NCBI GenBank assembly: GCA_035530515.1
Contig: DATKUO010000136.1
Span: 5,758-69,757, forward strand
DNA length: 64,000 nucleotides
Direction of reading: 5' to 3'
DNA from: Bacteroidales bacterium
GTDB taxonomy: Bacteria > Bacteroidota > Bacteroidia > Bacteroidales > VadinHA17
The translations under genes were made by a program, and so were the position numbers. Positions within the stretch are counted from its first letter, which is position 1. Every line of letters begins with the position of its first letter. The notes beneath the pieces were generated by a model. That model saw only the letters and a program-made list of their open reading frames with translations, did no database searches and had not been told where the DNA came from. Below, one piece after another: positions 1 through 64,000 of the stretch.

Positions 1-692
1 GCCGGATACTGTTCATTAAATCGCTTTAGATCCAGTTTTAATTGTTTTGAAACTGAAGCAGTGTATATCGTTGCCATCACAACACTTTTCCTTTTCGACA
101 ACAGAGTTAATACACTTTCGTCCACGTAATTGTCTATCAGTATAATAGATTTATTTGCTGATTTTATTATATCCGATACAAACTGATAGGCATCGAATAT
201 TTGTCCGTCAAAAAAAATTCCTTCATGAGGTGGTAAGCTTGTTTTAATATGAACATCAAATTCATTGACTTTCCCTTTTAAATAATTTACATCATTTTCA
301 ATCTTTTCAATACGATGACTAGTAGAATATCCATTTAAAAGGTATTCTTTTAATATTTTGTTTGCCCAAACTCTAAATTGAATCCCTCTCTGCGATTTAA
401 CTCTATATCCTATAGAAATTATCATATCTAAATTATAATGCTCGACCTGATATGATTTACCATCAGATGCAGTTGTCGCAAAATTTGCGACAACTGAAAG
501 AGAATGTAACTCTTCTTTGACAGCATTTGCAATATGTTTGCCAATTGTCTTAATATCTCTTTCAAACAATTGAGCAATTTGATGCCGGTTAAGCCAAACT
601 GTTTCATCCTTAACTCTTACTTCAATTTGAAAATCAGCATTGTCAGCAGCTTGATAAATAACTAGTTCGCCTTTATTAATATGCTTGTTCAT
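1..692 (-). CDS. RhuM-family (virulence_RhuM-like) DNA-binding protein; C-terminus runs off the window
   Basis: Not in the ORF track because it reaches the window edge. Manual translation from the ATG (complement of 690-692) gives MNKHINKGELVIYQAADNADFQIEVRVKDETVWLNRHQIAQLFERDIKTIGKHI...DGKSYQVEHYNLDMIISIGYRVKSQRGIQFRVWANKILKEYLLNG, the typical RhuM core. Confidence 0.65.
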   Translation of the reverse strand, partial: MNKHINKGELVIYQAADNADFQIEVRVKDETVWLNRHQIAQLFERDIKTIGKHIANAVKEELHSLSVVANFATTASDGKSYQVEHYNLDMIISIGYRVKSQRGIQFRVWANKILKEYLLNGYSTSHRIEKIENDVNYLKGKVNEFDVHIKTSLPPHEGIFFDGQIFDAYQFVSDIIKSANKSIILIDNYVDESVLTLLSKRKSVVMATIYTASVSKQLKLDLKRFNEQYP

Positions 693-722
693 AACTCGGA
701 AAATGTTTAAATGTACCCGACT

Positions 723-827
723 TCAGGTTGAACTGTCAAGTATTCCTTGTGGGTTGAGGTTGAGGTTGCCTATTTCGCCGAGGCGGTAGATTTTAGAGAG
801 GTTGGAGACTTGGATTACGGAGGACAT
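723..827 (-). pseudogene. 5' remnant of a polysaccharide ABC-transporter ATPase (Wzt/TagH-like)
   Basis: Manual translation gives MSSVIQVSNLSKIYRLGEIG, matching the N-terminus of Wzt/TagH ATPases. It then degenerates into a caacctc word repeat and stops after 34 codons. It lies where wzt is expected, downstream of wzm. Confidence 0.4.
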
Positions 828-831
828 TTAT

Positions 832-903
832 GAAGAAGTAGGTAGTAGGAAGTAAGAAGTAAATAGTATGTAGTATGTAGTATGTAGTATGTAGTATGTA
901 GTA
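832..903. repeat. Left inverted-repeat arm of four-helix-bundle cassette 1; contains the 7-nt tandem tagtatg x5 (864-898)
   Basis: The purine-rich agtaRgt words are the reverse complement of 1301-1350. For example, gtaagaagtaaatagtatgtag matches rc(1315-1336) = gtaagtagtaaatagtaagtag. Confidence 0.8.
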
Positions 904-916
904 AAAAAGGTTCTAA

Positions 917-1297
917 TCAGGTGGGGGTGCAAAATTTCTCCGGAGTGTTTATCATCGAGTTCAGCATTTTTGCAATTTCCTGATATCTTTCCAGAAGTGA
1001 ATTATGTACTTGTTCATCAATATATTTACTGTCTTTTGACATGTTAATCCAGACTTCTGTTTCAGCTTCTTCAGCAAGTGAATCAAGCAATTTACTTACA
1101 AATGATTTAGAATACTTTCTCTTAATCCACGCTTCTGCGATGTTCGCTGGCACTGATCTTGATGATCTTCTTATTTGATCGACAAGAGAATACTTTTCTT
1201 CCTTTAGAAAGATTTTTGTAATCTCAAAAATATCCATTGCTAAATCATATGATTTTTTATATACTATTAAATCTCTAAATCCCCTGTAATTCGGCAT
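917..1297 (-). CDS. Four-helix-bundle protein (23S rRNA intervening-sequence protein family, Avd-like)
   Basis: 126 aa with family hallmarks: Y..S..L...I......P..EKYSLVDQIRRSSRSVPANIAEA. Confidence 0.85.
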   Translation of the reverse strand: MPNYRGFRDLIVYKKSYDLAMDIFEITKIFLKEEKYSLVDQIRRSSRSVPANIAEAWIKRKYSKSFVSKLLDSLAEEAETEVWINMSKDSKYIDEQVHNSLLERYQEIAKMLNSMINTPEKFCTPT

Positions 1298-1300
1298 TAT

Positions 1301-1350
1301 CTTACTTTCTTATTCTACTTACTATTTACTACTTACTACTTACTATTCTT
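1301..1350. repeat. Right inverted-repeat arm of four-helix-bundle cassette 1
   Basis: The run cttactttcttattctacttactatttactacttactacttactattctt is complementary to 832-903. Confidence 0.8.
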
Positions 1351-1354
1351 AAAC

Positions 1355-2055
1355 TTAGACAGTATCAACGAACGTCTTCTCCGTTTTATTAAAAATAACT
1401 ATGCCTAAAACGAGAACAATCAAGGTAATAATTGCAGAATACCCGATGCTCCATGCGCTGAATTCACCTTTCCCCAGAAAACTATAACGAAAAGCTTCGA
1501 TGATGCCGGTCATTGGGTTGAGCTCAATGATATGTTTGTATTTTTCTGGTGCTGCACTAAGTGGATAAATAACTGTTGTGGTGTACATCAGTAATTGCAC
1601 CCCGAAAGTGACCAGGAATGCCAGATCACGGTATTTGGTGGTAAAATAAGCCTCGGGAAATAAACCTTACCAAAAATTTGTGAATTATCCTTAAAAACAG
1701 TACTTGTTTTAGTAAGGCAGTCTGCGAAGTAATTCCATGCAGTAATGCCTGCCAGATAAAACAGTGGCTGTGGAAGGCCATCAGTACTGATAGCCGCCAG
1801 ACTACCAAAGACAAAAGTGTAAATTATGGTGGTAAAAAGAGGCTGTATAAAAAACCAAAGCGGCCCCAGGATGGTTTGTTTGTAAAAGCTCACAAAGTCG
1901 CGCTTTACAAACATCGCCAACAAATCGCGGTAGCGCCAGACGTCTCTGAATTTAAGATCGAAAAGAGAGGAAGAACCTTCAATTACAAGATCCCATTCAT
2001 TATCAGGAGTTACGCGTTTAGTGTTTCGTGCTTCGTGTTCAAGGTTCGATTGCAT
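1355..2055 (-). pseudogene. wzm: ABC-2 polysaccharide/O-antigen export permease (Wzm-like) with an internal deletion plus frameshift
   Basis: Two ORFs (1588-2055 and 1355-1600) carry the N- and C-terminal parts. At the junction the sequence reads ...FGKVYFPRLIL, then in the next frame TTKYRDLAFLVTFGVQLLMYTTTVIYPLS. The roughly 75 aa of membrane helices normally found between these motifs are absent. Confidence 0.7.
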
Positions 2056-2150
2056 GCAATGTTATAGCGTTAAGTGTTATGACGTTATGCCTTCATTTAC
2101 ATCATCAGTTGGATTTGATTCGTAGTTGAAGGCTTGACTTTATTTAGAAC

Positions 2151-2552
2151 CTATTTACTTCTTGCCGGAAATTTTATTACAAAACCGACCAAAAATAATC
2201 CAGACAGGGCACCAACAAGATACCAGATAAAATCGAATGGGTTAAAAGTGCTGCCAAACAGCGCTCTGAAAAAATAGTTTTTTCTGAATAACTCTAATGT
2301 CGGAGTGTGAATTAACTGTGAAAATTCAATTATGCAGGTAATACAAAGGACAATTAGTGATATTTTTATTGGTTCGGCCTTAGGAAAACCCAGTGATGCC
2401 AAAACAATAAAAAATATAACGTAAATTACTCCTCCCAGATAATTGGTAACAAATTCACTGCCGCTGCCAGAATAAACTTTTGTTAATAACCCGATTGGTA
2501 TAAGGATTATTACCAGGGAGAGTTTAATGAAGGTTTGTTTTTTGATTTGCAT
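2151..2552 (-). CDS. Small polytopic membrane protein, DUF2809-like
   Basis: 133 aa with 4 predicted TM helices. The pattern YSG....F..NYLGGVIYV ... EFSQL ... G.TF...D...Y..GA matches the family. Confidence 0.45.
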   Translation of the reverse strand: MQIKKQTFIKLSLVIILIPIGLLTKVYSGSGSEFVTNYLGGVIYVIFFIVLASLGFPKAEPIKISLIVLCITCIIEFSQLIHTPTLELFRKNYFFRALFGSTFNPFDFIWYLVGALSGLFLVGFVIKFPARSK

Positions 2553-2772
2553 GAACTCTTAGTAATTGTCTATTAAGATAAAAGACAAAAGTATAAAGAC
2601 AAAAGTGAAGAAAAGGCACAGGGCGCATGGCGCATTGCGCATAGTATATCAATAATTGATTTAATAGTTAATTTCTTCCGCTTTGCACTGTGCTACATAG
2701 GGCGAAAGGCCTCACAATAGTTCAGAGCAGGAGAAGTACCCGAACGCATCAACTGAGCTGATAAATTTGTCA

Positions 2773-2967
2773 TCAGGCAAATTCGTATTCAACAGAATTA
2801 AGACTTCCCATTTTCTTTGATGCATCTATAACTTCGATAGCAACAATATTACCTGATTTATCATAATCAAAGATTATACCGGACTTGTCTTCGCCGCTCT
2901 CCGATATAGCTTCATCAGAAAACCGGAAATAAATTATATCGCTTTCTTTGTCATATTTTATCTTCAT
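2773..2967 (-). CDS. DUF2283-family small protein (antitoxin-like partner of DUF4258)
   Basis: 64 aa: MKIKYDKESDIIYFRFSD...IIFDYDKSGNIVAIEVIDASK. Confidence 0.65.
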   Translation of the reverse strand: MKIKYDKESDIIYFRFSDEAISESGEDKSGIIFDYDKSGNIVAIEVIDASKKMGSLNSVEYEFA

Positions 2968-3205
2968 GATATTTACTTATTTTGGATGTTTTATATGCTG
3001 TTATTACCAAATTTGGTTGTTTCAATGTATTTACAAAAATACGTATAAGAAAGTTTCTATCAAAGGTTAAAGCCTGATAAACAGCAATTTCTTTACCTTG
3101 TTTTAAAACAAGATCAGGTTTCTTCAAAACTGAATTTATTTCATCCACAATTATTCCCCTGAGTCTGATTTGCTCAAGACAGTGCTTTGAAATTATATAT
3201 TCCAT
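2951..3205 (-). CDS. DUF4258-family small protein (toxin-like)
   Basis: The start is moved to the internal ATG (MEYIISKHCLEQIRLRGIIVDEINSVL...). The upstream part of the track ORF translates word-repeat DNA. The gene overlaps the DUF2283 gene by 17 nt. Confidence 0.55.
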   Translation of the reverse strand: MEYIISKHCLEQIRLRGIIVDEINSVLKKPDLVLKQGKEIAVYQALTFDRNFLIRIFVNTLKQPNLVITAYKTSKISKYHEDKI

Positions 3206-3284
3206 TATCACTATTTCGTTAATAACCTTCTTAGAGCTGAGCGTTTTAAGAAGGCGCAGGGCGGAGAGCGGAGAGCGTTTAGTC

Positions 3285-3312
3285 AAGACAAAAGTCACAA
3301 GACAAAAGTAAA
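3285..3312. repeat. Left inverted-repeat arm of four-helix-bundle cassette 2 (aagacaaaag words)
   Basis: aagacaaaagtcacaagacaaaagtaaa is complementary to the cttttgtctt words at 3801-3858. A same-orientation copy lies at 2578-2606. Confidence 0.7.
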
Positions 3313-3327
3313 TTGGGTATTATGTGT

Positions 3328-3765
3328 TTATTCTCGTGATTTTTGGACGATGGAGCCGAGAATCTTTTTAAGCTCTCCAGACTCCTTTATTAAATAATCA
3401 AGATCAGAATTATTTACTTCTTGGACTGTCCTTTTTATTATTCTAAGCCAATAATTTGATTCTCTCATTTCTCTTAATGAAATCCGGACCTTATTAGTAA
3501 AGTCTGGTTTTGATGAGCCACCCTGAGCTTCCCTGCCCTGTCAAATAAGCTAAACTTCTTAAGACATAAGTAAAATATAAATCCTTTAACATTTTGATGC
3601 AATTTGACAGGGCGAGTAATTTGCTCCGGATGAACAGGCACTTTTTGATAATTGCGTCCGGATGGTTTTATTTTCAGGGGAATACGGCAGCGTTTTCAAA
3701 AATTCAATGACTTTTACTGCAAACTCAAAAAGCCTATCACATAAGTCATTCTTCTTATCTTCCAT
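3328..3765 (-). pseudogene. Four-helix-bundle (23S rRNA IVS protein family) gene interrupted by a small palindromic insertion
   Basis: Manual translation gives MEDKKNDLCDRLFEFAVKVIEFLKTLPYSPENKTIRTQLSKSACSSGANY, then about 80 nt containing stop codons. It resumes as EAQGGSSKPDFTNKVRISLREMRESNYWLRIIK...LKKILGSIVQKSRE*. Confidence 0.75.
3533..3615. mobile_element. MITE-like insertion with perfect 12-bp terminal inverted repeats
   Basis: gccctgtcaaat (3535-3546) and atttgacagggc (3602-3613) flank a 55-nt AT-rich core. The element sits exactly at the break in the four-helix-bundle reading frame. Confidence 0.6.
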
Positions 3766-3800
3766 AGTTTTTTTCGCCTTTTATCATTTAAATTCTCTAA

Positions 3801-3858
3801 ACTTTTGTCTTTCAGCTTTCTTCCTCCTTTTATCTTTTTACTTTTATCTTTTGTCTTT
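3801..3858. repeat. Right inverted-repeat arm of four-helix-bundle cassette 2
   Basis: acttttgtctttcag...tttttacttttatcttttgtcttta is the reverse complement of the aagacaaaag words at 3285-3312. Confidence 0.7.
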
Positions 3859-3859
3859 A

Positions 3860-6289
3860 TTACTCTTCCGTATAATACCCCTGCGTCTTATCTGAATAAC
3901 CATATCGGCCATAGTAACCCCTGTTGTAATAGTTGAGGCCATAGGAGTAACCATATCCCTGTGCATAACCATAGCGCATACCGTAACCGTAGTACCCGGT
4001 AAGACTTATGTCGTTTATTACAATGGCCATATTCTTAAGTTCGCCATGGTTGTTTAGCTGATCTATCAGTTCGAGTGTATTACGCGAGGAGTATCGCTGG
4101 CGTACTATAAACAGGTTAACGTCAACAAACCGGGCAAGTAAGAGAGCATCTGTAACTATAGCAACCGGAGGAGTATCAATAATTATATAATCATATTCTT
4201 TCTTAGCTCTTTCCATAAACTTTTTCATCAGTTCCGTCTCGATAAGTTCAGCAGGGTTTGGAGGTATGGGTCCGGATGGGGCGTAAAAAAGATTATCAAT
4301 CTGTGTTTTCTTAATTATCTCTTCATAATTACAGTTACCGCTGAGGTATGTGCTCATACCCGGACTATCGTCGAATTCAAAAACCCTGTTGATTCGTGGT
4401 TTCCTCAGGTCAAGCCCCACCAGAAGAACTCTTTTGCCAAGCATTGCTGTTATGGCTGCCAGGTTTACAGCAATAAATGTCTTACCCTCCATACTAATAG
4501 TTGATAAAACGGCGATAACCGATACTTCATTTTCCTTAACAAAATATTTTATCGCAGTCCGGACAGACCTGAACGACTCAGCAAGCGACGAACCGGGTTT
4601 TTCGACAACCAGTATCTCACTCTTCCCCTCTTTATGACTGATATATCCGATTACAGGAACTTTTGTCTTTCTCTCGATATCTTTTTTATCTATTACCTTA
4701 TCATTGAAAAAGTCAATCAGTGCAATTAATGCAGCAGGTAACATTAATCCCAGTATAAGGGCAATAATAATGTTATTCCTGGCTTTTGGTTTAATAAGTG
4801 CCGAACTGTAGAACGAAGCCGGGTCAATAATACGGTTGTCGGATACATTGGATGCCCTTGCAATACCCGATTCAGACCGTTTTTCGAGAAGATAGGTATA
4901 GACAGTATTGTTAAGATCGAAGACCCTCTGAATATTAATGAAATTCCTTTCCGTTGAAGGAAGTTTACTGATCTCAATCTCCACGCCGGATATTTTCCTG
5001 TCCGATTCAGCAATGATCTGCTTAAGTCCCGCGATCCCGTTTTTCACATTCTCCCTGAGAGCTTCTCTGGCCTCATCTGTTTGTTTATTGAGAAGAGCAT
5101 GAGCAGGCTGGTCACCACTTATGTTGAAACCGATCCTTTCCATCTCCTTCTGGTATGCAGAAAGCTCATTTACTAACCTTATGAGTACCGGGTCGGCTAT
5201 TCCCATTACCGAAGGGGAGAAAATCGCTCCTCCGGTATTCTTTATATTGAGATATTCAGACAGGTAGTTGTAGTACTGAAGCTGCAGATTAAATGAGGCT
5301 CTTTCATTCTCAAATTTCTCCAGCCTGTTCTGGATAAGCGAACCCTCCCTGCTTAGATCAACAAACCTGTTCTTCAATCTGAAACTTTCAAGTTTCTCTT
5401 CTGCTTTCGAGAGGGAGTCCGATATTATATTAAGCTGAGCATCAATAAATTTAATTGTGCTGTCGGCTGTCCGGTTTTTATTGTCGACACCATATCCTAT
5501 ATATTCTCTCATCAGTGTATTAAGATAATCGGCTTCCTGCCGGGGCACTGATCCTGAAACCGAAAGTGCAACGAGCGATGCATCCTTTTCGATAGGCGCC
5601 ACAGATAATTTGGCCCGGTATTCCGTAGCAAGAGCCCCGGGTTCTGTAAACCAGAAATAGTATCTGTTTGAGCCGTCTTCCAAACATACTGTGTCACCGG
5701 GAATCCTCTTTTCAATTGTGAAGTCAAAGCCAAATTCAGTAAAACGATCCCCAAAACTCATCTCGTCAACAAAATTCAGATCCCCATCGAGACTGATACG
5801 ATATTTTTCTTCAGACAGTATTTCTATATCGACCCTGAATCCTTTCGGCTCAACCTCAAGGGAATCATAAACCACCCTGAAGGGACATGTATTATACATC
5901 CTTGATTCAACTATCTTCCTTCTTCCGACACCCACATAAATCACATGAAAATCCTTCAGCTTTTCCATCACCGCATAATTGAGCCTGAATGATCTGAGGA
6001 TGCCCATCTCATTTATCAGGTTTTGTTGACTCTTGAAAATATCTCCTCCCGGCAGTATACTTGCAACATTACCGCTCATGTTGGCCATCTGATCATCTTT
6101 AATCAGCAGAGAAGATGATACAGTGTAGATCTTCTCTGAATACCTGTTTATCCCATAGGCCAGTGTCACAGCAATAAACAAGGTAATGGCAAACCAGTAC
6201 CAGTTGCTTATGAAAAGAGACAGATATCTCTTTATATCGATGTTTTCGTCTTCGGGGAAATTTGGTTGGGAGGGGTAGTTGGGGTCCAT
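3860..6289 (-). CDS. wzc: Polysaccharide co-polymerase / BY-kinase (Wzc/GumC-like tyrosine autokinase)
   Basis: 809 aa. It has an N-terminal Wzz-like domain with two TM segments and a long coiled coil. The C-terminal P-loop domain (SMEGKT, IIIDTPP) is followed by a Tyr-rich tail, GYYGYGMRYGYAQGYGYSYGLNYYNRGYYGRYGY. Confidence 0.85.
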   Translation of the reverse strand: MDPNYPSQPNFPEDENIDIKRYLSLFISNWYWFAITLFIAVTLAYGINRYSEKIYTVSSSLLIKDDQMANMSGNVASILPGGDIFKSQQNLINEMGILRSFRLNYAVMEKLKDFHVIYVGVGRRKIVESRMYNTCPFRVVYDSLEVEPKGFRVDIEILSEEKYRISLDGDLNFVDEMSFGDRFTEFGFDFTIEKRIPGDTVCLEDGSNRYYFWFTEPGALATEYRAKLSVAPIEKDASLVALSVSGSVPRQEADYLNTLMREYIGYGVDNKNRTADSTIKFIDAQLNIISDSLSKAEEKLESFRLKNRFVDLSREGSLIQNRLEKFENERASFNLQLQYYNYLSEYLNIKNTGGAIFSPSVMGIADPVLIRLVNELSAYQKEMERIGFNISGDQPAHALLNKQTDEAREALRENVKNGIAGLKQIIAESDRKISGVEIEISKLPSTERNFINIQRVFDLNNTVYTYLLEKRSESGIARASNVSDNRIIDPASFYSSALIKPKARNNIIIALILGLMLPAALIALIDFFNDKVIDKKDIERKTKVPVIGYISHKEGKSEILVVEKPGSSLAESFRSVRTAIKYFVKENEVSVIAVLSTISMEGKTFIAVNLAAITAMLGKRVLLVGLDLRKPRINRVFEFDDSPGMSTYLSGNCNYEEIIKKTQIDNLFYAPSGPIPPNPAELIETELMKKFMERAKKEYDYIIIDTPPVAIVTDALLLARFVDVNLFIVRQRYSSRNTLELIDQLNNHGELKNMAIVINDISLTGYYGYGMRYGYAQGYGYSYGLNYYNRGYYGRYGYSDKTQGYYTEE

Positions 6290-6296
6290 GGGGTAA

Positions 6297-6344
6297 GATG
6301 TTATGGCGTTATGATGTTATGGCGTTATGATGTTATGGCGTTTT
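6297..6344. repeat. 16-nt tandem repeat gatgttatggcgttat x3
   Basis: Copies at 6297-6312 and 6313-6328 are identical; the 6329-6344 copy differs at one position. The array lies between the wzc start and the four-helix-bundle stop, and the last copy overlaps the ORF end. Confidence 0.9.
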
Positions 6345-6713
6345 ATTGTTAGGCGGTATGGATTTGAAATATTTTGTGAGAGCGCTGAGTTTGTTGGAGA
6401 CTTTTTCAATTTGCTTTCGTATTTCAGTGTATTGATCTTCATTAATATATTTTAAGTCAAGGGATGCAATAGTTTGATTAAGTAATTCCATAAGACTTGA
6501 ATATGCTATTGTCATGAAATTTGATTTGTCTTTCCCTGTTGATCTATAGGAACCTTCGACAATGTTAGAAGAAACTGAAATTACTGACCTTCTCATCTGA
6601 TTAGTAATTCCAAATTTCTCGTCATCGGGAAATCCTTTGGTGATAGTATAAACCATTTTCGTTAATTCTCTGGAATCATTCCAAACCTCTAATTTTTCAA
6701 ACGAATATTTCAT
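6333..6713 (-). CDS. Four-helix-bundle protein (23S rRNA IVS protein family)
   Basis: 126 aa: MKYSFEKLEVWNDSRELTKMVYTITKGFPDDEKFGITNQMRRSVISVSSNIVEGS. Confidence 0.85.
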   Translation of the reverse strand: MKYSFEKLEVWNDSRELTKMVYTITKGFPDDEKFGITNQMRRSVISVSSNIVEGSYRSTGKDKSNFMTIAYSSLMELLNQTIASLDLKYINEDQYTEIRKQIEKVSNKLSALTKYFKSIPPNNKTP

Positions 6714-6801
6714 TTCAAGTGTTATGGCGTTATGTGTTATGTTTTGTCAGTTGGATTTGAAAACTTAAATCTTAACACTTTGCTCTTCGTTATTCATTTA
6801 A

Positions 6802-6898
6802 GGTGTGTAATAGAATAAACTATTCACTTGCAATACATATAATATTGAATGTCAAACTATTAATAAATATTGTTGCACAACTTATTTTATTACACACC
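6802..6898. repeat. 17-bp inverted repeat (1 mismatch) with a 63-nt loop at the 3' end of the AlbA_2 gene
   Basis: ggtgtgtaatagaataa (6802-6818) pairs with ttattttattacacacc (6882-6898). The right arm covers the stop codon and last codons of the 6882-8291 gene. Confidence 0.6.
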
Positions 6899-8291
6899 CT
6901 AAATAATACCCTCCTGTTTTTTTACTGCCCCGGCGTTCAATCAGATTCTTTTTAATCAAGATTCTGACATGCTTGTCCACAGTACTAAAGGGCATTTTTA
7001 ATTCCTGTGACAATAGGCTGGCATTTATTCCTTCGTGTTTTTTTATAGCCTGGTAAACAGATGTTTGTCCAGTATTTAATTCGCCATTTAATTCGCCATT
7101 TAATTCGCCATTTTTCAAATTATGATAATCCAAAGGCACTTTTGAAATAAAAATATCTTCTTCAGAAAACACAATTTTATCACTGCCCGAATAGGCTTTT
7201 GAATACTTATACACATTGCGAATCCCTGTACCTAACTCTTCGGACCGTCCCAATTGGGTGAACAATTGGGCTATATTTGGGTTTTTAGGAAAAGCCTGAA
7301 ATGTGTCGGGATAAAGCTGTCCATAAACATGGGGTTTATTGGCATTTTGAGTTTCTACTCTGTCTTTATAAATGATAAATGTAGATGGAAATGCATTTGT
7401 GTATTCGCGATGAATAAGCATATTGGCTATAATTTCACGAAATATTTTTTCTCTTAAAGATATCCGTTGGTCGCCTTCCAGGTAAAACTTATCCGGCAGA
7501 TGTTTTGCCACAAAATTCATTAATTTGTCATACGCTTCGATTAAATTGCATTGAATATTTTCACGGTCGTCGTAACGGTCCAAATCAACTTTTCGCAAAA
7601 CAGCATCTATCTTATAATGTGGAATAGCACTTTGAATCGTTTCAACTTTCCCAAACATCAATAAAGCCGCCATTGTAAAACCCTCAATGCCAGAGGCAAA
7701 ATCTTTTCTATAGAGGCCTGCTGTTCTATAAAATTCTTCGTTCGAAAGTTCGTTCCAAGGGTGATTTGCCCGGTTTATTTTGATAATTTTACGAACATGT
7801 TCCACTATTCCTGGTACAAAATCGGACTCAAATAAAAACGGATAAATAGTATTTTCGGAATAAAGCAAATTTTTTCGTGTATAAAGATTTTTGATTTGAG
7901 CATCGGCCTTTATCTCAAAATCGCCATCAGCGCTTCTGTCAAATACCTTTCCATTGCAGCGATGCACCTGCGAAGATATGGGCACAAAAACATGAATCAG
8001 CATTTTACCTTCATACTCAACAATTTTTGGCTCAATGAGAAACGACGGAAAGAGCTTTTGTTGATTGTTGCTCAAGTTGGCAATATTTTTACACAGGATC
8101 TCCACCGAATTTGGATTCACGCCTTCAATGGTTTTATCATCGCTTACACCCAACAAAATAGTCCCACCATTGCGATTTAGAAATGCGCACACAGAATCAA
8201 AAAAATTATCGGGGAGATGACAGGTTGCTTTCTTAAATTCGACAGAAATGCCTTCTCCTTGTTCTAATAACTGTTGGATGTTTACATTCAT
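6882..8291 (-). CDS. AlbA_2 (Schlafen-like) DNA-binding domain protein with HATPase_c_4-like and C-terminal wHTH regions ('RecG-like' putative regulator)
   Basis: 469 aa. The N-terminus reads E.E.VEFK....P..F...VCAFLNRNGGTILLGV.D...I.GV. The C-terminus reads KHVRILIKKNLIERRGSKKTGGYY. Confidence 0.6.
   Translation of the reverse strand: MNVNIQQLLEQGEGISVEFKKATCHLPDNFFDSVCAFLNRNGGTILLGVSDDKTIEGVNPNSVEILCKNIANLSNNQQKLFPSFLIEPKIVEYEGKMLIHVFVPISSQVHRCNGKVFDRSADGDFEIKADAQIKNLYTRKNLLYSENTIYPFLFESDFVPGIVEHVRKIIKINRANHPWNELSNEEFYRTAGLYRKDFASGIEGFTMAALLMFGKVETIQSAIPHYKIDAVLRKVDLDRYDDRENIQCNLIEAYDKLMNFVAKHLPDKFYLEGDQRISLREKIFREIIANMLIHREYTNAFPSTFIIYKDRVETQNANKPHVYGQLYPDTFQAFPKNPNIAQLFTQLGRSEELGTGIRNVYKYSKAYSGSDKIVFSEEDIFISKVPLDYHNLKNGELNGELNGELNTGQTSVYQAIKKHEGINASLLSQELKMPFSTVDKHVRILIKKNLIERRGSKKTGGYYLGCVIK
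7074..7109. repeat. In-frame 12-nt tandem repeat x3 inside the AlbA_2 gene
   Basis: atttaattcgcc occurs at 7074-7085, 7086-7097 and 7098-7109. It encodes the NGELNGELNGELN stretch of the protein. Confidence 0.9.
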
Positions 8292-8330
8292 AAAGTTTTG
8301 GGCGTTGGGCGTTATATGCGACTGCGTCGT

Positions 8331-8463
8331 GTTATGGAGTTATGGGGTTGTTGCGTTATGGCGTTATGGCGTTGTGGTGTAAGAAATTGGAATTTCATTT
8401 ACTAAAATGTGTCATTCTCCCAACATTCCTTCATAACAATATAACGACACAACAACATAACAA
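8331..8463. repeat. ORF-less long hairpin built from gttatggc / gccataac words
   Basis: The left arm is gttatggagttatggggttgttgcgttatggcgttatggcgttgtggtg. The right arm is cataacaatataacgacacaacaacataacaa, which is about 75-80 % complementary. The loop is about 50 nt, in the wza-to-AlbA_2 spacer. Confidence 0.65.
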
Positions 8464-8468
8464 TTTAT

Positions 8469-9257
8469 TTACTTTCCGAAATAATTAATGAGCAACAACG
8501 TCGTCGTAATGGCCGATAAAGTAGTTGTCAGTAAAAACGAAAATGTCGGCAGGTTCATGTTGAAGATCTTTTGACTTAAAGGCTCGACTATTACAACGTC
8601 ATTTGGAAGAAGAAAATATGCTTCTGAAGAAAGAATTTGCTTGTCCTGCAGATTTAGCCGGTAAGTTTTGGATCCATTATCCTGAGGGCGTATGACTAAT
8701 ACTCTGTTACGGTTACCGTAATCCCCCACACCTCCTGCCCGCCCGATTGCCTCTAGAACGGTAAGATAATTGTTGTAATTAATATATGAGCCCGGTGACC
8801 TTACTTCGCCAATTACAGTAAACTTAAAGCTCAGCAACTTACATTCTACAGTTGAATTATTAAATACCTTGTCGGCTGAGGTCTGTAGCAGTTTCCGCGT
8901 CTCTTCAAGTGTAAGTCCGCCAACTTTTATTGGTCCGACTGCCGGTAAAACTATGTTACCTTCAGAATTTACATCATAACCAAAAAGATATCCGCCAGAT
9001 TCGTTCTGACCGATTTGCGTTATACCCTGGTTTCTTGAGGATGAAAGAAAATCAACAATGGTCCCATCGGGCAACATTGCTTTTACAGTAATATACAGGA
9101 TGTCGCGGGGCTGGATTTTATAATCGGGAATCGACATTGTAAAGGTTTCCTGCCCGCCGGTTTCGGGTAGGTTATTGAGGTAGGCGAGTTTCTTTTGTGA
9201 TGTACAACCTGTCAACAGAAGCAGGATTGTGATTATGGAGAGGGCTTGAAATTTCAT
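8469..9257 (-). CDS. wza: Polysaccharide export outer-membrane lipoprotein (Wza-like; Poly_export + SLBB)
   Basis: 262 aa. It has a signal peptide with lipobox LLTGC and a Y.IQPRDILYITV motif, followed by an SLBB-like region. Confidence 0.8.
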   Translation of the reverse strand: MKFQALSIITILLLLTGCTSQKKLAYLNNLPETGGQETFTMSIPDYKIQPRDILYITVKAMLPDGTIVDFLSSSRNQGITQIGQNESGGYLFGYDVNSEGNIVLPAVGPIKVGGLTLEETRKLLQTSADKVFNNSTVECKLLSFKFTVIGEVRSPGSYINYNNYLTVLEAIGRAGGVGDYGNRNRVLVIRPQDNGSKTYRLNLQDKQILSSEAYFLLPNDVVIVEPLSQKIFNMNLPTFSFLLTTTLSAITTTLLLINYFGK

Positions 9258-9312
9258 AAGACTATGTTTCTGGTTTATCGTTTCGTGTTTTCCGTTTTAG
9301 GTAAGTCAATGC

Positions 9313-10776
9313 TTAAATAACGTTGACCTTTTTATTACTTATTTTACGTTCCAGATACAAATATGCAGCAGAGACGTAATATACTCCCAATCCCAGAATA
9401 AGAGATTCTGCAGGGAATTTAAATCTATTAGCATCATTGAGTACATTTGCATAGAAATTTATGACAGGGAAATACCATATAAAAGCATATAAAATAATCA
9501 ATTTATAACTTTTCGCTATCTCATTTCTTAAAATTATTATTAGTGAATGGAACAAAGATACAGCAAACACAGTTACAGAGATGAACAGGAAGAGAAACTT
9601 ATATAATTTAATTATTAAATCCGGCAACATGTTCAGATTCATTGACATATCTGCCGGAAGCGTTGGTGAAACATATTTGAAGGTATATAGAAATGAAAAG
9701 ATTTTCAATTTCAATAATTCGTGCCTGTTTTGAATAGCGATCTCCTTATAAAAAGGCTTTAATTTTTCCCCCAAAATATTAATGTTCTTCGAAGAATAGG
9801 AAAGGTTAAAGTAGCTTAATAAACCGGGTTCAGCTAACGAATAAAGAAAAAATCCATTGGCGGGTGGCTTGAAAAAATCATCAGCTTTTCTGATTACAGG
9901 AATATTCAATAAAGAAGCCTTTCTTATTCCCCGGCTCGTATCCTGTTCAGCCAATTTAGCTTTCGCATTCAGGAATATCTGAAGAACCTCTTTGTTCTCA
10001 TCAGTAACAACATTGTTTTCATTTATCGTGGCAGGAATTGCCCACCTCTGGCCCGCAATCTGCATCGGAAAGATATTATAAAAGCCTCTGCTTTGATAAT
10101 TATATAACGCCCATAAATTTAATACTAACAACGAACTTATTGTTACGATTGCCACACCGGGAAAGAGTATTCTAAATTTGTGAAAACCCTCATGGGATAA
10201 ATGTATTATAATAACTAATGCTAAAAGAATAAGAGGTACACCCAGTGCATTAAATCGTGCAAGTACCATTAAACCGGATAATAATCCTGCCAAAAAAATG
10301 TTTCTTCTTCTTCCATTTGAATAATACATTAAAACCTTATGAACCAACATTGTAAAAATAAACAATGAGAGAATTTCAGAAAGAATGTTATAAGCAAATG
10401 CTATAGTGCTAAGGTTTATTATACCAAATAACCCTGCAAAAAAAGCAATTTTATCATTAGCGATCAGGATAATAAAAATCCGATAAACATAAATTGCTGT
10501 AATAAAAACCAGCAGATACTGTAGAATCATCACAGGAAAAATAAAATTGGTCTCTCCGAAAATAAGCATTACAAGTCCAAGAAGTAAAGAATATAATGGT
10601 GATCTGTGGCTAAGATCAAATAAAGAGGCTCCGGGGATATGAAATATCTGCTTCGCAAGGTTTATATATGCTGAAGCATCTCCCTGTATAACAGGCTTAA
10701 AAACCAGTATGAAGGTAATACAAAGTATTCCGTTAATCAACAAAAAAAGATTAAAGGATAAAGGTTTAATTCTCAT
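9313..10776 (-). CDS. Polytopic membrane protein, GT-C (ArnT/PMT_2-like) glycosyltransferase candidate
   Basis: 487 aa with at least 10 TM helices. An early periplasmic-loop acidic motif (GDASAYINLAKQI) is present. It overlaps the upstream GT2 gene by 11 nt. Confidence 0.4.
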   Translation of the reverse strand: MRIKPLSFNLFLLINGILCITFILVFKPVIQGDASAYINLAKQIFHIPGASLFDLSHRSPLYSLLLGLVMLIFGETNFIFPVMILQYLLVFITAIYVYRIFIILIANDKIAFFAGLFGIINLSTIAFAYNILSEILSLFIFTMLVHKVLMYYSNGRRRNIFLAGLLSGLMVLARFNALGVPLILLALVIIIHLSHEGFHKFRILFPGVAIVTISSLLVLNLWALYNYQSRGFYNIFPMQIAGQRWAIPATINENNVVTDENKEVLQIFLNAKAKLAEQDTSRGIRKASLLNIPVIRKADDFFKPPANGFFLYSLAEPGLLSYFNLSYSSKNINILGEKLKPFYKEIAIQNRHELLKLKIFSFLYTFKYVSPTLPADMSMNLNMLPDLIIKLYKFLFLFISVTVFAVSLFHSLIIILRNEIAKSYKLIILYAFIWYFPVINFYANVLNDANRFKFPAESLILGLGVYYVSAAYLYLERKISNKKVNVI

Positions 10777-11701
10777 TCTCCTTTTTTTTAATAATATAAC
10801 CCGGCCTGTTTTTTACCTCACAAAGTATCCTCCAAATATACTCTCCAATTACACCTAGCGCAAATAGGATTAAACCTGAAAAAAAAGCAAAGAATGATGT
10901 AAATGGTGACCAGAATGAACTTTTGATACTATAAAACACCTCAAGCTTATCTATAACATTTATTGAAAAAGAAAAAACAGACAACAAGCTTATAATTATC
11001 AGAGAAAGACCAATATATTTAATAACTTTTATGGGAAACAGGGACGTCGGGTAAATCATGTCATTTAATAATTTCCTTTTCTTTTTTGAAGTCCACCGTG
11101 ACTTTTTAATATTACTTTTTACCCTCGCATATGGGAAAAAATATGGATTATATCCTAAATTCAATAATTCTGATACTATTGAAATGTTTGTCGGGTTAAT
11201 CTTGTCTAAAATATCTATTAATTCTCTATCTATCAGAAATGAATCTGCGCCACCATAGGGATATTTAATATCCGAGAGCCAGCTCAATATTTTATAGAAA
11301 AAATTCGTTGCTACTGCCCGGAAGAATCCATCATCGCGACTGATCCTATTTGGAATAATTACTTTTTGACCTTTTTCCCACAGACGATACATTTCCACAA
11401 TGGTTTCATATGGCTGTTGCTCATCGTCAGGGATTGGCATCGCACAATCCCCTTTACAAACACTAAGCCCTGCAAAAACAGCATAATGTGAGGTATAGTT
11501 TCTGGAAAGTTGAAATGCTCTCACATTAGTATTCCCCTTTTCAAGTTCGAGTGCTATTCTAAAAGAATTATCTTCTGATCCATCATCCACAATGATGAGT
11601 TCAAATGGAATATTATTGGCACCCAAAAGTTCGGTTAGTTTATTATAAACCAAACTAATCCTCTCTCCACTAAAATATGATAATAAAATTACACTTAACA
11701 T
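10766..11701 (-). CDS. GT2 glycosyltransferase with C-terminal TM helices (GtrB/ArnC-like polyprenyl-phosphate glycosyltransferase)
   Basis: 311 aa. It shows LSVILLSY, a DDGSEDNS (DxD-type) motif, and two C-terminal TM helices typical of GtrB/ArnC enzymes. Confidence 0.7.
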   Translation of the reverse strand: MLSVILLSYFSGERISLVYNKLTELLGANNIPFELIIVDDGSEDNSFRIALELEKGNTNVRAFQLSRNYTSHYAVFAGLSVCKGDCAMPIPDDEQQPYETIVEMYRLWEKGQKVIIPNRISRDDGFFRAVATNFFYKILSWLSDIKYPYGGADSFLIDRELIDILDKINPTNISIVSELLNLGYNPYFFPYARVKSNIKKSRWTSKKKRKLLNDMIYPTSLFPIKVIKYIGLSLIIISLLSVFSFSINVIDKLEVFYSIKSSFWSPFTSFFAFFSGLILFALGVIGEYIWRILCEVKNRPGYIIKKKENEN

Positions 11702-11755
11702 TACTTTATCAGGTGTTGACTAATTCAAATAAAAAACAGTGGAAAACAAATAATA

Positions 11756-12928
11756 CTAATTAAAGCTGTTTAATATGTTAACAATTGTTTTAACCTCATA
11801 ATCTGTCATCACAGGAGAGATTGGCAGGGATAAAACCTCTTTGTGGATCTGTTCGGTTACCGGCAAACTAATATTTTCAAATTCTATAAAAGCTTTTTGT
11901 TTATGAGGCGGTATAGGATAATGTATCAATGTCTGTATCCCTTTTTCTGTAAGATACTCCTGCAATTTATCTTTTTCAGGGTGGCGAATAGTAAAAAGGT
12001 GCCAGACATGGTCAAGGCGCAGGGTACTGGGCGCAGGGCTCAGGGCAGAATCTGATACAGCTGACTTCCGGGTCTCAGTTCCAAACTCTGAGCTATTTAA
12101 GCAAGGTAAAATAATTTCCGGGTGTTTGATATTATCAAGATAAAATTGTGCAATTTCACGTCTTCGCTGGTTTTCCTGATCAAGGTATTTGAGTTTTATT
12201 GATAAAAACCCTGCCTGGATCTCATCCATCCTGCTATTTAGACCCTTATACTCGTTTAAATACTTTATTTTGCTTCCATAATTAGCGATAGTACGTATTG
12301 CTTCAGCCAATCTTTCATCATTTGTAGTTACAGCCCCCGCATCGCCTAATGCTCCCAGATTTTTACCCGGATAAAAACTATTTCCTGCTGCATCGCCAAG
12401 TGATCCGGTTCTCTTTCCATTCCACAAAGCTCCAATAGCATGTGCATTGTCTTCAATAATCTTCAGGTCATGTAATTTAGCAATCTTCTCAAGTTCATAA
12501 GACCAACATGGCCTTCCATAGAGATGGACAATCATAATAGCACGAGTCCGGCTTGTTATATGCTGTTCAATCTGGGAAATATTGAGATTATATGTGCTGA
12601 TCTCCGGTTCCACAAGCACCGGCTTTAGCCGGTTTTCAGAAATTGAAAGTATTGTAGCTATATAAGTATTAGCTGGTACTATTACTTCATCTCCTTCCTT
12701 AAAAATCCCCAATTCAATATATGCTCTAAGGATTAACCGCAAAGAATCCAGACCATTAGCAACTCCTACAGCCCGATTCACTCCAATATAATTTGCAATT
12801 TTTTTTTCAAATTCATTTACCTTTTCTCCCAGTATATACCATCCTGAATCAATAACCTCATTTGCGACTCGTTTTAATTCTTGTCTGTATCGCATATTAA
12901 TTTTTTGGATATCAAGGAATTTAATCAT
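11756..12928 (-). CDS. DegT/DnrJ/EryC1-family PLP sugar aminotransferase (FdtB/QdtB-like) carrying an atypical insertion
   Basis: The start is moved to [14 protein letters not shown]... (ATG at 12928), overlapping the acetyltransferase stop by 8 nt. Family motifs include [13 protein letters not shown] and HVWHLFTIR...[13 protein letters not shown]. See the insertion finding. Confidence 0.8.
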
Positions 12929-13688
12929 GCTCAAGTGATTCTTGCCAAACAGAAAAATCCAGTCCTTCCCAAGGCATGCCTTTATCAAAATTATAAGGCC
13001 AGGGATAATGATTAACTCCATTAGTTAAAAAATCCCTGATATCACTAACCACTCTGCCTGGCGAACCAATACACACTGAAAAATCAGGAATATCATTTGT
13101 TACAACCGTAGAGGCCCCAATCAGACAATTTACACCTATTTCAATTCCAGGTAATATAACACAGTTAACTGCAATAGCAGTATAATCGCCAATTATAGGA
13201 GACCGCTTGTTATTAGAAGGAAGCGCGAAATCGTTTGTTAATATCGTTCCGGGGGATATCCATACAAAATTACCAATTATACTGTTTTCAACAATACATA
13301 CATTACTATGAATGCTGGCATATTTTCCTGTTTTTACATTACCATGCAATTCTGAATAATTTCCGATCCTGCTACCTTCCCCAATAGAGTTGCCTTCACG
13401 AAGCATAATCCGGTGACCTGTTGAAACTTTATCTCCGATAGTATTTCCATTATATATTATGGCATGACTTCTTATCAGGCAATCCTTGCCAATAATGGTC
13501 GTTGTGTTTGAATATTTTTCATTATAATAATAATCCTTAGAAGGTTCGCCAATTATGCAATCATTTGCAATTATTGTTCCATCATCTATTAAAGTATTAT
13601 CATAAATAACAGTATTATCACCAATCTTTACATTTTCACCAATATGAATATTATCCCCATTTAAATGGAATTTATTATTAAATTTCAT
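12921..13688 (-). CDS. Left-handed beta-helix (hexapeptide-repeat) sugar N-acetyltransferase (FdtC/QdtC-like)
   Basis: 255 aa with many [LIV]G..xx[LIV] hexapeptide repeats. It lies between the cupin isomerase and aminotransferase genes. Confidence 0.7.
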
Positions 13689-14098
13689 TTAGTATAGATT
13701 TTATAATTATCATAGTCCCTGATATAATCATCTTCACTATAAACAGATGAGGCTATAACCAAACAAACAGATCCTGAGGAGAAATCCTTTTCAGTTGCCC
13801 AGATTCCTGGTGGAATATAAAGTCCGGAGGATGGACTTTTCAATGCAATTATTTTCCTGTTTATACCATCGTCCATCTCAACATCAAAACTCCCACTTAC
13901 AGCAATTAATAACTGATGGCATGTTTTAAGTGCATGAGCCCCTCTTGATAAACCCCCAGGAATATCATAAATATAAAATACTCGCTTTATTTCAAAAGGA
14001 AAGTTCATCCCATTCTCCACAAAGGAGATATTTCCGGCTCTGTATTCAATACACGGTAACTTCAATAATACACAATCATCAATTGATGCTTTATTCAT
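13685..14098 (-). CDS. WxcM-like cupin (FdtA/QdtA-type dTDP-4-keto-6-deoxyhexose 3,4-isomerase), copy 2
   Basis: 137 aa: FPFEIKRVFYIYD.P....RG.HA.K.......A..GSF.V..DDG. There is a 4-nt ATGA overlap with both neighbours. Confidence 0.7.
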   Translation of the reverse strand: MNKASIDDCVLLKLPCIEYRAGNISFVENGMNFPFEIKRVFYIYDIPGGLSRGAHALKTCHQLLIAVSGSFDVEMDDGINRKIIALKSPSSGLYIPPGIWATEKDFSSGSVCLVIASSVYSEDDYIRDYDNYKIYTK

Positions 14099-14508
14099 TT
14101 CGTAATATAATACTGATAATTCCCGTAATCCCTTATATAATCACTTTCATCAAAACCAGAGGATGAAAGAACCATAGCTACTGAATTAGTGCTGAAATTT
14201 TCGATGTGACGCCATAATCCATTAGGCAGATAAAGTCCAAAATAAGCTCGATTAAGATGATACCCCTTTTCCTTTTTCCCATTATAAACCACTACATCAA
14301 AACTACCTGATAAGGCAACCACAAACTCATGTTGTTTTAAAAAAGCATGCCCTTCACGTCTTCCTCCTCCCGGGACATCGTAAACCCAATAAACACGCTT
14401 AATCTCAAATGGTATCAGGCTACCCTCTAAACAAGTAAGATTCCCTCGAACATCTACAATTTTTGGCAGATAAATGATATATGGTGATTTCAGCTCTATC
14501 ATTGCCAA
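14095..14508 (-). CDS. WxcM-like cupin (FdtA/QdtA-type isomerase), copy 1
   Basis: 137 aa and paralogous to the 13685-14098 gene: IPFEIKRVYWVYDVPGGGRREGHAF. Confidence 0.7.
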   Translation of the reverse strand: MAMIELKSPYIIYLPKIVDVRGNLTCLEGSLIPFEIKRVYWVYDVPGGGRREGHAFLKQHEFVVALSGSFDVVVYNGKKEKGYHLNRAYFGLYLPNGLWRHIENFSTNSVAMVLSSSGFDESDYIRDYGNYQYYITK

Positions 14509-14606
14509 TAAAAACTATTGCTTCAGCTTATTCATTTAAATTCAGGCAAGCTTTCGCCCCGTCAGTCATAGGATAAGGAGAAAGGGAAAAGGAGAAAGGG
14601 AAAAAT

Positions 14607-14635
14607 GCAAAGAGCATAGCGCCTGGCGCATTGCG
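14607..14635. repeat. Left inverted-repeat arm of four-helix-bundle cassette 4
   Basis: gcaaagagcatagcgcctggcg resembles rc(15014-15035) = gcaaagggcatagtgcaaggcg, matching at 18 of 22 positions. Confidence 0.7.
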
Positions 14636-14641
14636 AAAAAA

Positions 14642-15001
14642 TTAGCTTAGTGATTTCCTGAATAATGTAATCTTCCTTGACAAATGATCAAGATTTTCTT
14701 TATGGAATTCAAGAACATCCCTTGCAATATATTCAGACTCATAAAGAACAACTAGAATATTAACACATTCAAAAACTGACCTCCTGGAAATATTAAGAAA
14801 TTGCGCAAACTCCTTATCAGAAAATGATCCAGAACCCTCAGCAATATTGTTAGTTATACTCATAGTTGCAGCCCTAAGTTGCTCAGCAAACCTGTAAAGT
14901 TTTCTCTGCTCCAGATCATTCGCTATTACAAGCAGTGATTTGGTAACCTGAATCCCATTTTTCCAAATTTCAAAATCCTCAAACCTGAATACAGCTTTCA
15001 T
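14642..15001 (-). CDS. Four-helix-bundle protein (23S rRNA IVS protein family)
   Basis: 119 aa: FEIWKNGIQVTKSL......L....LYRFAEQLRAATMSITNNIAEGSG. Confidence 0.8.
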   Translation of the reverse strand: MKAVFRFEDFEIWKNGIQVTKSLLVIANDLEQRKLYRFAEQLRAATMSITNNIAEGSGSFSDKEFAQFLNISRRSVFECVNILVVLYESEYIARDVLEFHKENLDHLSRKITLFRKSLS

Positions 15002-15013
15002 AAATCATTTTTA

Positions 15014-15050
15014 CGCCTTGCACTATGCCCTTTGCGCCATGCGCCTTGCT
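15014..15050. repeat. Right inverted-repeat arm of four-helix-bundle cassette 4
   Basis: cgccttgcactatgccctttgcgccatgcgccttgct is complementary to 14607-14635. Confidence 0.7.
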
Positions 15051-15171
15051 GCCCGCAGGGCACGCTTCCGCCCCGTCAGTCACATCCCTGGAGAAGGCTA
15101 ACAAAGTCATTTGCAGAATGTTGGCAACAATTTTGGGAAAAACAAAACTGTTAGCTATATTAATATTTTAG

Positions 15172-15747
15172 TCATTCAGCTCTAGCAGAATGATGCAACA
15201 TAAGCAGGTTCTCTTCACTATTCCAAAGAGGAAGCAGGTCAGTTTGGTTTAGTTTCAGTAAATGAGTATCTGCTTCATGTGGATCAAGTACTATATAGCT
15301 GACTTTACGTCCGACTAGATTTTCAGCCTGTATAACTTTTCTGGCAAGATATTCCCGATCTATATCAGTACCAACCAGGATAAGATCTATTACCGGGCTA
15401 TCCTTTCCGCGAGCAAAATCACCTGTAAGGTAAACACATAATAGTTGGCCGATACGATGTATCACCTTATCAATTACACGATCAATACCAGTTTCTTTTA
15501 ATACTATATTATGAATATCTTTAAACAGAGGATGGTTCTGATTTGCCTGATAAATCTTCTTATTCCCATCTTTTAGAGAATGGAGCAATCCTGCATTTTC
15601 AAAGCGGTTGAGCTCAATTCGTATGGAGTTGGATGATTCACCAAATTCAGATTCAAGGCCGCGGAGATAAGCTTTTGTACGGCTGTTTAGAAAAAATTTC
15701 AGCAACAATTTGATCCTGGTCTGAGAAGTTATTAAAGTACCAATCAT
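15172..15747 (-). CDS. wHTH (ArsR-like) plus nucleotidyltransferase-like domain protein, putative regulator
   Basis: 191 aa. The N-terminus TRIKLLLKFFLNSRTKAYLRGLESEFGESSNSIRIELNRFENAGLL is wHTH-like. The C-terminus VYLTGDFARGKDSPVIDLILVG is NTase-like. Confidence 0.45.
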   Translation of the reverse strand: MIGTLITSQTRIKLLLKFFLNSRTKAYLRGLESEFGESSNSIRIELNRFENAGLLHSLKDGNKKIYQANQNHPLFKDIHNIVLKETGIDRVIDKVIHRIGQLLCVYLTGDFARGKDSPVIDLILVGTDIDREYLARKVIQAENLVGRKVSYIVLDPHEADTHLLKLNQTDLLPLWNSEENLLMLHHSARAE

Positions 15748-15833
15748 CCGGTCGGTTTAATGAGTAACAAATTTACTCGGTTTTTCCATAATTCCAAACT
15801 TCATTTAATATTTTATACTGTTTATATTCCATA

Positions 15834-15965
15834 GGATTGCTTCGTCATCACGCCATGCGTGATTCCTCGCAATGACACTGCAAGTAATTTAGGTTTGTTT
15901 TGGGCCAAAACCGCATATAGTTAAGTTAAACCGGTCATTGCGAGGAGTGAAACGACGAAGCAACC
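15834..15965. repeat. Nested palindromic repeat, copy A (unit1 15834-15876, unit2 15934-15965)
   Basis: Unit1 is ggattgcttcgtc-ATCACGCcatGCGTGAT-tcctcgcaatgac. Unit2, gtcattgcgaggagtgaaacgacgaagcaacc, is its inverted partner. The spacer holds the palindrome gttttgggccaaaac. Confidence 0.85.
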
Positions 15966-16052
15966 TCATAAACCATCCACATCATTAACCAGATCACGCC
16001 ATTCAGGATTAATCACCCTGAACACCGGTCGCCTCAAGCCGCAAGCCTGCAA

Positions 16053-17210
16053 TCACATCATTTGCCCGATTCTATCTGTCAGCTCATCAAGTGATACCAC
16101 ATCCATCGCTTTTCTGACAGGATATCCTTTTTCAACAGGTGATACTAAAAATGTATGTTCAGGTTTAAGATCATGGATTGCAGAAAAAGTACCTCTTGAC
16201 AGAGCAGGGGCCTTAGATGCTTTACATTCAATGGCAATAAGACCTCTGTGCAGTTGAACCAAAAAATCAATTTCAGAACCATGATTTGTTCTGTAGAAAC
16301 TAATATCCGTATTCGGGAAATGTCCCTTCAGGTTGGTCAGTACAATACCTTCCCACAAACTACCAAAAACCGGATGACCTGCCAACTGAATGAAATCTTT
16401 TAATCCCAATAATGCTGTTAAGATCCCGGCATCACTAATATACACTTTTGGTGTTTTAACAAGTCTCTTCCCTGTATTTACCAGATACGGGGGAACTATA
16501 TCAACCATAAATGTCGATTGCAAAATGTCAACATATGATTTAATGGTTGTATTGCTTACCCCAAGTGAGTTCCCCAATGACGAATAGTTAACTGTTTGTC
16601 CGTTATTATGAGCCAGCATCATCCAGAGCCTCCGTACTGACATTGGTGATGAGCCGGTCCATTGCATCAGGTCGCGCTCAATAAAAGCTGAAATGAAATT
16701 TTCCTTCCATTCCATTGAAACGGAATTGGTTTTCGCCAGGAATGATCCCGGAAATCCTCCCCTGACAAGATACTGTTCCAAATCACCATGGTGGTTTATT
16801 TCCTTCCACAGGAAAGGAGTCAGACGCTTATAAGAAATTCTTCCTGCAAGCGATTCAGAACTTTGTTTTAAAAGGTCTCTTGAGGCTGATCCCAGGATAA
16901 CAAAGCTGCTGTTCTTTCTCCATTCATCAACAAGGCTTCTTATCAACGGAAATATTTCAGGTTTTCTTTGTATCTCATCAAGACAAATTATCTTCTCTTT
17001 CTGTGATTGAAAGAACCATTCTGCCTCGTCCAATTTTTGAAGATCAGACTGTCGTTCAAGATCAAGGTAAATAAGTTCCCGATCACTATTAAGCAGATAC
17101 CTGATAAGAGTTGATTTACCGCATTGCCTTGGACCAACAACTGCTACAACAGGAAAATGGCTGAGACTCTCATTAATCTCTTTGGTTAACTTTCTTTTTA
17201 TTAGTTCCAT
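16053..17210 (-). CDS. AAA+ ATPase with DUF4143-type C-terminal domain (ATPase 1)
   Basis: 385 aa with Walker A GPRQCGKST and Walker B ICLDEIQ. The C-terminal region carries the E.DF / restriction-endonuclease-like pattern (GSEIDFLV...IAIECK). Confidence 0.8.
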   Translation of the reverse strand: MELIKRKLTKEINESLSHFPVVAVVGPRQCGKSTLIRYLLNSDRELIYLDLERQSDLQKLDEAEWFFQSQKEKIICLDEIQRKPEIFPLIRSLVDEWRKNSSFVILGSASRDLLKQSSESLAGRISYKRLTPFLWKEINHHGDLEQYLVRGGFPGSFLAKTNSVSMEWKENFISAFIERDLMQWTGSSPMSVRRLWMMLAHNNGQTVNYSSLGNSLGVSNTTIKSYVDILQSTFMVDIVPPYLVNTGKRLVKTPKVYISDAGILTALLGLKDFIQLAGHPVFGSLWEGIVLTNLKGHFPNTDISFYRTNHGSEIDFLVQLHRGLIAIECKASKAPALSRGTFSAIHDLKPEHTFLVSPVEKGYPVRKAMDVVSLDELTDRIGQMM

Positions 17211-17307
17211 TTTGCAATTAGATTACCGTACAAATTTAAATATATACTTTGAATATACACGGTTAATAAGTCGTATTTTTTATGGTTGATAGTTCAACTT
17301 CTCCGCC

Positions 17308-17404
17308 GTCATTGCAATGACCCTGCTCCCATATGATGTTTTATACAGTTTATGTACTATAGGATTGCTTCGTCATCACGCCATGCGTGATTCCTCGCAA
17401 TGAC
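17308..17404. repeat. Palindromic repeat units: mini-palindrome gtcattgcaatgac (17308-17321) and unit1 copy (17362-17404)
   Basis: 17362-17404 is identical over 43 nt to 15834-15876. A further 23 nt of left flank matches 15811-15833 with 4 mismatches. Confidence 0.9.
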
Positions 17405-17616
17405 GCTGCATGCAAGGGTATTCTGTTATGGGATTAAACAGAACATGATAAAGTCCGCCCCTTTTCTTCCCTGTGTCCAGCATCAAGTGTCCTTGTGTCT
17501 TGTTCCCTACACCCTGATCCCCCGCCATCAACATACCCCTATCGACACTCCGTCACTAACCACCCACCCCTTAATCAATATTTAACCAATTCCTCTAATA
17601 TTTTGTTTATAAGTTA

Positions 17617-17624
17617 TATATTTG
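17617..17624 (+). promoter_or_regulatory. Bacteroidota -7 promoter box TAnnTTTG
   Basis: tatatttg lies 75 nt upstream of the 17699 start. Confidence 0.35.
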
Positions 17625-17698
17625 TACTAAGTTAAATAATAAAATCATGGTGCAACTTATTTTAGAATAGTCGAGTCATTAATGAAACAGGTGGCAAT

Positions 17699-20530
17699 AT
17701 GAGAAAAATATTATCAATTTTATATTTACTAAGTTTACCTTTGGCATTAAATGCAGCATTGAATGGTGATGGCTTGACGTCAGGTACTGCATATTACGGG
17801 GTAATTAACAGTTCTATTTCATGGACTGCAGGAGGTTACCCTGGTGGAGTGATTTACGTAGGTCAAACTGGTACTGGCCTGAATGATTTAGAAGTTGGAT
17901 CTGGGGGTTCATTAACTATTGGCTCAGGTATCACAATAAAATTCTGCACTACTACTTCTGACCTATTAATTACCGGAACAGGAATCCTTAATGCCTCCGG
18001 GGTTACATTTACGAAGAACTTTCTAGCCAACTGGGGACATATATCCTTTCAGAGTATGACAACCACAAGTCCAGAATATTACCCCTCTGTTATAGACAAT
18101 TGTGTGATTGAGTATGGAAATAGTGGAACAGGTGGGTATGGTGGCGGAATAAACATATCCTTTACTTATGTCACTCTGTCAAATTCTATAATAAGGTATA
18201 ATACCGGTTACATTGGAGGAGGAATTACAATTAATCAAACCTCCTCAGGCTTTAGCCCTACTATAAACAATTGTTTGGTTCATGATAATACAGCAACTTA
18301 TGCAGGTGGAGGTATAATGGTTTGGAACAAGTCCGCTGCAAAGATTATTAACTGCATAGTAAGGAATAACACATGTACAAATACTGCAACCTATGGCGGA
18401 GGTGGCATATTTATTTATACAACCACAGGTGCAGCAAAAATTATAAACTGTACAATAGTAAATAATACAAGTTCTTTTAATGGTGATAATATTCATTTTC
18501 ACCAGGTTTCCGGGCTGAGTAATAATGCAAGTTTAATAAACTGTGTGGTTTGGAGCTCAAATAATAATTCAGTGTACATGCAGGGCACTCCTATAGCTGC
18601 CAACTTTATTAACTCAGCTGTTCAGAGAGTGTATGATGCTTCCTTAAATGAAATAACCATTGAAACAACATTCACAAGCAGTTTTAAGATAAACTCCACA
18701 AATGAAGGGTCAAGTCCAAGTGGTCCATATTTCACCAAAGATGATGGAACAGACTGGACTCTCCAATTTCGTTCACCCTGTCGCGACCTAGGATCAACAC
18801 CCAGTCCAACTGTACCTAACGATTATATCGGAAATCCCCGTATTGGACCTTATGATATCGGCGCTTTTGAAGTGCAATACAGCAGATGGAAAACAACCCC
18901 TACTGGAGATATTGCCACTTGGTCTGATCCACTTAACTGGGAACAAGGAATATATCCTGGAAGTGGAGGAACAGGTGATGTTGTTATCCCTCCTCTTGCT
19001 GGTTCCGCGGTAGCTCCAAATATTTCGGGCACAACAAACATAGCTTCAACCAAATATATGATTCTTGAACCCGGAGCAAAAGCGACATTTGGTACTCTTA
19101 CAAACAACGGAACCCTGAAACTTAATTCCACTTCTGCCGGCGATGCCTCTTTGATAGTTGACACTTATACAAAAGGCGGCGGGGCAACCGAAGAGATCCA
19201 ACTTTACCTTTCAGGTGGAGGGAGTGCTGTTCTTGGAGATTATAAATGGCATTATATATCAACTCCAGTTTCTTCTATCTCCACTGATGTATTTACAGCG
19301 GTTACTTTCGACCTGGCTCAGTTTGTCGAAAGTCGTCCTGCCCTTTCATTATTGCAGGGATGGGTTGCTTTTGATGGTTATGTTTATTCAACAGGAGAAT
19401 ATGAAGAAGAACCTTTCTACTTTCTTACCCCGGGCAAAGGGTATAATTTCTGGGATGGGGTAAATAATACGTTCACGTTTGGGGGGCAACTAAATACAGC
19501 AGATGTCGTTATGCCTATACCTTACAGTAATGAAATCCCAGATAAATTTGGATATAACCTCCTCGGAAACCCGTTTTCTTCAGGTTTGAACTGGGATGAT
19601 ATTGTGGACGGTGTTTACTTTACTTATCCTCCATCTACTAGCAAAGGTTTGTATTTTACAAAAGACAACACCCAGTGTACATATATCGGAGGTGTCGGTA
19701 CACCTGGTGGCACAACTGGTATCATTCCTCCAATGCAGGGATTTTTCACAAAGACATATTCTACCAATACAATTACCCTTCCTGCTGCAGCAAGAACCCA
19801 TGATGCTATTCCAGCAAGGTATAAAGGAAGTACTATAATCCCTCTTGTACGTCTTCTGTTAAAAAGAGACAGCGTAACATCAGATGAGACTGTTGTAAGA
19901 TTTGATGATGCGGCTAAGTCTTACCTCGATAATGATTTCGATGCTCCTAAGATGTTTATTTCAGATACAAGAACGTTAATATGGTCGTCCGGCGATGAAA
20001 CCAATTATGCCATAAATGGACTGCCATTCCCGGAAACACTTGTGGAAATACCAATCACAATTAATGTAACTAAAGATACAATACATACTATTTCTTCTAC
20101 CCAGCTACAGGGGCTGGATGATTATGATGTTACTCTCAGAGACAACTTAACCGGCTTACCACCAACTGACCTTAAAACAACACCTGTTATAACTTTTACT
20201 TCAGGTTTAGGTACAATAACCGACAGGTTTGTACTTAATATCAGCACATTAACCACCGGAACTGAATCTCCTGTTCATAAAAATAATATTTTCAATATAT
20301 TTACCGGTAACGGTCTTATTAACATCCAGACTATTGCAGATGATTGGGAAGGAAAAACAGGCTCTGTCAGGGTACTTGATCTTACAGGAAAAACTGTCTC
20401 CAACCTCCTGAATGCTGAGTTCCAAAAGAATTCTCTGACACAGGTTCAGGCTCCATCTGCAAAAGGATTGTATGTTGTAGAGATAAGAGCAGGGTTTATG
20501 AGATATGTGGGTAAGGTGGTAATAAAATAG
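17699..20530 (+). CDS. Secreted right-handed beta-helix protein with T9SS C-terminal sorting domain
   Basis: 943 aa with a signal peptide and repeated N.....GGG/NNT beta-helix rungs (res ~150-300). The C-terminal ~80 aa end ...GLYVVEIRAGFMRYVGKVVIK, typical of Por/T9SS CTDs. Confidence 0.75.
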   Translation: MRKILSILYLLSLPLALNAALNGDGLTSGTAYYGVINSSISWTAGGYPGGVIYVGQTGTGLNDLEVGSGGSLTIGSGITIKFCTTTSDLLITGTGILNASGVTFTKNFLANWGHISFQSMTTTSPEYYPSVIDNCVIEYGNSGTGGYGGGINISFTYVTLSNSIIRYNTGYIGGGITINQTSSGFSPTINNCLVHDNTATYAGGGIMVWNKSAAKIINCIVRNNTCTNTATYGGGGIFIYTTTGAAKIINCTIVNNTSSFNGDNIHFHQVSGLSNNASLINCVVWSSNNNSVYMQGTPIAANFINSAVQRVYDASLNEITIETTFTSSFKINSTNEGSSPSGPYFTKDDGTDWTLQFRSPCRDLGSTPSPTVPNDYIGNPRIGPYDIGAFEVQYSRWKTTPTGDIATWSDPLNWEQGIYPGSGGTGDVVIPPLAGSAVAPNISGTTNIASTKYMILEPGAKATFGTLTNNGTLKLNSTSAGDASLIVDTYTKGGGATEEIQLYLSGGGSAVLGDYKWHYISTPVSSISTDVFTAVTFDLAQFVESRPALSLLQGWVAFDGYVYSTGEYEEEPFYFLTPGKGYNFWDGVNNTFTFGGQLNTADVVMPIPYSNEIPDKFGYNLLGNPFSSGLNWDDIVDGVYFTYPPSTSKGLYFTKDNTQCTYIGGVGTPGGTTGIIPPMQGFFTKTYSTNTITLPAAARTHDAIPARYKGSTIIPLVRLLLKRDSVTSDETVVRFDDAAKSYLDNDFDAPKMFISDTRTLIWSSGDETNYAINGLPFPETLVEIPITINVTKDTIHTISSTQLQGLDDYDVTLRDNLTGLPPTDLKTTPVITFTSGLGTITDRFVLNISTLTTGTESPVHKNNIFNIFTGNGLINIQTIADDWEGKTGSVRVLDLTGKTVSNLLNAEFQKNSLTQVQAPSAKGLYVVEIRAGFMRYVGKVVIK

Positions 20531-20649
20531 GTGCAAGGGCACAAAGGCACAAAGGCATAACGGCTTTGAAAATTGTATATACACCCAGACCGTTGAGCCA
20601 TTGAGCTGTTGAGCCATTTATTAATATTTGTTAATTAATTTTTAAAAAG

Positions 20650-20657
20650 TATTTTTG
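20650..20657 (+). promoter_or_regulatory. Bacteroidota -7 promoter box TAnnTTTG for the small peptide gene
   Basis: tatttttg lies 39 nt upstream of the ATG at 20696. Confidence 0.45.
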
Positions 20658-20695
20658 TATCTTGATTGAAAATTATCTTCCTGCGCTTGAAGAGT

Positions 20696-20878
20696 ATGTA
20701 TAATAAAATATCATCCAAAAAATCATACATCAAACCTGAAGTTACCAGAGTTATTCTGGATAACTCAATTTCTTTGGTTATGATGACCGACATGCCCCCA
20801 AACCCGGTCCCCAGAGGCGATGGCAGCAAGAGTGCGGATCCTTTTGCCAGTCCGTTCGGGGATAAGCCGTTTGGGTAG
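20696..20878 (+). CDS. 60-aa peptide of unknown family (MYNKISSKKSYIKPEVTRVILDNSISLVMMTDMPPNPVPRGDGSKSADPFASPFGDKPFG)
   Basis: It has its own promoter box and a downstream hairpin. The start is set at the first ATG, whereas the track uses the upstream TTG at 20666. The C-terminal coding sequence recurs as remnants at 24956-24973 and 29485-29541. Confidence 0.5.
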   Translation: MYNKISSKKSYIKPEVTRVILDNSISLVMMTDMPPNPVPRGDGSKSADPFASPFGDKPFG

Positions 20879-21100
20879 GCAAAAGTTCAGGAAGTACTGT
20901 AAGTAATTAAATGAGTCTCTGTGAGGGGGCTCTTTCTTTATAAAAAGGTTGAAGGGAGTTGAAGGGTGTTTAAGAGGGTTGAGGTTCTTACCTGTTCGGT
21001 ATTTCAACTTCTTCAACCTTGTTCAACCTTCTTCAACATTTATTATGCTGTAAGCCGCAGGACCGAAAGACTGCATGGACCGCACGACCGAATGCCAGGG
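20879..21100 (+). repeat. R element copy 1, full context directly after the peptide gene
   Basis: It has a hairpin GAGTC..GGCTC (20913-20932) and a T/A run. A word hairpin follows, ggttgaagg words at 20947-20984 against ccttcaac words at 21004-21037. The tail is gaccg/gcatg words. Confidence 0.7.
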
Positions 21101-21130
21101 TCGGTAACAAAGCAACAGCAGTGAGTAATC

Positions 21131-21340
21131 CTAATCTATTAATTCAAACTGGTTCTTTACTTTAATATACCTGTTTGGTTTTACCGATTGTGGATATTCT
21201 ATTTTACTATAATCCTTATCAACAAATTCAATTATGGCACCATCAGATATACTTTCCATAATAGAAGGGTCGCGTGATATCTGTATGAGAAAATCAAATG
21301 TCAACCCAATATTTCTTTCTGTATATTCTTTATTATTCAT
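21131..21340 (-). CDS. Small protein, second gene of a 2-gene TA-like pair (family not assigned)
   Basis: 69 aa. It has a 4-nt overlap with the upstream 121-aa ORF. Confidence 0.4.
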   Translation of the reverse strand: MNNKEYTERNIGLTFDFLIQISRDPSIMESISDGAIIEFVDKDYSKIEYPQSVKPNRYIKVKNQFELID

Positions 21341-21702
21341 TTTCGCTTCTTCTTTAAATATTTCTCTTTATAAAACTCCCATCTATCCTTTAAATCCTGC
21401 TCTGCGTATAACAATGCATCTTCTATATTGTCGATCCCAATTGCTTTTTTTTCTTTTGAACCATTCGGATTCAGAACATCCCGATGAAAAAATCCGTGAG
21501 CACAATCATATCTTACAATCGCCACCCATTCACCAATCAATAATGTTTCGTACTGTACAACAATATCAGACACTCTTCCCTTTTCGATCGTGATTCTAAT
21601 TCTAAGTCGTTCATTATTTTGTTTATTTATAAACTTAAGAAATTCCTTTTCCACAGCTATCCGGTTAATCAGAAGAGAAAGTGTTTTTACAAAAGTAATC
21701 AA
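21337..21702 (-). CDS. Small protein with RYDxAHG..H motif (TumE/DUF6516-like?), first gene of a TA-like pair
   Basis: 121 aa with VAIVRYDCAHGFFHRDVLNP. There is no ATG, so the start is TTG and therefore uncertain. Confidence 0.35.
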   Translation of the reverse strand: MITFVKTLSLLINRIAVEKEFLKFINKQNNERLRIRITIEKGRVSDIVVQYETLLIGEWVAIVRYDCAHGFFHRDVLNPNGSKEKKAIGIDNIEDALLYAEQDLKDRWEFYKEKYLKKKRK

Positions 21703-21787
21703 TTTTGCAAATCAACCATTAATAACAGAAAATTTTGCCTTACACAAAACACGAATTAACTAGCAACTAATTTACATAATTCAGGAA

Positions 21788-21858
21788 AATCAGAGCCGGG
21801 AGGGGGCTCTTTTTGTTTTAGAACGGGCGCGGGGCGCACGGTGTGCGGTACGAGGGGA
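21788..21858 (+). repeat. R element copy 2 (short)
   Basis: aatcAGAGCCgggagggGGCTCTttttgtttta is followed by gggcgcggggcgcacggtgtgcggtacgagg words. Confidence 0.65.
21792..21819 (+). terminator. Hairpin plus T-run (R element core)
   Basis: The stem is AGAGCC/GGCTCT (6 bp, perfect), the loop is gggaggg, and ttttgtttt follows. Confidence 0.5.
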
Positions 21859-21942
21859 GTAGTATTTTGAATTTTCTTAAATAAACTCATTCTGGTTTAA
21901 TCCCGATTGTCTGATTATTGAACGAAAAGTACCTATAGAAAT

Positions 21943-22175
21943 TTCCGGGCAAAAACGTAAACTTAATAGAATCAGAGTCAGGGAGAGGGCTCTTTTTTTT
22001 TAAAAAATGGCGTCGGGCGTCAGGTATCGGGCATCTGGCACCATAAAAATAAATTCCTGACTCTTGAAACCAAGGGCATATATAATATAGTTCTTTCTGA
22101 TGCCTGATGCCTGATAGGCAAGGGCATGACCAGAAGACTGCACGACAGCATGACAGCGCGAAGTGCAAGACCCCA
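21943..22175 (+). repeat. R element copy 3 (long)
   Basis: A degraded peptide-3' remnant (ttccgggcaaaaacgtaaactt) comes first. Then follow the hairpin, T10/A6, and a word hairpin (22009-22042 against 22097-116). The tail is ggcaagggcatgacc...gcaagacc. Confidence 0.75.
21974..22001 (+). terminator. Hairpin plus T-run (R element core)
   Basis: The stem is AGAGTC/GGCTCT (one G-U), the loop is agggagag, and 10 T follow. Confidence 0.5.
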
Positions 22176-22237
22176 GGGCAGCAGGACAGTCTCATAAATG
22201 AACAATAGCCGCTTTTCAATATTTTTAAAAATAATTG

Positions 22238-22245
22238 TATATTTG
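22238..22245 (+). promoter_or_regulatory. Bacteroidota -7 promoter box
   Basis: tatatttg lies 22 nt upstream of the ATG at 22267. Confidence 0.45.
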
Positions 22246-22266
22246 ACTATAATTCAGATTGCCAAA

Positions 22267-22572
22267 ATGAATGAGATTCTGATAAACCGGTTAAACGATT
22301 TAAAGAGACTTTGTGAAATATACAAAGTCAGAACAATGTATGCTTTTGGTTCAGTCTGTACTGATAAATTCAATGAGAACAGCGATATTGACTTTTTGAT
22401 TTCTTTTGACAACCTCTCATTAGACCAATACACTGACAATTATTTTAATTTACATTACGAATTGCAGGATTTATTTGATCGTCGAATTGATTTGCTCACC
22501 GAAAACTCTCTTTCAAACCCCTTCTTTATCAAGGGTATTAATCAAACAAAACAGTTGATTTATGCAGCTTGA
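22267..22572 (+). CDS. mntA: MNT-type nucleotidyltransferase antitoxin (MntA-like)
   Basis: The GS..x..SD.D motif is present (AFGSVCTDKFNENSDIDFLI). The start is moved to the ATG at 22267, after the promoter box. Confidence 0.75.
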   Translation: MNEILINRLNDLKRLCEIYKVRTMYAFGSVCTDKFNENSDIDFLISFDNLSLDQYTDNYFNLHYELQDLFDRRIDLLTENSLSNPFFIKGINQTKQLIYAA

Positions 22573-22903
22573 AATACAAAAGCATCTGTTTGATATTAAA
22601 ACTTCAATAGATTCAATTAATGATTATCTTGGAGAGAATAGAGACTTTAACGAATATAAAATCAATAAACTATTAAAGCGAGCCATAGAGCGTGAATTAG
22701 AAATTATTGGAGAAGCAGCCGGACGTATCTTAAAAATAGATTCCAATTTCCCGATTGAAAATGCAAGAAAGATAGTTGATTTGCGAAATTGGGTAATTCA
22801 TGGTTACGACATAATTGATGATGTAATAATTTGGGGTATAATCTCTAAACAACTTCCGATTCTAAAAAATCAGGTTGAGATTTTATTAAAGGATGAAATA
22901 TAA
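22562..22903 (+). CDS. hepT: HepT/DUF86 HEPN-domain RNase toxin
   Basis: 113 aa with the Rx4HxY HEPN motif (RNWVIHGY). It overlaps the MNT gene by 11 nt. Confidence 0.75.
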   Translation: MQLEIQKHLFDIKTSIDSINDYLGENRDFNEYKINKLLKRAIERELEIIGEAAGRILKIDSNFPIENARKIVDLRNWVIHGYDIIDDVIIWGIISKQLPILKNQVEILLKDEI

Positions 22904-23018
22904 TAAGAGTCCTGGAGAGGGCTCTTTTTTTTTGGAAACGGGCGTACGGCGTGAGGCGCATGGTAATTTTAAATCGCCCCGAACCGCATGCCGCAAGCCG
23001 CATCCCCCACTGCAAGAC
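22904..23018 (+). repeat. R element copy 4
   Basis: It starts right after the hepT stop. The hairpin and T9 are followed by ggaaacgggcgtacggcgtgaggcgcatgg words and the tail ...ctgcaagac. Confidence 0.65.
22906..22933 (+). terminator. Hairpin plus T-run directly after hepT
   Basis: The stem is AGAGTC/GGCTCT (one G-U), the loop is ctggagag, and 9 T follow. Confidence 0.6.
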
Positions 23019-23031
23019 AGCTTTGTTCAGG

Positions 23032-23295
23032 TTAACAGCAATGCTCAAGTAAATTACCGGTATAAAGGCTATAAACCGGAAATATTAAATCCCAATTGCG
23101 ACCCCAAACCAAATTACCATTTTCGATTTTGAATTTTTTAAAATGGTTTATGTTATTGTACTTATCCCATTGCGGATGGGGATTTTCTTTTAAAAACGGT
23201 CCAAAATCTATAACCCTGAAAGTATTGTCGGAAAACTCTATTCTAACCTTGTAAGACTTAATGTGAGTAGCTCGGATAACTATAATCGTATTCAT
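23032..23295 (-). CDS. DUF2442-family small protein
   Basis: 87 aa: I..A.....Y.V.IEFSDN..RVIDF..FL. It is translationally coupled (ATGA) to the upstream DUF4160 gene. Confidence 0.6.
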   Translation of the reverse strand: MNTIIVIRATHIKSYKVRIEFSDNTFRVIDFGPFLKENPHPQWDKYNNINHFKKFKIENGNLVWGRNWDLIFPVYSLYTGNLLEHCC

Positions 23296-23599
23296 GGTTT
23301 TACTTTCTTTGTGATTTTTTCACTTTTGACTTTTTGCTTATAAACATAAAACTGAAGCCACTTGGTTACAATATGGTTGTGATACACTTTAAGAAAATTA
23401 ATGATATCCTGATGTTTATTGTCTGGTATTGGTTGTCGGCCTTTAACATTGGCAAATTCTAATGATATTAAAGCCCCATTGTCATAAATGAAAGTAACCT
23501 TGCTTTCATACTCGCCATACTGAACATGTACAGAATAGGTTCATGGTCATTGGCATAAAAGAGAAATATAAATCCAAAATACTCGTATATTTTTGGCAT
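23292..23599 (-). pseudogene. DUF4160-family gene with a frameshift
   Basis: MPKIYEYFGFIFLFYANDHEP continues only in another frame as ..VHVQYGEYESKVTFIYDNGALISLEFANVKGRQPIP... The length is 308 nt, which is not a multiple of 3. Confidence 0.6.
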
Positions 23600-23942
23600 G
23601 AGCTATAATTTTAAACAATCCTATTACCTAATATTCCTGTAAAAATTGGACTTAGCCTAATCGATCGGAAGCCTATTGTTGCAATAGCAAAGATAAAATT
23701 TATTTTTAAATAAGATTTTTGGAGAATTTTCTAATACGTACCGTAAAATAGCCAATTTGCCTGATGGCGGATGCGAGCTTATCCAATAAATCGGGATTCG
23801 GTTGGCTACACCGAGTTCACTTCGTTCGGTTTTTGTGTTAAGACAAGAAAGTGACTGGGGTGCAGGGCAGCGCCTCTTCAAAACGCTATGAAGGGAGGCG
23901 GGCTGCGTGAGGCGTCAGGCGTGGGGCGTCACATGTCATTGA

Positions 23943-24623
23943 CTAGCTCTCAAACAGAGAATTTTGTCCTCCTGTTAATAAATCAGATATTAATAATCGA
24001 AGTCGATTTTCAAATAAACCAATATCATGTCGGGTATCTACCCAGTGTATTTCTTCTAACTTATCTGAAGGAAAGCCATCAAGTATTTTTGATGCTTCTA
24101 TCGCGTTAATCCACAAATCCTTTTCTGCTGCTTCTTTCATAATTTCAGTCCAGCTAAAACTATAATTTAATGCAATATAAACTATGTCAACCACATCTTT
24201 AGCCGAATGCCGGCTTAATGCAGTAAGTTTATTAGACAGAATATTTGTAATTATATCTGTTTTGCTGAATAACGTGGTAAATATTGGAATTCCTGTCCGG
24301 TAGGGAATATCATTTACGAAATCTATTTTTAAAATACCTTCATTTTGATAAACGAATACCCTGGAAAAGCTATCGCTGGTAGCAGCAATTTCGATCTTTA
24401 TCTTTTCTTCTTTAATTGAATTGATAATTAATTCAACCTGATGTTCAAACCCGGAATTTTGATTTACAAAAAAATCTAAATAATCAGAGTACCGGTGATT
24501 TAAATATGCTCTGCTAAGAGTTGTTCCTCCGGTGAGATAAAAATCAACCGGAAGTTTTTCCATAATACGCAATACTTTATCCTGAATAGGGTATAGTATA
24601 TTTTGATAATAACTCTTTTGCAT
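23943..24623 (-). CDS. AbiEii/AbiGii-family nucleotidyltransferase toxin (DUF1814), short form
   Basis: 226 aa with FYLTGGTTLSRAYLNHRYSDYLDFF. Confidence 0.65.
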   Translation of the reverse strand: MQKSYYQNILYPIQDKVLRIMEKLPVDFYLTGGTTLSRAYLNHRYSDYLDFFVNQNSGFEHQVELIINSIKEEKIKIEIAATSDSFSRVFVYQNEGILKIDFVNDIPYRTGIPIFTTLFSKTDIITNILSNKLTALSRHSAKDVVDIVYIALNYSFSWTEIMKEAAEKDLWINAIEASKILDGFPSDKLEEIHWVDTRHDIGLFENRLRLLISDLLTGGQNSLFES

Positions 24624-24885
24624 CTTTATAATATGTTTGTCGCTGTTGAGGATAAAGTTTGCTGATTACGCTTTCTGAAAGCAGTAATGACAAATTATTA
24701 TAACCAAGAATCTCTATCAAATCATACCAGTTAAGGCTATTGAGCCCTCTGATCAATATCTGTTCGTCCTGAAATGCTTTATATGGATTTTTCATTATTT
24801 GTCTTATAAGTACCTGACGTTTTTCTGCCGGCAAATCCCAAAGCATTCCATTTAACTTTATTTCAATTGACTTTTCCATACTCAT
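24577..24885 (-). CDS. Small protein upstream of the AbiEii-like gene (putative antitoxin)
   Basis: 102 aa. It overlaps the downstream NTase ORF. The family was not recognised with confidence. Confidence 0.4.
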   Translation of the reverse strand: MSMEKSIEIKLNGMLWDLPAEKRQVLIRQIMKNPYKAFQDEQILIRGLNSLNWYDLIEILGYNNLSLLLSESVISKLYPQQRQTYYKDAKELLSKYTIPYSG

Positions 24886-24955
24886 GAATTATACAAAAGT
24901 ATGAATTTTTATATTACCCCTGTTATTATCAGAAAATTCTGATGGTAAAAGAAAT

Positions 24956-25095
24956 CTGAGTCCGTTCGGGTAAGAACATGAATTCGGGGATGTGAAGCAC
25001 TGGAGAGGGAGCTTTCTTGTTTAAAAAAATGGCGCCGGGCGTCAGACTATTTCACAGGGCAGGGCGTGTGGTTTGGTCGCCCCGCTTCGGCGGGA
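24956..25095 (+). repeat. R element copy 5
   Basis: The peptide-3' remnant ctgagtccgttcgggtaa (= ..SPFG*) comes first. A weak hairpin, tttcttgtttaaaaaaatggcgccgggcgtcag and ctatttcacagggcagggcgtgtggt follow. Confidence 0.6.
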
Positions 25096-25100
25096 ACCTT

Positions 25101-26140
25101 TTAGTAAAGAAACCCAAACATCCATAACGGAATTACATTTCCGTTTCCGAACTCTACGCTGTCTGATGCTATATAACGGTTGTCATATTTACTGCCTCTG
25201 GTTTTCTTTTCACCATTATTTTCATTTTCGACAACAAGTAATATTCCGTTATCAGTCAGGAGAGATCCATTAACAGGTATAGTCATCTTGTGGCTGTACG
25301 CAAGCTGATTTGCCAGAAAAGTCTCATTCACATTAATCCTGGAGGGATGTTTGCTTCCAATTGCAAATGGGATGTTTGTATTTTCAAGAAAGATTTTTGC
25401 AGGTTTTTGCATGCGGGAAATGCCATGGGCTTCGTGGTAGAGGTTCCTGATAAGCCCTGCATCGGCAAGGAACCCGAGATAGCTTATAATTGTATTACGT
25501 TCTAAATCCATAAGTCTGCTGAGCATTTTTATATTTGGAATGAATGGGGATTCCTCCGCAATGGCAAGGAGCATCTGTTTTATCTTATAACATTTCGCGA
25601 CATCAAATTTGCGCAGCAGGGGAAGTTCCGTATCGATAATTGTGTTAATGACCTCACTCAGCCGTATATAATATAGCTCTGGCACCTCTTTAAAAAACGG
25701 ATAGTAACCTGATCTGAGGTATCTTGAAAAATGTTGCAAGGGTTTCAGCTGAGCGGTAACGTCGCGCGAGATCCTGTGAAGATGATTTTAAGTGCCGGGA
25801 AATCGTCGTAGATATTTTTTATCTCCTGCGACCAATAGGGGTATTTGTGGACCTCATCAAGGAAAAGGATCTTCCCGCCCTGTTTTACGAACCTGTCAGT
25901 AAGGTCGGATAGTTTATTGCCTGAGAACCAAATATCATCAAGGCTTACATAAAGTACTGAAGGATCTGTTTCATAGTGTTTTTTGATATACTGAAGCATC
26001 AGAGTAGTTTTCCCTACACCACGGGCTCCCTTTATTCCGATGAGCCTTGCCTTCCAATTGATCTCATCAATGATCGTCCTGGTGAATCCGAGAGAAACGG
26101 GGATCAGCTTATTCCTGAATTTTTCAAAAATTCTTTCCAT
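25101..26140 (-). pseudogene. AAA ATPase (AAA_14/DUF4143-type, ATPase 2) disrupted by frameshifts and an internal deletion
   Basis: The N-terminal ORF (Walker A GARGVGKTT, Walker B LFLDEVH) ends ..IIFTGSRATLPLS*. DLARR is in a second frame and LKPLQHFSRYLRSGYYPFFKE in a third. The roughly 70 aa normally found between DLSRR and GYYPFF are missing. Confidence 0.65.
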
Positions 26141-26269
26141 TTTGCTTATTCATTTAAGCAAATATACTTATTTTTTGCTTATTCTACAAAGCATTTTAAT
26201 ATTTTCATGCCTCTTTTGTTAAAATATCTAACACATATTGATTATTATGTTAAGCAATTAAAATTATTT

Positions 26270-27142
26270 TTAGCTTAATTCCTCTACAATTCTTTCGACT
26301 GCAGTCCTGAAGAATTCTTTGCTCCAGATATCAAGTACCCGCACATCCGCTACAAAAGGAATAACCTCTTTCCTGGCTTCATCAATATTTAAAACATCTA
26401 TTGCATTCACAATAAGATCTTTCAATTTTACCAGAGATAAAGGCTTATCTCCTTCATAATGCCCCGATTGGCGCATTCGCTCCTCAAGGTGAGAAAGACT
26501 TAGTACAGGATAACCTGATGTATACCAAATAAAATCATACCAGTCACGTCCTTTAATACGGCTTTTCCATTTCCGGAATAAGAGAGCATGCACCTTACCG
26601 GCAAATAAAGATGGAAGGGTGTAAGAACGAACAGCAAACTGAACCGGGGTAAACACATATCTCATTTCAGTCCTGAAGCCCTGGGGAGGATTCGTATCAA
26701 CTTCCAGTTTCACTTTCAATATCGATTGCCGGTTTACCCCGGAAAGAATTTGTTCCGGCGCTTTAATTACGATCAGCTGATTATAGGTATTCCCCTTCAG
26801 AAATGCAGATTCAATATTAGTTGCAGCCGTTTTGTGTTTTACTTCGAAGGTTACCTCAAAGCCAAATGCTTCCAGTTCATTTTGCAACGCATTGGAATAT
26901 ATTGAAAAGTTAAACTCCTGAGATGGTTTTAATAAAGAAAAGTCAAGATCCTCCGAAAACCTGTCTAACCCATATAAAATCCGTAGTGATGTTCCTCCTA
27001 AGAAAGCTGCATGCTCAAAAAATTTGGCCCTCCAAAGGCCTAACAATGCCAGCGATTGCATTATTTCACGTACAGCATTTACCATTCCGGCTGTCGTTTT
27101 TGGCACCGGATCCGGAAGTATACTTTTTATCAGGCTATTCAT
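26270..27142 (-). CDS. abiEii: AbiEii/AbiGii-family nucleotidyltransferase toxin (type IV TA)
   Basis: LGGTSLRILYGLDRFSEDLDFSL is present. The start is moved to MNSLIK (ATG at 27142), giving an ATGA overlap with the abiEi stop. Confidence 0.8.
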   Translation of the reverse strand: MNSLIKSILPDPVPKTTAGMVNAVREIMQSLALLGLWRAKFFEHAAFLGGTSLRILYGLDRFSEDLDFSLLKPSQEFNFSIYSNALQNELEAFGFEVTFEVKHKTAATNIESAFLKGNTYNQLIVIKAPEQILSGVNRQSILKVKLEVDTNPPQGFRTEMRYVFTPVQFAVRSYTLPSLFAGKVHALLFRKWKSRIKGRDWYDFIWYTSGYPVLSLSHLEERMRQSGHYEGDKPLSLVKLKDLIVNAIDVLNIDEARKEVIPFVADVRVLDIWSKEFFRTAVERIVEELS

Positions 27143-27801
27143 AAACCTCCTCCAAACCGTTTTAGTAAATATTCCATAAGCCAAAGCACCTTACGTGTAG
27201 CATAAGCACGTTCAATAACACCAATTCTGTCAGTTCTGATCAAAGGTGCAAGTGTATCCTCATCAATCCGAAGATCAGCGAACAGATAGTCTGCGTATGA
27301 AGCTATTGAGGTTGGCCTAAAACGGCCGTCTGTCCATACCTTATCGGCAAGGGCTTTCAAGGGTTCAGCTATCAGCACACTGCCTCCGGGGTTATTATGC
27401 CTTACGAGGCAAGCCGAAAACCGCTTCCCGGTAAGCTGATTATATGAAAACCGGCCCACCGGTGTAAGGAATTCCCGTGAACGACCAGTAGCAATAGACG
27501 TAATTGTGGTAACCCGTTCCGGGATAAGACCGTACCAGGCCAAAGCATAGTCAATGCTAATGGCAGAGGGTCCATACACCAGATTTGCCAATGGTTCCAA
27601 CTCAAGGGAAGTCCGGCGCCAAACCTGTCCAAATACGTAAAGTCCTTTTCTTACACGGATAATATGCCCCCTCTTCAAAAGAACAGAAACCGTATCCCTG
27701 GGTTTACGATAATTTGAAAGAGTAAACATCAATTGAGAGTAGTCGAAAATTTCACCCTCAATTTTGTTTCGTATCTGCTCAATTGGTATCGTTTTTTGCA
27801 C
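27139..27801 (-). CDS. abiEi: AbiEi-family antitoxin / transcriptional regulator
   Basis: 220 aa with ...LLKRGHIIRVRKGLYVFG... It lies upstream of, and coupled to, the AbiEii gene. Confidence 0.75.
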   Translation of the reverse strand: MQKTIPIEQIRNKIEGEIFDYSQLMFTLSNYRKPRDTVSVLLKRGHIIRVRKGLYVFGQVWRRTSLELEPLANLVYGPSAISIDYALAWYGLIPERVTTITSIATGRSREFLTPVGRFSYNQLTGKRFSACLVRHNNPGGSVLIAEPLKALADKVWTDGRFRPTSIASYADYLFADLRIDEDTLAPLIRTDRIGVIERAYATRKVLWLMEYLLKRFGGGL

Positions 27802-27846
27802 CTTATGTCCAGCTTAATTGGACTTATCGTGCAAATATACGTGATT

Positions 27847-27977
27847 AAATAGAATCCGAGTCAGGGAGAGGGCTCTTTTTTGTTTAAAAAAAGGCGTCGG
27901 GCCACGGGCATCAGGCGTCAGGAACGGATAAGCAAGGGCATGACCGTATGACTGCATGACTGCATGACCGCAAGACC
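27847..27977 (+). repeat. R element copy 6
   Basis: aaatagaatccGAGTCagggagagGGCTCttttttgtttaaaaaaaggcgtcgggccacgggcatcaggcgtcagg is followed by the tail aagggcatgaccgtatgactgcatgactgcatgaccgcaagacc. Confidence 0.75.
27858..27885 (+). terminator. Hairpin plus T-run (R element core)
   Basis: The stem is GAGTC/GGCTC (one G-U), the loop is agggagag, and ttttttgttt follows. Confidence 0.45.
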
Positions 27978-28113
27978 AACAGACCTGCCTGGTTTTTTTT
28001 CATGGTATCTCTTTTCAATTGCCTTCGGACTTCGGCCAACAAAGTCGGCGAGCTCGCAAACGAAGTGAGCAAATCGTATCTGAAAAATATTTTTAAACAA
28101 GTAAATAATTATT

Positions 28114-28121
28114 TACCTTTG
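28114..28121 (+). promoter_or_regulatory. Bacteroidota -7 promoter box
   Basis: tacctttg lies 12 nt upstream of the ATG at 28133. Confidence 0.4.
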
Positions 28122-28132
28122 TACATAAATTC

Positions 28133-28183
28133 ATGAAGTGTGCTGAATTATGGAAAGGAAGATACACAAAGGTACAGGATTGA
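28133..28183 (+). pseudogene. hicA: Possible hicA toxin remnant (16 codons)
   Basis: MKCAELWKGRYTKVQD* begins like Bacteroidota HicA proteins (MKxxEL..). It sits 17 nt upstream of a HicB-like gene. Confidence 0.3.
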
Positions 28184-28200
28184 AATATAGATAGTCAGAT

Positions 28201-28644
28201 ATGGTTGTGAAAAAGAAGATTGTGGTTATTATTGAAAAGACTGATACGGGTTTCTCCGCCTTTACAACAGACTATTCTGTATATACAACGGGGTCTTCAA
28301 TGAATGAATTATTTTATAACATCAGGGAAGCATTTATTCTATATTTTGATGATGACAAATTTGATGATTCACGGATAATATATGAAATTGATTTTAGTCA
28401 ATTCTTTAAATATTATAAAGTTTTAAACTCCAAAGCTTTCGCAGGAAGGATTGGATTAAATCCAACATTATTATCCCAATATATAAGCGGTCGTAAAAAG
28501 CCTTCAGCATCACAAAGCCGAAGAATTCTTTATGGGATAAATAAGATAGGCCAGGAACTATCAGAAATGAATGTTATTTATGAAAGGAAGATGGAAGATC
28601 GGGTTAAGACTAAGAGAATTAGGGACTTAGGGACAGGGGCTTAG
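28201..28644 (+). CDS. hicB: HicB-family antitoxin with C-terminal HTH
   Basis: 147 aa. The N-terminus VVIIEKTDTGFSAFTTDYSVYTTGSSMNEL..I.EA has the HicB fold pattern. The C-terminus reads AGRIGLNPTLLSQYISGRKKPS. Confidence 0.65.
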   Translation: MVVKKKIVVIIEKTDTGFSAFTTDYSVYTTGSSMNELFYNIREAFILYFDDDKFDDSRIIYEIDFSQFFKYYKVLNSKAFAGRIGLNPTLLSQYISGRKKPSASQSRRILYGINKIGQELSEMNVIYERKMEDRVKTKRIRDLGTGA

Positions 28645-28838
28645 AGGAAGAAACGCATAAGCTCAGGCAAAACCCCAGGGACTTCAACAACTATATTAAA
28701 CAAAATCTTAGCTGGTCAAAACGGTTTGGCAAGATTAAGAGGAAAGACTTCTGGGATATTCTTGACGATAATACCATCCGGGCAGACAAAAATCTGGGTG
28801 AAAATACTATTGAAAAGTTCAAAACATTTGCTGAAACG

Positions 28839-29450
28839 ATGAAAAATAGTGAGGCAACTATGTTGCAAGAAATGACTGCCAACATATTTTTCAGGATTTG
28901 TGAAATATGTTATGATGCTAACGACTATTTTATTGGCAATGAAAAATCAATCTCTCCACGAGAAAAATATCTTAATATGGCTGATGGCCGTGATGCAGGT
29001 CTAAGAAATATTGATGGGGATTCTCCCAATGCATTTTATGAATGGTATCATAGTAAGGAAATATTGGGTGCCCATCCCTGGGAAATTTGCCGGGGTGGAA
29101 ATTCCACCCATATTTCGCTTTTTATTTCAGAAGTACAAAACAAATGGGCTATCCGTCTGGCAGGTTCAAGTATTGGCAGGGTTGAAGAAACCGTCAGAAT
29201 GGCTGTTGCCCTTTTTGAAAAGAAGATCCCTTTTATACTTCGCGATATGCAAGAAATTGTGAGTATGGTTACCGGTAATGACTTTATAGGGATTGTCCCT
29301 GATACTGTTTACCCCAGTTATTGCCACAGTTTATTCCCCAGAGAAGATAATATAATCGATTTTATGAATCTCGGATTTGATAAAAAAATGAATCCGAAAA
29401 TAATCGAAAAACCCCTGTGGTATCCGTTAGAAGAAATCTCAATGATTTAA
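28839..29450 (+). CDS. Hypothetical protein, probably 5'-truncated
   Basis: 203 aa from the first ATG. The same frame is open and protein-like back to 28621 (..DFNNYIKQNLSWSKRFGKIKRKDFWDILDDNTIRADKNLGENTIEKFKTFAET) with no ATG, and it overlaps the hicB end. Confidence 0.4.
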   Translation: MKNSEATMLQEMTANIFFRICEICYDANDYFIGNEKSISPREKYLNMADGRDAGLRNIDGDSPNAFYEWYHSKEILGAHPWEICRGGNSTHISLFISEVQNKWAIRLAGSSIGRVEETVRMAVALFEKKIPFILRDMQEIVSMVTGNDFIGIVPDTVYPSYCHSLFPREDNIIDFMNLGFDKKMNPKIIEKPLWYPLEEISMI

Positions 29451-29735
29451 AAAAGAACGTGCGACTGTACGGTGGTGCGGCAGCAACAAAGGAGCAGATG
29501 AGCCGTTTCAGGGTCCGTTTGGGGATGAGCCGTTCGGGTAAGAACGTGACTTAGCTAAATGGGAGTGCTGGAGGGCACTCTTTTTTGTTTAAAAAAAGGC
29601 GTCGGGCATCGGGCATCAGGCGTCAGGAACTGATAGGCAAGGGCACATATATAATATAGTTCTTCCTAAAGCCTGAAACCAGTCGCCTGTAGCCATTAAT
29701 AAATTTCCCTGAAACCTGTAGCCTGAAGCCTGAAT
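29451..29735 (+). repeat. R element copy 7 (long)
   Basis: It begins with a peptide-3' remnant translating ..GSNKGADEPFQGPFGDEPFG* (stop at 29539-41). Then come the hairpin, ttttttgtttaaaaaaaggcgtcgggcatcgggcatcaggcgtcagg, caagggcacatatataatatagttcttcc and gcctgaaRcc words. Confidence 0.75.
29563..29590 (+). terminator. Hairpin plus T-run (R element core, covarying stem)
   Basis: The stem is GAGTGC/GCACTC (6 bp, perfect) and the loop is tggagg. The stem sequence differs from other copies but pairing is kept. Confidence 0.5.
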
Positions 29736-29771
29736 AAATGCAATTTTGAATTAGTGCTGACTTGTGATTGA

Positions 29772-29807
29772 GGGATTGCGAGCCCCGCCCCGCGGGACGA
29801 AGCAATC
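29772..29807. repeat. Single degenerate unit of the palindromic repeat family
   Basis: ggattgcgag-CCCCGCcccGCGGG-acgaagcaatc. Confidence 0.55.
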
Positions 29808-29999
29808 TCCTGATCCCATCCACAGTATCTTGTATTATTTAATGGAGCAGTGCTCCAAACCCCGGTTCAGTAAATTTTACCTTATTTATTTCTACGCTAA
29901 CTACGAGAAAACTCTGAGACTGTGAATTAACTCCTGCCTTTCACCCAGGCCTTATTTCACAGGGCGAGGTGCGTGGTATGCGGCGCATACCTCAAGCCG

Positions 30000-31316
30000 C
30001 TAACAGCATGCTACCTCCGCAACAGAATATATAGGAAACGATCTGATTTGATCATATGATGAAAAGTTTTCGAGAGAAAAACGAATACCATAAGGTGTGT
30101 TTTTTTCTTTCAGGAAAAGATATAAACTCTGCATTGATCCTTTTGACCCGGATTTAACTTCAACCGGAATAATATCCTTATCTTTCTGAATAAGATAGTC
30201 TACCTCAGCGTTGCTGTTAAGAGCTTCCCGATGCCAATAAAACAGATCCATGTGATGGTAACATGATTGGGCCTTCAGCAATTCAAGACCAACAAACAAC
30301 TCTGCAATACTACCCTTATTAATAAGATTAAAACTTTCTTCAAATAACAGCTCCTGAATATTCAAACCCAACGACCGCTGAAAGAGACCGGTATCAAAAA
30401 TGAGCATTTTTCGCTTCTTAGAGTCAGATTCAGCTCCCGGAGGTATTCCGTTTGCTGACGAGTGAGTAACCGGAATTACAAGGCCTGCCATAATCAATAA
30501 ATCAAGCGCTTCTTTAATCTGCTTATGATTTGCCTCCGAAACCACTCCGGCATATTTAAATTTATTTCCAACTTGTTGAACAACTGAGTCAAAAACCTCA
30601 GCGATGCGTAACATTGGTACCCGTTTCCGGTATTTTGTAAAATCTGCTTTCAGTGAAATAATAAGATCATCCAATATCCGCTGGCATTCAGCCAGATTAT
30701 GACCCTGAACATAATAAGCAACTACTTCCGGCATTCCTCCAAGAATCAGGAATTTCTTAAAATATGCCAGAAGTTTCTGGTGAATGGCATCCTGTAACGG
30801 AAAATCAATTGATGCTCCCTTTTTTGCTTTTAAAAGGATGTGTTCTGCACATGCTGAAAGAAATTCGTTAAAAGAAAAAGGATAAACAAACATTGAACGG
30901 ATCCTGCCCACACCAAATGAAGGCAGATCTTCAAACACAAACTCAAGCAGAGAACCTGCCGCAATTAAATGCAATCCGGGTAATTTTTCATAGAAAAAGC
31001 GTAATGAAGATATTGCAGGCAAACAAGCCTGTATTTCATCGAAAAATAATAACGTCTTTCCTTCCTTAACAGGAATATTAAACATTATTGAGAGATTATC
31101 GCATAATGTCTGCGGCGATAAATCATCATTAAAAAGGCTATGCACTTTTTTCAGTTCCTCAAAATTGATTTCAAGGAAAAATTCAAAATGTTTTGAAAGT
31201 TCACGCACAGATGACGACTTACCAACCTGTCTGGCTCCTCTCAGAAGCAATGGTTTCCTTGACGGATCTCTGGTCCATGTTAAAAGCTCAGAATCTAATT
31301 CCCTTTTTAAATACAT
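30000..31316 (-). CDS. AAA+ ATPase with DUF4143-type C-terminal domain (ATPase 3)
   Basis: 438 aa with Walker A GARQVGKSS and Walker B LLFFDEIQ. The C-terminus has AEVDYLI...IPVEVKSG. Confidence 0.8.
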   Translation of the reverse strand: MYLKRELDSELLTWTRDPSRKPLLLRGARQVGKSSSVRELSKHFEFFLEINFEELKKVHSLFNDDLSPQTLCDNLSIMFNIPVKEGKTLLFFDEIQACLPAISSLRFFYEKLPGLHLIAAGSLLEFVFEDLPSFGVGRIRSMFVYPFSFNEFLSACAEHILLKAKKGASIDFPLQDAIHQKLLAYFKKFLILGGMPEVVAYYVQGHNLAECQRILDDLIISLKADFTKYRKRVPMLRIAEVFDSVVQQVGNKFKYAGVVSEANHKQIKEALDLLIMAGLVIPVTHSSANGIPPGAESDSKKRKMLIFDTGLFQRSLGLNIQELLFEESFNLINKGSIAELFVGLELLKAQSCYHHMDLFYWHREALNSNAEVDYLIQKDKDIIPVEVKSGSKGSMQSLYLFLKEKNTPYGIRFSLENFSSYDQIRSFPIYSVAEVACC

Positions 31317-31322
31317 TTTATG

Positions 31323-31405
31323 TTTTTCAAAAGCTATATCATAACATATTTCCCATTTTTCAAAAGCAATATTACAGCTATATTTCCATTTTTCAAAAGC
31401 AATAT
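31323..31405. repeat. Three spaced copies of (cca)tttttcaaaagcWatat, about 33-nt period, directly upstream of ATPase 3
   Basis: Copies lie at 31323-31339, 31353-31372 and 31386-31405, and the last two are identical over 20 nt. On the minus strand each reads ..gcttttgaaaaa.., a near match to the -7 box. Confidence 0.8.
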
Positions 31406-31508
31406 GCTAAAATGTGAGGAATGAGATTTAGAGGGTTCAAAGCGTAGTGGAGGGTTTTTAACCAGTATGCTGCGTGTTTCTACAAGCTCAACCTTTGTGC
31501 CTTGTACC

Positions 31509-32420
31509 TTAGATGCCAAACTCCCCGGTATCAATCCAATCCATCTCCAGGAGTGACCAGAAGTCGAGCGCCAGACGGTTAAGCACATATTCATACGGGA
31601 GCCATCCGTAACCCTTTTCGCCCCAGGTTTCACCCCAGGAGTTGCGTATCAATAATGCTCCTTTTGTCTCTTTGTCACACTTTGTATTTCTGATCTTCCG
31701 GTTGTCATCATAACCCATCGCAACAACCGCATGTCCCCATTGTGCAGATTCTCCCTTACAGGGATAGGGTATGTCGCCCGGCTTATCAGTGTCTTCAAAC
31801 GACTTAAAACCCCAGAAGCCGAACATGGACGGGATGCCTGCCTCAAGATATTTCTTTATGGAAGAGAGCACCTCCGCCGCTGGCAGGTCAGAGCCCTGCG
31901 GATCGTGACAGAAATATTTTACCGACTGGTAATTATCGGCCAATGAATAAACAAAGCTGCCGGGCTCCTTATCATAGTCCGCGACATTATATGGCCAGTA
32001 CTTTTCATCCGGCACTCCGCACAAAACCAGTGCACCCATTGTATCCCTGAGCCATGCGCCGGTGTCGCCGGTGACCTGCATAAGGTTTCTCGCGGCTTTA
32101 TACAAGAAGAGCCTTGAAGCTTCAATATGTTTTCCATACGCCCTTCTCTCAAAATACTCAACAATACCGACACCTGCATGGGCAGTACATGACCCGAGAC
32201 TAAGCTGATCTTCAACCGGAGAACACCACTCACTGAGATCAACCACAGTCTGCTGCTTGTGGTTTTTGGCTGTCAGACCCAGTCTTTTGTTAAAGACTTT
32301 AATTTCAGTGTTAGTGTTGGTATAATCGCGAAGGTCAGGCAGGGGAGAAAGCCATCCTGTTCCAACCTGATGGGAAAGACCGCCAATGCTTATTTTTTTG
32401 TTAAGTATGTTGTTATCCAT
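31509..32420 (-). CDS. Papain-family (C1) cysteine peptidase, no signal peptide
   Basis: 303 aa with catalytic Cys in DQLSLGSCTAHA, His in WGHAVVAMGYDD and Asn/Trp in IRNSWGETWGEKGYGWLPY. Confidence 0.8.
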   Translation of the reverse strand: MDNNILNKKISIGGLSHQVGTGWLSPLPDLRDYTNTNTEIKVFNKRLGLTAKNHKQQTVVDLSEWCSPVEDQLSLGSCTAHAGVGIVEYFERRAYGKHIEASRLFLYKAARNLMQVTGDTGAWLRDTMGALVLCGVPDEKYWPYNVADYDKEPGSFVYSLADNYQSVKYFCHDPQGSDLPAAEVLSSIKKYLEAGIPSMFGFWGFKSFEDTDKPGDIPYPCKGESAQWGHAVVAMGYDDNRKIRNTKCDKETKGALLIRNSWGETWGEKGYGWLPYEYVLNRLALDFWSLLEMDWIDTGEFGI

Positions 32421-32447
32421 AATATGACGTTTAAGATATTTCTTCCT

Positions 32448-33008
32448 CTAATTGTTTTTCTGTGCGGGAGCAATTTCCTTTAATGTCGTTCCGTCGCGGC
32501 CGGGAATAATTTCATAAAGCTTAAAGTATGTACCGGATTCATCAGTATCAGACATTCCCGTGCCTGTGAATGCCTGAGCGGCATAAGCACTTTTGGAAAG
32601 CATGGCTGCAATGGCCTCAAGGGTCTCTGAGAACATTGATTCACTGACCACCCCGTAAGAGGTAAGCGAGCTGTTCGTGAATGTCAGCTTAATATCATTT
32701 GAGCCTATGCCGGTTTTAAACTCCAGGTACTGGGGATTTGCAAGGTCCGGCAGATATACGACAGATGTTTTGACCGTATTATCCTTCTCCGCCCTGTATT
32801 CCACAAGGAGATAGGGTTTGAGGGTATAATAGCGTAGTCCCGTTTCATTCTTCAGATCAGGATCGGAGTAAAACTTTACCGTGGCACATCCTGCCATAAT
32901 AATAACGCTTCCAAAGAGAAGGAGAAGGATTATTAACTTTTTAACCGCTCCCGGGCGGAGGCCGTAAAGAACGGCCGTGTGTTTTTTTGTCATTGCTATT
33001 GGTTTCAT
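32448..33008 (-). CDS. Lipoprotein of unknown function, upstream partner of the C1 peptidase
   Basis: 186 aa with the signal/lipobox ...LLLFGSVIIMAGC. It lies 27 nt upstream of the peptidase gene on the same strand. Confidence 0.55.
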   Translation of the reverse strand: MKPIAMTKKHTAVLYGLRPGAVKKLIILLLLFGSVIIMAGCATVKFYSDPDLKNETGLRYYTLKPYLLVEYRAEKDNTVKTSVVYLPDLANPQYLEFKTGIGSNDIKLTFTNSSLTSYGVVSESMFSETLEAIAAMLSKSAYAAQAFTGTGMSDTDESGTYFKLYEIIPGRDGTTLKEIAPAQKNN

Positions 33009-33303
33009 GATTATCAGATAAGCCTTTCACAACTGCAAGTTAAGAAATTTCATTTATACATGCAAATAAAGAAAATTCTTAAAGTTGACTATCTCCGTGG
33101 CAAGCCCACGAGGAATTATTTGATTAAAGATCGCAGGGCGAAGGACACAGGACGTTTTCGTTTCGCGTTTGCCTTTGGCGAGCTCGGCGGAGTTTACCCC
33201 GCATGGCGGGGCTCCGTCTTGCGGTCGTGCGGTGTTGTTTTTTTCCTAAATTCACCTTATCTTCGTCTAATATTTTAGCTACAATAACTATAAATTTAAA
33301 CTA

Positions 33304-33636
33304 ATGATTAATATATTGGCCAATAGTGATTTTGTTTTAGATGTCTATAATCCTGCTGAAATTGCCAAAGGTATTGCTGAACGATTACGTAAACGAAGGC
33401 TTGAAATGAACCTTACGCAGCAAACCCTTGCAAAAAGGGCGGGTGTAAGCCTGGGTTCTCTCAAGCGTTTCGAGAATTATCATGAAATTTCACTTAAACA
33501 TCTTCTGATGATAGCAGTCGTTCTCGATGCTACTGAGGAATTCGCACTTCTCTTTTCACGCCGGCAGTTTGAAAATATTGATCAGGTTTTGGAATCATCT
33601 TCCATAAAACGCCAGAGAGGGAAACATAATGGCTGA
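33304..33636 (+). CDS. hipB: XRE-family HTH antitoxin (HipB-like)
   Basis: 110 aa with LRKRRLEMNLTQQTLAKRAGVSLGSLKRFE. It overlaps the hipA-like gene by 8 nt. Confidence 0.7.
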   Translation: MINILANSDFVLDVYNPAEIAKGIAERLRKRRLEMNLTQQTLAKRAGVSLGSLKRFENYHEISLKHLLMIAVVLDATEEFALLFSRRQFENIDQVLESSSIKRQRGKHNG

Positions 33637-34315
33637 AACAGTAAATTTGCTCAATGTATTATTTATTGATAACAGGAGGATTGGCAAACTGGCGCTTTCT
33701 CCTGACCGTCGTTGTTTGTTTGAGTATGATCCGGGCTGGATAGCAACAGGATTCTCTGTATCTCCCTTTTATCTTCCTTTGAAAAGCGGTCTTTTTACTG
33801 CAAGAGCAGAACCATTTGGAGGAATGTTTGGAGTTTTTGACGACAGCTTGCCAGATGGTTGGGGAAAACTACTTGTCGACCGCTGGTTGATAAGCAGAGG
33901 TATTAATCCTGCATCGATTTCTTTACTTGAACGGCTCAGCATTGTGGGGGAAAACGGTATGGGAGCGCTGGTATATCGTCCGGCTAAGGAGAGCAGTATT
34001 AATGAAGAAGTTCACCCTTTGAGTTTTTATGCACTTGAAGTCGAAAAAATCTTCAGACAAATGGTATTCAACATCCTGATTAGTAATAAGGACGATCATG
34101 CCAAAAACTTCTCTTTTATTTACATTAACGGATACTGGGCCGTTTCTCCCGCATATGATCTTCTTCCTTCTGATGGCTTTAATGGCAACCATTCTACAAC
34201 AGTAAATGGAAAAGGACAACCATCTCTTACAGATTGTGAAGAAGTAGCAAAGAACATCTCTCTACCCCTTAAAATAGCTGCAAGAATTATTGCAGAAGTA
34301 AAAGAGAATCTCTGA
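33629..34315 (+). CDS. hipA: HipA-family protein lacking the central kinase core (in-frame internal deletion; probably inactive)
   Basis: 228 aa against roughly 400-440 aa for the family. The N-terminal coupling domain (FDDSLPDGWG...GENGMGALVYRP) joins directly to the C-terminal segment (FNILISNKDDHAKNFSF...SPAYDLLP). No GAQxK-type ATP-binding loop is visible. Confidence 0.65.
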   Translation: MAETVNLLNVLFIDNRRIGKLALSPDRRCLFEYDPGWIATGFSVSPFYLPLKSGLFTARAEPFGGMFGVFDDSLPDGWGKLLVDRWLISRGINPASISLLERLSIVGENGMGALVYRPAKESSINEEVHPLSFYALEVEKIFRQMVFNILISNKDDHAKNFSFIYINGYWAVSPAYDLLPSDGFNGNHSTTVNGKGQPSLTDCEEVAKNISLPLKIAARIIAEVKENL

Positions 34316-34493
34316 AGTACTTAAGAACTCGTTTTCTCCTTCTCCACAAAAAGTTAAGCGCCGGTTGAGAAATTTTCGTATTATCTTATTTCTGCTCCTG
34401 GTGGGGGTATTTATTAATGCCAGTCCCTACCCTCACCCTGCGCTTTTGTACAGTTGTTACTTCATAGCGTAATACGATGATGCCGTTGTGCCC

Positions 34494-35045
34494 TTACATC
34501 TTCCTTAAAAACGCCTTCGGTATCTTGAGTATCAGATTCTTATCAAGACGATCAATACGAACCACAACACGGTTGTGATTTCCTATTTTTATGAGCTCAC
34601 CTGTCAATCCAATCAATGAACCACTGGTAACCTCAACTTTGTCACCCTGAGCAAATTTTTCTGAAGATATTTCTATTTCAGCATCGCTGTTGATAAGTAA
34701 TCTAAGATTATCGATCTGTTTCTCAGGGATAGATGCCGGTTGTCCCTCGAAAGTGACGAACTTAACCACGCCAAGCATTTTGTAAACCTTGGGGAAAAAT
34801 TTTCTTTTCGATTTTACAAATATATAAGATGAAAGGAGGGGCTTTTCAACCAGCTTCTTTCTGTCGCTCCACATCCTGTAAGTCTTCTGAAGAGGAAGGA
34901 AGGTCTTTATCCCCTCTTCAACAAGTCGTTGATAGACCAGCTTTTCCGCCCTGGGCCTGGTGTAAATTGCATACCATTTTTCTTCAGTATCATTGTTCTG
35001 AATTATATTTTTTTCCGCTGAAGTAAGGTTTTCTTGCGATATCAT
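34494..35045 (-). CDS. UpxY-family (NusG-like) transcription antiterminator
   Basis: 183 aa with WYAIYTRPRAEKLVYQRLVEEGIKTFLP...KPLLSSYIFVK and a KOW-like GDKVEVTSGSLIGLTGELIKI. Confidence 0.8.
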   Translation of the reverse strand: MISQENLTSAEKNIIQNNDTEEKWYAIYTRPRAEKLVYQRLVEEGIKTFLPLQKTYRMWSDRKKLVEKPLLSSYIFVKSKRKFFPKVYKMLGVVKFVTFEGQPASIPEKQIDNLRLLINSDAEIEISSEKFAQGDKVEVTSGSLIGLTGELIKIGNHNRVVVRIDRLDKNLILKIPKAFLRKM

Positions 35046-35067
35046 TTTTATCAGTCTAAAGCGATTT

Positions 35068-35075
35068 CAAAGATA
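35068..35075 (-). promoter_or_regulatory. Bacteroidota -7 promoter box for upxY
   Basis: The minus strand reads tatctttg, 23 nt upstream of the ATG at 35045. Confidence 0.45.
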
Positions 35076-35088
35076 ATTTATTTTTGCA

Positions 35089-35126
35089 TTTTTTGCCCCC
35101 CTTTATGTTGGATTGGGGGCAAAAAA
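35089..35126. terminator. Symmetric GC hairpin flanked by T6 and A6 (bidirectional terminator/insulator-like)
   Basis: ttttttGCCCCCctttatgttggattGGGGGCaaaaaa. Confidence 0.5.
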
Positions 35127-35142
35127 TTGGATTGGTAGCTAA

Positions 35143-35275
35143 GGATTGCTTCGTCCCGCTTTACGGGACTCGCAATGACGCTGCACATAATTAATTTCTG
35201 TTTTGTGAATGCACAGTACATTATTAAGTCCTGGGTCATTGCGAGGATCCGCCAACTGGCGGAGACGAAGCAATC
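35143..35275. repeat. Nested palindromic repeat, copy B (unit1 35143-35179, unit2 35235-35275)
   Basis: The units are ggattgcttcGTCCCGctttaCGGGACtcgcaatgac and gtcattgcgaggaTCCGCCaactGGCGGAgacgaagcaatc. The copy is preceded by ttggattggtagctaa, matching the last codons plus stop of the GIY-YIG gene at 40486-40500. Confidence 0.85.
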
Positions 35276-35373
35276 TGCTAGTACCATATCCGGATTATCT
35301 AATGATGATTTCCACATACCTCATGCCGCTTACCGCTTACCACTTTTATAAAATATCATAATGCAAATAGTCC

Positions 35374-35381
35374 TATATTTG
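35374..35381 (+). promoter_or_regulatory. Bacteroidota -7 promoter box
   Basis: tatatttg lies 23 nt upstream of the TTG start at 35404. Confidence 0.4.
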
Positions 35382-35403
35382 TTTATTAATAATCCATACT
35401 ATC

Positions 35404-37035
35404 TTGAGAAAACTTCTCCTCATATTCTCTCTTTTCAACATTTTCCTGATACTGAATACAAATCTCTGCGGCCAGGAGATCCCTCAGTCAGTATATAATA
35501 AAGGTATATATGATTTTCTTGATGAACTGGCAAATATTCATATAATAACTATTAATTCAGCTGTAAAACCATATTCAAGACTGTTTATCTCTCAAAGGCT
35601 GAAAGAAGCTGATAAAAAAAGAGAGCAACTAAACCAACGGCAGCAGAAAGAGCTCGATTTTTATCTTATGGATTTTAGGAAGGAGAATTTTGAGGAAGGC
35701 GTTAAAGGCATTATAGGCTTTAGAGGCTTTAAAAACGCAAAGATACAATTGCGCAGAGATCTGATTTATTATAAGGATTCAATTTTTTCACTGACAGTAA
35801 ATCCAATACTGGGAGGAGAGGTTTTTACCAACTCCTCTGGTAAAGCAACATACTGGCGCAACGGTGCAGAGTTACATGGATATATTCATAAGTGGGGGTT
35901 TTATGCTTCCCTGCGTGATAATCATGAGAATCCGTTACTGGGAAGATCCGCCTACCTTACTCAAAGAGAAGGAGGACATATTAAAGGCAGCACCGACTGG
36001 AGCGAGATGCAGGGGGGTGTTACATACTCATGGAAATGGGGTAATGCAGCTCTTGTTAAGGATAAGCTGCAATGGGGGAACAACTATAATGGAGCAAATA
36101 TCTTTGGTGGCAACAATCCTACGTTTGTACAGCTAAAATTACATATCTCCCCTGTTAAATGGTTTGACTTCAACTACTTCCATGGATGGCTCAACTCAAT
36201 GGTTGTTGATAGCGCTAATTCATACTGGGTTACTAATAGCTATGGTACTGACTACAGAGAGGTATATCACAAGAAATTTATTGCAGCCAACATGATCACC
36301 TTCACCCCAGTAAAATACCTTAATGTATCAGTTGGTAACAGTATTGTTTACAGCGATGAGAATATCAACCCTGCCTATCTCATTCCACTTTTCTTCTATA
36401 AGTCAGTAGACCATTCTCTAACCTCTGGAGTGGATAATATGAATTCACAAATGTTTATTGATATCAGCTCCCGTCAGATAAAGAACCTTCATCTCTATGC
36501 CACTATGTTTATTGATGAACTATCCGTTAGCAGGTTTACAGAAAAGGATGAATGGAACTTCTTCAGTTATAAAGCAGGATTTAGAATTACTGATCTTCCT
36601 CTTTCCAACCTGTCGTTCACTACAGAGTTCACTTACACCTACCCCCTCACTTTTCAACATTATGTCCCTACACTTACCTTTGAGACAAATGGTTTTAACC
36701 TCGGTCATTACCTTAGGGATAACTCAAGGGAGTGGTATATTGCTTTAGATTACCGTCCTGTCAGAACGCTTAATATTAATCTCTATTTCACTGATGCGAT
36801 ACGTGGTCCGGATTACACTGAGCTTGGCGTTCCCCGGGTAGGAAATCCGCCGTTAAATTCCGTGGAATGGCATAATGCCACAATAGGACTTAAGGCTTCT
36901 TATCAGGTTATAAATGACCTTTATACATGGTTTTCCTTCACTTCCTCTGATATTAGCGGAGACAGCAGGTGGGGTCCGGAGTATTTCTATGGGAAGAAGA
37001 GTACGGTGAATCTTGGGGTGAGTTTTGGGTTCTAA
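35404..37035 (+). CDS. Outer-membrane protein, capsule-assembly Wzi-like
   Basis: 543 aa with a signal peptide. The N-terminal helical pattern is YDFLDELANIHII...VKPYSRLFISQRL. The rest is beta-strand-rich and aromatic, ending ..VNLGVSFGF. Confidence 0.5.
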   Translation: MRKLLLIFSLFNIFLILNTNLCGQEIPQSVYNKGIYDFLDELANIHIITINSAVKPYSRLFISQRLKEADKKREQLNQRQQKELDFYLMDFRKENFEEGVKGIIGFRGFKNAKIQLRRDLIYYKDSIFSLTVNPILGGEVFTNSSGKATYWRNGAELHGYIHKWGFYASLRDNHENPLLGRSAYLTQREGGHIKGSTDWSEMQGGVTYSWKWGNAALVKDKLQWGNNYNGANIFGGNNPTFVQLKLHISPVKWFDFNYFHGWLNSMVVDSANSYWVTNSYGTDYREVYHKKFIAANMITFTPVKYLNVSVGNSIVYSDENINPAYLIPLFFYKSVDHSLTSGVDNMNSQMFIDISSRQIKNLHLYATMFIDELSVSRFTEKDEWNFFSYKAGFRITDLPLSNLSFTTEFTYTYPLTFQHYVPTLTFETNGFNLGHYLRDNSREWYIALDYRPVRTLNINLYFTDAIRGPDYTELGVPRVGNPPLNSVEWHNATIGLKASYQVINDLYTWFSFTSSDISGDSRWGPEYFYGKKSTVNLGVSFGF

Positions 37036-37156
37036 TATTAAAAGGGGGCTTGAGTGCAAAAAGCAACCATGCATACGATTATCCAGTCTTAGCTAAAGAG
37101 AATAATCAAATTTTTACTTACTTCACGATAGAATCCTATCCGCATGTTTAAACCAG

Positions 37157-38704
37157 ATGGAGAAAATTAAGTTCCGGGTTATTACACTTTTAGCTGATAT
37201 TGTAATTCTGACAATATCGTTTCTTGCTATGGTATGGACCAAACCGGCAAGCCTGAGGTTGTACCTGCCATCACATACTCCGTTTTTTCTGGCGCTGGCT
37301 TTAATGTGGATAATTGTTTCGCTGGCTAACGGGAAGATGCACCGTGGAAAGATTATCAACTTCACTACTCTCTTTACAAGGGTTCTGAGCAGTAATATTA
37401 TAGCTGTGGCAATTACAGCACTGGTAATGTATAGTATCAGGGACTATTTTTATTCCAGGACCATTGTCCTTGGGACTGCCCTGGTTGCAACTATGTTGGA
37501 GCTTCTTTTCGGATCAGTCTATATAGCTTATAAAAAGGCAGTTATACAGGATTATGAGGAGTACGAGAAGTATAAGAAATATAAAATACCCAGTGAATAT
37601 GATCTTGTAAAGGGGACTAACGGAAACGGAGTACATATTGCTGAGAAGGAGGATGTTAACCCCAGGATTATCAGTGCAATTGAAAAAGAGTGCGGAACAG
37701 AGATGACCCAGGCTATTTTAAAGATAGCCAGTAATAAGCTTACTGACTATACGGCTGTATTATCAACTACAACCATTTTTAATATCGATGGTCTTATTCA
37801 TGATAAATACGACTATATTATCAATCTTCACAAGATCAACGACATCAAAAAGCTCGATGAATTCCTGGATGCTGTTAACAACAAACTTGATCTGAAGAGT
37901 TATTTTTTCTGTTGTGTCGAGACAAAAGACCAAAGAAAAAAGAGGCTGTTAAAAAAGTATCCACCTGTTCTTAACTGGATCTACTATCTTCTTGATTTCA
38001 TAGTTAAACGGATCCTTCCTAAGCTTAAGATCACCAGGGGTTTATACATTTTTCTTACCCGTGGAAATAATGCTGTAATATCGCGGGCCGAGGCACTGGG
38101 CAGACTATCGAGGGCAGGATTCAGGATCAGACAAGAGTCATTTATCGGGAACCTGCTATGCATTGAAGCAGTAAAAAGCAGCAATCCAATTCAAAAAAAT
38201 GATAACATTTACGGTCCGTTGATTGCATTGCCAAGGATAGGAAAAGAGGGACAAGTAATAAAGGTATATAAGCTTCGCACAATGCACCCTTATTCTGAGT
38301 ATATACAAGATTATGTCTATAAGCTACATTATCTTCAGGATGGAGGTAAGTTCAAGCATGACTTCCGGATAACTTCCTGGGGAGCAGTATGTAGAAAAAT
38401 ATGGCTCGATGAACTCCCTATGCTTATCAATTTTTTTGAAGGAGACATGAAGCTTGTCGGAATCAGACCCCTCAGCAAACAATATTTTGAACTCTACAAA
38501 AAAGATGTTCAGGAGAGAAGAATAAAATATAAGCCCGGGCTGATTCCCCCCTTCTATGCTGATATGCCTGGCGATATTGAAGAGATACAGGCTTCCGAGT
38601 TGAAATATCTCGATTCGTTCGACAAACGTCCTTTTTTTACTGATTTTTGCTATTTCTGGAAATCGGGATGGAATATATTATTCAGGAAAGCAAGGAGTAA
38701 TTAA
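37157..38704 (+). CDS. Initiating sugar-phosphate transferase (Bac_transf / WbaP-like)
   Basis: 515 aa with N-terminal TM helices. The C-terminal domain reads PRIGKEGQVIKVYKLRTM...WLDELPMLINFFEGDMKLVGIRPL. Confidence 0.75.
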   Translation: MEKIKFRVITLLADIVILTISFLAMVWTKPASLRLYLPSHTPFFLALALMWIIVSLANGKMHRGKIINFTTLFTRVLSSNIIAVAITALVMYSIRDYFYSRTIVLGTALVATMLELLFGSVYIAYKKAVIQDYEEYEKYKKYKIPSEYDLVKGTNGNGVHIAEKEDVNPRIISAIEKECGTEMTQAILKIASNKLTDYTAVLSTTTIFNIDGLIHDKYDYIINLHKINDIKKLDEFLDAVNNKLDLKSYFFCCVETKDQRKKRLLKKYPPVLNWIYYLLDFIVKRILPKLKITRGLYIFLTRGNNAVISRAEALGRLSRAGFRIRQESFIGNLLCIEAVKSSNPIQKNDNIYGPLIALPRIGKEGQVIKVYKLRTMHPYSEYIQDYVYKLHYLQDGGKFKHDFRITSWGAVCRKIWLDELPMLINFFEGDMKLVGIRPLSKQYFELYKKDVQERRIKYKPGLIPPFYADMPGDIEEIQASELKYLDSFDKRPFFTDFCYFWKSGWNILFRKARSN

Positions 38705-38709
38705 ATAAA

Positions 38710-38745
38710 GGCGTCAGGCATCGGGCGTCGGGCATCAGGTGTCGG
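38710..38745. repeat. Left inverted-repeat arm of four-helix-bundle cassette 5 (ggcgtcRggcatc words)
   Basis: cgggcgtcgggcatcag resembles rc(39171-39195), which contains cgggcgtcaggcatcag, matching at 16 of 17 positions. Confidence 0.7.
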
Positions 38746-38850
38746 ACAAAAACAATTAACAGACAAATCGCTATAATTTCTTAAATTAGCATTGTTATCT
38801 CCAGGTGGAATTGCGGATAACGTTATATACTAATCTATAATCGCTGCAAA

Positions 38851-39204
38851 ATGGGAAACTTTAAAAAACTACATGTTTGGCAAAATGCCAAAGATCTTGC
38901 TGTTAATGTTTACAAATTAACAGATTCTGTATATTTTAATAAGGATTTTGGCCTAAAGGACCAGATTAGACGGTCATCAGTATCAATTTCATCAAATATT
39001 GCTGAGGGAGATAATCTGGATACAGATAAACAAAGCATAAAGCATTTCTATATCGCTCGTGGTTCAACAGCTGAACTGAGAACACAATTGATAATTTCTT
39101 TGGAAATCGGATATATCACTTTTGAACAATTTGAACGGTTAGAGCCAGAGTGTGATAAGATTTGTGCAATGCTGATGCCTGACGCCCGACGCCGCAAATT
39201 TTAA
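38851..39204 (+). CDS. Four-helix-bundle protein (23S rRNA IVS protein family)
   Basis: 117 aa: MGNFKKLHVWQNAKDLAVNVYKLT......DFGLKDQIRRSSVSISSNIAEG. Confidence 0.85.
   Translation: MGNFKKLHVWQNAKDLAVNVYKLTDSVYFNKDFGLKDQIRRSSVSISSNIAEGDNLDTDKQSIKHFYIARGSTAELRTQLIISLEIGYITFEQFERLEPECDKICAMLMPDARRRKF
39171..39195. repeat. Right inverted-repeat arm of cassette 5, inside the last codons of the ORF
   Basis: gctgatgcctgacgcccgacgccgc encodes ..MLMPDARRR. Confidence 0.7.
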
Positions 39205-39288
39205 CACAGCAGTTTCTCTTATCACTCAATAAGAATTGTATGATATTTAGTGATATTTCCTCATATTTTTTAATTATAAAAAAAACAA

Positions 39289-39296
39289 TATCTTTG
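39289..39296 (+). promoter_or_regulatory. Bacteroidota -7 promoter box
   Basis: tatctttg lies 23 nt upstream of the ATG at 39319. Confidence 0.45.
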
Positions 39297-39318
39297 CCGC
39301 ATATTAACAACATTTACC

Positions 39319-39696
39319 ATGGCGGAAAAGACAAGATACGCGGATAGTGAGCTTGAGGAGTTCAGAGAGATCATCCTCATGAAGCTGGATAAAGCCAGGA
39401 AAGATTATGAGATACTGAAGTCCAGCATAACACACGAAGAGAGCAATGATACTTTGGATACCTCTCCTACTTTCAAAGTACTGGAAGAGGGTGCAACAAC
39501 ATTATCGAAAGAAGAAGCAGGCAGGCTGGCTCAGCGTCAGCTTAAATTTATACAACACCTTCAGGGCGCTCTGATCAGGATTGAGAATAAGACATACGGA
39601 ATCTGTCGTGAGACCGGTCAGCTAATCTCAAAAGAGAGACTAAGAGCCGTGCCACATGCTACTCTCTGTATGGATGCCAAGATGAAACAAAAATAG
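39319..39696 (+). CDS. TraR/DksA-family C4 zinc-finger protein
   Basis: 125 aa with a coiled-coil N-terminus and C-terminal ..YGICRETGQLISKERLRAVPHATLCMDAK. Confidence 0.7.
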   Translation: MAEKTRYADSELEEFREIILMKLDKARKDYEILKSSITHEESNDTLDTSPTFKVLEEGATTLSKEEAGRLAQRQLKFIQHLQGALIRIENKTYGICRETGQLISKERLRAVPHATLCMDAKMKQK

Positions 39697-39903
39697 GTAC
39701 GAGGTTAAGGGTACGGGGTGCGAGGAAAAAATTAAACGAAAATAGAAGCTGCTTATTAAAATGAGCGGCTTTTTTGTTGTGTACCTAATCCGTGTTTTCT
39801 ACATGGGAGTTACAGATTGCTATTACTAACATTGAAGAGAATGTAGAAGATTCGATCATGTGGTTTCTTAAAAAAAGTTATATTGTTAAACTGAATTCCG
39901 GAT

Positions 39904-40269
39904 ATGAAATCATTTGCTTCCATAGTTGCATTTTTTCTGGTCATTTGCAGTTCAATAGCAGGTCAGATACCGGATTCTGTAAAATTCAAATCACTTCAAC
40001 CTTATTATTTTCACCTGACTTATCTGAAAGAAGACCCTGCTCTTATCATTGATGTCAGAGAATTTTTTGAGTACCGCGGTTCACGTCTGAGAGATGCAGT
40101 GAATATCCCCGCTTTTTCTAATCTCGAATTTTCTGCAGACACTATAAATAAAGAGTGTGCTCTCTTTTTATATTGTACCACAGATTACAGAAGTATCAGG
40201 GCTGCAAGATACTTTTATGATAAGGGTTTTCGTAAATTATATTCTCTCAAAGGGGGGATTGTGGCATAG
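39904..40269 (+). CDS. Exported single-domain rhodanese-like sulfurtransferase
   Basis: 121 aa with a signal peptide, IIDVREFFEYRGSRLRDAVNIP, and the active-site loop LYCTTDYRS. Confidence 0.65.
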   Translation: MKSFASIVAFFLVICSSIAGQIPDSVKFKSLQPYYFHLTYLKEDPALIIDVREFFEYRGSRLRDAVNIPAFSNLEFSADTINKECALFLYCTTDYRSIRAARYFYDKGFRKLYSLKGGIVA

Positions 40270-40350
40270 AGGAGAGAAGGAATGCCGGTGGAGAAGAAGA
40301 GGGTCAGGAGAAAGAAGTAATGTATTATGTATTTTGGACAATGGATTGAA

Positions 40351-40485
40351 GGATTGCTTCGTCCCGCAATGCAGGACTCGCAATGACCGGGGGCTTAATA
40401 ATGAGTAGTGCAATCCCAAAATAGAAATAGATTATCTGCAGCGTCATTGCGAGAATCCCAATGAAATTGGGAGGCGAAGCAATCC
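40351..40485. repeat. Nested palindromic repeat, copy C (unit1 40351-40387, unit2 40443-40485), inverted relative to copies A/B/D
   Basis: The units are ggattgcttcGTCCCGCaatGCAGGACtcgcaatgac and gtcattgcgagaaTCCCAATgaaATTGGGAggcgaagcaatcc. It ends at the base before the GIY-YIG stop codon. Confidence 0.85.
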
Positions 40486-40779
40486 TTAGCTACCATCCAG
40501 AGTCGAACTTAGGTCAAGCCACACTGGGTTATTTTCGTTAATTAATTGCACTTTTTTCTTCCTGGGCCCGGATTTGATTTGTTTTTCTCTAATAATGGCT
40601 TCACCAATTGTTTCGAAACTCTCAAAATAGACCAGTTTGCTGATATTATATCTTGCAGAGAAACTTTCAGAGTGTTTTTTCCTTTTATGTTGTGATATGC
40701 GCTGCAATAAATCACTAGTCACACCTGTGTAAAGAACTGTATTATTCTTATTTGTCAAAATATATACAAATCCCCTCAT
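40486..40779 (-). CDS. GIY-YIG nuclease-domain protein (COG2827/UPF0213-like)
   Basis: 97 aa: GFVYILTNKNNTVLYTGVTSDLLQRISQHK...LVYFE.F....EAI.REKQIK. Confidence 0.8.
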   Translation of the reverse strand: MRGFVYILTNKNNTVLYTGVTSDLLQRISQHKRKKHSESFSARYNISKLVYFESFETIGEAIIREKQIKSGPRKKKVQLINENNPVWLDLSSTLDGS

Positions 40780-40858
40780 TAATTACTGATTAGTAAAGGC
40801 TTACAGCTTTTATTGAGATCCCCGATTTTAAAGTTAAATCAATATATGATAAGTAAGC

Positions 40859-41458
40859 CTATCGATCCAATTGCTGTCTCACAATCTTCGCAATATACTT
40901 CCCAAGTATATCAAATTCAATATTGACAACTGTCCCCTTTTTGATCTGGTGAAAATTAGTTACCTCCCAGGTAAATGGAATTATTGCAACTTCAAATGAT
41001 GTGGGTTTTGAATTTACAACAGTAAGACTCACCCCATTAACAGATACTGATCCTTTTTCAACAGTGATATAGTCGTCCTGAACAGGTTCATATTCAAATG
41101 TATAGTACCAGCTTCCTCCTGCTTCCTTTACATTGGTGCATACTGCAACCTGATCAATATGGCCTTGTACCATATGCCCATCAAGACGGCCGTCAAGCCT
41201 TGTACTGCGTTCCAGGTTGACCTTGTCTCCGGGTTTCAATAATCCCAGGTTTGTCTTTTCAAGGGTTTCCTTTATTGCAGTCACAGTATATGTGCCTTTG
41301 TCTTTCCTGACAACAGTCAGACATACTCCGTTATGTGAGATACTCTGATCGATCTTCAGTTCATCAACAAATGAACATTTCATCGTTATATGAAGGTTAT
41401 CCTTCTCTTCTTCAAGATTTATAACCTTGGCTGATTCTTCTATGATTCCTGAGAACAT
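40859..41458 (-). CDS. ribE: Riboflavin synthase
   Basis: 199 aa with MFSGIIEE... and the duplicated lumazine-binding repeat (SISHNGVCLTV / SVSVNGVSLTV). Confidence 0.85.
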   Translation of the reverse strand: MFSGIIEESAKVINLEEEKDNLHITMKCSFVDELKIDQSISHNGVCLTVVRKDKGTYTVTAIKETLEKTNLGLLKPGDKVNLERSTRLDGRLDGHMVQGHIDQVAVCTNVKEAGGSWYYTFEYEPVQDDYITVEKGSVSVNGVSLTVVNSKPTSFEVAIIPFTWEVTNFHQIKKGTVVNIEFDILGKYIAKIVRQQLDR

Positions 41459-41486
41459 GAATTCTTTTATTAGTTTTTAATAAGCA

Positions 41487-41494
41487 CAAAAGTA
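41487..41494 (-). promoter_or_regulatory. Bacteroidota -7 promoter box for ribE
   Basis: The minus strand reads tacttttg, 29 nt upstream of the ATG at 41458. Confidence 0.4.
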
Positions 41495-41556
41495 GGGAAA
41501 TTTACCGTTTTCTTGACTACTGTAAAATAGTTTTGTGCTCAAACTCCTATATAATA

Positions 41557-41588
41557 CCCCCCTGCCCTGCTTAAGCGGGGCAGGGGGG
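41557..41588. terminator. 13-bp GC-rich hairpin overlapping the last codons of the 41571 gene
   Basis: CCCCCCTGCCCTGcttaagCGGGGCAGGGGGG, with the stop codon in the loop. There is no clear U-run, so terminator function is uncertain. Confidence 0.35.
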
Positions 41589-42011
41589 CAAATCGGTAGT
41601 CCAAATTATCTTCTTCCCAAACCCTAACCTGTTATCAGTCATTTTAATATAAGTCAGATTCACAATCCACAGATGTGTATCCATAAGTGCGGCAATCGGA
41701 AATCTCTTCAGGTATCCGCTTTTTGCCCTGGTAAGAAGATCGCCTTCCGGCTCGGTGACAATACCCTGAAACTGAATTCCCCTGATTTTGCCGACAACCA
41801 TCGTCTCAAGGACTACTGAGCCTGCAATCAGTGGATTCATTACAAACTCCTTACCATGACGTGTATCCTTATCTGTGGTAAAAACCAGGGAGTTCTCTTT
41901 TTCAAGATAAATATAAAAGCAATTTGCACACCATGATTCATTCTCTATCGTAGTGGCAATTGTCAGAACATGATGCTTCCGGAAAAAACGTATTACCCTG
42001 CTGTCAATCAT
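41571..42011 (-). CDS. Pyridoxamine-5'-phosphate-oxidase-like FMN-binding protein (YhbP-like)
   Basis: The start is moved to MIDSRVIRFFRKHHVLTIATT (ATG at 42011, 8-nt overlap with the ubiX stop). The split-barrel pattern ...IRGIQFQG....L......Y..RFP is present. Confidence 0.55.
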   Translation of the reverse strand: MIDSRVIRFFRKHHVLTIATTIENESWCANCFYIYLEKENSLVFTTDKDTRHGKEFVMNPLIAGSVVLETMVVGKIRGIQFQGIVTEPEGDLLTRAKSGYLKRFPIAALMDTHLWIVNLTYIKMTDNRLGFGKKIIWTTDLPPCPA

Positions 42012-42588
42012 TTTCCATCCATCTGAATGCGTTGCTGTCAAAACCGGCAAGATCGAGTATTCGGTCAACCACAGTCAAAACCAAATCATCTATTGTTTGT
42101 GGATTACTGTAAAAAGAAGGTGCTGCCGGACATATTATTGCTCCTGCCAGGGTGAGTGATTTCATATTATTAATATGTATCAGGCTGTAGGGTGCTTCTC
42201 TGGGGACAATTATCAATCGTCTTCTTTCCTTTAGCATCACATCAGCTGTGCGGGCAATCAGATCATCTGATGTCCCGTTTGCAATGCGTCCGGTAGTACC
42301 CATCGATGCAGGGCATATAATCATTGTGTCGTATTGAGAAGAACCTGATGCGAATGGAGCATAAAATGTATTATTGTTATATTCCTTCGCATGTGTTAAT
42401 GGCGAATATTTAGCCCCTGTTTCTGCCTTCCATATCTCTTTTGCGGTTTCGGAAAAAATCACTGCAACCTCTTCCGGGGGGGATTTCATTTGCTGAAGTT
42501 TCTCAAGCAGCTTTTTAGCATATATTGAACCACTGGCCCCGGTGACAGCAAGTACTATTTTTCTATTTCGTGGTTTTGAGTCTTCCAT
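42004..42588 (-). CDS. ubiX: Flavin prenyltransferase UbiX
   Basis: KIVLAVTGASGSIYAKKLLEKL ... MIICPASMGTTGRIANGTSDDLIARTADVMLKERRRLIIVPRE. The start is set at MEDSK; the track ORF starts 21 nt further upstream. Confidence 0.8.
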   Translation of the reverse strand: MEDSKPRNRKIVLAVTGASGSIYAKKLLEKLQQMKSPPEEVAVIFSETAKEIWKAETGAKYSPLTHAKEYNNNTFYAPFASGSSQYDTMIICPASMGTTGRIANGTSDDLIARTADVMLKERRRLIIVPREAPYSLIHINNMKSLTLAGAIICPAAPSFYSNPQTIDDLVLTVVDRILDLAGFDSNAFRWMEND

Positions 42589-42680
42589 TTTTATTACAAA
42601 GTGATGCAAAGATAGTTATTTCGGACCATTTCCGGGTTGCATGCCAGGCTGGTATTAAATGACGTTTGCATACGACTAAA

Positions 42681-43379
42681 TCATACACTTACATTCCCCT
42701 TTAACACTCTCTCTGTAAGAATTGCAATCCCGGTGGATGCTTTCTCCTTTATTACCTCTACTCTCCTGTTAACAGGAACAGCAACATCCTTAGGATCAAT
42801 GAGCCACAGAGATGCATTAGCAGGAGCAAAGTTGATAATTCCTGCTGCAGGATATACATTAAGTGACGATCCTACCACAACAAAGATATCCGCTTCGGAT
42901 GTTAGACTTACAGCTTCATCCATCATTGGTACATCTTCATGAAACCAGACAATATGAGGCCTTAGCTGGCTTCCCTTTTCACATGTATCCCCTTCATTAA
43001 TATCTTTATATCCTATATCATATACCAGATTATGATCCACCGTACTTCTTGCCTTGGTAAGCTCCCCATGAAGATATAATATATTTGAACTACCAGCTCT
43101 TTCATGAAGATCATCAATGTTTTGCGTAATGATCTGCACATTAAAATATTTTTCCAATGTGGCTAACCCTTTATGGCCATCGTTGGGTTCACAATCTGCC
43201 AGCTGCCTCCTCCGTTCGTTATAAAATCTCAGTACCAGTTCCCTGTTTTGCCGCCAGGCCATAGGTGTAGCAACCTCTGTTACATCATATTCCTCCCATA
43301 GCCCACCGGAATCCCTGAAAGTTTTAATCCCACTCTCTGAACTCATTCCGGCACCGGTAAGGATAATTAGCTTCTTCAT
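42681..43379 (-). CDS. cobB: NAD-dependent protein deacylase, Sir2 family
   Basis: 232 aa with ILTGAGMSSESGIKTFRDSGGLWE...ITQNIDDLHERAG...LHG. Confidence 0.85.
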   Translation of the reverse strand: MKKLIILTGAGMSSESGIKTFRDSGGLWEEYDVTEVATPMAWRQNRELVLRFYNERRRQLADCEPNDGHKGLATLEKYFNVQIITQNIDDLHERAGSSNILYLHGELTKARSTVDHNLVYDIGYKDINEGDTCEKGSQLRPHIVWFHEDVPMMDEAVSLTSEADIFVVVGSSLNVYPAAGIINFAPANASLWLIDPKDVAVPVNRRVEVIKEKASTGIAILTERVLKGNVSV

Positions 43380-43482
43380 TTATTAATAGTATTGAAAACT
43401 AACGTAAAGATAATTAATTATAACCTCAGTCATTAATCCTGATCCATATCAACGGATTAGAATGTTCTCTGTTGGGATTAAG

Positions 43483-43617
43483 GGATTGTTTCGTCCCGCT
43501 GCACGGGACTCGCAATGACACTGCAAGTAATAAAGGTATGTCTTTGGATCATCAGAGAATTATGTAAGATCCAAAGTCATTGCGAGGATCCGCCAGCAGG
43601 CGGAGACAAAGCAATCC
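43483..43617. repeat. Nested palindromic repeat, copy D (unit1 43483-43519, unit2 43576-43617)
   Basis: The units are ggattgtttcGTCCCGctgcaCGGGACtcgcaatgac and gtcattgcgaggaTCCGCCagcaGGCGGAgacaaagcaatcc. The spacer has a 9-bp perfect inverted repeat, ctttggatc/gatccaaag. Confidence 0.85.
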
Positions 43618-43657
43618 TTCACTCCAATTCTACCATTTATATTATTCCTAATTTTAC

Positions 43658-43665
43658 TATCTTTG
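43658..43665 (+). promoter_or_regulatory. Bacteroidota -7 promoter box for ileS
   Basis: tatctttg lies 46 nt upstream of the ATG at 43711. Confidence 0.45.
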
Positions 43666-43710
43666 TGCGAATTTTTTTCATAACACCAATAACAATAACT
43701 AATTGATCCA

Positions 43711-46700
43711 ATGGGGAAACGGTTTCCTGAATATAAAGGTCTTGATCTCTCGCAAGTAAACAAAGAGATCCTGAAAGTATGGGATGAAAATGATACTTTT
43801 CATAAAAGCATTCGTGAAGTAAACGGGAAAGGTGAGTTTGTGTTCTATGAGGGTCCACCTTCTGCTAACGGCATACCTGGTATTCACCATGTTATGGCCC
43901 GTACCATAAAGGATGCTATCTGCCGTTTTAAGACACAAAGTGGATATGAGGTAAAACGTAAAGCAGGATGGGATACCCATGGATTACCAGTTGAGCTTGG
44001 TGTGGAAAAATCTCTGGGCATCACAAAAGAAGATATTGGTACAAAAATATCGATTGAAGATTATAACAAAGCCTGCCGCACCGATGTAATGAAATACACC
44101 GACCTGTGGGAAGAGCTAACACGAAAAATGGGATACTGGGTCAACATGGACCATCCATACGTGACCTATGATAACCGCTATATAGAAACCTTATGGTGGC
44201 TGTTGAAACAACTATACTCAAAAGGATATCTATACCAGGGTTATACTATACAACCATATTCCCCTGCAGCCGGAACAGGATTAAGTTCACACGAACTTAA
44301 CCTGCCGGGATGCTACCGCGATATAAAAGACACAACCTGCATCGCTCTTTTTAAACTGATCAGGGATAATAAATCAGAATTCCTGTTTAATAATACCGAT
44401 ACTGCCGATGTACATATGATGGCTTGGACCACAACTCCCTGGACCCTCCCGTCAAACACCGCACTGGCCGTTGGAAAAGATATCGTATATATTAAAGTAC
44501 GAAGTTTCAATACCTATTCTGGCGATCCGATAACTGTAATCATTGCCAAAGAACTGCTTAATGCAATGTTTCCGGAATCGAATGCAGGACTTGATTTTTC
44601 AGAATATAAACCTGGTGATAAAAAGATACCTTTTAAAGTTCTCGATGAGTTCACTGGCTTGAAATTACAAGACATTAGCTATGAACAACTTATCGATTGG
44701 GTTAAGCCGGATGAAGGTGCGTTCAGGGTACTGACCGGCGATTTTGTCACAACCGAAGATGGTACAGGCATCGTACATATAGCTCCCACATTTGGAGCCG
44801 ACGACTACCGTGTTGCAAAAGAAAACGGAGTGCCTTCTCTTATTGTTAAGAGAAAAGATGGCTCTATGGGTCCGATGGTCAATAAACGTGGATATATGGT
44901 ACCTATTGCCGATCTTGACGAAATGTTTGTAAAACAGAGTGTTAATAAAATTACTTATAAAGGGTTTGAGGCTCGTCCGGTAAAAAATGAATATGCTGAC
45001 AACATTCCTGCAGATACTGAAACACTTGATGTCGATATTGCTGTCATGCTTAAACAGCAGGGTAAGGTATTCAGGATTGAGAAACAGGTTCACAGCTACC
45101 CTCATTGCTGGAGAACAGATAAACCGATCCTTTATTACCCACTCAATGCCTGGTTTATCCGTACAACAGCCTTCCGCGATCGCATGATCGAATTAAACAA
45201 TACCATTAACTGGAAACCTGCATCGACAGGGACAGGCAGATTTGGAAAGTGGCTCGAGAACCTTGTTGACTGGAACCTCTCACGTACCAGGTACTGGGGG
45301 ACTCCTCTTCCCATTTGGATAACCGAAGATAAAAAAGAGGAAAAATGTATTGGCTCCGCAGCGGAACTGAAATCTGAGATTGAAAAATCAATCAAAGCAG
45401 GCTTCATGAAGAAAAATCCTCTTGCAAAATTTACTGAAGGAGATAATTCACAGGAGAACTACGAAAATTTCGACCTGCACCGCCCGTTTGTTGATGATAT
45501 TTACCTTGTCAGCGATACAGGGGAAAAAATGTTCCGTGAGCCTGACCTTATAGATGGCTGGTTCGACTCAGGAGCAATGCCTTATGCCCAGGTACATTAT
45601 CCTTTTGAAAATAAAGATAATTTTAAAGAGATGTTCCCGGCTGATTATATTGCCGAAGGTGTTGATCAGACCAGGGGCTGGTTTTTTACACTTCATGCAA
45701 TTGCAACAATGATTTCAGACTCGGTTGCTTTCAAAAACATAATATCAAACGGTCTTGTCCTTGATAAGAACGGCAACAAAATGTCGAAGAGACTCGGAAA
45801 TGCAGTTGATGCTTTCTCCGCTATTGAAGAGAATGGATCTGATCCGTTGCGCTGGTATATGATAACCAACTCACAACCATGGGACAATCTTAAGTTCGAT
45901 TTTACAGGAGTGGATGAAGTTAAACGTAAGTTCTTCGGGACTCTCTACAATACCTATTCCTTCTTTTCACTCTATGCAAATGTTGACAATTTCAGGTATA
46001 CCGAAAAAGAAATCCCGGTCAATGAGAGACCTGAGATAGACCGCTGGATAATATCGTTGCTAAACTCACTGGTAAAAGAGGTCGGGAATTGTTATAATGA
46101 TTATGATCTGACCCGCGCAGGACGCGCTATCCAGGATTTTGTAACTGAAAACCTGAGTAATTGGTATGTTCGTCTCAACAGAAAACGTTACTGGGGAGGG
46201 GAATACGATAAGGATAAGCTTGCCGCATACCAGACGCTCTTTACCTGTCTTAAAACAGTTAGCCAGCTTGCCGCTCCAATAGCCCCATTCTATATGGACC
46301 GCCTGTTCCTCGATCTTAACAATACCACCGGCAAACATAAAGAAAGCTCTGTTCACCTTGTACTCTTCCCCGAATATGATGAATCTCTTATCGATATTGT
46401 TCTCGAAGAGAGGATGGATATTGCACAGAAAGTATCTTCAATGATCCTTGGATTACGCAGGAAAGTAAGCATTAAAGTCCGTCAGCCGCTGGCCAGGATA
46501 ATGGTTCCTGTTCCTGATAAATATTTCAGAAGTAAGTTTGAAGCAGTTAAAAATCTTATACTTGCCGAAGTCAATGTTAAACTGGTCGAGTATATTGACG
46601 ACACTTCAGCCATCCTGGTTAAGAAGATAAAACCCAATTTCAAGACACTAGGTCCAAGGTACGGTAAACTGATGAAAGAGATCAGCACTGCTATCTCTGC

Positions 46701-47148
46701 ACTAACAGCGCAGGAAATTGTTGCTTTTGAAACCAGCGGAAGTCATCCTGTTACCATCAATGGAGAAGAGGTAATTCTTACAACAGATGATGTTGAGATA
46801 GTATCTGAAGACATCCCCGGATGGCAGGTTGCCAACGAAGGCAAACTCACTGTTGCCCTTGATATTACGATCTCTGACGACCTTCGGTATGAGGGTATTG
46901 CCCGCGAGTTTGTCAACAGAATTCAAAATATCCGCAAAGAAAGCGGCTTCGATGTCACCGACAAAATAACTGTAAATATTGAAGATCATGAATTTGTCAG
47001 GGAAGCGGTTAAGAGACATGCATCATATATCGGCTCACAGACACTTTCTACGGAAGTTACCCTTTCAAAAAACATCTCAGGTGGCGGTGTGAGGGAAGTG
47101 GAGATTGATGAAGTTATCGTTAAGATCGAAATTAGGAGGAATAATTAA
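43711..47148 (+). CDS. ileS: Isoleucyl-tRNA synthetase (long, type-2 form)
   Basis: 1145 aa with the HIGH-type motif PSANGIPGIHHV, the KMSKS motif KMSKRLGN, and class-Ia editing/CP1 region patterns. Confidence 0.9.
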   Translation: MGKRFPEYKGLDLSQVNKEILKVWDENDTFHKSIREVNGKGEFVFYEGPPSANGIPGIHHVMARTIKDAICRFKTQSGYEVKRKAGWDTHGLPVELGVEKSLGITKEDIGTKISIEDYNKACRTDVMKYTDLWEELTRKMGYWVNMDHPYVTYDNRYIETLWWLLKQLYSKGYLYQGYTIQPYSPAAGTGLSSHELNLPGCYRDIKDTTCIALFKLIRDNKSEFLFNNTDTADVHMMAWTTTPWTLPSNTALAVGKDIVYIKVRSFNTYSGDPITVIIAKELLNAMFPESNAGLDFSEYKPGDKKIPFKVLDEFTGLKLQDISYEQLIDWVKPDEGAFRVLTGDFVTTEDGTGIVHIAPTFGADDYRVAKENGVPSLIVKRKDGSMGPMVNKRGYMVPIADLDEMFVKQSVNKITYKGFEARPVKNEYADNIPADTETLDVDIAVMLKQQGKVFRIEKQVHSYPHCWRTDKPILYYPLNAWFIRTTAFRDRMIELNNTINWKPASTGTGRFGKWLENLVDWNLSRTRYWGTPLPIWITEDKKEEKCIGSAAELKSEIEKSIKAGFMKKNPLAKFTEGDNSQENYENFDLHRPFVDDIYLVSDTGEKMFREPDLIDGWFDSGAMPYAQVHYPFENKDNFKEMFPADYIAEGVDQTRGWFFTLHAIATMISDSVAFKNIISNGLVLDKNGNKMSKRLGNAVDAFSAIEENGSDPLRWYMITNSQPWDNLKFDFTGVDEVKRKFFGTLYNTYSFFSLYANVDNFRYTEKEIPVNERPEIDRWIISLLNSLVKEVGNCYNDYDLTRAGRAIQDFVTENLSNWYVRLNRKRYWGGEYDKDKLAAYQTLFTCLKTVSQLAAPIAPFYMDRLFLDLNNTTGKHKESSVHLVLFPEYDESLIDIVLEERMDIAQKVSSMILGLRRKVSIKVRQPLARIMVPVPDKYFRSKFEAVKNLILAEVNVKLVEYIDDTSAILVKKIKPNFKTLGPRYGKLMKEISTAISALTAQEIVAFETSGSHPVTINGEEVILTTDDVEIVSEDIPGWQVANEGKLTVALDITISDDLRYEGIAREFVNRIQNIRKESGFDVTDKITVNIEDHEFVREAVKRHASYIGSQTLSTEVTLSKNISGGGVREVEIDEVIVKIEIRRNN

Positions 47149-47273
47149 CGGCACAACGTAATTTGGTTTTGCGAGCCCGACGAAGGAGGGCGTGGCAATC
47201 CCCAACTCCCATTAACCAATTAACCTATTTTACTTCCTGATTCCATTTCCACTTATTGCTAAAACAGTTTTAT

Positions 47274-47281
47274 TATATTTG
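47274..47281 (+). promoter_or_regulatory. Bacteroidota -7 promoter box
   Basis: tatatttg lies 18 nt upstream of the ATG at 47299. Confidence 0.45.
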
Positions 47282-47298
47282 TAGATAACATTTAAACT

Positions 47299-48240
47299 AT
47301 GAAACGTATTCTCGTCACCGGCGGTGCCGGATTTATCGGTTCCCACCTTTGTGAAAAGTTACTAAAAATGGGACATGAGGTGATCTGTCTCGACAACTAT
47401 TTCACAGGGTCAAAGATGAATATTGTCCATCTGCTTGATAATCCATTTTTTGAGGTGATCAGGCACGATGTTACCATGCCCCTTTTTGTTGAGACGGATG
47501 AGATTTATAATCTCGCCTGCCCGGCATCACCGATACATTATCAATACAATGGTATTAAAACAATAAAAACATCGGTGATGGGTGCTATAAACACTCTTGG
47601 TATGGCAAAAAGGACCAGGTCGAAGATCCTTCAGGCCTCAACCAGCGAAGTATATGGCGATCCTGAAGTGCATCCTCAACATGAAGGTTACCGGGGCAAT
47701 GTAAACACACTGGGACCCAGAGCCTGCTACGATGAAGGAAAAAGATGCGCCGAGACATTGTTTATGAACTACCACAATCAGAATAAGGTTCGTATAAAGA
47801 TCGCAAGGATATTTAATACATACGGGCCTCTGATGAATTCAAACGATGGCAGAGTAGTTTCCACCTTTATAGTTCAGGCACTGAAAGGAGAAGATATCAC
47901 AATCTTCGGCGACGGGTCACATACACGTAGCTTTCAGTATGTCGACGACCTTATCGATGGACTAATCCTCCTGATGGATACTCCTGATACCTTTACAGGA
48001 CCGGTAAACCTCGGAAATCCTGTTGAGGTTACTATTCGGTCTCTGGCTGATATGATTATTAAAATGACCGGCTCAAAATCAAAGATTGTCCATCTTCCTC
48101 TTCCGGAAGATGATCCACAACAACGTAAGCCTGATATTTCCCTTGCTATAAAAGAGTTAGGGTGGTCACCGAAGATTGGTACTGATATTGGTTTAGCGAA
48201 GACGGTGGCGTATTTCAGGAAGAAATTGAACCATGATTGA
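47299..48240 (+). CDS. UDP-glucuronate decarboxylase (UDP-xylose synthase-like SDR)
   Basis: 313 aa with [28 protein letters not shown] and catalytic YDEGKR. Confidence 0.8.
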
Positions 48241-50179
48241 CCGTCCCACCATAGAACGTATTCTTGATGCTGCACAGATCGTTGATGTTGTGCAGGAATT
48301 CGTTCCCCTAAAGAAAAGAGGGGTTAACTACCTGGGATTATGCCCTTTTCATAATGAGAAGACACCTTCATTCACTGTGTCGCCTGCAAAGGAGATATTC
48401 AAATGCTTTGGTTGCGGTAAGGTTGGCAACTCCGTCAATTTTGTAATGGAGCATGAGCACCTAACCTACCCTGAGGCGTTAAAATACCTGGCAAAGAAAT
48501 ATCATATTGAAGTTGTTGAGAAAGAACTTAGCCGGGAAGAGATTGATAAACAGAATGTGAGAGAGAGCCTGCTCGTTGTAACAACATATGCAGCACGTCA
48601 GTTTACTGAAAATCTCTTCCAGTCTGACGAGGGGATATCAGTTGGCCTTACCTATTTCAAAGAGAGGGGCTTCAGACAGGATACCCTTAAAAAATTTGAA
48701 GTTGGCTATAGTTTTTATAAACGTGATGGTTTTTCAAAAAAGGCCCTGGATGATGGATACAAAAAGGACTTTCTTGTCAAAACCGGATTGTCTATTCAGC
48801 ATGAAGATCGCATCTTCGACAGGTTCAGTAGCAGGGTCATGTTCCCGATTCACTCACTCTCCGGACAGGTGCTCGGCTTCGGCGGACGAATTCTTAAAGC
48901 AGACCCAAAAAGTGCAAAATACCTCAACTCACCCGAATCGGAGATATACCATAAGAGCAGAATACTTTATGGTATATACCAGGCACGGAAAGCAATAACA
49001 CAAGAAGACCGTTGTTATCTTGTTGAAGGTTACACCGATGTGATGTCGCTTCATGAAGCAACCATCGAAAATGTAGTTGCCTCATCAGGTACCTCTCTTA
49101 CTCAGGAGCAAGTAAGGCTGATAAGAAGATTTACGCAGAATATTACTATCCTTTACGATGGCGATCCTGCAGGAATAAAAGCCTCTATCCGCGGAATCGA
49201 TCTTGTGCTGGAAGAGGGAATGAATGTTAAAATAGTCCTTCTGCCCGAAGGTGAGGACCCCGATTCTTTTTCGAAGAAGATAAGCAATGAAGAGTTTATA
49301 AAATTCCTGAAAGAAAACGAAACAGATTTCATCCGCTTCAAGACACAACTTCTTCTATCGGAATCTAATAACGACCCGGTGAGGAAAGCAGACCTTATAC
49401 GCGATGTTGTTAAGTCGATTGCAGTGATTCCTGAAGCAATAACCAGAACAGTATATATTAAGGAGTGTAGCACCGTCCTTGAGGTATCCGAGCCGATTCT
49501 TTATCATGAAGTAAATAAATTGAGGCAACAGAAAAACTTTCAGGACAGAAATAAATATCCGGGTCCGGAAGATCTTCCTGTTCCTCCACCGATAACCATT
49601 AAGCCTGTACAAAGCGAGACTATTGCCAGGTATTCAGAAAAAGAGATAATACGTTTGCTCTTGAAATTCGGTAGTGCGGAATTTGAAAGGTCTATAGCTA
49701 AAGAAGATGGCAAAGAGGAGGTTCTGACAGTATCTGATTATGTTGTCAGGGAAATTATTACTGACGATCTTTCATTTGATGACAGGGTGTGTGCAAAAAT
49801 CTTTGCTGATTTCCGGTTTCATGTCGAGCAGGGGCTAATTGCGGGAGATAAACAATTTGTTAAGCATGAAGATCCGGAGATTTCAAGCCTTGCAGCCGAC
49901 CTGCTTGCCGATTCTCATGAACTAAGCAGGATATGGAAAGATAAACAAACCTATGTTGAAACAGAGGATATGAAACTTAAGGAGATAGTTGGCGATGCTG
50001 TCCTTAAATTCAAAAGCGATAAGATCATTATTAAAAGAAAAGAGATCATGGCTCTTCTCGAGGGAGCTGTTAAAGCCAACGATACTGAAAAAGTGTTACA
50101 GTTACAAAAGAGGTATGCTAATCTGAATATGATCCTTGGGTTAATATCAAGGAAACTGGGAAACAGGATATTATTGTAA
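48233..50179 (+). CDS. dnaG: DNA primase
   Basis: 648 aa with the zinc ribbon [26 protein letters not shown] and the Toprim motifs VEGYTDV...YDGDPAG. Confidence 0.9.
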
Positions 50180-50255
50180 TAATATATAATAGCCGGTACC
50201 CTTCAGGGAGCAAAAACAATTTTTTCATTTCAACTCCTTAATCCATATTTATTGC

Positions 50256-50263
50256 TAAATTTG
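50256..50263 (+). promoter_or_regulatory. Bacteroidota -7 promoter box
   Basis: taaatttg lies 20 nt upstream of the ATG at 50283. Confidence 0.45.
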
Positions 50264-50282
50264 TTATGATAATTAAAAAATT

Positions 50283-51185
50283 ATGAGAATACTCATCTCC
50301 AATCTGATAATAATTTTATTATTAGTATCATTTTCCTGTAAGCCCGGACCTGTGGAGAAAGATACATTTAAGCCGGTATTTTCAACCTATAAATCAGATT
50401 CCACAGGAAAATTGATCCCGGAAGAAAAAAATGAGATCTTTTATGGCATCCTCACTCCTGTTGAGGTATGCGCAATTTTTAATAGACTTGGAGTTCCTTA
50501 CGATAATGCCATCCTAAACCCTATTTCAAGAAGAGATGAATACCTGAGCAGCTCAAAAGCCTCTATAAATACAGGGATCTATGGTGTTGACTTCGGATAT
50601 CTTAAAATATTCGGTATCGGTCAGGAGTTAATCGACTATATGGTGACAATTCGTGAAATGAGCAATAAACTGGGTATCCCCGATCGCTTCCTTACTGAAC
50701 CAATCAGACAGATACAGGGAGATATGGCTGATCCTGATACAATTGCGATCATCATGAATACGGCTTTCTATAGTATGGAGAACCATCTTCGTACCGAAGG
50801 TAAGGAGAGTACTGCCGGACTAATGATAATGGGAGGATGGGTTGAAGCGCTCTTCATCGCTACCCAGCTTCTTTATGATCCTGATAATCCGGATCCGGAA
50901 GTAGTACAAAAGATTGCCGAACAAAAATATACCCTCACCTCTCTTTTCAGCTTCCTGAAAAATTATTACGACGACCCGGTTGTTGTCTATTATACTAAAA
51001 AACTTAAATTTCTTCAAAGCTATTTCGACACCTTCGATATCTATTTTAAAAAAGGTGATCTTGAAATTGACACAACAAAGCAGGTTTTACTTTCATCAGG
51101 CAGCGAGATGACAGTAACTGTCGAAACCCTTAATAATATCCGCGACTACGTCTTGAAACTCAGGACTGAGATGGTAACTCCATAA
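50283..51185 (+). CDS. Hypothetical lipoprotein
   Basis: 300 aa with a signal peptide and Cys (LLLVSFSC). No family was recognised. Confidence 0.5.
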   Translation: MRILISNLIIILLLVSFSCKPGPVEKDTFKPVFSTYKSDSTGKLIPEEKNEIFYGILTPVEVCAIFNRLGVPYDNAILNPISRRDEYLSSSKASINTGIYGVDFGYLKIFGIGQELIDYMVTIREMSNKLGIPDRFLTEPIRQIQGDMADPDTIAIIMNTAFYSMENHLRTEGKESTAGLMIMGGWVEALFIATQLLYDPDNPDPEVVQKIAEQKYTLTSLFSFLKNYYDDPVVVYYTKKLKFLQSYFDTFDIYFKKGDLEIDTTKQVLLSSGSEMTVTVETLNNIRDYVLKLRTEMVTP

Positions 51186-51209
51186 AGGCATCAGGCATCA
51201 GGCATCAGG
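51186..51209. repeat. 7-nt tandem aggcatc x3
   Basis: It lies directly after the 50283-51185 stop codon and uses the same word family as the R elements and cassette 5 arms. Confidence 0.85.
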
Positions 51210-51303
51210 GAAGGGGTGAGTTCGTGGGAGAATAATAGATTTATTAAGGGGATAAACGCAATCCATTGACCACAGAATTAAAATAATTTCAAATCCCCCG
51301 ACT

Positions 51304-54300
51304 ATGAAAGCTGCAAAACTCATTTCTATATTTTTAGTCTTTATTCTGGTAACCTCTTGTGGTTCAAAGAATAAGAAAATTGTCCGTTCAGCAAAAGGTC
51401 AGTCTACAGAAACTAATCTAGCCAATATCCCGCTCGATAAAGGGTTCTCTGAATATATTTCGGGATACACTTCAGGTATTATTCCTGCAAATGGTTCAAT
51501 CGAAATCCGTTTTACTCCCGGATTTGCAGAAAAGGCCGGAAAGTCAACTTCCGGATTATTTGTTTTTGAACCTTCAATTAAAGGCAAGACTGAATGGAAA
51601 GATGAAACAACACTTGTCTTCACACCCTCCAGGTTGCTCAGCCCTGGGAAAACCTATTCAGGTAGTCTGAACCTGAATAAAATTGGAGAGGTGAAAGAAC
51701 GACTAAAAGTTTTTCCATTAAAGATCCAGACGCTTCGAAAAGATTTCCGTGTTAATATCGGGGCTCTGGAGTGTACTTCAACAGAAGAAAACAGCTATAT
51801 CCTGCATGGGGAGGTCGTTACTGCTGATGTTATTGATCCACGTGAAGCCGAAGACTACCTCCTGGCAAAACTTGGCAAGAAAAAGATGGGAGTTACCTGG
51901 GACCATTCCGTTAACCTCAGCCATAAATTCACCGTTACCGGTATTGAAAGGACTGACAAGCTTCAGGAGCTTACACTGACATGGGACGGCAATTCAGTAG
52001 GAGTTAAGCAAAAAGGATCATCATCTCTAAACATCCCACCTGCAGATGATTTCAGCATACTTGATATAATTACCTTCCCGGAAGAAAGCCAGAGAATAGA
52101 TCTGATCTTTTCTGACCCCATCGAGCCATCGCAGGAAACAGATGGTTTGATTTATTTTTCTCCCTCTTCGGAAGTAATCATAAATATCAACTCTAATATC
52201 GTAAGCATCTTCCCCGAAACACGGTTGCTCGGCATTGTCGAACTTAGTATTGAATCATCTATAAAAAACAATATAGGCTCAACCCTCTCTTCAACGGTTA
52301 AGAAAGAATTTGACTTTTCTGCCCTGCCCCCGGGCATAAAACTGGAGGGAAATGGAATTATCCTTCCCTCTTCACAAAACCTTATCTTTCCTTTTAAAGC
52401 TGCTAATCTTAAAGCAGTCGACCTTAAGATAATCAAGATATTTGAGAACAACCTTCCTTATTTTCTCCAGGACTACGATATCAATGGCGGCTACTCTGTG
52501 AAAAAATTCGGAAGCCCTGTTTTCTCCGGAAGAGTTGATCTTGTTTCCGGATCAGGAAATAATAACAACTCATGGAACCTTTATACAATCGATCTGGCCG
52601 ACTATATCGATGTTGAGCCCGGGGTCCTTTACAAAGTATACCTGGGAATGAGAAGATCATATTCTCTTTTCCCATGTAACGGTACAGAGGAAGAGAGCAA
52701 TTATGAGGAACTGCTGCTGCAGGCAGAGGATCAGAGCCGTGAGCTTTGGGACGATCCTGATAATTATTATGAAGATAGTGAAGATGAAGTCTATTATTCC
52801 TTCGGATTCGACTGGAATGATCGCAATGACCCATGTAAAGATGCATATTTCAGTCCCAATAAAAGAGTTTCAAGAAATGTCCTGGCATCAAACTTCGGGC
52901 TGATAGCAAAAATGGGGGATGACAATATTATGCATCTCATGGTAAATGATCTTCTTACTGCAATGCCGGTAAATGAGGTTAAAGTTGATATTTATGACTA
53001 CCAGATGCAACTGATTATTTCGGGAATAACAAACCAGGATGGATCAGTAGCACTCTTTTGCCAGAAAAAACCATTCCTGGTGATTGCTACGAAAGATAAA
53101 GACCGTAATTACCTTAAAACCAACGATGGCTCTTCTCTGTCACTTAGCTCTTTCGATGTTACCGGTACCAGACCGGAAAATGGGATTAAAGCATTTATAT
53201 ATGGAGAAAGAGATGTATGGAGACCTGGAGATTCAATTTTCCTTTCCATCTTCATTAAAGATATGAAAAGCGATCTGCCTCCCGACCACCCCGTTCAATT
53301 CGAACTTATTAACCCTCTTGAACAGAGAGTGGATAACCAGGTGAAGAAACCTGAAGGGTACAACTTGCTGACTTTCAATACTAAAACATCATCAGATGCT
53401 GTCACAGGAAATTATAAAGCTCAATTCAGGATTGGGGGAGCAACATTTACAAAAAGAATACGGATTGAGACCATCAAGCCTAACAGGCTAAAAATAAACC
53501 TTAATTTCCCTGGTGAAATACTTGGCGGGTCAAATCCTGTTAGCAAAGGAGCCCTCAATGTAAAATGGCTTAACGGCGCTGTTGCAAAAAAACTAAAATC
53601 ATCTGTTGAATATATCCTGAAACATACGAAAACAGAATTTGAAAAATACAGACAATATATCTTTGATGACCCGGTAAAAGAATTCTATTCCGAATCTGTC
53701 AATATTTTTAACGATGCAGTTGATGAAAACGGTGATGCAGCTATCATTTTTGATCCGGAGAAAGAGAATCATGCTCCCGGTATGCTAAATGCCGTTTTCA
53801 CTGCCAGAGCATCCGAACCGGGTGGTGATGAAAGTATAACCCAGGCAACATATAAATATGCACCATATCCGGTGTTCGTAGGAATAAACCTCCCCGGACT
53901 TAAGGGAAAAAGCAGAATGCTTTTTACTGATGATGATAACGAGGTTAAAGTAGTTACTGTCGATGAAAATGGGAAACCATTGAACTCGGAGGTTGAAATA
54001 ATCATCTACAAAATATCTTACAGATGGTGGTGGGAATCAGACCAGGAAAATATTGCATACTATATTTCAAATAATATTTACAAACCGGTTATAAGAAAAA
54101 CTCTTCTTACACAGGATGGGGACGCTTCCTTCTCATTTAAGATTGATAGAAAAGAGTGGGGCCGATACCTGATAAGAGCAATAACACCTTCGGGCCATTC
54201 AACCGGGAAAATTTTACTTATCGACTGGCCATGGGAGTACGGGATGAAAGGAAACACAGATGGCGCTACTCTCCTTACTATCAATACCAATAAGGAAAAA

Positions 54301-56880
54301 TATAATCCGGGTAATGAAATAAATCTCTCTTTTCCCGCACCTGAAAATGCACGTGCTATTGTAACTCTTGAAAACTCAACCGGTGTTCTGGAGGAGATAC
54401 GTGTTAATACAGGTAAAGAAAATACCGTTGTAAAATTCAAAGCCAGACCTGAAATGGCACCCAATATATATGCATATGTGACTGTTATACAGCCTCATGC
54501 CCAGACTGTCAATGATATGCCGGTAAGGCTCTATGGTGTGGTGCCTGTTATGGTTGAGGATGCAGAAACACGGCTTTCACCCAAAATTGATATGTCAGGA
54601 GAAGTGCGATCGCAAAAACCGTTTGTAATTAAAATTAGCGAAAAAGCCAGGAAACCAATGACTTACACCCTGGCAGTAGTTGATGATGGATTACTTGATA
54701 TAACAGGATTCCGGACTCCAGATCCATGGAACTATTTCTATGCCCGGGAAGCCATGGGTGTTCAGACATGGGATCTCTATGACTTTGTCCTTGGAGCATT
54801 CGGAGGGACGCTTGACAGGATCTTTGCCATTGGCGGAGATGAAGCTGTTATAGATAAAGCAGCAAATAAAGCTCAGAGATTTATACCTGTTGTTAAGTTC
54901 ATTGGACCGTTTAATCTCACATCAGGGAAAACTAATATCCACACACTTACCCTTCCTCAATATACGGGATCAGTAAGGACAATGGTTATTGCAGGGAGCG
55001 ACAGGGCATTTGGGGCTGCTGAAAAAACTGTGCTGGTTAAGAATCCCCTGATGATACTGGTGACAGCTCCCCGGGTTGTTAGTCCGGGAGAAAAAGTGGC
55101 TCTGCCAATAACCCTCTTCATTCAAAAAGAAGGAATTAAAAATATCTCTGTAAAAGTCCAAACTAATGAACTGGTTGGTTTTGCAGAGAAAACAAAAAAT
55201 ATATCAGTTTCCGGAACAGGCGAAAAGGACATTGAATTTACTTTTATCGTAGGTGAAAAAACAGGGGTGGCAAAAATAAGTGTCACAGCAACAGGAGGAG
55301 GCGAGACAGCAACTTATAATATGGAAATTGAAGTAAGAAGCCCTAACCCACCTGAAACCCGTTCTGAACTTAAGGTTTTAAGGCAAGGCGAAAAATGGGA
55401 GACAACATTCAACCCATTTGGAATGGAAGGAACGAACTCAGCCCTTCTGGAAGTATCATCTCTTCCTTCTATTAATCTTGAAAAAAAGATGGATTACCTT
55501 CTCGAATACCCCCATGGCTGCTCTGAACAAATAATATCGGCAGCCTTTCCGCAATTATGGCTTAATGATTTAACCGGTAACGATACTGCGATAGCAGAGT
55601 CGGCATCGGCTAACATCACAATGGCTATTAATAAGCTCATTTCAAGACAGATGATCAATGGAGGCATCGCTCTGTGGCCGGGCTCTTCGCAGCCGGATAA
55701 CTGGGTTACATCATACGCCGGACATTTCATAACAGAAGCTGAAAGAAAAGGATTCAGTATCCCAGCGGGATTCAGACAAAGGTGGCTCGATTATCAGAAG
55801 AAGACAGCACAAGAGTGGCGCTTTGATACCAGGTTCAAACAATCTGCTAACGACCAGGCTTACAGACTCCTTACCCTGGCTCTCGCTGGTCAGCCTGAAA
55901 AAGGTGCTATGAACAGACTGAGGGAAACGCCAGAAATTCCTCAGTTATCACACTGGCTATTGGCAGCAGCATTTGCTATAACAGGTCGCCCGGAGGTGGC
56001 CAACAGCCTTCTCGACATGAGAGATACCGCAACCGAACAGGAGTACCAACATTACTATTATGGCAGTAAGATACGCGACAAAGCAATAATACTATATGCG
56101 CTTACCCTTCTGAAAAATGAAGAACAGGCACTACTCCTGCTGAAAGAGATATGTGACAACTTCAATACAAATAATTGGTACAGCACTCAATCTATTGCGT
56201 GGGGGTTGTTTTCATATATGAAATGGACAGAGATACTCTCCAGTGACATAAACAAAACCTCAAAAATTAAAATCACGCTGAACGGCGAGATCTCTGAACC
56301 GAAAATAGAGCCTAAAAAGATCTGGTCAAAGGATATAATTATGAAAACCGGGAAGAATTCACTCACCGTAGAAAACGGTTCCGAAAACCCACTCTATATC
56401 ACTATGTCCAGAAAAGGTATTCCTCTAATTTCTGATCTGTTAGCCGAAGAAAAAGGTTTGAGCATGAAAATCAATTTTGTCAACATGGAGCTGAGAGCTG
56501 TCGATCCGAAGAATCTCGAACAGGGATCTGATATAATGATGGCTGTAAAAGTTACAAACAACACCTTCACAAGAGTAGATAATATTGCTCTTACTGAGAT
56601 GGTCCCTTCGGGATGGGAGATTCAAAATACCAGGTTATTTGAAGCAAACTTTGGTATTAAGGAGAGTCGTTATGATTACCGCGACTTCAGAGACGACAGG
56701 GTAAATACCTATTTTGATTTAAATCAGGGTGAAAGCAAAACTTTCGTGTTGATAATCAATGCCGCTTATAAAGGCGAATTTTATCAGCCATCGGTTTGGT
56801 GCGAAGCAATGTATTTAGATAATTGTTACTCCAGGTATCCCGGGAGTCAGGTAAAAGTAACCAAACAGAAAATTGAATAG
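51304..56880 (+). CDS. Bacterial alpha-2-macroglobulin family lipoprotein (YfhM-like) with thioester motif
   Basis: 1858 aa with lipobox LVTSC, a long MG-domain array, and the thioester-type motif EYPHGCSEQ at about residue 1400. Confidence 0.85.
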   Translation: MKAAKLISIFLVFILVTSCGSKNKKIVRSAKGQSTETNLANIPLDKGFSEYISGYTSGIIPANGSIEIRFTPGFAEKAGKSTSGLFVFEPSIKGKTEWKDETTLVFTPSRLLSPGKTYSGSLNLNKIGEVKERLKVFPLKIQTLRKDFRVNIGALECTSTEENSYILHGEVVTADVIDPREAEDYLLAKLGKKKMGVTWDHSVNLSHKFTVTGIERTDKLQELTLTWDGNSVGVKQKGSSSLNIPPADDFSILDIITFPEESQRIDLIFSDPIEPSQETDGLIYFSPSSEVIININSNIVSIFPETRLLGIVELSIESSIKNNIGSTLSSTVKKEFDFSALPPGIKLEGNGIILPSSQNLIFPFKAANLKAVDLKIIKIFENNLPYFLQDYDINGGYSVKKFGSPVFSGRVDLVSGSGNNNNSWNLYTIDLADYIDVEPGVLYKVYLGMRRSYSLFPCNGTEEESNYEELLLQAEDQSRELWDDPDNYYEDSEDEVYYSFGFDWNDRNDPCKDAYFSPNKRVSRNVLASNFGLIAKMGDDNIMHLMVNDLLTAMPVNEVKVDIYDYQMQLIISGITNQDGSVALFCQKKPFLVIATKDKDRNYLKTNDGSSLSLSSFDVTGTRPENGIKAFIYGERDVWRPGDSIFLSIFIKDMKSDLPPDHPVQFELINPLEQRVDNQVKKPEGYNLLTFNTKTSSDAVTGNYKAQFRIGGATFTKRIRIETIKPNRLKINLNFPGEILGGSNPVSKGALNVKWLNGAVAKKLKSSVEYILKHTKTEFEKYRQYIFDDPVKEFYSESVNIFNDAVDENGDAAIIFDPEKENHAPGMLNAVFTARASEPGGDESITQATYKYAPYPVFVGINLPGLKGKSRMLFTDDDNEVKVVTVDENGKPLNSEVEIIIYKISYRWWWESDQENIAYYISNNIYKPVIRKTLLTQDGDASFSFKIDRKEWGRYLIRAITPSGHSTGKILLIDWPWEYGMKGNTDGATLLTINTNKEKYNPGNEINLSFPAPENARAIVTLENSTGVLEEIRVNTGKENTVVKFKARPEMAPNIYAYVTVIQPHAQTVNDMPVRLYGVVPVMVEDAETRLSPKIDMSGEVRSQKPFVIKISEKARKPMTYTLAVVDDGLLDITGFRTPDPWNYFYAREAMGVQTWDLYDFVLGAFGGTLDRIFAIGGDEAVIDKAANKAQRFIPVVKFIGPFNLTSGKTNIHTLTLPQYTGSVRTMVIAGSDRAFGAAEKTVLVKNPLMILVTAPRVVSPGEKVALPITLFIQKEGIKNISVKVQTNELVGFAEKTKNISVSGTGEKDIEFTFIVGEKTGVAKISVTATGGGETATYNMEIEVRSPNPPETRSELKVLRQGEKWETTFNPFGMEGTNSALLEVSSLPSINLEKKMDYLLEYPHGCSEQIISAAFPQLWLNDLTGNDTAIAESASANITMAINKLISRQMINGGIALWPGSSQPDNWVTSYAGHFITEAERKGFSIPAGFRQRWLDYQKKTAQEWRFDTRFKQSANDQAYRLLTLALAGQPEKGAMNRLRETPEIPQLSHWLLAAAFAITGRPEVANSLLDMRDTATEQEYQHYYYGSKIRDKAIILYALTLLKNEEQALLLLKEICDNFNTNNWYSTQSIAWGLFSYMKWTEILSSDINKTSKIKITLNGEISEPKIEPKKIWSKDIIMKTGKNSLTVENGSENPLYITMSRKGIPLISDLLAEEKGLSMKINFVNMELRAVDPKNLEQGSDIMMAVKVTNNTFTRVDNIALTEMVPSGWEIQNTRLFEANFGIKESRYDYRDFRDDRVNTYFDLNQGESKTFVLIINAAYKGEFYQPSVWCEAMYLDNCYSRYPGSQVKVTKQKIE

Positions 56881-59206
56881 AAAGCTTAAAATACTAATCA
56901 TAGTAACCGGGGTATTTGTTACACCTGTTTTGCTTTCACCAATACCAGCCTTCAGGGCGCCATTATCAACCGTAGTTGAGGCACGCGAAGGGAGCTTGCT
57001 GGGTGCCAGGATAGCTGATGACGGCCAGTGGCGATTTCCGTCTTTCGACCAAATGCCTGAAAAATTCGAAAAAGCTATTCTTACTTTTGAGGACCGCTAT
57101 TTTTATTACCATCCTGGAATAAACCCTGTTTCAATAGCACGGGCGCTGGTTAGTAATTTTAAAGCCGGAAAGATTGTAAGCGGAGGGAGCACAATAACAA
57201 TGCAGGTTGCGAGGATTTCGAGAGGGAACCCGCCACGTACCTATAGTGAGAAATTTGTAGAAATACTATCTGCTCTGAAGCTTGAATTACTCAGGTCAAA
57301 AAGGACTATACTCCTGATGTACGCGGCCAACGCTCCCTTCGGTGGAAATACTGTAGGGCTTGAAGCAGCAGCCTGGCGTTACACCGGCAAATCATCATCC
57401 GACCTTACCTGGGCGGAAGCTGCTGCCCTGGCTATTCTTCCAAACTCCCCGGCACTTGTATTTCCCGGAAGGAATCATGAGTTACTTAAAAGAAAACGCG
57501 ACGACCTGCTTAAACGACTTTATGAAAGAGAGTTTATTGATTCCTTAACACTTATACTGGCTATTGATGAACCACTTCCCGTAGAACCAAAGGCCTTGCC
57601 TTCCAAAGCTCCTCATCTTACTGATTATTTTTTCATAAGAAAAAGGGGCGAGATGATCATGACCACCATTGACCCCGATCTTCAGGAAAGAGCCACAGAA
57701 ATTATTAATAACCATCAAAGAGATCTTGCAGGAAATTACATATTTAATTCTGCATGTATAATAGTGGAGGTTGAAACCGGTAACGTATTGGCTTATGTGG
57801 GTAACAGCTCGCTTGAAGATGCTGCTGCACATGGAGGAGATGTAGATATTATACGCTCCCTCCGTAGCACCGGGAGTATTCTGAAACCTCTTCTATATGC
57901 AGGGATACAACAGACAGGCGATATTTTACCAAACTCACTCATTGCTGATGTTCCAACCCGATTCCCTGGCTTCACACCAAAAAACTTCGACCAGAGTTAC
58001 AGAGGAGCAGTAAATGCCGCTTCGGCCCTTTCTCAATCGCTTAATATACCTGCTGTTAAGATGCTACAGAAATATAACCCGGAAAAATTTCTTGATCTCC
58101 TTCATAAAACAGGATTCACAACTTTTAATAAATCAGTTGATTATTATGGTCTGTCGCTAATACTGGGTGGCGGGGAGACATCATTATGGGACCTTGCTGG
58201 TGTCTACGCCTCTCTCTCAAGGGTACTAAAGAACTATAACCTTGAAAAAAAATATTATTTAAATGATTATCATCCTCCTTTTCTTGTTCAACAAAAAGGG
58301 TTAATACCAGAGGAAACCGAAGATCCGGATCCTCCTCTTTCTGCTGCAGCAATCTGGCTGACTTATGAAGCCCTTCAGAATGTAAACAGGCCTGAAGGTG
58401 AAAGCGGCTGGCAATATTTCACCTCATCTCGCGATCTGGCATGGAAAACAGGTACCAGCTTTGGTTTCAGAGATGGATGGGCAGTTGGAACAACACCTGA
58501 CTATGTTGCAGGAGTATGGACAGGAAATGCTGACGGAGAAGGAAGGCCGGGACTAACAGGAATTTCTGCAGCTGCTCCAATATTATTCGACCTGGTCAAT
58601 ATAATGGGAACAACAAGATGGTTTAATACTCCATATGATGATATGACAATGATACGCGTCTGTAGCTTAAGCGGGTATAGGGCAGGACCAGATTGCCCTG
58701 AAACAATTGAAATACAAGCCTGTATAAATGGATTACGAAGTGAAGCCTGCCCTTATCACCAGATAGTTCATCTCAATAAAGCCAGAACACTCCGGGTAAC
58801 ATCTGACTGTGCTTTGTCATCTGATATTATCAATGTGTCATGGTTCGTTCTGCCCCCGGCAATGGAATATTTCTACAGGCAAAAACATCCCGGTTATAAG
58901 ACCCTTCCGCCTGTATCACCTGGTTGTTCCTTAAACAATGATATTTCCGCAATGGAGTTTATCTATCCCTCTCCTGGAATAAAAATATTCATCCCCCGCG
59001 ATCAAACAGGCATGTTAACAAGAGTGATCCCTGAAGTGATACACAGAAATCCTGCAAAAAAGATCTTCTGGCACCTCGATAATAAATATCTGGGTACAAC
59101 CCGGTTCATTCATCAGATTGAAATAACTGCCAAAACAGGTAATCACCTTATAACAGTAGTAGACGAGGACGGCAACACGGAAAGATGTGCTTTTACGATA
59201 ATTTAA
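56873..59206 (+). CDS. pbpC: Penicillin-binding protein 1C (transglycosylase + transpeptidase-like + C-terminal domain)
   Basis: 777 aa with a TTG start overlapping the A2M gene by 8 nt. The GT51 motifs FEDRYFYYHPGINP and GGSTITMQ are followed by SxxK (STGSILKP). Confidence 0.85.
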   Translation: MNRKLKILIIVTGVFVTPVLLSPIPAFRAPLSTVVEAREGSLLGARIADDGQWRFPSFDQMPEKFEKAILTFEDRYFYYHPGINPVSIARALVSNFKAGKIVSGGSTITMQVARISRGNPPRTYSEKFVEILSALKLELLRSKRTILLMYAANAPFGGNTVGLEAAAWRYTGKSSSDLTWAEAAALAILPNSPALVFPGRNHELLKRKRDDLLKRLYEREFIDSLTLILAIDEPLPVEPKALPSKAPHLTDYFFIRKRGEMIMTTIDPDLQERATEIINNHQRDLAGNYIFNSACIIVEVETGNVLAYVGNSSLEDAAAHGGDVDIIRSLRSTGSILKPLLYAGIQQTGDILPNSLIADVPTRFPGFTPKNFDQSYRGAVNAASALSQSLNIPAVKMLQKYNPEKFLDLLHKTGFTTFNKSVDYYGLSLILGGGETSLWDLAGVYASLSRVLKNYNLEKKYYLNDYHPPFLVQQKGLIPEETEDPDPPLSAAAIWLTYEALQNVNRPEGESGWQYFTSSRDLAWKTGTSFGFRDGWAVGTTPDYVAGVWTGNADGEGRPGLTGISAAAPILFDLVNIMGTTRWFNTPYDDMTMIRVCSLSGYRAGPDCPETIEIQACINGLRSEACPYHQIVHLNKARTLRVTSDCALSSDIINVSWFVLPPAMEYFYRQKHPGYKTLPPVSPGCSLNNDISAMEFIYPSPGIKIFIPRDQTGMLTRVIPEVIHRNPAKKIFWHLDNKYLGTTRFIHQIEITAKTGNHLITVVDEDGNTERCAFTII

Positions 59207-59295
59207 CCTCTTCTGTAAACTCCGGCATAGCGTTTTTTAAGATTATCTCTAAGTTTAACAGTTTTTGACTATTTTTATTGAAAATTTGAGGCGCG

Positions 59296-59514
59296 ATGAG
59301 CAACACTGTTAAAATTCTGCTTTTCAATAACGAAATTGAAGCAATGCTTCTTGATGAGATATTGACTGACAAGAAAATTCCGCATATTATACGTACATAC
59401 CACGACTCAGCTTATGACGGCTTATGGCAGTCCAGTTCTGGCTGGGGCCATATAGAAGCTTCGGAAGAATACAGAGAAGAAATATTGCAGATATATAACG
59501 AAATGTCAAATTAA
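59296..59514 (+). CDS. Small hypothetical protein
   Basis: 72 aa; no confident family assignment. Confidence 0.4.
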   Translation: MSNTVKILLFNNEIEAMLLDEILTDKKIPHIIRTYHDSAYDGLWQSSSGWGHIEASEEYREEILQIYNEMSN

Positions 59515-59575
59515 TCCATAGAATTGAACCAATTGCTTTTTTATGCTAAATGGATACACTTAAAATGCTCTGTAA

Positions 59576-60259
59576 ATGAATAACTTAAATGGCAAAAGAA
59601 AACCATTCCTGTTTACTTCGGAGTTTATTCATGCAATTCTTCCGGTAATTAAAAGCAGATATCTGTATATCGGCATCCTTTCCGTTTTTGCCGGAGCAGC
59701 ATTAAATTTCGCATCCCAGACTTACCTTCACAATTACATGAGTGAAGGTAAAACATTACCGATGTTGTCTGATCTTATTCTTGATAACCTGCCAGTTATT
59801 GATGTTGCACTGTTCTATGACATCTTCTGCCTGATTCCCATAATCCTTGTTTTTATATATTTTGTCCATAAAAAAGATTATAACAGGATTCCTCTTTTCT
59901 TATTAATGAGCGGGATTTTTTATATTGTGAGAGGTGTATTTATAGTTTTAACACCTTTTGGAAATCCCCCCATGTTTAATGGATCAGATTCTCTGTTTAA
60001 CGGATTTGCAAAATATGATCTGGGTGTTTATCCATCCGGACATACAGGAAATGTATTTTTATTGTTTCTCCTGGTTAAAAACAAAGGTTATAAATATCTT
60101 ATTTTTGCCTGTCTGATCCTGGTTATAGTTACTTTATTCCTGGCGCATGGCCATTATAGCATTGATATACTATCCGGTCTTTTCTTCGCCTATGCAATAA
60201 AATCCTTTGGCGAAAAACATCTTTCAATGTTCGACCTTGGGAACAAAGCAGTACCATAA
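59576..60259 (+). CDS. PAP2_C / sphingomyelin-synthase-like membrane protein
   Basis: 227 aa with about 6 TM helices and the motifs SGHTGNVF and HGHYSIDILSG. Confidence 0.55.
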   Translation: MNNLNGKRKPFLFTSEFIHAILPVIKSRYLYIGILSVFAGAALNFASQTYLHNYMSEGKTLPMLSDLILDNLPVIDVALFYDIFCLIPIILVFIYFVHKKDYNRIPLFLLMSGIFYIVRGVFIVLTPFGNPPMFNGSDSLFNGFAKYDLGVYPSGHTGNVFLLFLLVKNKGYKYLIFACLILVIVTLFLAHGHYSIDILSGLFFAYAIKSFGEKHLSMFDLGNKAVP

Positions 60260-60507
60260 CGATTTTCTTTATTAATACAGAACATATCTTTTCTGTTGGC
60301 TTCTTCACTCATACAGGAAGTCATCTTAACCTGATCCGCTGGGTAAGTCCGAGGCCTATTAAAGAGACTCTAATACCAGCTATAGGCTTTAAATATCCTT
60401 TCATGGATTAATCAAATCCGGCTCTCTCTATTTCAAGTAATTAGGTGCTTCCCGGAACTTCATGGATATTTATTACTTACAATGTGAAAATCTTCTGTAA
60501 ATTTGGC

Positions 60508-61416
60508 ATGACAATGCCTCATGTAGAAAATAAAAATAAACCCCTTTTTATTCTGAATCCGACTTCAGGAATGCCTCCCGTAAATTTCATTGTGTCAAAA
60601 GATCTTGATCGAAGGAAAAATGAGCTAACTTCCATAAAGTCCTTATCTATTGCTGATTCAGAAATTCTTGTTAAAGAAAATTTAGATAAGTTTAATATTT
60701 TTGTTGCTGCAGGTGGCGATGGCACCGTTCATACTGTGGCTTCGGAACTGGTTGACAGTAATAAGATTCTGGGAGTCCTTCCTCTTGGTTCCGGTAATGG
60801 CTTTGCAAAAGAATTTGGATTTAAACTGAACCTGCGATCACTTCTCTCCGATATTAAAAAAGCAAAAAGTGTTAAAATTGATGTTATTGAGATTAACGAT
60901 AATTTGTGTCTTAACGTAGCAGGTATTGGTCTCGATAGCTTTGTTGCACATTCATTTAATGACCTTAAATTACGAGGTTTCCTGCCTTATGTTATTTTGA
61001 CTTTCAAAACTTTCTTACAACTTCGTCCCTTTCATGTTAACATCATGTGTGACGGAGAAGAAATTGTCTCTGAAAAATTATTTGTACTCACCATTGCAAA
61101 CACCCGACAGTTCGGTAATAATGCTTTCATTGCCCCCGATGCCAGACCAAATGATGGAATAATTGACCTTGTATTAATAAAACCATTCCCAAAGATCTTA
61201 GGAGCACTCTTTATTATCAGACTTTTCACAAAAAATATAAACAAATCGAAATATGTCAGATACATAAAAACAGATAAAGAGATAGTTATACAAACTGATG
61301 AAACAAGATTCCATATCGATGGAGAGCCATTGAAAATATCCGGAAAGGTAGTTGTCAGGATCAAAAGGGAAGCTCTTAACGTTCTTAAAACTGCTCACAA
61401 TAAATTTATTACTTAA
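60508..61416 (+). CDS. DAGK_cat-family lipid kinase (YegS/LCB5-like)
   Basis: NPTSG..., AAGGDGTVHTV and GVLPLGSGNGFAKEF are present. The start is set at the ATG at 60508; a taaatttg box ends 3 nt upstream, so the true start may be the ATG at 60514. Confidence 0.7.
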   Translation: MTMPHVENKNKPLFILNPTSGMPPVNFIVSKDLDRRKNELTSIKSLSIADSEILVKENLDKFNIFVAAGGDGTVHTVASELVDSNKILGVLPLGSGNGFAKEFGFKLNLRSLLSDIKKAKSVKIDVIEINDNLCLNVAGIGLDSFVAHSFNDLKLRGFLPYVILTFKTFLQLRPFHVNIMCDGEEIVSEKLFVLTIANTRQFGNNAFIAPDARPNDGIIDLVLIKPFPKILGALFIIRLFTKNINKSKYVRYIKTDKEIVIQTDETRFHIDGEPLKISGKVVVRIKREALNVLKTAHNKFIT

Positions 61417-61453
61417 TTTTATTACCATAATATTATAATTAACATGTGAAATC

Positions 61454-62167
61454 ATGAAAACCTATAGCGTAACTATTTTTGCAGTAGTATTTTTTGGTCT
61501 TATCATATCAGGTTGTGGAGAGAAGAAGTCAGCCGTAACCGAAGAATCTCTTCTCGGAGAATGGTACACAATCAAGGGAGATGTGGAAGCGTACAGTTTC
61601 CTCAAAGATGAAAAAAATTATATTTTTGTAGGCACAGTGGGAATGCATCCGGTTATTTATGGAACATGGAAAATAGACAAAGGAATGTTTGTTATCACCA
61701 TAGATAACGGAACAACCACTGAATACTCCTTTGCTCTATCCAATGATACTCTTAGCCTAAATGATGGTGAAGAAATTTATACCCGCACGGCTCCTCTTGA
61801 AGCTAAATATCCTGAAGTACAGATACTGGTTGATATCTCTTCAGATTTTAGTGATTTGAAATTTTCTGCACCACAACCGGCTAATCTTAAATGGGGATAC
61901 TGGATTGATAGTACCAGTACGGCCAGGGAGTTTTATTTAAATGGTTATTCAATTTCAGTAACCAGTACCATTTCATCAGGCGACATTAAAAACATTTCTG
62001 ATTATCTTCAAGATTATGGCTATGAAACAGATACTTCGTTTATGTCAGAGATCTGCGATGGCTATTGGAATAACAATCAGATTGTTACGGTCTGTACAAG
62101 CATGGATCCTGAGGCAACGAACGATTCTATCTATATCAATATTACAAGCGGACTTGTTATTAAATAA
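61454..62167 (+). CDS. Hypothetical lipoprotein
   Basis: 237 aa with the signal/lipobox LIISGC. Confidence 0.5.
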   Translation: MKTYSVTIFAVVFFGLIISGCGEKKSAVTEESLLGEWYTIKGDVEAYSFLKDEKNYIFVGTVGMHPVIYGTWKIDKGMFVITIDNGTTTEYSFALSNDTLSLNDGEEIYTRTAPLEAKYPEVQILVDISSDFSDLKFSAPQPANLKWGYWIDSTSTAREFYLNGYSISVTSTISSGDIKNISDYLQDYGYETDTSFMSEICDGYWNNNQIVTVCTSMDPEATNDSIYINITSGLVIK

Positions 62168-62175
62168 TTCATCAT

Positions 62176-62409
62176 ATGAAAAACCTTATTCCATTCGACC
62201 TTATCCTGGCCCTGACAAAGGTATATGGACAAAATCCTGAAATCTATTTGATTCCTCAACCAGTAGAAATACAGCAAACCGCTGGTAAATATTTATTAAC
62301 CAGGTCATCCACTATTGGCTTTAATAATGCGGCTGGTAGTATAACAGCTGAAATGCTAGCACAGAAACTGAAGGAATTAATTTTTCACGTGCTATTTATT
62401 ACCCGATAA
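62176..62409 (+). pseudogene. N-terminal fragment resembling a GH20 beta-hexosaminidase
   Basis: 77 aa. The signal-like start is followed by IPQPVEIQQTAGKYLLTRSSTIGFNN....AEMLAQKL, the usual N-terminal domain opening of GH20 enzymes. The ORF then terminates early. Confidence 0.35.
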
Positions 62410-62437
62410 TACGGACCAGAATAAAAGACGAAAAAAA

Positions 62438-64000
62438 ATGACATCTCTACGAAAAACAAAGAGCATAATTACTCTTAGCTGTATTCTTCTTTTCAACTAC
62501 ACATTTACCCTTCAGGCTCAAAGCCTGTCCGAAATTGAATCTCACCGGGTTTCTCTGCCAAACGGATGGAGTTTGACACCTGTTGGAAATACTCTGCCTC
62601 TCGGTGATTTACCTCTTAATATTGCTCTTTCGCCTTCAAAGAAACTGGCAGCCATTACTAACAACGGGCAAAGTGATCAGACTATCCAGCTTGTAGATAT
62701 TGAAAAAGAAGTAATACTCGATTCAATCATTATAGGAAAAGCATGGTTGGGGATTACATTTTCAGATGATGGCAAATATTTGTATGCATCTGGCGGAAAT
62801 GACAATATTATAATCCGTTATGCAATAATAAATAACCACCTTGCAATATTTGACTCAATAAGAATTGGGAAACGCTGGCCTGAAAAAATATCTATTGCAG
62901 GACTGGCACTGGATGATGCTAAAAACAGACTGTATGTTGTAACTAAGGAGGATAACTCCCTCTATGTTATTGATATACAATCTAAAAAAGTACTGTCGCA
63001 ACATCCTTTGGGAGGAGAAGGTTATACCTGCATCTTATCTCCTGACCATAAAACCCTCTATATTTCTTGCTGGGGTGGTGATAAAATTGTTCTGTTTAAT
63101 ACCAATCAGCTGAAGATCACCGGTTCAATTGCCGTTGGCGATAATCCAAATGATTTATGCATTACAAAAAAAGGTGATTACCTGTTCGTAGCAAATGCAA
63201 ATGATAACACAGTATCAGTAATTGAAACACACCAAAAGAAAGTTATCGAGACACTCAATTCGGCTCTCTATCCTGATTCTCCTGCCGGATCAACAACAAA
63301 CAGTGTGGCCCTGAGTACCGACGATAAAACCCTTTTCATTGCCAATGCTGATAATAATTGCCTTGCGGTATTTGATGTGAGTATTCCAGGATCAGGAAAA
63401 AGCAGAGGATTTATACCAACCGCATGGTATCCAACCTGTGTGAGAATTGCAAAAAATAAAATTCTTGTAAGTAACGGAAAAGGATTATCCTCCCTGGCAA
63501 ATCCATTTGGCCCAAATCCTAATAGAAAAGGTGAAGAGGTAATTTACCAGGCCGGAGATAAGGAACATAAAATAAAGGAACAATATATCGGCGGCCTGTT
63601 CCGTGGAACCCTGAATATTCTGAATGCTCCTGATGATAGCCAGATGGCTCTCTACTCAAAGGCTGTATATAATAACACTCCTTATATCAAAAACAAAGAG
63701 CTGATTTCTGAAGGAGAAGCAAATAATCCTATACCACAGAAGGTAGGCGATCCTTCTCCAATTAAGTATATATTTTATGTCATCAAGGAAAATCGTACTT
63801 ACGACCAGGTACTGGGAGATATTCCTGAAGGTAATGGGGATACTAATCTTGTTCTCTTTGGCGAAAACATAACCCCGAACCAGCATGCCATTGCCCGTGA
63901 ATTTGTTTTATTTGACAATTTCTATGTTAATGGAGAGGTTAGCGCCGATGGCCATAACTGGACTATGGGTGCCTATGCTACAGATTTCCTGGAGAAGACA
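62438..64000 (+). CDS. YncE-like beta-propeller fused to a phosphoesterase (PLC/AcpA-family) domain; C-terminus off window
   Basis: Not in the ORF track; the frame is open from the ATG at 62438 to the window end. It has a signal peptide and repeated propeller-like segments (..DDGKYLYASGGNDN.., ..LYVVTKEDNSLYVID.., ..FVANANDNTVSVIE..). Then comes IKYIFYVIKENRTYDQVLGD...ADGHNWTMGAYATDF. Confidence 0.7.
   Translation, partial: MTSLRKTKSIITLSCILLFNYTFTLQAQSLSEIESHRVSLPNGWSLTPVGNTLPLGDLPLNIALSPSKKLAAITNNGQSDQTIQLVDIEKEVILDSIIIGKAWLGITFSDDGKYLYASGGNDNIIIRYAIINNHLAIFDSIRIGKRWPEKISIAGLALDDAKNRLYVVTKEDNSLYVIDIQSKKVLSQHPLGGEGYTCILSPDHKTLYISCWGGDKIVLFNTNQLKITGSIAVGDNPNDLCITKKGDYLFVANANDNTVSVIETHQKKVIETLNSALYPDSPAGSTTNSVALSTDDKTLFIANADNNCLAVFDVSIPGSGKSRGFIPTAWYPTCVRIAKNKILVSNGKGLSSLANPFGPNPNRKGEEVIYQAGDKEHKIKEQYIGGLFRGTLNILNAPDDSQMALYSKAVYNNTPYIKNKELISEGEANNPIPQKVGDPSPIKYIFYVIKENRTYDQVLGDIPEGNGDTNLVLFGENITPNQHAIAREFVLFDNFYVNGEVSADGHNWTMGAYATDFLEKT

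Follow-up and report, generated by a model that had tools for sequence, protein, structure and literature searches.

The window that we analysed, a 64-kb stretch of Bacteroidales DNA, contains five small ORFs that a preliminary description had assigned to a single family of four-helix-bundle (4HB) paralogues. This assignment held, as all five match PF05635 (E values of 2e-15 to 2e-35) and exceed the curated cut-offs of TIGR02436. A search of the 64-kb window beyond these five genes revealed no sixth 4HB copy or remnant. The 4HB proteins have a median pI of 8.6, which is mildly basic. We know of no catalytic activity for this fold, which is not that of an HUH transposase.

Paired word arrays around the five genes

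Each gene is associated with arrays of short tandem words, which we refer to as arms. Cassette 1 is on the minus strand, where its neighbours are a split ABC-2 permease gene and an ABC ATPase gene whose start lies at 827. Its 126-aa gene (917-1297) is preceded by a 5′ arm of TAGTAAG/TAAGTAG words that on the gene's strand is nearly without C (1301-1350), and is followed by a 3′ arm of period 7 that lacks G on the same strand and ends a few nt ahead of the downstream ATG (832-903). Cassette 2, also on the minus strand, has a 5′ arm of AAAGACAAAAG words as read on the gene's strand (3801-3858) and a 3′ arm at 3280-3312. Its gene (3328-3765) had been described as disrupted, and we found that it is broken by a 77-nt insert (3536-3612) with the terminal inverted repeats ccctgtcaaat/atttgacaggg. 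This insert is a remnant, now without an ORF, of a GIY-YIG-like element, an intact copy of which is present at the same site in L008. Cassette 4 (minus strand) consists of a 5′ arm of GGCGCAWRG words (15014-15050), a 119-aa gene (14642-15001) and a 3′ arm (14607-14635); outside it lie the two copies of a direct repeat, TGACTGACGGGGCG (14555-14568 and 15069-15082), that is unique in the window. In cassette 5, on the plus strand, the 5′ arm of GGCGTCRGGCATC words (38709-38745) begins 5 nt past the stop codon of a sugar-transferase gene. The 117-aa 4HB gene (38851-39204) starts about 105 nt after this arm, and its final codons contain the 3′ arm (39171-39195).

Complementarity of the flanks had been claimed for these four cassettes. 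When whole cassettes were folded with ViennaRNA, the arm-arm stem was part of the minimum-free-energy structure of cassettes 1, 2, 4 and 5, with 33, 23, 20 and 19 pairs, respectively. Moreover, as a partner of the 5′ arm, the cassette's own 3′ arm outscored all 76 foreign 3′ arms in each of the four. Folding and cross-pairing thus both upheld the claim.

Cassette 3 (minus strand) is arranged differently. Its 126-aa gene (6333-6713) has CATAAC arrays in direct orientation on both sides as read on its own strand, one immediately upstream (6719-6742) and the other being the 3′ arm (6297-6360). The latter is a 16-nt double word repeated four times that overlaps the end of the ORF, stops about 8 nt ahead of the wzc ATG, and differs in copy number among strains. 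The complementary arm, made of GTTATG words on the gene's strand, is found 1.7 kb upstream immediately past the wza stop codon (8432-8463), beyond an inserted AlbA_2/Schlafen-like gene (6882-8291, minus strand). This distal arm can form a duplex of −30.9 kcal/mol with 6290-6365, as well as a local solo hairpin (8331-8463) with a further minus-strand CATAAC array (8331-8381). Relatives that lack the AlbA_2 gene have the order wza-arm-4HB-arm-wzc. The AlbA_2 gene had been presented as lacking complementary spacers; because the GTTATG arm lies beyond it, it is in fact bracketed by complementary arrays.

Many arrays in the window are not accompanied by any detectable 4HB gene or remnant. Words of cassettes 2 and 4 adjoin each other at 2570-2612 and 2613-2645 without a 4HB gene, and the solo hairpin at 8331-8463 bears the words of cassette 3. 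Five solo arrays belong to the cassette 5 family (22095-22118, 23903-23933, 27888-27922, 29595-29630 and 51184-51213). Elsewhere in the window, 7 of 19 solo arrays use the words of cassettes 2, 4 or 5. Another solo hairpin (20946-21040) is built of GTTGAAGG / TTCAACCT words, a family also found on both sides of 4HB genes in L041, another Bacteroidales genome. Each cassette had been described as using a different word family, but the words are shared with solo arrays.

Flank complementarity across the 4HB family

We compared 76 homologous 4HB genes from at least eight phyla with 453 control ORFs from the same loci. The median flank-complementarity score was 16 for the 4HB genes and 8.5 for the controls, and 67% of the former exceeded the control 95th percentile as compared with 4% of the latter (Mann-Whitney p = 2e-30). 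In an unbiased scan of about 690 kb, 60 of 87 strong inverted-repeat pairs enclosed a 4HB gene. Strictly periodic arrays were 16 times as dense within 200 nt of the ends of 4HB genes as elsewhere, and 44 of the 93 strict arrays in all loci sit away from 4HB genes. Of 77 arms, the own arm ranked first as partner in 28 loci, and it did so in four of the five window cassettes. The suggestion that an ORF inside a stem marks the 4HB family was thus borne out, and both isolates and MAGs from many phyla show the pattern.

The preliminary description had also called for dinucleotide-shuffled controls. With 100-nt flanks, which did not reach the 5′ arm of cassette 5, only cassette 1 clearly exceeded its shuffles (z = −4.7). 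Cassette 4 had the lowest duplex energy among 62 genes, yet its z was only −1.4 because the shuffles retain the complementary composition. The flanks of control genes and cross-pairing between cassettes are the better controls, and it is these that were decisive.

The geometry of the cassettes is regular. Arm periods are 7 or 8 nt only, the median arm length is 36 nt, and 55 of 60 cassettes have a 5′ arm rich in G/T. Because this G/T-then-A/C polarity reads the same on either strand, it says nothing about which way transcription runs. A median of 4 nt lies between the upstream stop codon and the 5′ arm, and the downstream ATG follows the end of the 3′ arm by a median of 10 nt. Co-directionality with both neighbours was observed for 67 of 73 4HB genes (92%), and no intrinsic terminators were found at cassette edges. 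The adjoining genes include obg, wbqC-like, proline and cas genes and many others. Arms of this kind also accompany at least one non-4HB cargo, a DUF559 gene, and there their words match those of the adjoining 4HB cassette. From these data we conclude that the architecture exists, that it is specific to the 4HB genes as a class, and that it is general.

Turnover of cassettes at operon junctions

The wza-wzc junction was compared among relatives whose Wzc proteins are 64-90% identical. Three 4HB families that are only 28-36% identical to one another occupy this junction, each with a separate word family. One junction holds an ORF-deleted relic that retains the arms and the initial 14 nt of the ORF, and others contain solo hairpins or are empty. 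At least one solo configuration, that of L092, is demonstrably a cassette minus its ORF. In distant relatives the junction is tight and free of arrays. Even in different contexts, 4HB genes that share 75% identity or more have their arms in common (flank similarity of 21.8 versus a background of 8.0), and one MAG holds two paralogous cassettes with an identical word family. Gene and arms thus travel together as one unit. The W1 and L090 cassettes encode proteins that are 59% identical and have unrelated words.

Array length varies as well. Between the 4HB gene and wzc, the 3′ array measures 69, 77, 85, 137 or 150 nt across strains and relatives and differs by 16 nt in otherwise identical strains, all of this variation being between assemblies rather than inside one population. 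Since the 4HB ORF extends into the array, C-terminal tails vary among orthologues. The dN/dS between orthologues of cassette 3 is 0.04-0.13, and the protein is under purifying selection. The unit behaves like a cassette that is gained and lost. We found no transposase, integrase or general target-site duplication at the cassettes.

A proposed intervening-sequence type of cassette and its alternatives

Several known systems resemble these cassettes. The 23S rRNA intervening sequences (IVSs) with an S23p/IVP ORF, as in Leptospira and Coxiella burnetii (PMC4990558), share the PF05635 gene, a size class of about 430-550 nt, complementary termini that enclose the ORF in a 20-30 bp stem, a sporadic distribution that suggests horizontal gain, and the lack of a recognisable mobility gene. 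RNase III cuts the 28-bp stem at the termini of the Coxiella IVS, and the ORF of that IVS is decaying (PMC4990558), whereas the window-type 4HB protein is under strong purifying selection. RNase III excision, demonstrated for IVSs, would be extended to the 4HB cassettes by analogy. IVSs reside in helix 25 or 45 of 23S rRNA, whereas the present cassettes lie in spacers between protein-coding genes of operons. There is no rRNA in the window, and five 23S rRNA motifs were absent from 80 of 80 loci. The arms also differ: they consist of 7-8-nt words in tandem, and their G/T-to-A/C polarity is fixed. Such words were described in Geobacter metallireducens as paired tandem octa-/heptanucleotide 'global regulator binding sites' (Aklujkar et al. 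2009, PMC2700814). Those sites comprise three to five tandem 7-8-nt words (e.g. GTTGCTYN, TCTCCGTS and MTYCTGA) in opposite-strand pairs at variable distance, and lie in operon spacers such as nifD-nifK and proB-proA. The sites, presented as free of genes and as targets of unknown regulators, attract IS110 and IS481 insertions (PMC2700814). A link to PF05635 genes was never made.

Avd of diversity-generating retroelements has a homologous, pentamer-forming fold, and Avd binds RNA stem-loops beside a duplex of the distal sequences that bracket the template RNA (bioRxiv 10.1101/2023.10.23.563531). However, the window proteins fall short of the cut-off of the Avd equivalog model (30-35 bits versus 80), and no reverse transcriptase or template/variable repeat adjoins any cassette. 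Integron gene cassettes, too, are small ORFs without promoters that join a transcribed array in the same orientation, and the structure of their imperfect inverted repeats matters more than the sequence, but they have a single attC at the 3′ end and require the IntI integrase and an attI site. The 4HB cassettes have two arms flanking the ORF, no integrase nearby, and are scattered in ordinary operons. REP/REPIN elements are dispersed, short, hairpin-forming intergenic repeats in which one kind of gene (RAYT) typically lies between inverted copies, and solo copies belong to the same sequence family as the gene-flanking ones. Each REP family has one RAYT, an HUH tyrosine transposase, whereas the 4HB protein has no catalytic motif known to us and occurs in several copies, each accompanied by a different word family; REPs are single palindromes rather than tandem words.

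Among 62 arm pairs, G.U mismatches (94) were no more frequent than A.C mismatches (103), a ratio expected from base composition alone. Within orthologous groups, own arm pairs were no better than cross-locus pairs (21.1 versus 22.2 at the WbqC site), and the GTTATG core was retained in 9 of 9 members of one family despite dS of up to 1.3. The words are thus conserved rather than co-varying, with no fine-scale covariation.

This behaviour would fit tandem-word hairpins as the primary element, as a REP/REPIN-like dispersed repeat acting at the DNA level with the RNA stem as a by-product, which we consider possible but doubtful. The arrays could then be recombination landing pads or hairpin targets. 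Homologous exchange between same-word arrays could spread a resident 4HB gene, or this gene could encode a trans-acting maintainer like RAYT. The abundance of solo arrays in the window, with five cassette 5-family copies within 30 kb, the DUF559 arms, and the AlbA_2 gene between direct CATAAC arrays, which fits recombination within arrays, are all consistent with this explanation, as are the 24 + 21 + 8 gene-less site pairs of G. metallireducens with IS110/IS481 at fixed distance (PMC2700814). It is opposed by the 16-fold enrichment at 4HB gene ends and the 60 of 87 inverted pairs, by L092, where the solo form derives from a cassette, by the array-free junction of distant relatives, by the unrelated words of W1 and L090, and by a fold for which we know of no catalytic activity and which is not that of an HUH transposase. 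It is unlikely that the arrays are instead binding sites for a protein that reads 7-8-nt words, with the cassette autoregulated or regulating its operon rather than a selfish insert. Candidates would be a nucleoid protein, as proposed for Geobacter, or the 4HB protein, whose five subunits per pentamer compare with about 4.5 words per arm and which is mildly basic, strongly conserved and related to the RNA-binding Avd. The confined periods, the arm length, a word core kept past the needs of pairing, and the view of the Geobacter authors all point in this direction. Nevertheless, such binding is putative, array copy number differs among strains, proteins 59% identical bear unrelated words, and binding by itself does not account for two complementary arrays.

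A role of the arrays as phase-variation tracts, in which 8-nt slippage alters the 4HB C-terminus and start-codon spacing and so switches polysaccharide genes, appears highly improbable. The 16-nt strain difference, the variable tails and the frequent surface-polysaccharide hosts fit; the same cassettes beside so many other genes, the mutual complementarity of the arrays, and differences seen between assemblies do not. Chance complementarity of low-complexity intergenic DNA was refuted: shuffled flanks of cassettes 2, 4 and 5 do reach comparable duplex energies, but the control genes, cross-pairing, the inverted-pair scan and recurrence across phyla leave it virtually no room.

We therefore favour, with about even confidence, an IVS-type passenger cassette in operon spacers. 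The unit is a ~120-aa 4HB gene (PF05635) with paired terminal inverted arrays of 7-8-nt words, placed in sense orientation in the spacer where two host-operon genes adjoin. The gene and its arms persist and relocate jointly; cassettes are gained, replaced and lost at operon junctions and decay to ORF-less hairpins and solo arrays, and slippage alters array length. Because the arms occupy the entire spacer, their pairing in the polycistronic RNA would loop the cassette out and leave some 15 nt between the upstream stop and downstream start codons, at the foot of a 20-35 bp helix similar to the duplex that RNase III cuts in rRNA intervening sequences with the same gene. We infer the looping, the in vivo stem, RNase III cutting, preserved coupling of the cistrons and the way of movement. 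The proposal of an IVS-like design inside a protein-coding operon thus gains from layout, specificity, co-directional operons and turnover, but not from an RNA signature.

The stem-flanked 4HB layout is far more general than the five copies in the window. The paired tandem-octamer sites of Geobacter have been known since 2009, but had at no point been connected with the PF05635 gene.

The 4HB genes of the polysaccharide locus and their flanking arrays

The preliminary description had recognized five paralogues of a small four-helix-bundle (4HB) family at 917-1297, 3328-3765, 6333-6713, 14642-15001 and 38851-39204 (cassettes 1 to 5, each comprising the ORF and its flanking arrays). We found that all five scored above the curated cut-offs of the models for the 23S rRNA intervening sequence (IVS) protein, also called S23p or IVP (Pfam PF05635, 57-122 bits, cut-off 33.8; TIGR02436, 81-115 bits, cut-off 24). 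The closest solved structure by sequence match was the pentameric four-helix-bundle protein XCC0516 (PDB 2GSC chain A; E = 2.9e-23, residues 5-114). A sensitive scan revealed no additional 4HB copy or remnant in the window. The minus-strand host region of the cassettes is a polysaccharide locus encoding two FdtA proteins, a hexapeptide transferase, a DegT aminotransferase, a GT2 protein, Wza, AlbA_2, Wzc and a decaying ABC-2 permease/ATPase pair, while cassette 5 lies on the plus strand after a sugar-transferase gene. Pfam matches among the cassette neighbours were to Wzc (GNVR/AAA_31), Wza, AlbA_2, FdtA, Bac_transf, a DksA-type zinc finger, ABC-2 and DUF4258; two scanned neighbours had no Pfam match. 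No Rfam family, rRNA included, reached threshold in the window, and the arms contained no known RNA family in Rfam. A search with the cassette 3 protein identified uncultured Bacteroidales from fens and peat as the nearest genomes.

The polysaccharide ABC transporter (2-2055, minus strand) is decaying, with its ABC-2 permease in two ORFs (1355-1600 and 1588-2055) and an ATPase gene that starts at 827, reaches a stop after 34 codons and is followed by another, presumably RhuM-like, ORF. A DUF2283 and DUF4258 gene pair between cassette 2 and a DUF2809 gene (2773-3298) looks toxin-antitoxin-like, and a DUF4143/AAA_14 ATPase at the edge of the polysaccharide operon (16053-17210) matches the candidate defence family PDC-S01 (E = 2e-84).

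As first described, complementary arms flank the 4HB genes of cassette 1 (832-903 and 1301-1350), cassette 2 (3285-3312 and 3801-3858), cassette 4 (14607-14635 and 15014-15050) and cassette 5 (38710-38745 and 39171-39195). When the whole cassettes were folded, an arm-arm helix was predicted in both the minimum-free-energy structure and the ensemble (33, 23, 20 and 19 pairs, respectively), despite loops of 430-520 nt. In each of these four cases the 5′ arm paired best with the cassette's own 3′ arm, which outscored those of all 76 other cassettes. No intrinsic terminators were predicted at cassette edges in the window. We also compared the RNAduplex energy of 130-nt flanks with that of dinucleotide shuffles, the control originally proposed; pairing stood out in cassette 1 (z = -4.7) and was not significant for the other cassettes. 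Cassette 4 had the lowest duplex energy among all 62 window genes, and its shuffles were nearly as good because shuffling retains the complementary base composition. For this reason, and because the cassette 5 arm lies outside the flank used, shuffles were dropped as the main test.

Cassette 3, whose words are GTTATGNN/CATAACNN, has arrays in direct orientation immediately beside its gene. Its complementary array is at 8432-8463, immediately 3′ of wza, and pairs with the array following the 4HB gene (-30.9 kcal/mol). Thus the AlbA_2 gene (6882-8291), which had been described as unbracketed, is enclosed by complementary words. Since relatives have the order wza, arm, 4HB, arm, wzc and lack the AlbA_2 gene, this gene seems to have been inserted later between the arrays.

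Specificity and anatomy of the gene-plus-arms unit

A locus search with the cassette 3 protein as the sole query and one genome per species yielded 80 loci, drawn from Bacteroidales, Flavobacteriales, Chitinophagales, Saprospiraceae, Verrucomicrobiota, Chthonomonadia, Omnitrophota, Desulfobacterota, Ignavibacteria, Chloroflexota and two CPR groups, with several isolate genomes among them. Inspection by eye revealed the same layout in the majority of loci, each with its own words. We scored flank complementarity by local alignment of the 5′ flank with the reverse complement of the 3′ flank, using other ORFs of the same loci as controls. The median score was 16 for 76 4HB genes and 8.5 for 453 control ORFs, and 67% of the 4HB genes exceeded the control 95th percentile compared with 4% of the controls (Mann-Whitney p = 2e-30). 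Several of the top-scoring "controls" were themselves further 4HB genes. Strong inverted pairs enclosing 0.17-2.6 kb were also sought without bias across about 690 kb; of the 87 detected, 60 contained a 4HB gene, and the others mostly enclosed host genes lying between two cassettes. At distances of up to 200 nt from a 4HB gene end, strictly periodic arrays reached 16 times their density elsewhere. The unit of gene plus arms is specific and widespread, and it is sense-oriented in operons: 67 of 73 cassettes were co-directional with both neighbours.

The arm design is not exclusive to 4HB genes, since a gene for a DUF559 endonuclease-like protein on a Smithella contig (locus L074, 5058-5675) lies within arms of the same type (GTGAATAGTG / CACTATCCAC). 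These arms belong to the word family of the adjacent 4HB cassette, and the gene has an additional inner GC-rich inverted repeat.

A clear arm pair was present in 62 of 77 cassettes; the median arm measured 36 nt, the two arms were about 80% complementary, and all clearly periodic arms had a period of 7, 8 or 14 nt. G exceeded C in the 5′ arm of 55 of 60 cassettes and T exceeded A in 52 of 61 (T 40, A 27, G 24, C 9%), the 3′ arm being the mirror image. Because this polarity is alike on both strands of the inverted repeat, it is a property of the element rather than of gene direction. The arms fill the spacers closely: the 5′ arm starts a median of 4 nt after the upstream stop codon and leaves about 25 nt to the 4HB ATG, while the 3′ arm starts about 6 nt past the 4HB stop codon, frequently within the last codons, and ends a median of 10 nt before the downstream ATG. 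Stop codons in three frames were enriched in the arms (40% and 31%, versus 25% and 15% in shuffles) yet far from universal, and we rejected them as the cause of the 7- and 8-nt periods.

Members of the cassette 3 protein family were 80-96% identical where Wzc was 66-94% and Wza 72-82% identical, and dN/dS was 0.04-0.13 with dS up to 1.3. These low ratios indicate that the cassette 3 protein is functional and selected. The 4HB proteins are mildly basic, and their ORFs often extend into the 3′ array, resulting in variable C-terminal tails. None of the window 4HB proteins matched a named defence-system model; the sole defence-annotation match was a marginal one of the cassette 3 protein (E 2e-4) to a model of unknown function.

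Turnover at operon junctions

We compared the wza|wzc junction, the site of cassette 3, among 16 metagenomic loci whose Wzc was 64-90% identical to that of the window in 14 cases and 28-30% identical in two. Three of the states found at this site were different 4HB genes: the cassette 3 family with CATAAC words, a gene with GAGGNNTGAGG / CCTCAYGCCTCA words whose product was 59% identical to the cassette 1 protein and 27% identical to that of cassette 3, and a third family with GTTCAAAG / CTTTGAAC words. Other states were a G-arm fused directly to a C-arm with the gene absent, a confirmed relic in which both the 5′ arm and the 3′ array remain but the ORF is reduced to its ATG plus 14 nt, and a single C-rich array. 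Both distant relatives had no array. The junction is therefore a turnover site. At junctions the gene-plus-arms unit is both acquired and lost, and its decay leaves hairpins. Arms were still shared when 4HB genes at least 75% identical occurred in different contexts (flank similarity 21.8, background 8.0), and in one MAG the same words accompanied two paralogous cassettes located at separate sites. Across strains, the length of the array that separates the 4HB gene from wzc was 69, 77, 85, 137 or 150 nt, with 16-nt steps between otherwise identical sequences.

Target-site duplications outside the arms were absent in general (median direct-repeat score 7.0, versus 6.5 in controls), the exceptions being a tandem duplication in one compared locus (L041) and cassette 4. 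In the latter an exact 14-nt direct repeat, TGACTGACGGGGCG, unique in the window, lies just outside both arms (14555-14568 and 15069-15082) and extends to 20/24 nt over a longer stretch. Cassette 4 is the only cassette with such a target-duplication-like feature.

The 4HB gene of cassette 2, already noted as disrupted, is split by a 77-nt insert (3536-3612) with its own terminal inverted repeats, ccctgtcaaat/atttgacaggg. This insert is a selfish element nested in the cassette, here an ORF-less remnant. The orthologous cassette of a related MAG (L008, 1082-1866) has a version of about 290 nt with a GIY-YIG-like ORF at the same site. This GIY-YIG-like element and the DUF559 gene show the same life history as the 4HB cassettes in other small genes.

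Arrays without a 4HB gene were also found. Seven of 19 such solo arrays belonged to the word family of a cassette in the same window, and no 4HB remnants lay beside the solo arrays of the window analysed here; shared word families would fit either relics or REPIN-like dispersal. A composite repeat at 27860-27980, 29560-29665 and 22060-22130 combines, in this order, a terminator-like hairpin that includes a T-run, a GGCGTCRGGCATC array and AGGAACnGATAnGCAAGGGCA; in the copy at 27860-27980 these are followed by a GCATGACC array. Word arrays appear to be building blocks of larger dispersed units. A separate intergenic palindromic family, ggattgcttcgtcccgc...gggactcgcaatgac / gtcattgcgag...cgaagcaatcc (35144-35275, 40349-40487, 43475-43625 and around 29770-29810), is REP- or MITE-like and bears no relation to the word arrays. 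The cassette-bearing metagenome contigs L001-L004, L085-L087 and L094-L095 are short and often end at or near word arrays, a pattern that points to the arrays interrupting short-read assembly of polysaccharide loci.

Relation to known elements and interpretation

The closest relative of the cassettes is the rRNA IVS, which has the same gene and the same stem design in a different host molecule. Like an IVS, cassettes 1, 2, 4 and 5 have an ORF within complementary termini that are predicted to form a stem of at least about 20 bp (19 pairs in cassette 5), and cassette 3 would do so via its distal arm. IVSs are inserted in helix 25 or 45 of 23S rRNA, whereas the window cassettes have polysaccharide genes and no rRNA as neighbours. 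None of five 23S rRNA motifs occurred in any of the fetched loci, nor was a true rRNA IVS copy found among them. The Coxiella IVS ORF is decaying, whereas the cassette 3 protein is under purifying selection. Scores against NF033474, the equivalog model for the accessory variability determinant (Avd) of diversity-generating retroelements, were well short of its cut-off of 80 bits, with 29.9 and 35.2 bits for two proteins and no hit for the other three; no reverse transcriptase was found among the scanned cassette neighbours. The arms resemble the terminal inverted repeats of transposons and MITEs but without a general target-site duplication. An integron cassette has a single 3′ attC and relies on IntI and attI, whereas here there are two arms per ORF, and no integrase was present among the annotated neighbours.

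We give about an even chance to the interpretation of the cassettes as IVS-type units that loop out in RNA. The arms would close a helix of at least 20 bp, according to the folds, and in polycistronic RNA this helix could be a natural RNase III substrate, by analogy with rRNA IVSs that carry the same gene; the Coxiella IVS is removed from precursor RNA by RNase III (PMC4990558). The arms lie directly next to the stop codon of one neighbour and the start codon of the other, so their pairing would bring the original junction back together at the helix base, and this would make the insert tolerable. The homologous Avd protein binds RNA stems beside a duplex of flanking sequences (bioRxiv 10.1101/2023.10.23.563531). 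The earlier IVS-like reading is partly borne out, by a gene-in-stem unit that is specific, widespread and located in operons, but an RNA role receives no backing from wobble pairs or co-variation. Arm pairs had no excess of G.U over A.C mismatches (94 versus 103), orthologous groups showed conserved words with no lineage-specific co-variation of the arms, and the nine members of the cassette 3 family all shared a 6-nt word core. These three observations argue against a purely RNA-based reading and fit a sequence-specific, possibly DNA-level constraint, examples of which would be terminal repeats that a factor recognizes, or homology carried along by the arrays that would let them recombine with one another.

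The same observations favour a REP-like DNA element as the primary entity, which we consider clearly less likely than the IVS-type reading. Cassette arms resemble REP/REPIN-RAYT systems in being dispersed intergenic repeats, copies of which also flank a gene in inverted orientation (the seven shared solo arrays), although RAYT is an HUH (Y1) transposase whereas the flanked gene here is PF05635 and has no transposase family match. Readings of the arrays as protein-binding sites or as agents of phase variation are each less probable than the REP-like one. A broader proposal, modelled on RAYT/REPINs, seems to us improbable: PF05635 proteins with tandem-word arms might form an unrecognized pan-bacterial class of elements, in which a 4HB pentamer would bind its cognate 7-8-nt words and drive or stabilize the spread of hairpins through operon spacers. 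On this proposal the pentamer's five subunits would correspond to about five words per arm, and 23S IVSs, "CRISPR-associated" IVP genes and Geobacter "global regulator sites" would be different aspects of a single system.

The Geobacter sites, paired tandem octa- and heptanucleotides catalogued in G. metallireducens in 2009, were taken as regulator-binding and linked to no gene (PMC2700814). Their classes 1-3 resemble the arms described here in having three to five tandem 7-8-nt words in opposite-strand pairs within intergenic spacers. IVP genes within cas operons were noticed in 2013 and taken as a functional association (PMC3936711), and a 2023 survey included the family among CRISPR-linked genes (PMC10910872). 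This link with cas and CRISPR loci may be incidental, because IVP genes sit in any operon spacer and are flanked by short periodic repeats. Apart from studies of rRNA IVSs, the finding of IVP genes at cas loci and the Geobacter catalogue, we found no prior description of an operon-embedded cassette with tandem-word arms and no paper linking these three lines; most subscription journals lay outside the search, and an earlier account is possible.

The origin, mobility and function of rRNA IVSs and their S23p/IVP ORF have been in question since about 1990, and to our knowledge only a handful of cases have been studied. If the element resides mainly in operon spacers of Bacteroidota, Verrucomicrobiota, Desulfobacterota, Chloroflexota, CPR and other bacteria, the IVS question would become directly testable in Flavobacterium and Bacteroides strains that can be cultivated, where natural variants would number in the hundreds, both filled and vacant sites would be available and the protein is evidently selected. 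A single explanation would then cover the paired octamer repeats that genome annotations leave unaccounted for, and the reported "association" of IVP genes with cas operons and the assembly breaks in polysaccharide loci would likewise be explained. Moreover, the element would point to a route by which inserts might become harmless for operon expression, through looping out and perhaps RNase III processing, that could be reused in synthetic operon design.

Follow-up and report, generated by a model that had tools for sequence, protein, structure and literature searches.

The locus and its transcription signals

The window (the whole stretch of 64,000 nucleotides from a Bacteroidales bacterium that was analysed here) carries at 20696-20875 a 60-codon open reading frame, MYNKISSKKSYIKPEVTRVILDNSISLVMMTDMPPNPVPRGDGSKSADPFASPFGDKPFG, closed by a TAG stop codon at 20876-20878. 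It lies downstream of a gene for a T9SS cargo protein and is followed by the first of seven copies of a repeat, R. The features of the gene and its surroundings are as follows.

15172-15747, minus strand: gene for a 191-aa divergent conserved neighbour, a possible local regulator (conserved position in 39 loci)
17699-20530, plus strand: gene for a 943-aa T9SS type-A cargo protein, the conserved upstream partner (Pfam/NCBIfam matches, AF2 model, fold matches)
20627-20657, plus strand: promoter of the peptide gene, with a -33 TTTG at 20627-20630 and a -7 box, TATTTTTG, at 20650-20657 (read directly)
20696-20878, plus strand: peptide gene, 60 amino acids plus stop codon (ORF read, dN/dS, superfamily conservation)
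20913-20939, plus strand: intrinsic terminator of the peptide gene, forming the head of R copy 1 (fold: 8-bp stem and U-rich tail)
20940-21040, plus strand: long imperfect hairpin of GTTGAAGG and CCTTCAAC words, 3' of the terminator (fold)

The gene is monocistronic, with a promoter and a terminator of its own, and a search of the genome found a single full-length copy. The TAnnTTTG consensus is well established for Bacteroidetes sigma-A promoters; the box assigned to it in a preliminary description of this DNA read as described, and the -33 TTTG stands 19 nt upstream of it. Of 82 orthologous loci, 70 also have a TAnnTTTG box in the 130 nt upstream, in most cases at a distance of 58-66 nt from the codon for K9. 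An in-frame TTG at 20687 provides an alternative start, and many orthologs have been called from the equivalent position. At the other end of the gene, the placement of R copy 1 directly after it was borne out, the terminator being the head of that copy (nhmmer match at 20905-20948). The word hairpin beyond the terminator folds with -34.5 kcal/mol (z = -3.4).

Hairpins and tandem arrays of G-rich words of 7-9 nt and their complements were observed in intergenic DNA at window 20520-20625, L004:7860-7930, L040:5850-5915 and L007:8180-8400; they trail genes throughout these genomes, with words that vary by site and a layout that is constant.

Conservation and coding status of the peptide gene

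The ORF is a genuine gene, and it is strongly conserved among uncultured Bacteroidales. A word-indexed search returned at least 263 homologues, all unnamed, and a GTDB scan placed relatives in at least 106 species, nearly all labelled Bacteroidales or Bacteroidota and all represented by metagenome-assembled genomes. The reading frame was intact in each of the 80 loci read and every indel among 70 aligned orthologs preserved the frame; for these orthologs the median pN was 0.28 and the median pS 0.78 (saturated), and dN/dS was 0.16 across all of them and 0.10 when only pairs with dS below 1 were considered. Purifying selection spans the whole peptide, both halves being constrained, and the family consensus (KKxYIKPEIxRVxLDNSISLVMMTTxPPNPPPRGGGSKGxDxPFxSPFGDKPFG) contains 19 invariant columns. 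Pfam and NCBIfam scans with the peptide and its remote members gave no match even at E = 10.

The preliminary description had not recognised the peptide family, had asked for a homologue search and had named a dN/dS near 1 as the mark of an ORF that is fortuitous within a non-coding repeat. The family is indeed unnamed, but a connection to a PqqD/kinase maturation cluster has now emerged (see below). If the ORF were fortuitous within the R element, conservation would act at the DNA or RNA level; the repetition of its 3' end at the locus and the lack of a protein family match in these scans are compatible with this, but synonymous sites are saturated where amino acids are kept (dN/dS of about 0.1-0.16, clearly away from 1), the indels in all 70 aligned orthologs are frame-preserving, the profile matches are all small ORFs of like length, and invariant residues are broken in the repeat copies and intact in the gene. 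We reject this explanation on the dN/dS values and regard its probability as negligible. The claim of a stand-alone peptide gene thus holds, given the large family, the purifying selection, the promoter spacing kept in most orthologs and the gene's own terminator.

A profile search of 1.84 billion representatives widened the family to a superfamily of 287 clusters at 50% identity, all of about 45-75 aa, with an N-terminal module KKxYxKPxΦxxΦxΦDxxISLxMxS/T and a C-terminal module (S/N)PF. Across 141 of these clusters, conservation is strong over positions 8-37, gives way to variation at 38-48 and returns at 52-59. Y11 was found in 99% and P14 in 100% of the clusters, position 16 is I/V/L in 94%, and D22 and P34 are essentially invariant; conservation is also strong at K8, K9, I/V16, I/V19, L/I21, I25, S26, L27, M29, S/T31 and P37. 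At the C-terminus, S52-P53-F54 and F59 are conserved and an aromatic residue occurs within the last eight positions in 140 of the 141 clusters; the first residue of the (S/N)PF module is S in 71% and N in 18%.

The peptide has no signal sequence, and no S24/S26-type cleavage site is evident in it. Its Y-x-x-P-x-Φ element equals the YxxPxL leader motif of lasso-peptide precursors (motif as given in PMC10368454). The AF2 model of the monomer is extended and has no secondary structure, so that a fold search was not useful; a leader that docks by strand addition would be expected to show such an extended chain.

The T9SS cargo gene and the gene neighbourhood

The 943-aa protein consists of a signal peptide, a parallel beta-helix, several beta-sandwich domains and a Por_Secre_tail, and was modelled by AF2 with a pLDDT of 86.5. 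Fold comparison matched it to Rhombotarget A, to tailspikes and to a T9SS substrate CTD, matches that extend only to generic beta-helix and Ig-like folds, and a PDB sequence search with the protein found nothing. A homologue is encoded directly upstream of the peptide gene, on the same strand and with a gap of 17-860 nt, in 83 of 87 loci. Farther upstream, and divergent from the T9SS gene, the 191-aa protein is 65-93% identical in 39 loci; by reading of the sequence its N-terminal part is winged-helix-like and its C-terminal part nucleotidyltransferase-like, only a weak PaaX match and no family assignment was obtained, and it may act as a local regulator.

Downstream, the neighbouring gene varies. 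A CHU_C (T9SS type-B) gene follows in 30 loci, with PorP/SprF detected in 11 of those, and in other loci an UpxY/NusG-like gene and an OMP-like gene are directly downstream; in the window, the peptide gene is separated from the NusG gene by about 13.5 kb of toxin-antitoxin (TA) and ATPase cassettes. These data bear on a possible role of the ORF as a leader peptide (uORF) that controls termination at the next hairpin and hence the downstream gene. Such a role would suit a terminator placed after the ORF, proline runs (PPNPxP) that could stall ribosomes and an UpxY/NusG-like gene in the neighbourhood. However, the distance from the stop codon to the start of the hairpin is 20-35 nt, more than a ribosome terminating there would cover, the amino acids are conserved over the full length, the downstream gene may be CHU_C, NusG, OMP-like or a TA cassette, and remote members of the superfamily lie inside enzyme clusters. 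The hairpin geometry, the variable downstream gene and the full-length purifying selection lead us to reject an attenuator uORF, and we consider this role very unlikely.

R copies and the cassette array

Seven R heads, all on the plus strand, start at 20905, 21783, 21965, 22898, 24990, 27849 and 29553. No R head was found elsewhere in the 5.0-Mb genome, and a genome-wide REP-like repeat was rejected, R being confined to this locus. The six copies that follow the one at the peptide gene are listed below.

21783-21825, plus strand: R copy 2, terminator head only (nhmmer and repeat comparison)
21943-22007, plus strand: R copy 3, a weak stop-region remnant at 21943-21958 and a terminator head at 21965-22007
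22898-22940, plus strand: R copy 4, a terminator head starting at the HepT stop codon
24959-25028, plus strand: R copy 5, a remnant reading SPFG-stop at 24959-24973 and a degraded terminator head at 24990-25028
27849-27891, plus strand: R copy 6, a post-stop stretch and terminator head
29470-29596, plus strand: R copy 7, the last 20-23 codons at 29470/29479-29541 and a terminator head at 29553-29596

In other genomes the ortholog is followed by a terminator (TTAATAGRATYAGAG..loop..CTCTTTTTTGTTTAAA), and the R head equals this terminator. In copy 7, where the head has a 9-bp stem and U6, the remnant at 29479-29541 translates as GSNKGADEPFQGPFGDEPFG followed by a stop codon (tblastn E = 0.005), and similarity reaches back to about 29470 (R-W-C, from R-G-G); no start codon occurs in this frame, which a TGA closes at 29443. 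The preliminary description had likewise seen this part recur without the N-terminal part, but had placed its start 6 nt further on. The SPFG-stop of copy 5, which also reads as reported there, looks like a collapse between two CCGTTYGGG repeats. At 21943-21965 the comparison of TCCGGGCAAAAACGT with TTCGGGTAAGAACGT makes a coding remnant in copy 3 plausible, the similarity being too weak to be demonstrable by itself. Copies 2, 4 and 6 consist of the post-stop/terminator part only, with no coding remnant.

The distance from remnant to hairpin had been described as the same in each case. This is true of the remnants: from stop codon to hairpin it is about 20 nt in copies 5 and 7, and also in the orthologs at L004 and L040, but 35 nt in the intact gene of the window. 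Family-invariant residues are altered in the remnants (S52 to G or I, K57 to E), which marks the remnants as decaying copies and not as the source. Taken with the identity of R head and ortholog terminator and with the scars in other species, this supports reading the R copies as decaying, 5'-truncated duplicates of the 3' end of the gene and its terminator. The earlier proposal of one full-length unit with 5'-truncated derivatives stands to that extent; a coding part is present only in copies 5 and 7 and, weakly, in copy 3, and the word hairpins, which had been counted as part of the unit, differ between copies and so were not duplicated in the same way.

R-type scars recur in at least four other species (L004, L040, L050 and L058). 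At L040 the gene and its terminator are followed by an MNT/HepT cassette and then by a remnant, PFAIPFGDKPFG with its stop codon. The MNT/HepT pair of the window (22198-22903) and that of L040 (L040:6441-7140) share about 85% amino-acid identity by eye, and this shared cassette beside peptide genes that are only 65% identical suggests horizontal cassette exchange. Three R heads lie downstream of the peptide gene at L050:6200-8530. At L058:6170-12000 a 23S_rRNA_IVP-like gene, AAA ATPases and two MNT/HepT pairs are set apart by five R heads, and a remnant there reads DKPLG-stop; two of these heads look identical over about 50 nt. At L004 a remnant, FDDKPFG-stop, and an R head follow the CHU_C-PorP pair. 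The CHU_C and PorP/SprF genes of L004:8419-12660 are thus bracketed by the peptide terminator on one side and by a 3'-end remnant and R head on the other, and the pair has the look of a further cassette insertion. Similarity between R heads is higher within one genome than between genomes.

The array of accessory-gene cassettes is a growing one, with junctions marked by copies of the 3' end of the gene and its terminator. Each downstream entry of accessory cassettes (TA modules, ATPases) would have come with a duplication of the last codons and the terminator, giving rise to the R copies. Site-specific recombination in trans, integron-like capture or duplicative insertion could each have served as the route. 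No recombinase domain, integrase or IntI was detected in the 20 array ORFs scanned (21.1-38.7 kb), and an integrase-driven model is therefore unsupported, although such an enzyme could act in trans.

Four soil metagenome runs (X1-X4) were compared with window 20000-35500. One run assembles 20000-31568 as a single contig, and another gives short contigs that break at or close to R copies 3-7, with joints that skip 8-11 kb; joints of these contigs over 20.0-35.5 kb are ambiguous and have short sides, and the breaks are no more than suggestive of coexisting strains that differ in cassette content.

A PqqD/kinase cluster associated with the peptide

In other genomes, members of the superfamily lie beside or between genes for PqqD, an HPr-kinase-like kinase, an S24/S26 peptidase and an ABC exporter. 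At L095 the order is the end of a T9SS-CTD-like ORF, peptide, PqqD, HprK-like kinase and S24/S26 peptidase; at L102 and L106 it is T9SS protein, PqqD, peptide, kinase, S24 peptidase and ABC exporter; and at L101 it is PqqD, peptide, kinase, S24 peptidase and ABC exporter. The peptide gene is directly 3' of PqqD at L089, and at L103-L105 a profile match to the peptide lies between PqqD and the kinase, both placed by tblastn. In 10 genomes sampled from the order, the peptide match lies within about 0.7 kb of the kinase match on the same strand. Sensor or regulator genes were observed beside the linked clusters of two distant relatives, a LytTR response regulator and a large Y_Y_Y/PAS sensor kinase after the one at L106 (L106:9910-13999) and a Cache/GAF/PAS sensor before the one at L102 (L102:10222-13296), and these are a weak hint of peptide signalling.

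In the window's genome (G000) the enzymes are encoded on another contig, C139, in the order PqqD, HprK-like kinase, S24-like peptidase, ABC exporter and NTP_transf_5 (C139:112653-117455, equal to L100:7654-12456), and no peptide gene was found within this cluster. The PqqD closest to the window's gene is on C139; at L089, L095 and L101-L106 homologues of the peptide are encoded next to PqqD. The PqqD and kinase of C139 are 36% and 35% identical to those of L095, and the kinase retains the catalytic H...GxxGxGKS...(16)...DD motif, of which the H...GxxGxGKS...DD residues are needed in lasso-peptide kinases (PMC10368454). The gap of 240 nt between PqqD and kinase on C139, where relatives carry the peptide, was seen to hold a GC-rich palindromic insert. 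In G125, a genome of the same genus, peptide and enzyme cluster are split in the same way.

Kinase and peptide also co-occur. Of 201 genomes of the order, 29 carry the kinase and 23 the peptide superfamily, and the two are found together in 20; counter-cases are the three of 23 peptide-positive genomes without the kinase and four to nine kinase-positive genomes without the peptide. A kinase ortholog was present, at E of 1e-48 or better, in 38 of 40 genomes bearing an ortholog of the peptide, compared with the 29 of 201 for the order. For this co-occurrence Fisher p is about 1e-18 to 1e-23, with phylogeny ignored and positives spread over many families. Since peptide and enzymes are unlinked in the window's genome, their pairing there rests on homology and co-occurrence. 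The adjacency of peptide and T9SS cargo is older and more constant than that of peptide and enzymes, and a single break between the peptide gene and PqqD would turn an L095-like order into the layout of the window. No description of this enzyme combination or of the peptide family was found in the literature searched.

Interpretation of the peptide

Because of the cluster-linked homologues, the cluster on C139, the co-occurrence of the kinase and the YxxPxΦ motif, we think that the peptide is probably, though by no means certainly, a RiPP-type precursor of a PqqD-guided pathway, matured in trans in this genome. As in RiPP precursors, the ORF is short and without a signal peptide, with a conserved N-terminal region and a variable stretch at 38-48, and it contains a candidate leader motif of the kind recognised by PqqD-type RREs (YxxPxL).

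We infer the modification chemistry, the cleavage site and the export route of the product as follows. The N-terminal module, KK-x-Y-x-K-P-x-I/V...D-x-x-I-S-L-x-M-x-S/T, would serve as the leader and lie as an extended strand on the PqqD-type recognition protein. The HPr-kinase-like enzyme would then modify a hydroxyl side chain in the C-terminal (S/N)-P-F module, its target being uncertain because the serine of that module is not universal, and the NTP_transf_5 nucleotidyltransferase would probably modify the same module. The leader would be taken off by the S24/S26-type peptidase and the product exported by the ABC transporter. These enzymes would act in trans from C139, the peptide gene having stayed beside the gene for the T9SS-secreted beta-helix protein, which is found with the system in distant relatives too. 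This arrangement points to the surface protein as a partner or target of the mature peptide. RRE-assisted phosphorylation of precursors by HPr-kinase homologues has been established experimentally in lasso systems, and so has tailoring by nucleotidyltransferases (PMC8498205, PMC10368454).

Besides the unlinked enzymes, the lack of an evident cleavage site, the serine that is not universal and the counter-cases to co-occurrence, two observations speak against a precursor. The whole peptide, including the presumed core, is unusually conserved, which would also fit a structural or regulatory small protein; RiPP cores usually vary. The near-invariant adjacency to a T9SS cargo gene, moreover, is unexplained by the classical RiPP model. 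The main rival, which we consider unlikely, is an unmodified small protein that works directly with the T9SS beta-helix protein as an assembly or secretion factor, inhibitor or regulator, its link to PqqD and kinase being indirect, for instance through shared regulation. A T9SS homologue immediately upstream in 83 of 87 loci, the same adjacency in the remote members L090 (9-nt gap), L093 and L095, and conservation that covers the full length of the peptide and is higher in it (55-85%) than in the partner (29-56%), as would suit a protein-protein interface, all favour direct partnership. Yet the peptide has no signal sequence and the partner is exported via Sec and T9SS; at L102 and L106 PqqD stands between the T9SS gene and the peptide, with the kinase directly next; the kinase co-occurs in 38 of 40 genomes; and the YxxPxΦ motif fits RRE recognition.

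The likeness to lasso systems raises the further question of whether the peptide is itself a lasso precursor. The YxxPxΦ leader motif and the conserved S/T at position 31 would agree with this, as would PqqD, kinase, nucleotidyltransferase and ABC exporter, which are known accessories of lasso clusters (PMC8498205, PMC10368454). The clusters, however, contain neither a lasso cyclase (Asn-synthetase homologue) nor a B2 transglutaminase-like protease, an S24-type peptidase occupies the position of the protease, and past position 31 the peptide is rich in proline and without the Gly1 / Asp-Glu7-9 pattern. No PF13471 match exists anywhere in the window's genome. With no cyclase or B2 protease in the clusters and no PF13471 in the genome, the peptide is not a lasso peptide in our judgement, and we reject this assignment as extremely improbable.

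Setting these alternatives aside, the precursor model can be extended to a more speculative proposal, in which we place rather little confidence: an undescribed Bacteroidales system in which a linear peptide, modified by a PqqD-guided kinase and nucleotidyltransferase, is functionally coupled to a T9SS-secreted beta-helix surface protein, and in which the 3' end and terminator of its gene also serve as the primary attachment site of an array of TA and defence cassettes that is integron-like, has no integrase and recurs across species. Within such a system the peptide could be the ligand of the T9SS protein, a signal or a covalent decoration.

Significance

The peptide family is real and undescribed, and its members are most likely substrates of an undescribed peptide-modifying pathway. 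An anonymous 60-codon ORF has thereby become a defined family in more than 100 species with candidate partners in PqqD, a kinase, a nucleotidyltransferase, a peptidase and an exporter; as the enzyme set contains none of the known class-defining RiPP enzymes, the chemistry of the product could be new. The conserved pairing with a T9SS cargo would join the maturation of a peptide to the secretion of surface proteins in Bacteroidota, an unusual connection. Since every member is from an uncultured organism, the system has been beyond classical genetics so far. The gene for a tiny conserved protein also appears as a recurrent point of cassette entry that leaves terminator-bearing scars, and the R arrays offer a tractable case of cassette-array growth without a visible integrase.

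Comparison with known systems

The closest parallel is with lasso systems tailored by kinases and nucleotidyltransferases (paeninodin PadeK, BsfK/BsfB1, pseudomycoidin), which share with the present system a small precursor with a YxxPxL-type leader, a separate PqqD-type RRE, a nucleotidyltransferase gene, an ABC exporter and an HPr-kinase homologue with the same H/GxxGxGKS/DD motif, which there phosphorylates the linear precursor with the help of the RRE (PMC8498205, PMC10368454). They differ in that here there is no cyclase and no B2 protease, an S24/S26-type peptidase being found instead; the presumed core, rich in proline, has (S/N)PF at its end; the conserved neighbourhood includes a T9SS cargo gene; and in the window's genome the precursor is unlinked from its enzymes.

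A PqqD-family chaperone and an HprK-like protein are likewise combined in the HprK-related kinase A/B and SynChlorMet (ScmC/ScmD) systems (TIGR04352, TIGR04355, TIGR04248, TIGR04249), which are putative cassettes for peptide maturation. Scores against these models were far below the curated cut-offs (e.g. 41 bits versus 200), and the present system therefore belongs to none of those NCBIfam cassettes. Those systems are themselves uncharacterised and are not known to have a precursor of this type.

As for the T9SS partner, Rhombotarget A (PDB 9cdv) and phage tailspikes resemble it as right-handed parallel beta-helix surface proteins with a C-terminal sorting signal, but with a TM-score of only 0.40 on the target and 15-16% identity. 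The peptide in 9cdu appears to be a designed macrocycle (PMC12643943) and is therefore uninformative on a natural ligand.

The cassette array can be compared with two kinds of mobile region. Integron arrays and CALINs have hairpin repeats in one orientation at cassette boundaries, confined to a single locus, with a TA-rich content and repeats that are more alike within a genome, all of which is also true of the R copies; co-oriented structured repeats at cassette ends within one locus were found in the window, and similarly at L050 and L058. Unlike integrons, the array has no integrase or IntI among the ORFs scanned (no integron integrase domain in 20 ORFs of 21.1-38.7 kb), its cassette genes lie on both strands, and its repeat is a transcription terminator derived from a protein-coding gene. 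Islands inserted in the 3' ends of small conserved genes (tRNA, tmRNA) provide the second parallel: there, as here, partial duplicates of the gene's 3' end flank the insert.

Follow-up and report, generated by a model that had tools for sequence, protein, structure and literature searches.

A 64-kb stretch of DNA from an uncultured member of the Bacteroidales (the window) raises the question of why one composite sequence, R, recurs along an accessory island, and how its copies relate to the genes between them. The preliminary description had listed seven co-oriented copies of R, and our analysis bears this out, as all cores overlap the intervals given there. The hairpin word GGAGAGGGCTCTTTTTT, allowing up to 3 mismatches, occurs at exactly seven sites in the window, all on the + strand (20922, 21799, 21982, 22914, 25002, 27865, and 29570), against a mean of 0.29 matches in shuffled sequence. 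The covariance model proposed in that description, built here on a 79-nt core, scored the seven copies at 51-85 bits, and the next best match within 15000-40000, with filters off, reached 21 bits. The cores are located on the + strand at 20890-20965, 21768-21845, 21950-22028, 22882-22960, 24970-25050, 27833-27912, and 29538-29617; neither the hairpin word nor the covariance model identified further R-like sequence in the 64-kb window.

The seven copies, all on the + strand, differ in extent. R1, the native copy (20879..21100), comprises a hairpin (GAGTCTC/GGGGCTC), a T-run, an inverted heptamer/decamer stem of the GTTGAAGG type (20942-20964 with 21011-21033), and a tail. R2 (21768..21858) is a short copy in which a hairpin (AGAGCC/GGCTCT) and a T-run are followed by G-rich heptamers. 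R3 (21943..22175) contains the core, a G-block (22009-22039), a complementary block (22096-22115), and the tail; R2 and R3 make up a doublet, and no gene separates them. R4 (22904..23018; dG -12.8) lies between convergent genes, its hairpin beginning 3 nt past the HepT stop codon. R5 (24956..25095) is degenerate, with a 9-13 nt remnant of a peptide gene (gtccgttcggGTAA), a weakened stem, a T/A-run, and heptamers. R6 (27833..27977) stands between divergently transcribed cassettes, at the 3' end of neither neighbour. The terminal copy, R7 (29451..29735; folding dG -13.9, z = -3.2), retains about 66 nt of the 3' end of the peptide gene (some 22 codons, GSNKGADEPFQGPFGDEPFG and the stop), followed by a hairpin (GAGTGC/GCACTC), a T/A-run, a G-block, and complementary heptamer blocks. 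Similarity among copies of the same array reaches only about 62-88%.

Of the five modules previously assigned to R, the hairpin with its covarying stem, including the stems originally quoted, and the stretch of T-run, G, TTT, and A-run were confirmed. The remnant of the peptide gene was confirmed in part: it is found in R1 (as native flank), R7, and R5, with a weak trace in R3, but not in R2, R4, or R6. The G-rich words are real but not specific to R, being a period-7 tandem repeat, (GGCRTCR)n, with further instances at 38710-38745, 39171-39193, and 51186-51209; gene ends in the window carry many more period-7/8 arrays. The tail is present in R1, R3, and R6 but absent from the other copies. 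These last two modules are generic heptamer repeats rather than features of R itself. Short tandem heptamer repeats (STRR; TAACTGA) have been described in cyanobacteria, Beggiatoaceae, and some Bacteroidetes (PMC4679880); those in R resemble them as intergenic period-7/8 tandem arrays but differ in unit sequence and in often forming inverted pairs that make stems. Some of these inverted stems enclose IVP genes.

Among 52 copies of R from 28 sources, 93.8% of the stem cells pair, a value reached by none of 500 shuffles. The inner stem pairs alternate UG/CG/UA and CG/GC/AU, and a U·G wobble, workable on the + strand only, is found in 24 of the 52 copies. Identity is higher in the stem arms (70-82%) and in the T-run (70%) than at codon third positions (52%), whereas the loop and left arm are conserved about as little as synonymous sites, so that constraint appears to act on the stem and the T-run only. 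In the window, all copies but R5, that is six of seven, carry a predicted terminator signature on the + strand, with hairpin dG values of -7 to -14 kcal/mol across the terminator-like copies. Thus the R hairpin (6-9 bp) and its U-run constitute a predicted intrinsic terminator; the A-rich tract upstream of the hairpin may allow it to work in both directions, and the R copies probably retain a function in transcription termination and insulation. R shares with Rho-independent terminators a GC-containing hairpin followed by a U-run, stem covariation, and, in some copies, an upstream A-tract; unlike them, it is a homologous family repeated in one locus and is also found away from gene 3' ends (R6, R3).

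The origin of R is indicated by the gene immediately to its left. This conserved 60-aa gene (20696..20878, +; motif KKxYIKPE..LDNSISLVMMT..PPNPPPRGGGSKG..PFxSPFGDKPFG and the stop) has 261 homologues in Bacteroidales metagenomes and no Pfam or NCBIfam family. Its constant left neighbour in all relatives (synteny in loci L005, L006, and L007) is a gene for a T9SS-sorted beta-helix surface protein of 943 aa (17699..20530, +; Por_Secre_tail match), and in relatives the R core directly follows the peptide stop codon. As judged from these alignments, R is the native 3' flank of the peptide gene from the stop codon onward (..TTYGG GTAA GAACG..) and originates as its predicted terminator. The preliminary description had held that R is not just the terminator of adjacent genes. 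Since R6 lies between divergent genes and the R2/R3 doublet is gene-free, R is indeed not simply the terminator of its neighbours, but R1, R4, and R5 do lie at the 3' ends of neighbouring genes.

The genes between the copies also agree in part with their first labels: MNT/HepT, AbiE, and ATPase genes were recovered, but DUF4160 was not, and hicAB could not be confirmed. Cassette 1 (21131..21702, -) contains a 69-aa ORF and a DUF7718 protein and is 86% identical to L190 3232-3559, there too directly after peptide-R. It is followed by an MNT/HepT toxin-antitoxin cassette (22267..22903, +; Polbeta/NTP_transf_2 and HepT-like matches; PADLOC PDC-S09), 87% identical to L056 6139-5459. A DUF2442-like ORF with a degraded upstream ORF (23032..23599, -) gave a weak match (E = 0.0016, below the curated cut-off), and the domain search detected no DUF4160 there. 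An AbiEii-like protein of 226 aa with a 102-aa partner (23943..24885, -) is 84% identical over 987 nt to L005 13796-14782, where an R copy follows as well. Next come an AAA_14 ATPase split into two ORFs (25101..26140, -), likely a pseudogene, and an AbiEii/AbiEi type IV toxin-antitoxin or abortive-infection pair (26270..27801, -; Pfam; PADLOC AbiEii 8e-102, AbiEi 2.7e-51). The last cassette (28201..29450, +) encodes an HTH protein of 147 aa and an orphan 203-aa ORF; because 28201-28644 gave only a weak HTH match, leaving a HicB-like N-terminus unconfirmed, and no HicA ORF was found beside it, the label hicAB is unconfirmed. Beyond R7, accessory genes follow without an intervening R (30000..34315): an AAA_14/DUF4143 ATPase (-), a papain-like peptidase (-), a 186-aa ORF (-), and HTH/HipA (+). 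The block with the peptidase shares 92-94% identity with L130.

The variable interval ends on the right at a conserved NusG/UpxY-like gene (34494..35045, -). In many relatives this border gene likewise follows the peptide gene, from 753 nt to 13.6 kb further downstream, and gene content in between differs from genome to genome. On this comparative evidence, the interval is a chromosomal hotspot for toxin-antitoxin, abortive-infection, ATPase, and IVP cassettes. Of the 32 loci that extend 3 kb or more downstream, 9 have arrays with several R copies (10 copies in L126, the maximum; three each in L082 and L163; two each in L159, L144, L176, L201, and L005), and these arrays enclose MNT/HepT, AbiE, YoeB/YefM, ATPase, and IVP cassettes. 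It is important to consider here the suggestion that R is a dispersed structured element, for instance an autonomous MITE-, REP-, or sRNA-like sequence that spreads by itself and is dense in this island by chance. R is indeed structured, repeated, non-coding, and a modular composite, and its heptamer modules are truly dispersed. However, in the search space of the 64-kb window and the peptide-centred loci (some 0.6 Mb in addition to the window), each of the 58 strong copies is located downstream of the peptide gene, on its strand; neither the rest of the window nor the upstream flanks of related loci contain the R core, R has neither terminal inverted repeats nor target duplications, it matches no Rfam family, and viral contigs yielded no R-like copies. 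We regard this explanation as very improbable.

The other suggestion of the preliminary description, a hotspot regenerated at each acquisition with tandem accretion, fits the comparative data: arrays recur downstream of the peptide gene with different cassettes, and internal copies contain peptide remnants. Orthologous cassettes terminate at R copies while their order varies, as seen for MNT/HepT (window and L056), AbiE followed by R (window and L005), cassette 1 (window and L190), and the ATPase and MNT/HepT units, whose order is changed between L082 and L126. Boundaries are nevertheless not always at R, since some hotspot cassettes lack a separating copy (window 29736-34494; L007), so that only some acquisitions involved duplication of R. 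A further point against this reading is that, over five exact-protein look-ups, no gain or loss of cassettes was seen among strain-level contigs, and the order was identical in all. In several cases, an internal R and its right-hand cassette correspond to a native peptide-R-cassette layout elsewhere: R3, which matches L056 (its tail and the sequence to its right agree with the native R flank there); L126:12220, which matches L141 and L137; and L126:4619 and L126:4802, which match L157. R7 and its flank are 94% identical over 224 nt to L126 12185-12408, and R6 is 89% identical to L126 8947-9097, where the neighbours differ, whereas identity is just 70-75% in the adjoining T9SS and peptide genes, a sign of exchange between lineages. 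L126 and L206, a contig of the window's own strain, come from the same JGI sample (3300031673).

These matches also bear on whether the peptide-gene-plus-R unit was simply duplicated in tandem, with the extra peptide copies decaying and toxin-antitoxin genes inserting independently of R. Within the L126 array, the peptide gene is present a second time in truncated form (6280-6352, at least 75 nt), R7 retains its coding remnant, and local tandem duplication does occur (63 nt, L126 6440-6555). Yet a second peptide match was found in 1 of 86 peptide loci, so that intact tandem peptide arrays are not seen; R types have diverged within an array yet match another genome at up to 94%; and duplication in place predicts no correspondence with native layouts elsewhere. 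This makes the scenario unlikely.

The peptide remnants to the left of internal copies measure 0, 6, 7, 9, 13, 36-66, 39-45, and at least 75 nt, spreading the left boundaries over more than 100 nt, which is the outcome expected of illegitimate joins. Several short remnants bunch at 6-13 nt (..ttYgg/GTAA), and this cluster could instead reflect a preferred site-specific crossover. Such a crossover would belong to an integron-like system in which an unlinked recombinase uses the 3' end of the peptide gene or the R hairpin as attachment site, circular cassette-R units are inserted and excised, and R is the functional analogue of attC/attI. Sedentary chromosomal integrons have cassettes rich in toxin-antitoxin genes. 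The R arrays share several features with integrons and with CALINs, attC clusters without integrase (both defined in PMC4889954): co-oriented structured repeats each close one short cassette, the arrays are chromosomal, sedentary, and toxin-antitoxin-rich, the same cassette-plus-R units are arranged differently in related genomes (L082 and L126), the hairpin structure is conserved, and several internal copies begin within 6-13 nt of the stop codon (..ttYgg/GTAAGAAC). Against it, no recombinase or transposase family matched any sizeable ORF of the 64-kb window, IntI included, or any of 20 array ORFs scanned in L126, L082, L159, and L163; attC-type R''/R' boxes (RYYYAAC..GTTRRRY) are absent from every R copy on both strands; no chimeric hairpins pointing to a fixed crossover point were seen; the loop and left arm are barely above synonymous-site conservation; left boundaries vary; and cassette genes lie on both strands with their own promoters. 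In addition, R is, unlike attC, the 3' flank (predicted terminator) of an ordinary gene, beginning at its stop codon. We consider an integron-like system doubtful.

We therefore lean, at slightly better than even odds, towards serial acquisition with the conserved peptide/R region as its anchor, a process that re-creates R every time; R would mark the edge of each acquired cassette and the site would be a growing, integron-like gene-collecting spot. This reading starts from the anatomy of R, its terminator signature, the recurrence of arrays, the strand bias, and the cassette boundaries at R, all of them observed. DNA of related strains would recombine at one end within the conserved T9SS-gene/peptide/R region, and at the other it would be joined either illegitimately or within a further R copy. 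This peptide-R-cassette segment would settle to the left of the resident R, which would be displaced rightwards with a remnant of arbitrary length from the old peptide gene. Repeated rounds would leave co-oriented R copies delimiting cassettes, and later recombination between R copies could reorder or delete them. As the route we favour homologous or homology-facilitated illegitimate recombination, with R itself as a putative substrate; the limited likeness of copies within an array (62-88%) makes them poor substrates for RecA-dependent exchange, which counts against serial acquisition.

Tandem accretion of genomic islands is known at att sites in gene 3' ends (tRNA/tmRNA-type integration, CIME/ICE accretion). 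There, as here, direct repeats carry the target-gene 3' end, an intact gene is restored at one end, and older copies are pushed along the array; the R cassettes, however, are 0.2-3 kb long and lack an integrase, their remnants range from 0 to at least 75 nt, and the target is the stop codon and terminator of a protein-coding gene. In Neisseria minimal mobile elements and core-gene-flanked defence hotspots, homologous recombination is presumed, without mobility genes. These are alike in that two conserved genes bound an interval whose cassettes vary by strain, but here the R flank is re-copied between cassettes, giving a partitioned, growing array instead of alternative single inserts. Serial acquisition would thus give uncultured Bacteroidales a gene-collecting array with no integrase in sight within the window, in which the repeat, R, is the copied terminator region of a conserved small gene.

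Seven co-oriented copies of the repeat element R had been proposed between positions 20879 and 29735 of the window (R1 to R7, in order), and both a word search and a covariance model bore this out. With up to three mismatches allowed, the hairpin word GGAGAGGGCTCTTTTTT matches the 64-kb window seven times, always on the + strand and at the seven proposed sites, compared with an average of 0.29 matches in shuffled sequences. The covariance model, which has 79 positions and was built from the seven window copies and three copies of relatives, assigned 51-85 bits to R1-R7 when it was scanned against the sequence, whereas the next best match in 15000-40000 (filters off) reached 21 bits and corresponds to a heptamer-repeat region. 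The stems quoted in the preliminary description (AGAGTC/GGCTCT, AGAGCC/GGCTCT and GAGTGC/GCACTC) are also correct; other parts of that description held less evenly. The remnant of the upstream peptide gene (a conserved 60-aa gene at 20696-20878, + strand), presented as a module shared by the copies, stands out in R7 (about 22 codons, GSNKGADEPFQGPFGDEPFG and then the stop); R5 has a short one, R3 a faint one and R2, R4 and R6 none, while the tail module occurs in R1, R3 and R6 and in no other window copy. The G-rich words are real and consist of period-7 tandem repeats, but the same repeats are found at 38710, 39171 and 51186. The gene content between the copies is largely as first described, four of the gene-bearing cassettes being encoded on the - strand and two on the +; nevertheless, the supposed hicAB pair produced only a weak HTH match, with no HicA ORF found, and DUF4160 was not detected.

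The window, whose neighbouring genes include IleRS, DnaG, PBP1 and a polysaccharide locus, represents a chromosomal segment from an uncultured member of the Bacteroidales. The peptide, an NCBI 'MAG TPA Bacteroidales' protein, belongs to a tightly conserved family of 261 homologues that has no Pfam or NCBIfam match and ends in a near-invariant ...SISLVMMT...SPFGDKPFG followed by the stop; its invariant motifs in the window gene (20696-20878) are SISLVMMT and SPFGDKPF. A gene for a T9SS-sorted beta-helix protein of roughly 930 aa (17699-20530, + strand) always precedes it. In relatives, the R core lies directly 3' of the peptide gene, typically from the stop codon on (consensus ..TTYGG GTAA GAACGWGA TTTATATAAAT c AGAGYN-loop-NRCTCT T6 GTTTA, then heptamers); consequently, R is the native 3' flank of the peptide gene, R1 being the native copy of the window.

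A hairpin followed by a T-run was flagged on the + strand in six of the seven window copies, R5 being decayed, and the folding energies of the window copies range from -7 to -14 kcal/mol. Across 52 copies from 28 sources, 93.8% of the stem cells are paired, a value that 0 of 500 shuffles reached; the inner pairs alternate UG/CG/UA and CG/GC/AU, and 13 cells are changed on both sides. U·G wobbles, present in 24 of the 52 copies, fit only a structure in the RNA (or the + strand). Judged on its sequence, the R core thus has the makeup of an intrinsic terminator, that is, a hairpin and then a U-run, with compensatory stem changes. Regional identities were compared with codon third positions (51.7%): the stem arms reach 70-82% and the T/A-run 70%, followed by the loop at about 58%, the left arm at about 57% (56.6-58.5% for these two) and the heptamers at 49%. 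Since the identity of the loop is near the third-position level, its apparent conservation reflects relatedness rather than specific selection, and the idea that the loop or the left arm is a specific recognition or sRNA sequence was discarded because both stand so close to that level. R has no match in Rfam, whether gathering thresholds or E <= 1 are applied.

The G-rich words and the tail (modules 4 and 5 of R) belong to a separate repeat class that is present across the window and has the properties of short tandem heptamer repeats (STRR-like). With Tandem Repeats Finder (TRF), arrays of period 7 or 8 were detected within R copies and also where many other genes of the window end. Repeats of 7-8 nt, with many different units, follow stop codons or lie between genes throughout it, for example, at 837-903, 1301-1345, 6297-6360, 8331-8377, 20534-20557, 20593-20618, 38710-38745 and 51186-51209. 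Intergenic heptamer repeats are known in cyanobacteria, Beggiatoaceae and a few Bacteroidetes (PMC4679880); we found no description of an STRR-like feature in Bacteroidales, and ours was observed in this one window. A heptamer block also separates the R core from the peptide stop codon in several relatives (L155, 1369-1430; L005, 10195-10245; likewise L056, L082, L144, L176 and L183). Such blocks are flanked by a duplication of roughly 10 nt (TAAGAACG.. / GGAAGAACG..), and a 63-nt tandem duplication in locus L126 (6440-6555) spans one of them together with half of the hairpin; whatever generates these blocks seems to duplicate its target. Two further tandem repeats were noted: 2.5 copies of a 33-nt unit (TTTTTCAAAAGCAATAT..) at 31323-31405, just upstream of an ATPase start at 31316, and, in L005 (10740-11090), five copies of a unit of roughly 63 nt containing a 'cattgcgaggccgacg..gaagcaacc' hairpin. 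One similar hairpin (ggattgcgag..cgaagcaatc) lies just after R7, at 29775-29815, and this unit may represent another small repeat family of the clade.

Three of the four window genes for IVP, the four-helix-bundle 23S rRNA intervening-sequence protein (PF05635; 917-1297, 6333-6713 and 14642-15001 on the - strand, 38851-39204 on the + strand), lie between inverted tandem-heptamer arms about 400-435 nt apart. These genes are small, occupy intergenic gaps and in two cases weakly match bAvd-like proteins, and the arms around them resemble an rRNA intervening-sequence stem. Relatives carry them as well (L126, 4193-4552 and 12416-12772; L186, 565-915), and one in L126 sits inside an R7-type heptamer block. 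The IVP genes look like insertable units, and the pairs of G-blocks and complementary blocks in R1, R3 and R7 look like IVP-type stems without an ORF.

The order of polysaccharide export genes, T9SS gene, peptide gene, variable interval and NusG-like gene (34494-35045, - strand, in the window) is kept among relatives. The interval between the last two conserved genes ranges from 753 nt (L186) to 13.6 kb (the window) and differs in content, which makes the locus a hotspot in the sense that the same conserved genes flank differing contents. In the window it holds two AbiE systems, MNT/HepT, a DUF7718 pair, HTH/HipA and AAA_14/DUF4143 ATPases (PADLOC candidate PDC-S01), one of them broken. Genes of the AAA_14/DUF4143 or ATPase_2 type recur on both sides of the peptide locus (16053-17210, 25101-26140 and 30000-31316, all on the - strand, the second being the broken copy, split into two ORFs) and within arrays, as seen in L005, L082, L126 and L163. 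Toxin-type genes also occur outside the R-partitioned part, namely, an HTH_3 and HipA-like kinase pair beside the NusG-like gene (33304-34315) and a DUF4258 protein in the polysaccharide locus (2951-3298).

We scanned 80 peptide loci from metagenomes and six additional loci with the R model, so that the survey covered the window and peptide-centred loci. Ten R copies were found in L126, three each in L082 (a GTDB Bacteroidales MAG) and L163, and two each in L159, L144, L176, L201/L202 and L005. In 32 loci the available sequence extends 3 kb or more downstream; an R-type flank is present in 18 of these, and 9 contain multiple copies. The cassettes are of the same kinds as those of the window and comprise MNT/HepT, AbiEi/Eii, YoeB/YefM, DUF2283 with a RelE-like nuclease, ORF6N, ATPases and IVP. 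The preliminary description had offered a dispersed structured element as an alternative, and R could in principle spread by itself; however, all 58 strong copies in the loci surveyed lie downstream of a peptide gene and on its strand, and the window contains no R core outside the array, which makes such an element highly unlikely. REP/BIME and MITE sequences are likewise dispersed, occur in both orientations and have terminal inverted repeats or target duplications, whereas R, in the sequence surveyed, is confined to the array and to one strand. In GTDB genomes, a degenerate hairpin pattern matched more than 118 generic terminators from all phyla and is too permissive for a census; among the matches listed, only L056, L082 and L104 are relevant. 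Viral contigs searched with the R left arm gave 102 chance matches, none with the R hairpin or the peptide gene, and the sole result of a blastn search of plasmids with 20600-28500 was a weak match to an ATPase.

Cassette homology ends at R copies. The window MNT/HepT genes (22222-22903) are 87% identical to those of L056, where they are the sole insert between the native R and NusG, and the shared segment includes the R3 tail on the left and ends at the HepT stop codon, which is the start of R4. The AbiE cassette (23956-24941) is 84% identical to that of L005, and in both a short stub of the peptide gene comes next, with an R copy after it. Cassette 1 (a 69-aa ORF and DUF7718) is 86% identical to that of L190, where it also directly follows peptide-R, and MNT/HepT-R and R-ATPase-R units are common to L082 and L126 in a different order. 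Furthermore, an internal R with its right-hand cassette can match a native peptide-R-cassette arrangement elsewhere: R3 matches L056, L126:12220 matches L141 and L137, and L126:4619 and L126:4802 match L157. The claim of a hotspot in which R is copied anew at each acquisition fits these matches, the boundaries at R and the recurrence of the arrays. Duplication of R in place, with unrelated insertions arriving later between the copies, is an improbable account of the same arrays. The R7 copy and its flank are 94% identical to the last R of L126, and R6 is 89% identical to L126 8947-9097, although the adjacent T9SS and peptide genes of the two are only 70-75% identical; JGI sample 3300031673 is the source both of L126 and of L206, a contig of the window's own strain. 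This points to exchange of R-linked segments between the two lineages, but repeated replacement of the left anchor region may instead mask a closer relationship. An internal peptide remnant of L126 seemed nearer to the window than to its own gene, but the difference is marginal (82.7% vs 79.4%) and was disregarded. Downstream of R7, a block with a papain-like peptidase and a 186-aa ORF (31496-32920) is 92-94% identical to L130 9087-10596, where a partial R match (9050-9088) precedes it and the core genes are only about 74% identical to those of the window, which suggests horizontal transfer of this block too.

The simplest account, to which we give somewhat better than even chances, is that acquisitions occurred serially, with one end anchored by homology in the conserved T9SS/peptide/R region and the other joined illegitimately or within a further R. 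Both ectopic homologous recombination and homology-facilitated illegitimate recombination are well established. At each event, an incoming peptide-R-cassette segment would be placed to the left of the resident R, which would retain a stub of the old peptide gene of arbitrary length, and later R-R recombination would reshuffle or delete cassettes. Serial acquisition would explain why R has a single orientation and occurs exclusively 3' of the peptide gene, why internal arrangements match native ones, the cassettes on either strand, the variable stubs (on the left of internal R copies, with lengths of 0, 6, 7, 9, 13, 36-66, 39-45 and at least 75 nt) and the lack of mobility genes: no sizeable ORF of the 64-kb window has a Pfam match to a recombinase or transposase, nor does any of the 20 array ORFs scanned in L126, L082, L159 and L163. 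Against it, no gain or loss is seen among strain-level contigs (cassette order was identical throughout five exact-protein look-ups), several stubs cluster at 6-13 nt, the R copies of one array are only about 62-88% alike and R is missing between some cassettes (L007; window 29736-34494). For these reasons we retain, as an unlikely rival, a site-specific system whose recombinase is unlinked. Chimeric hairpins were considered as traces of a fixed crossover and rejected, since the only mismatched stems (R5 and L126:4619) look like point decay. In its most far-reaching form, which we regard as decidedly doubtful, the R arrays would be the visible part of an undescribed cassette-capture system with an unlinked recombinase and the stop-codon/terminator-hairpin region of the peptide gene as attachment site, in which circular toxin-antitoxin/defence cassette-R units move between co-occurring uncultured Bacteroidales species; this would be an analogue of the integron with another site and another enzyme.

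Compared with integrons and CALINs (PMC4889954), the R array is alike in working as a cassette array, with co-oriented sites that each end one cassette (7 in the window, as many as 10 in L126). However, no attC R'' (RYYYAAC)/R' (GTTRRRY) pairs 50-200 nt apart, which would form an imperfect hairpin, occur on either strand of any R with 30 nt of flank, and the whole of 20500-30000 has 0 such box pairs versus 3.7 in shuffles. The tyrosine recombinase IntI, needed for a complete integron but not for a CALIN, was not found in the sizeable ORFs of the 64-kb window, and integron cassettes are mostly promoterless and co-oriented, whereas those of the window lie on both strands. Lacking the defining attC and IntI, the R array is not a member of this class. 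Island accretion at gene 3' ends similarly leaves tandem direct repeats with remnants of the target gene, but there the repeat is a fixed-length copy of the 3' end and each element encodes an integrase, whereas in the R array the remnants vary in length, which suggests that the boundary is not fixed, and the scanned cassette ORFs have no recombinase match. In hotspots of the minimal-mobile-element type, one constant pair of conserved genes encloses genes that differ from strain to strain, and this describes the R locus. We class the locus as a whole as a hotspot with a flank of its own that is copied anew between acquisitions, so that the array becomes partitioned from within.

The repeated flank is comparable to growth rings, recording one acquisition after another at a single chromosomal location without mobile-element genes; locations of this kind are common but poorly explained. 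The 79-nt model is a cheap and specific finder of toxin-antitoxin/defence cassette arrays in Bacteroidales of sediment, peat and sludge, which are a widespread group, and it also delimits uncharacterised cassette genes, such as the 69-aa/DUF7718 pair and a 203-aa orphan. If a dedicated recombinase exists, the arrays would constitute a new kind of cassette platform, distinct from the integron family; if it does not, they would offer a clear example from nature of how recombination anchored by homology builds an array.
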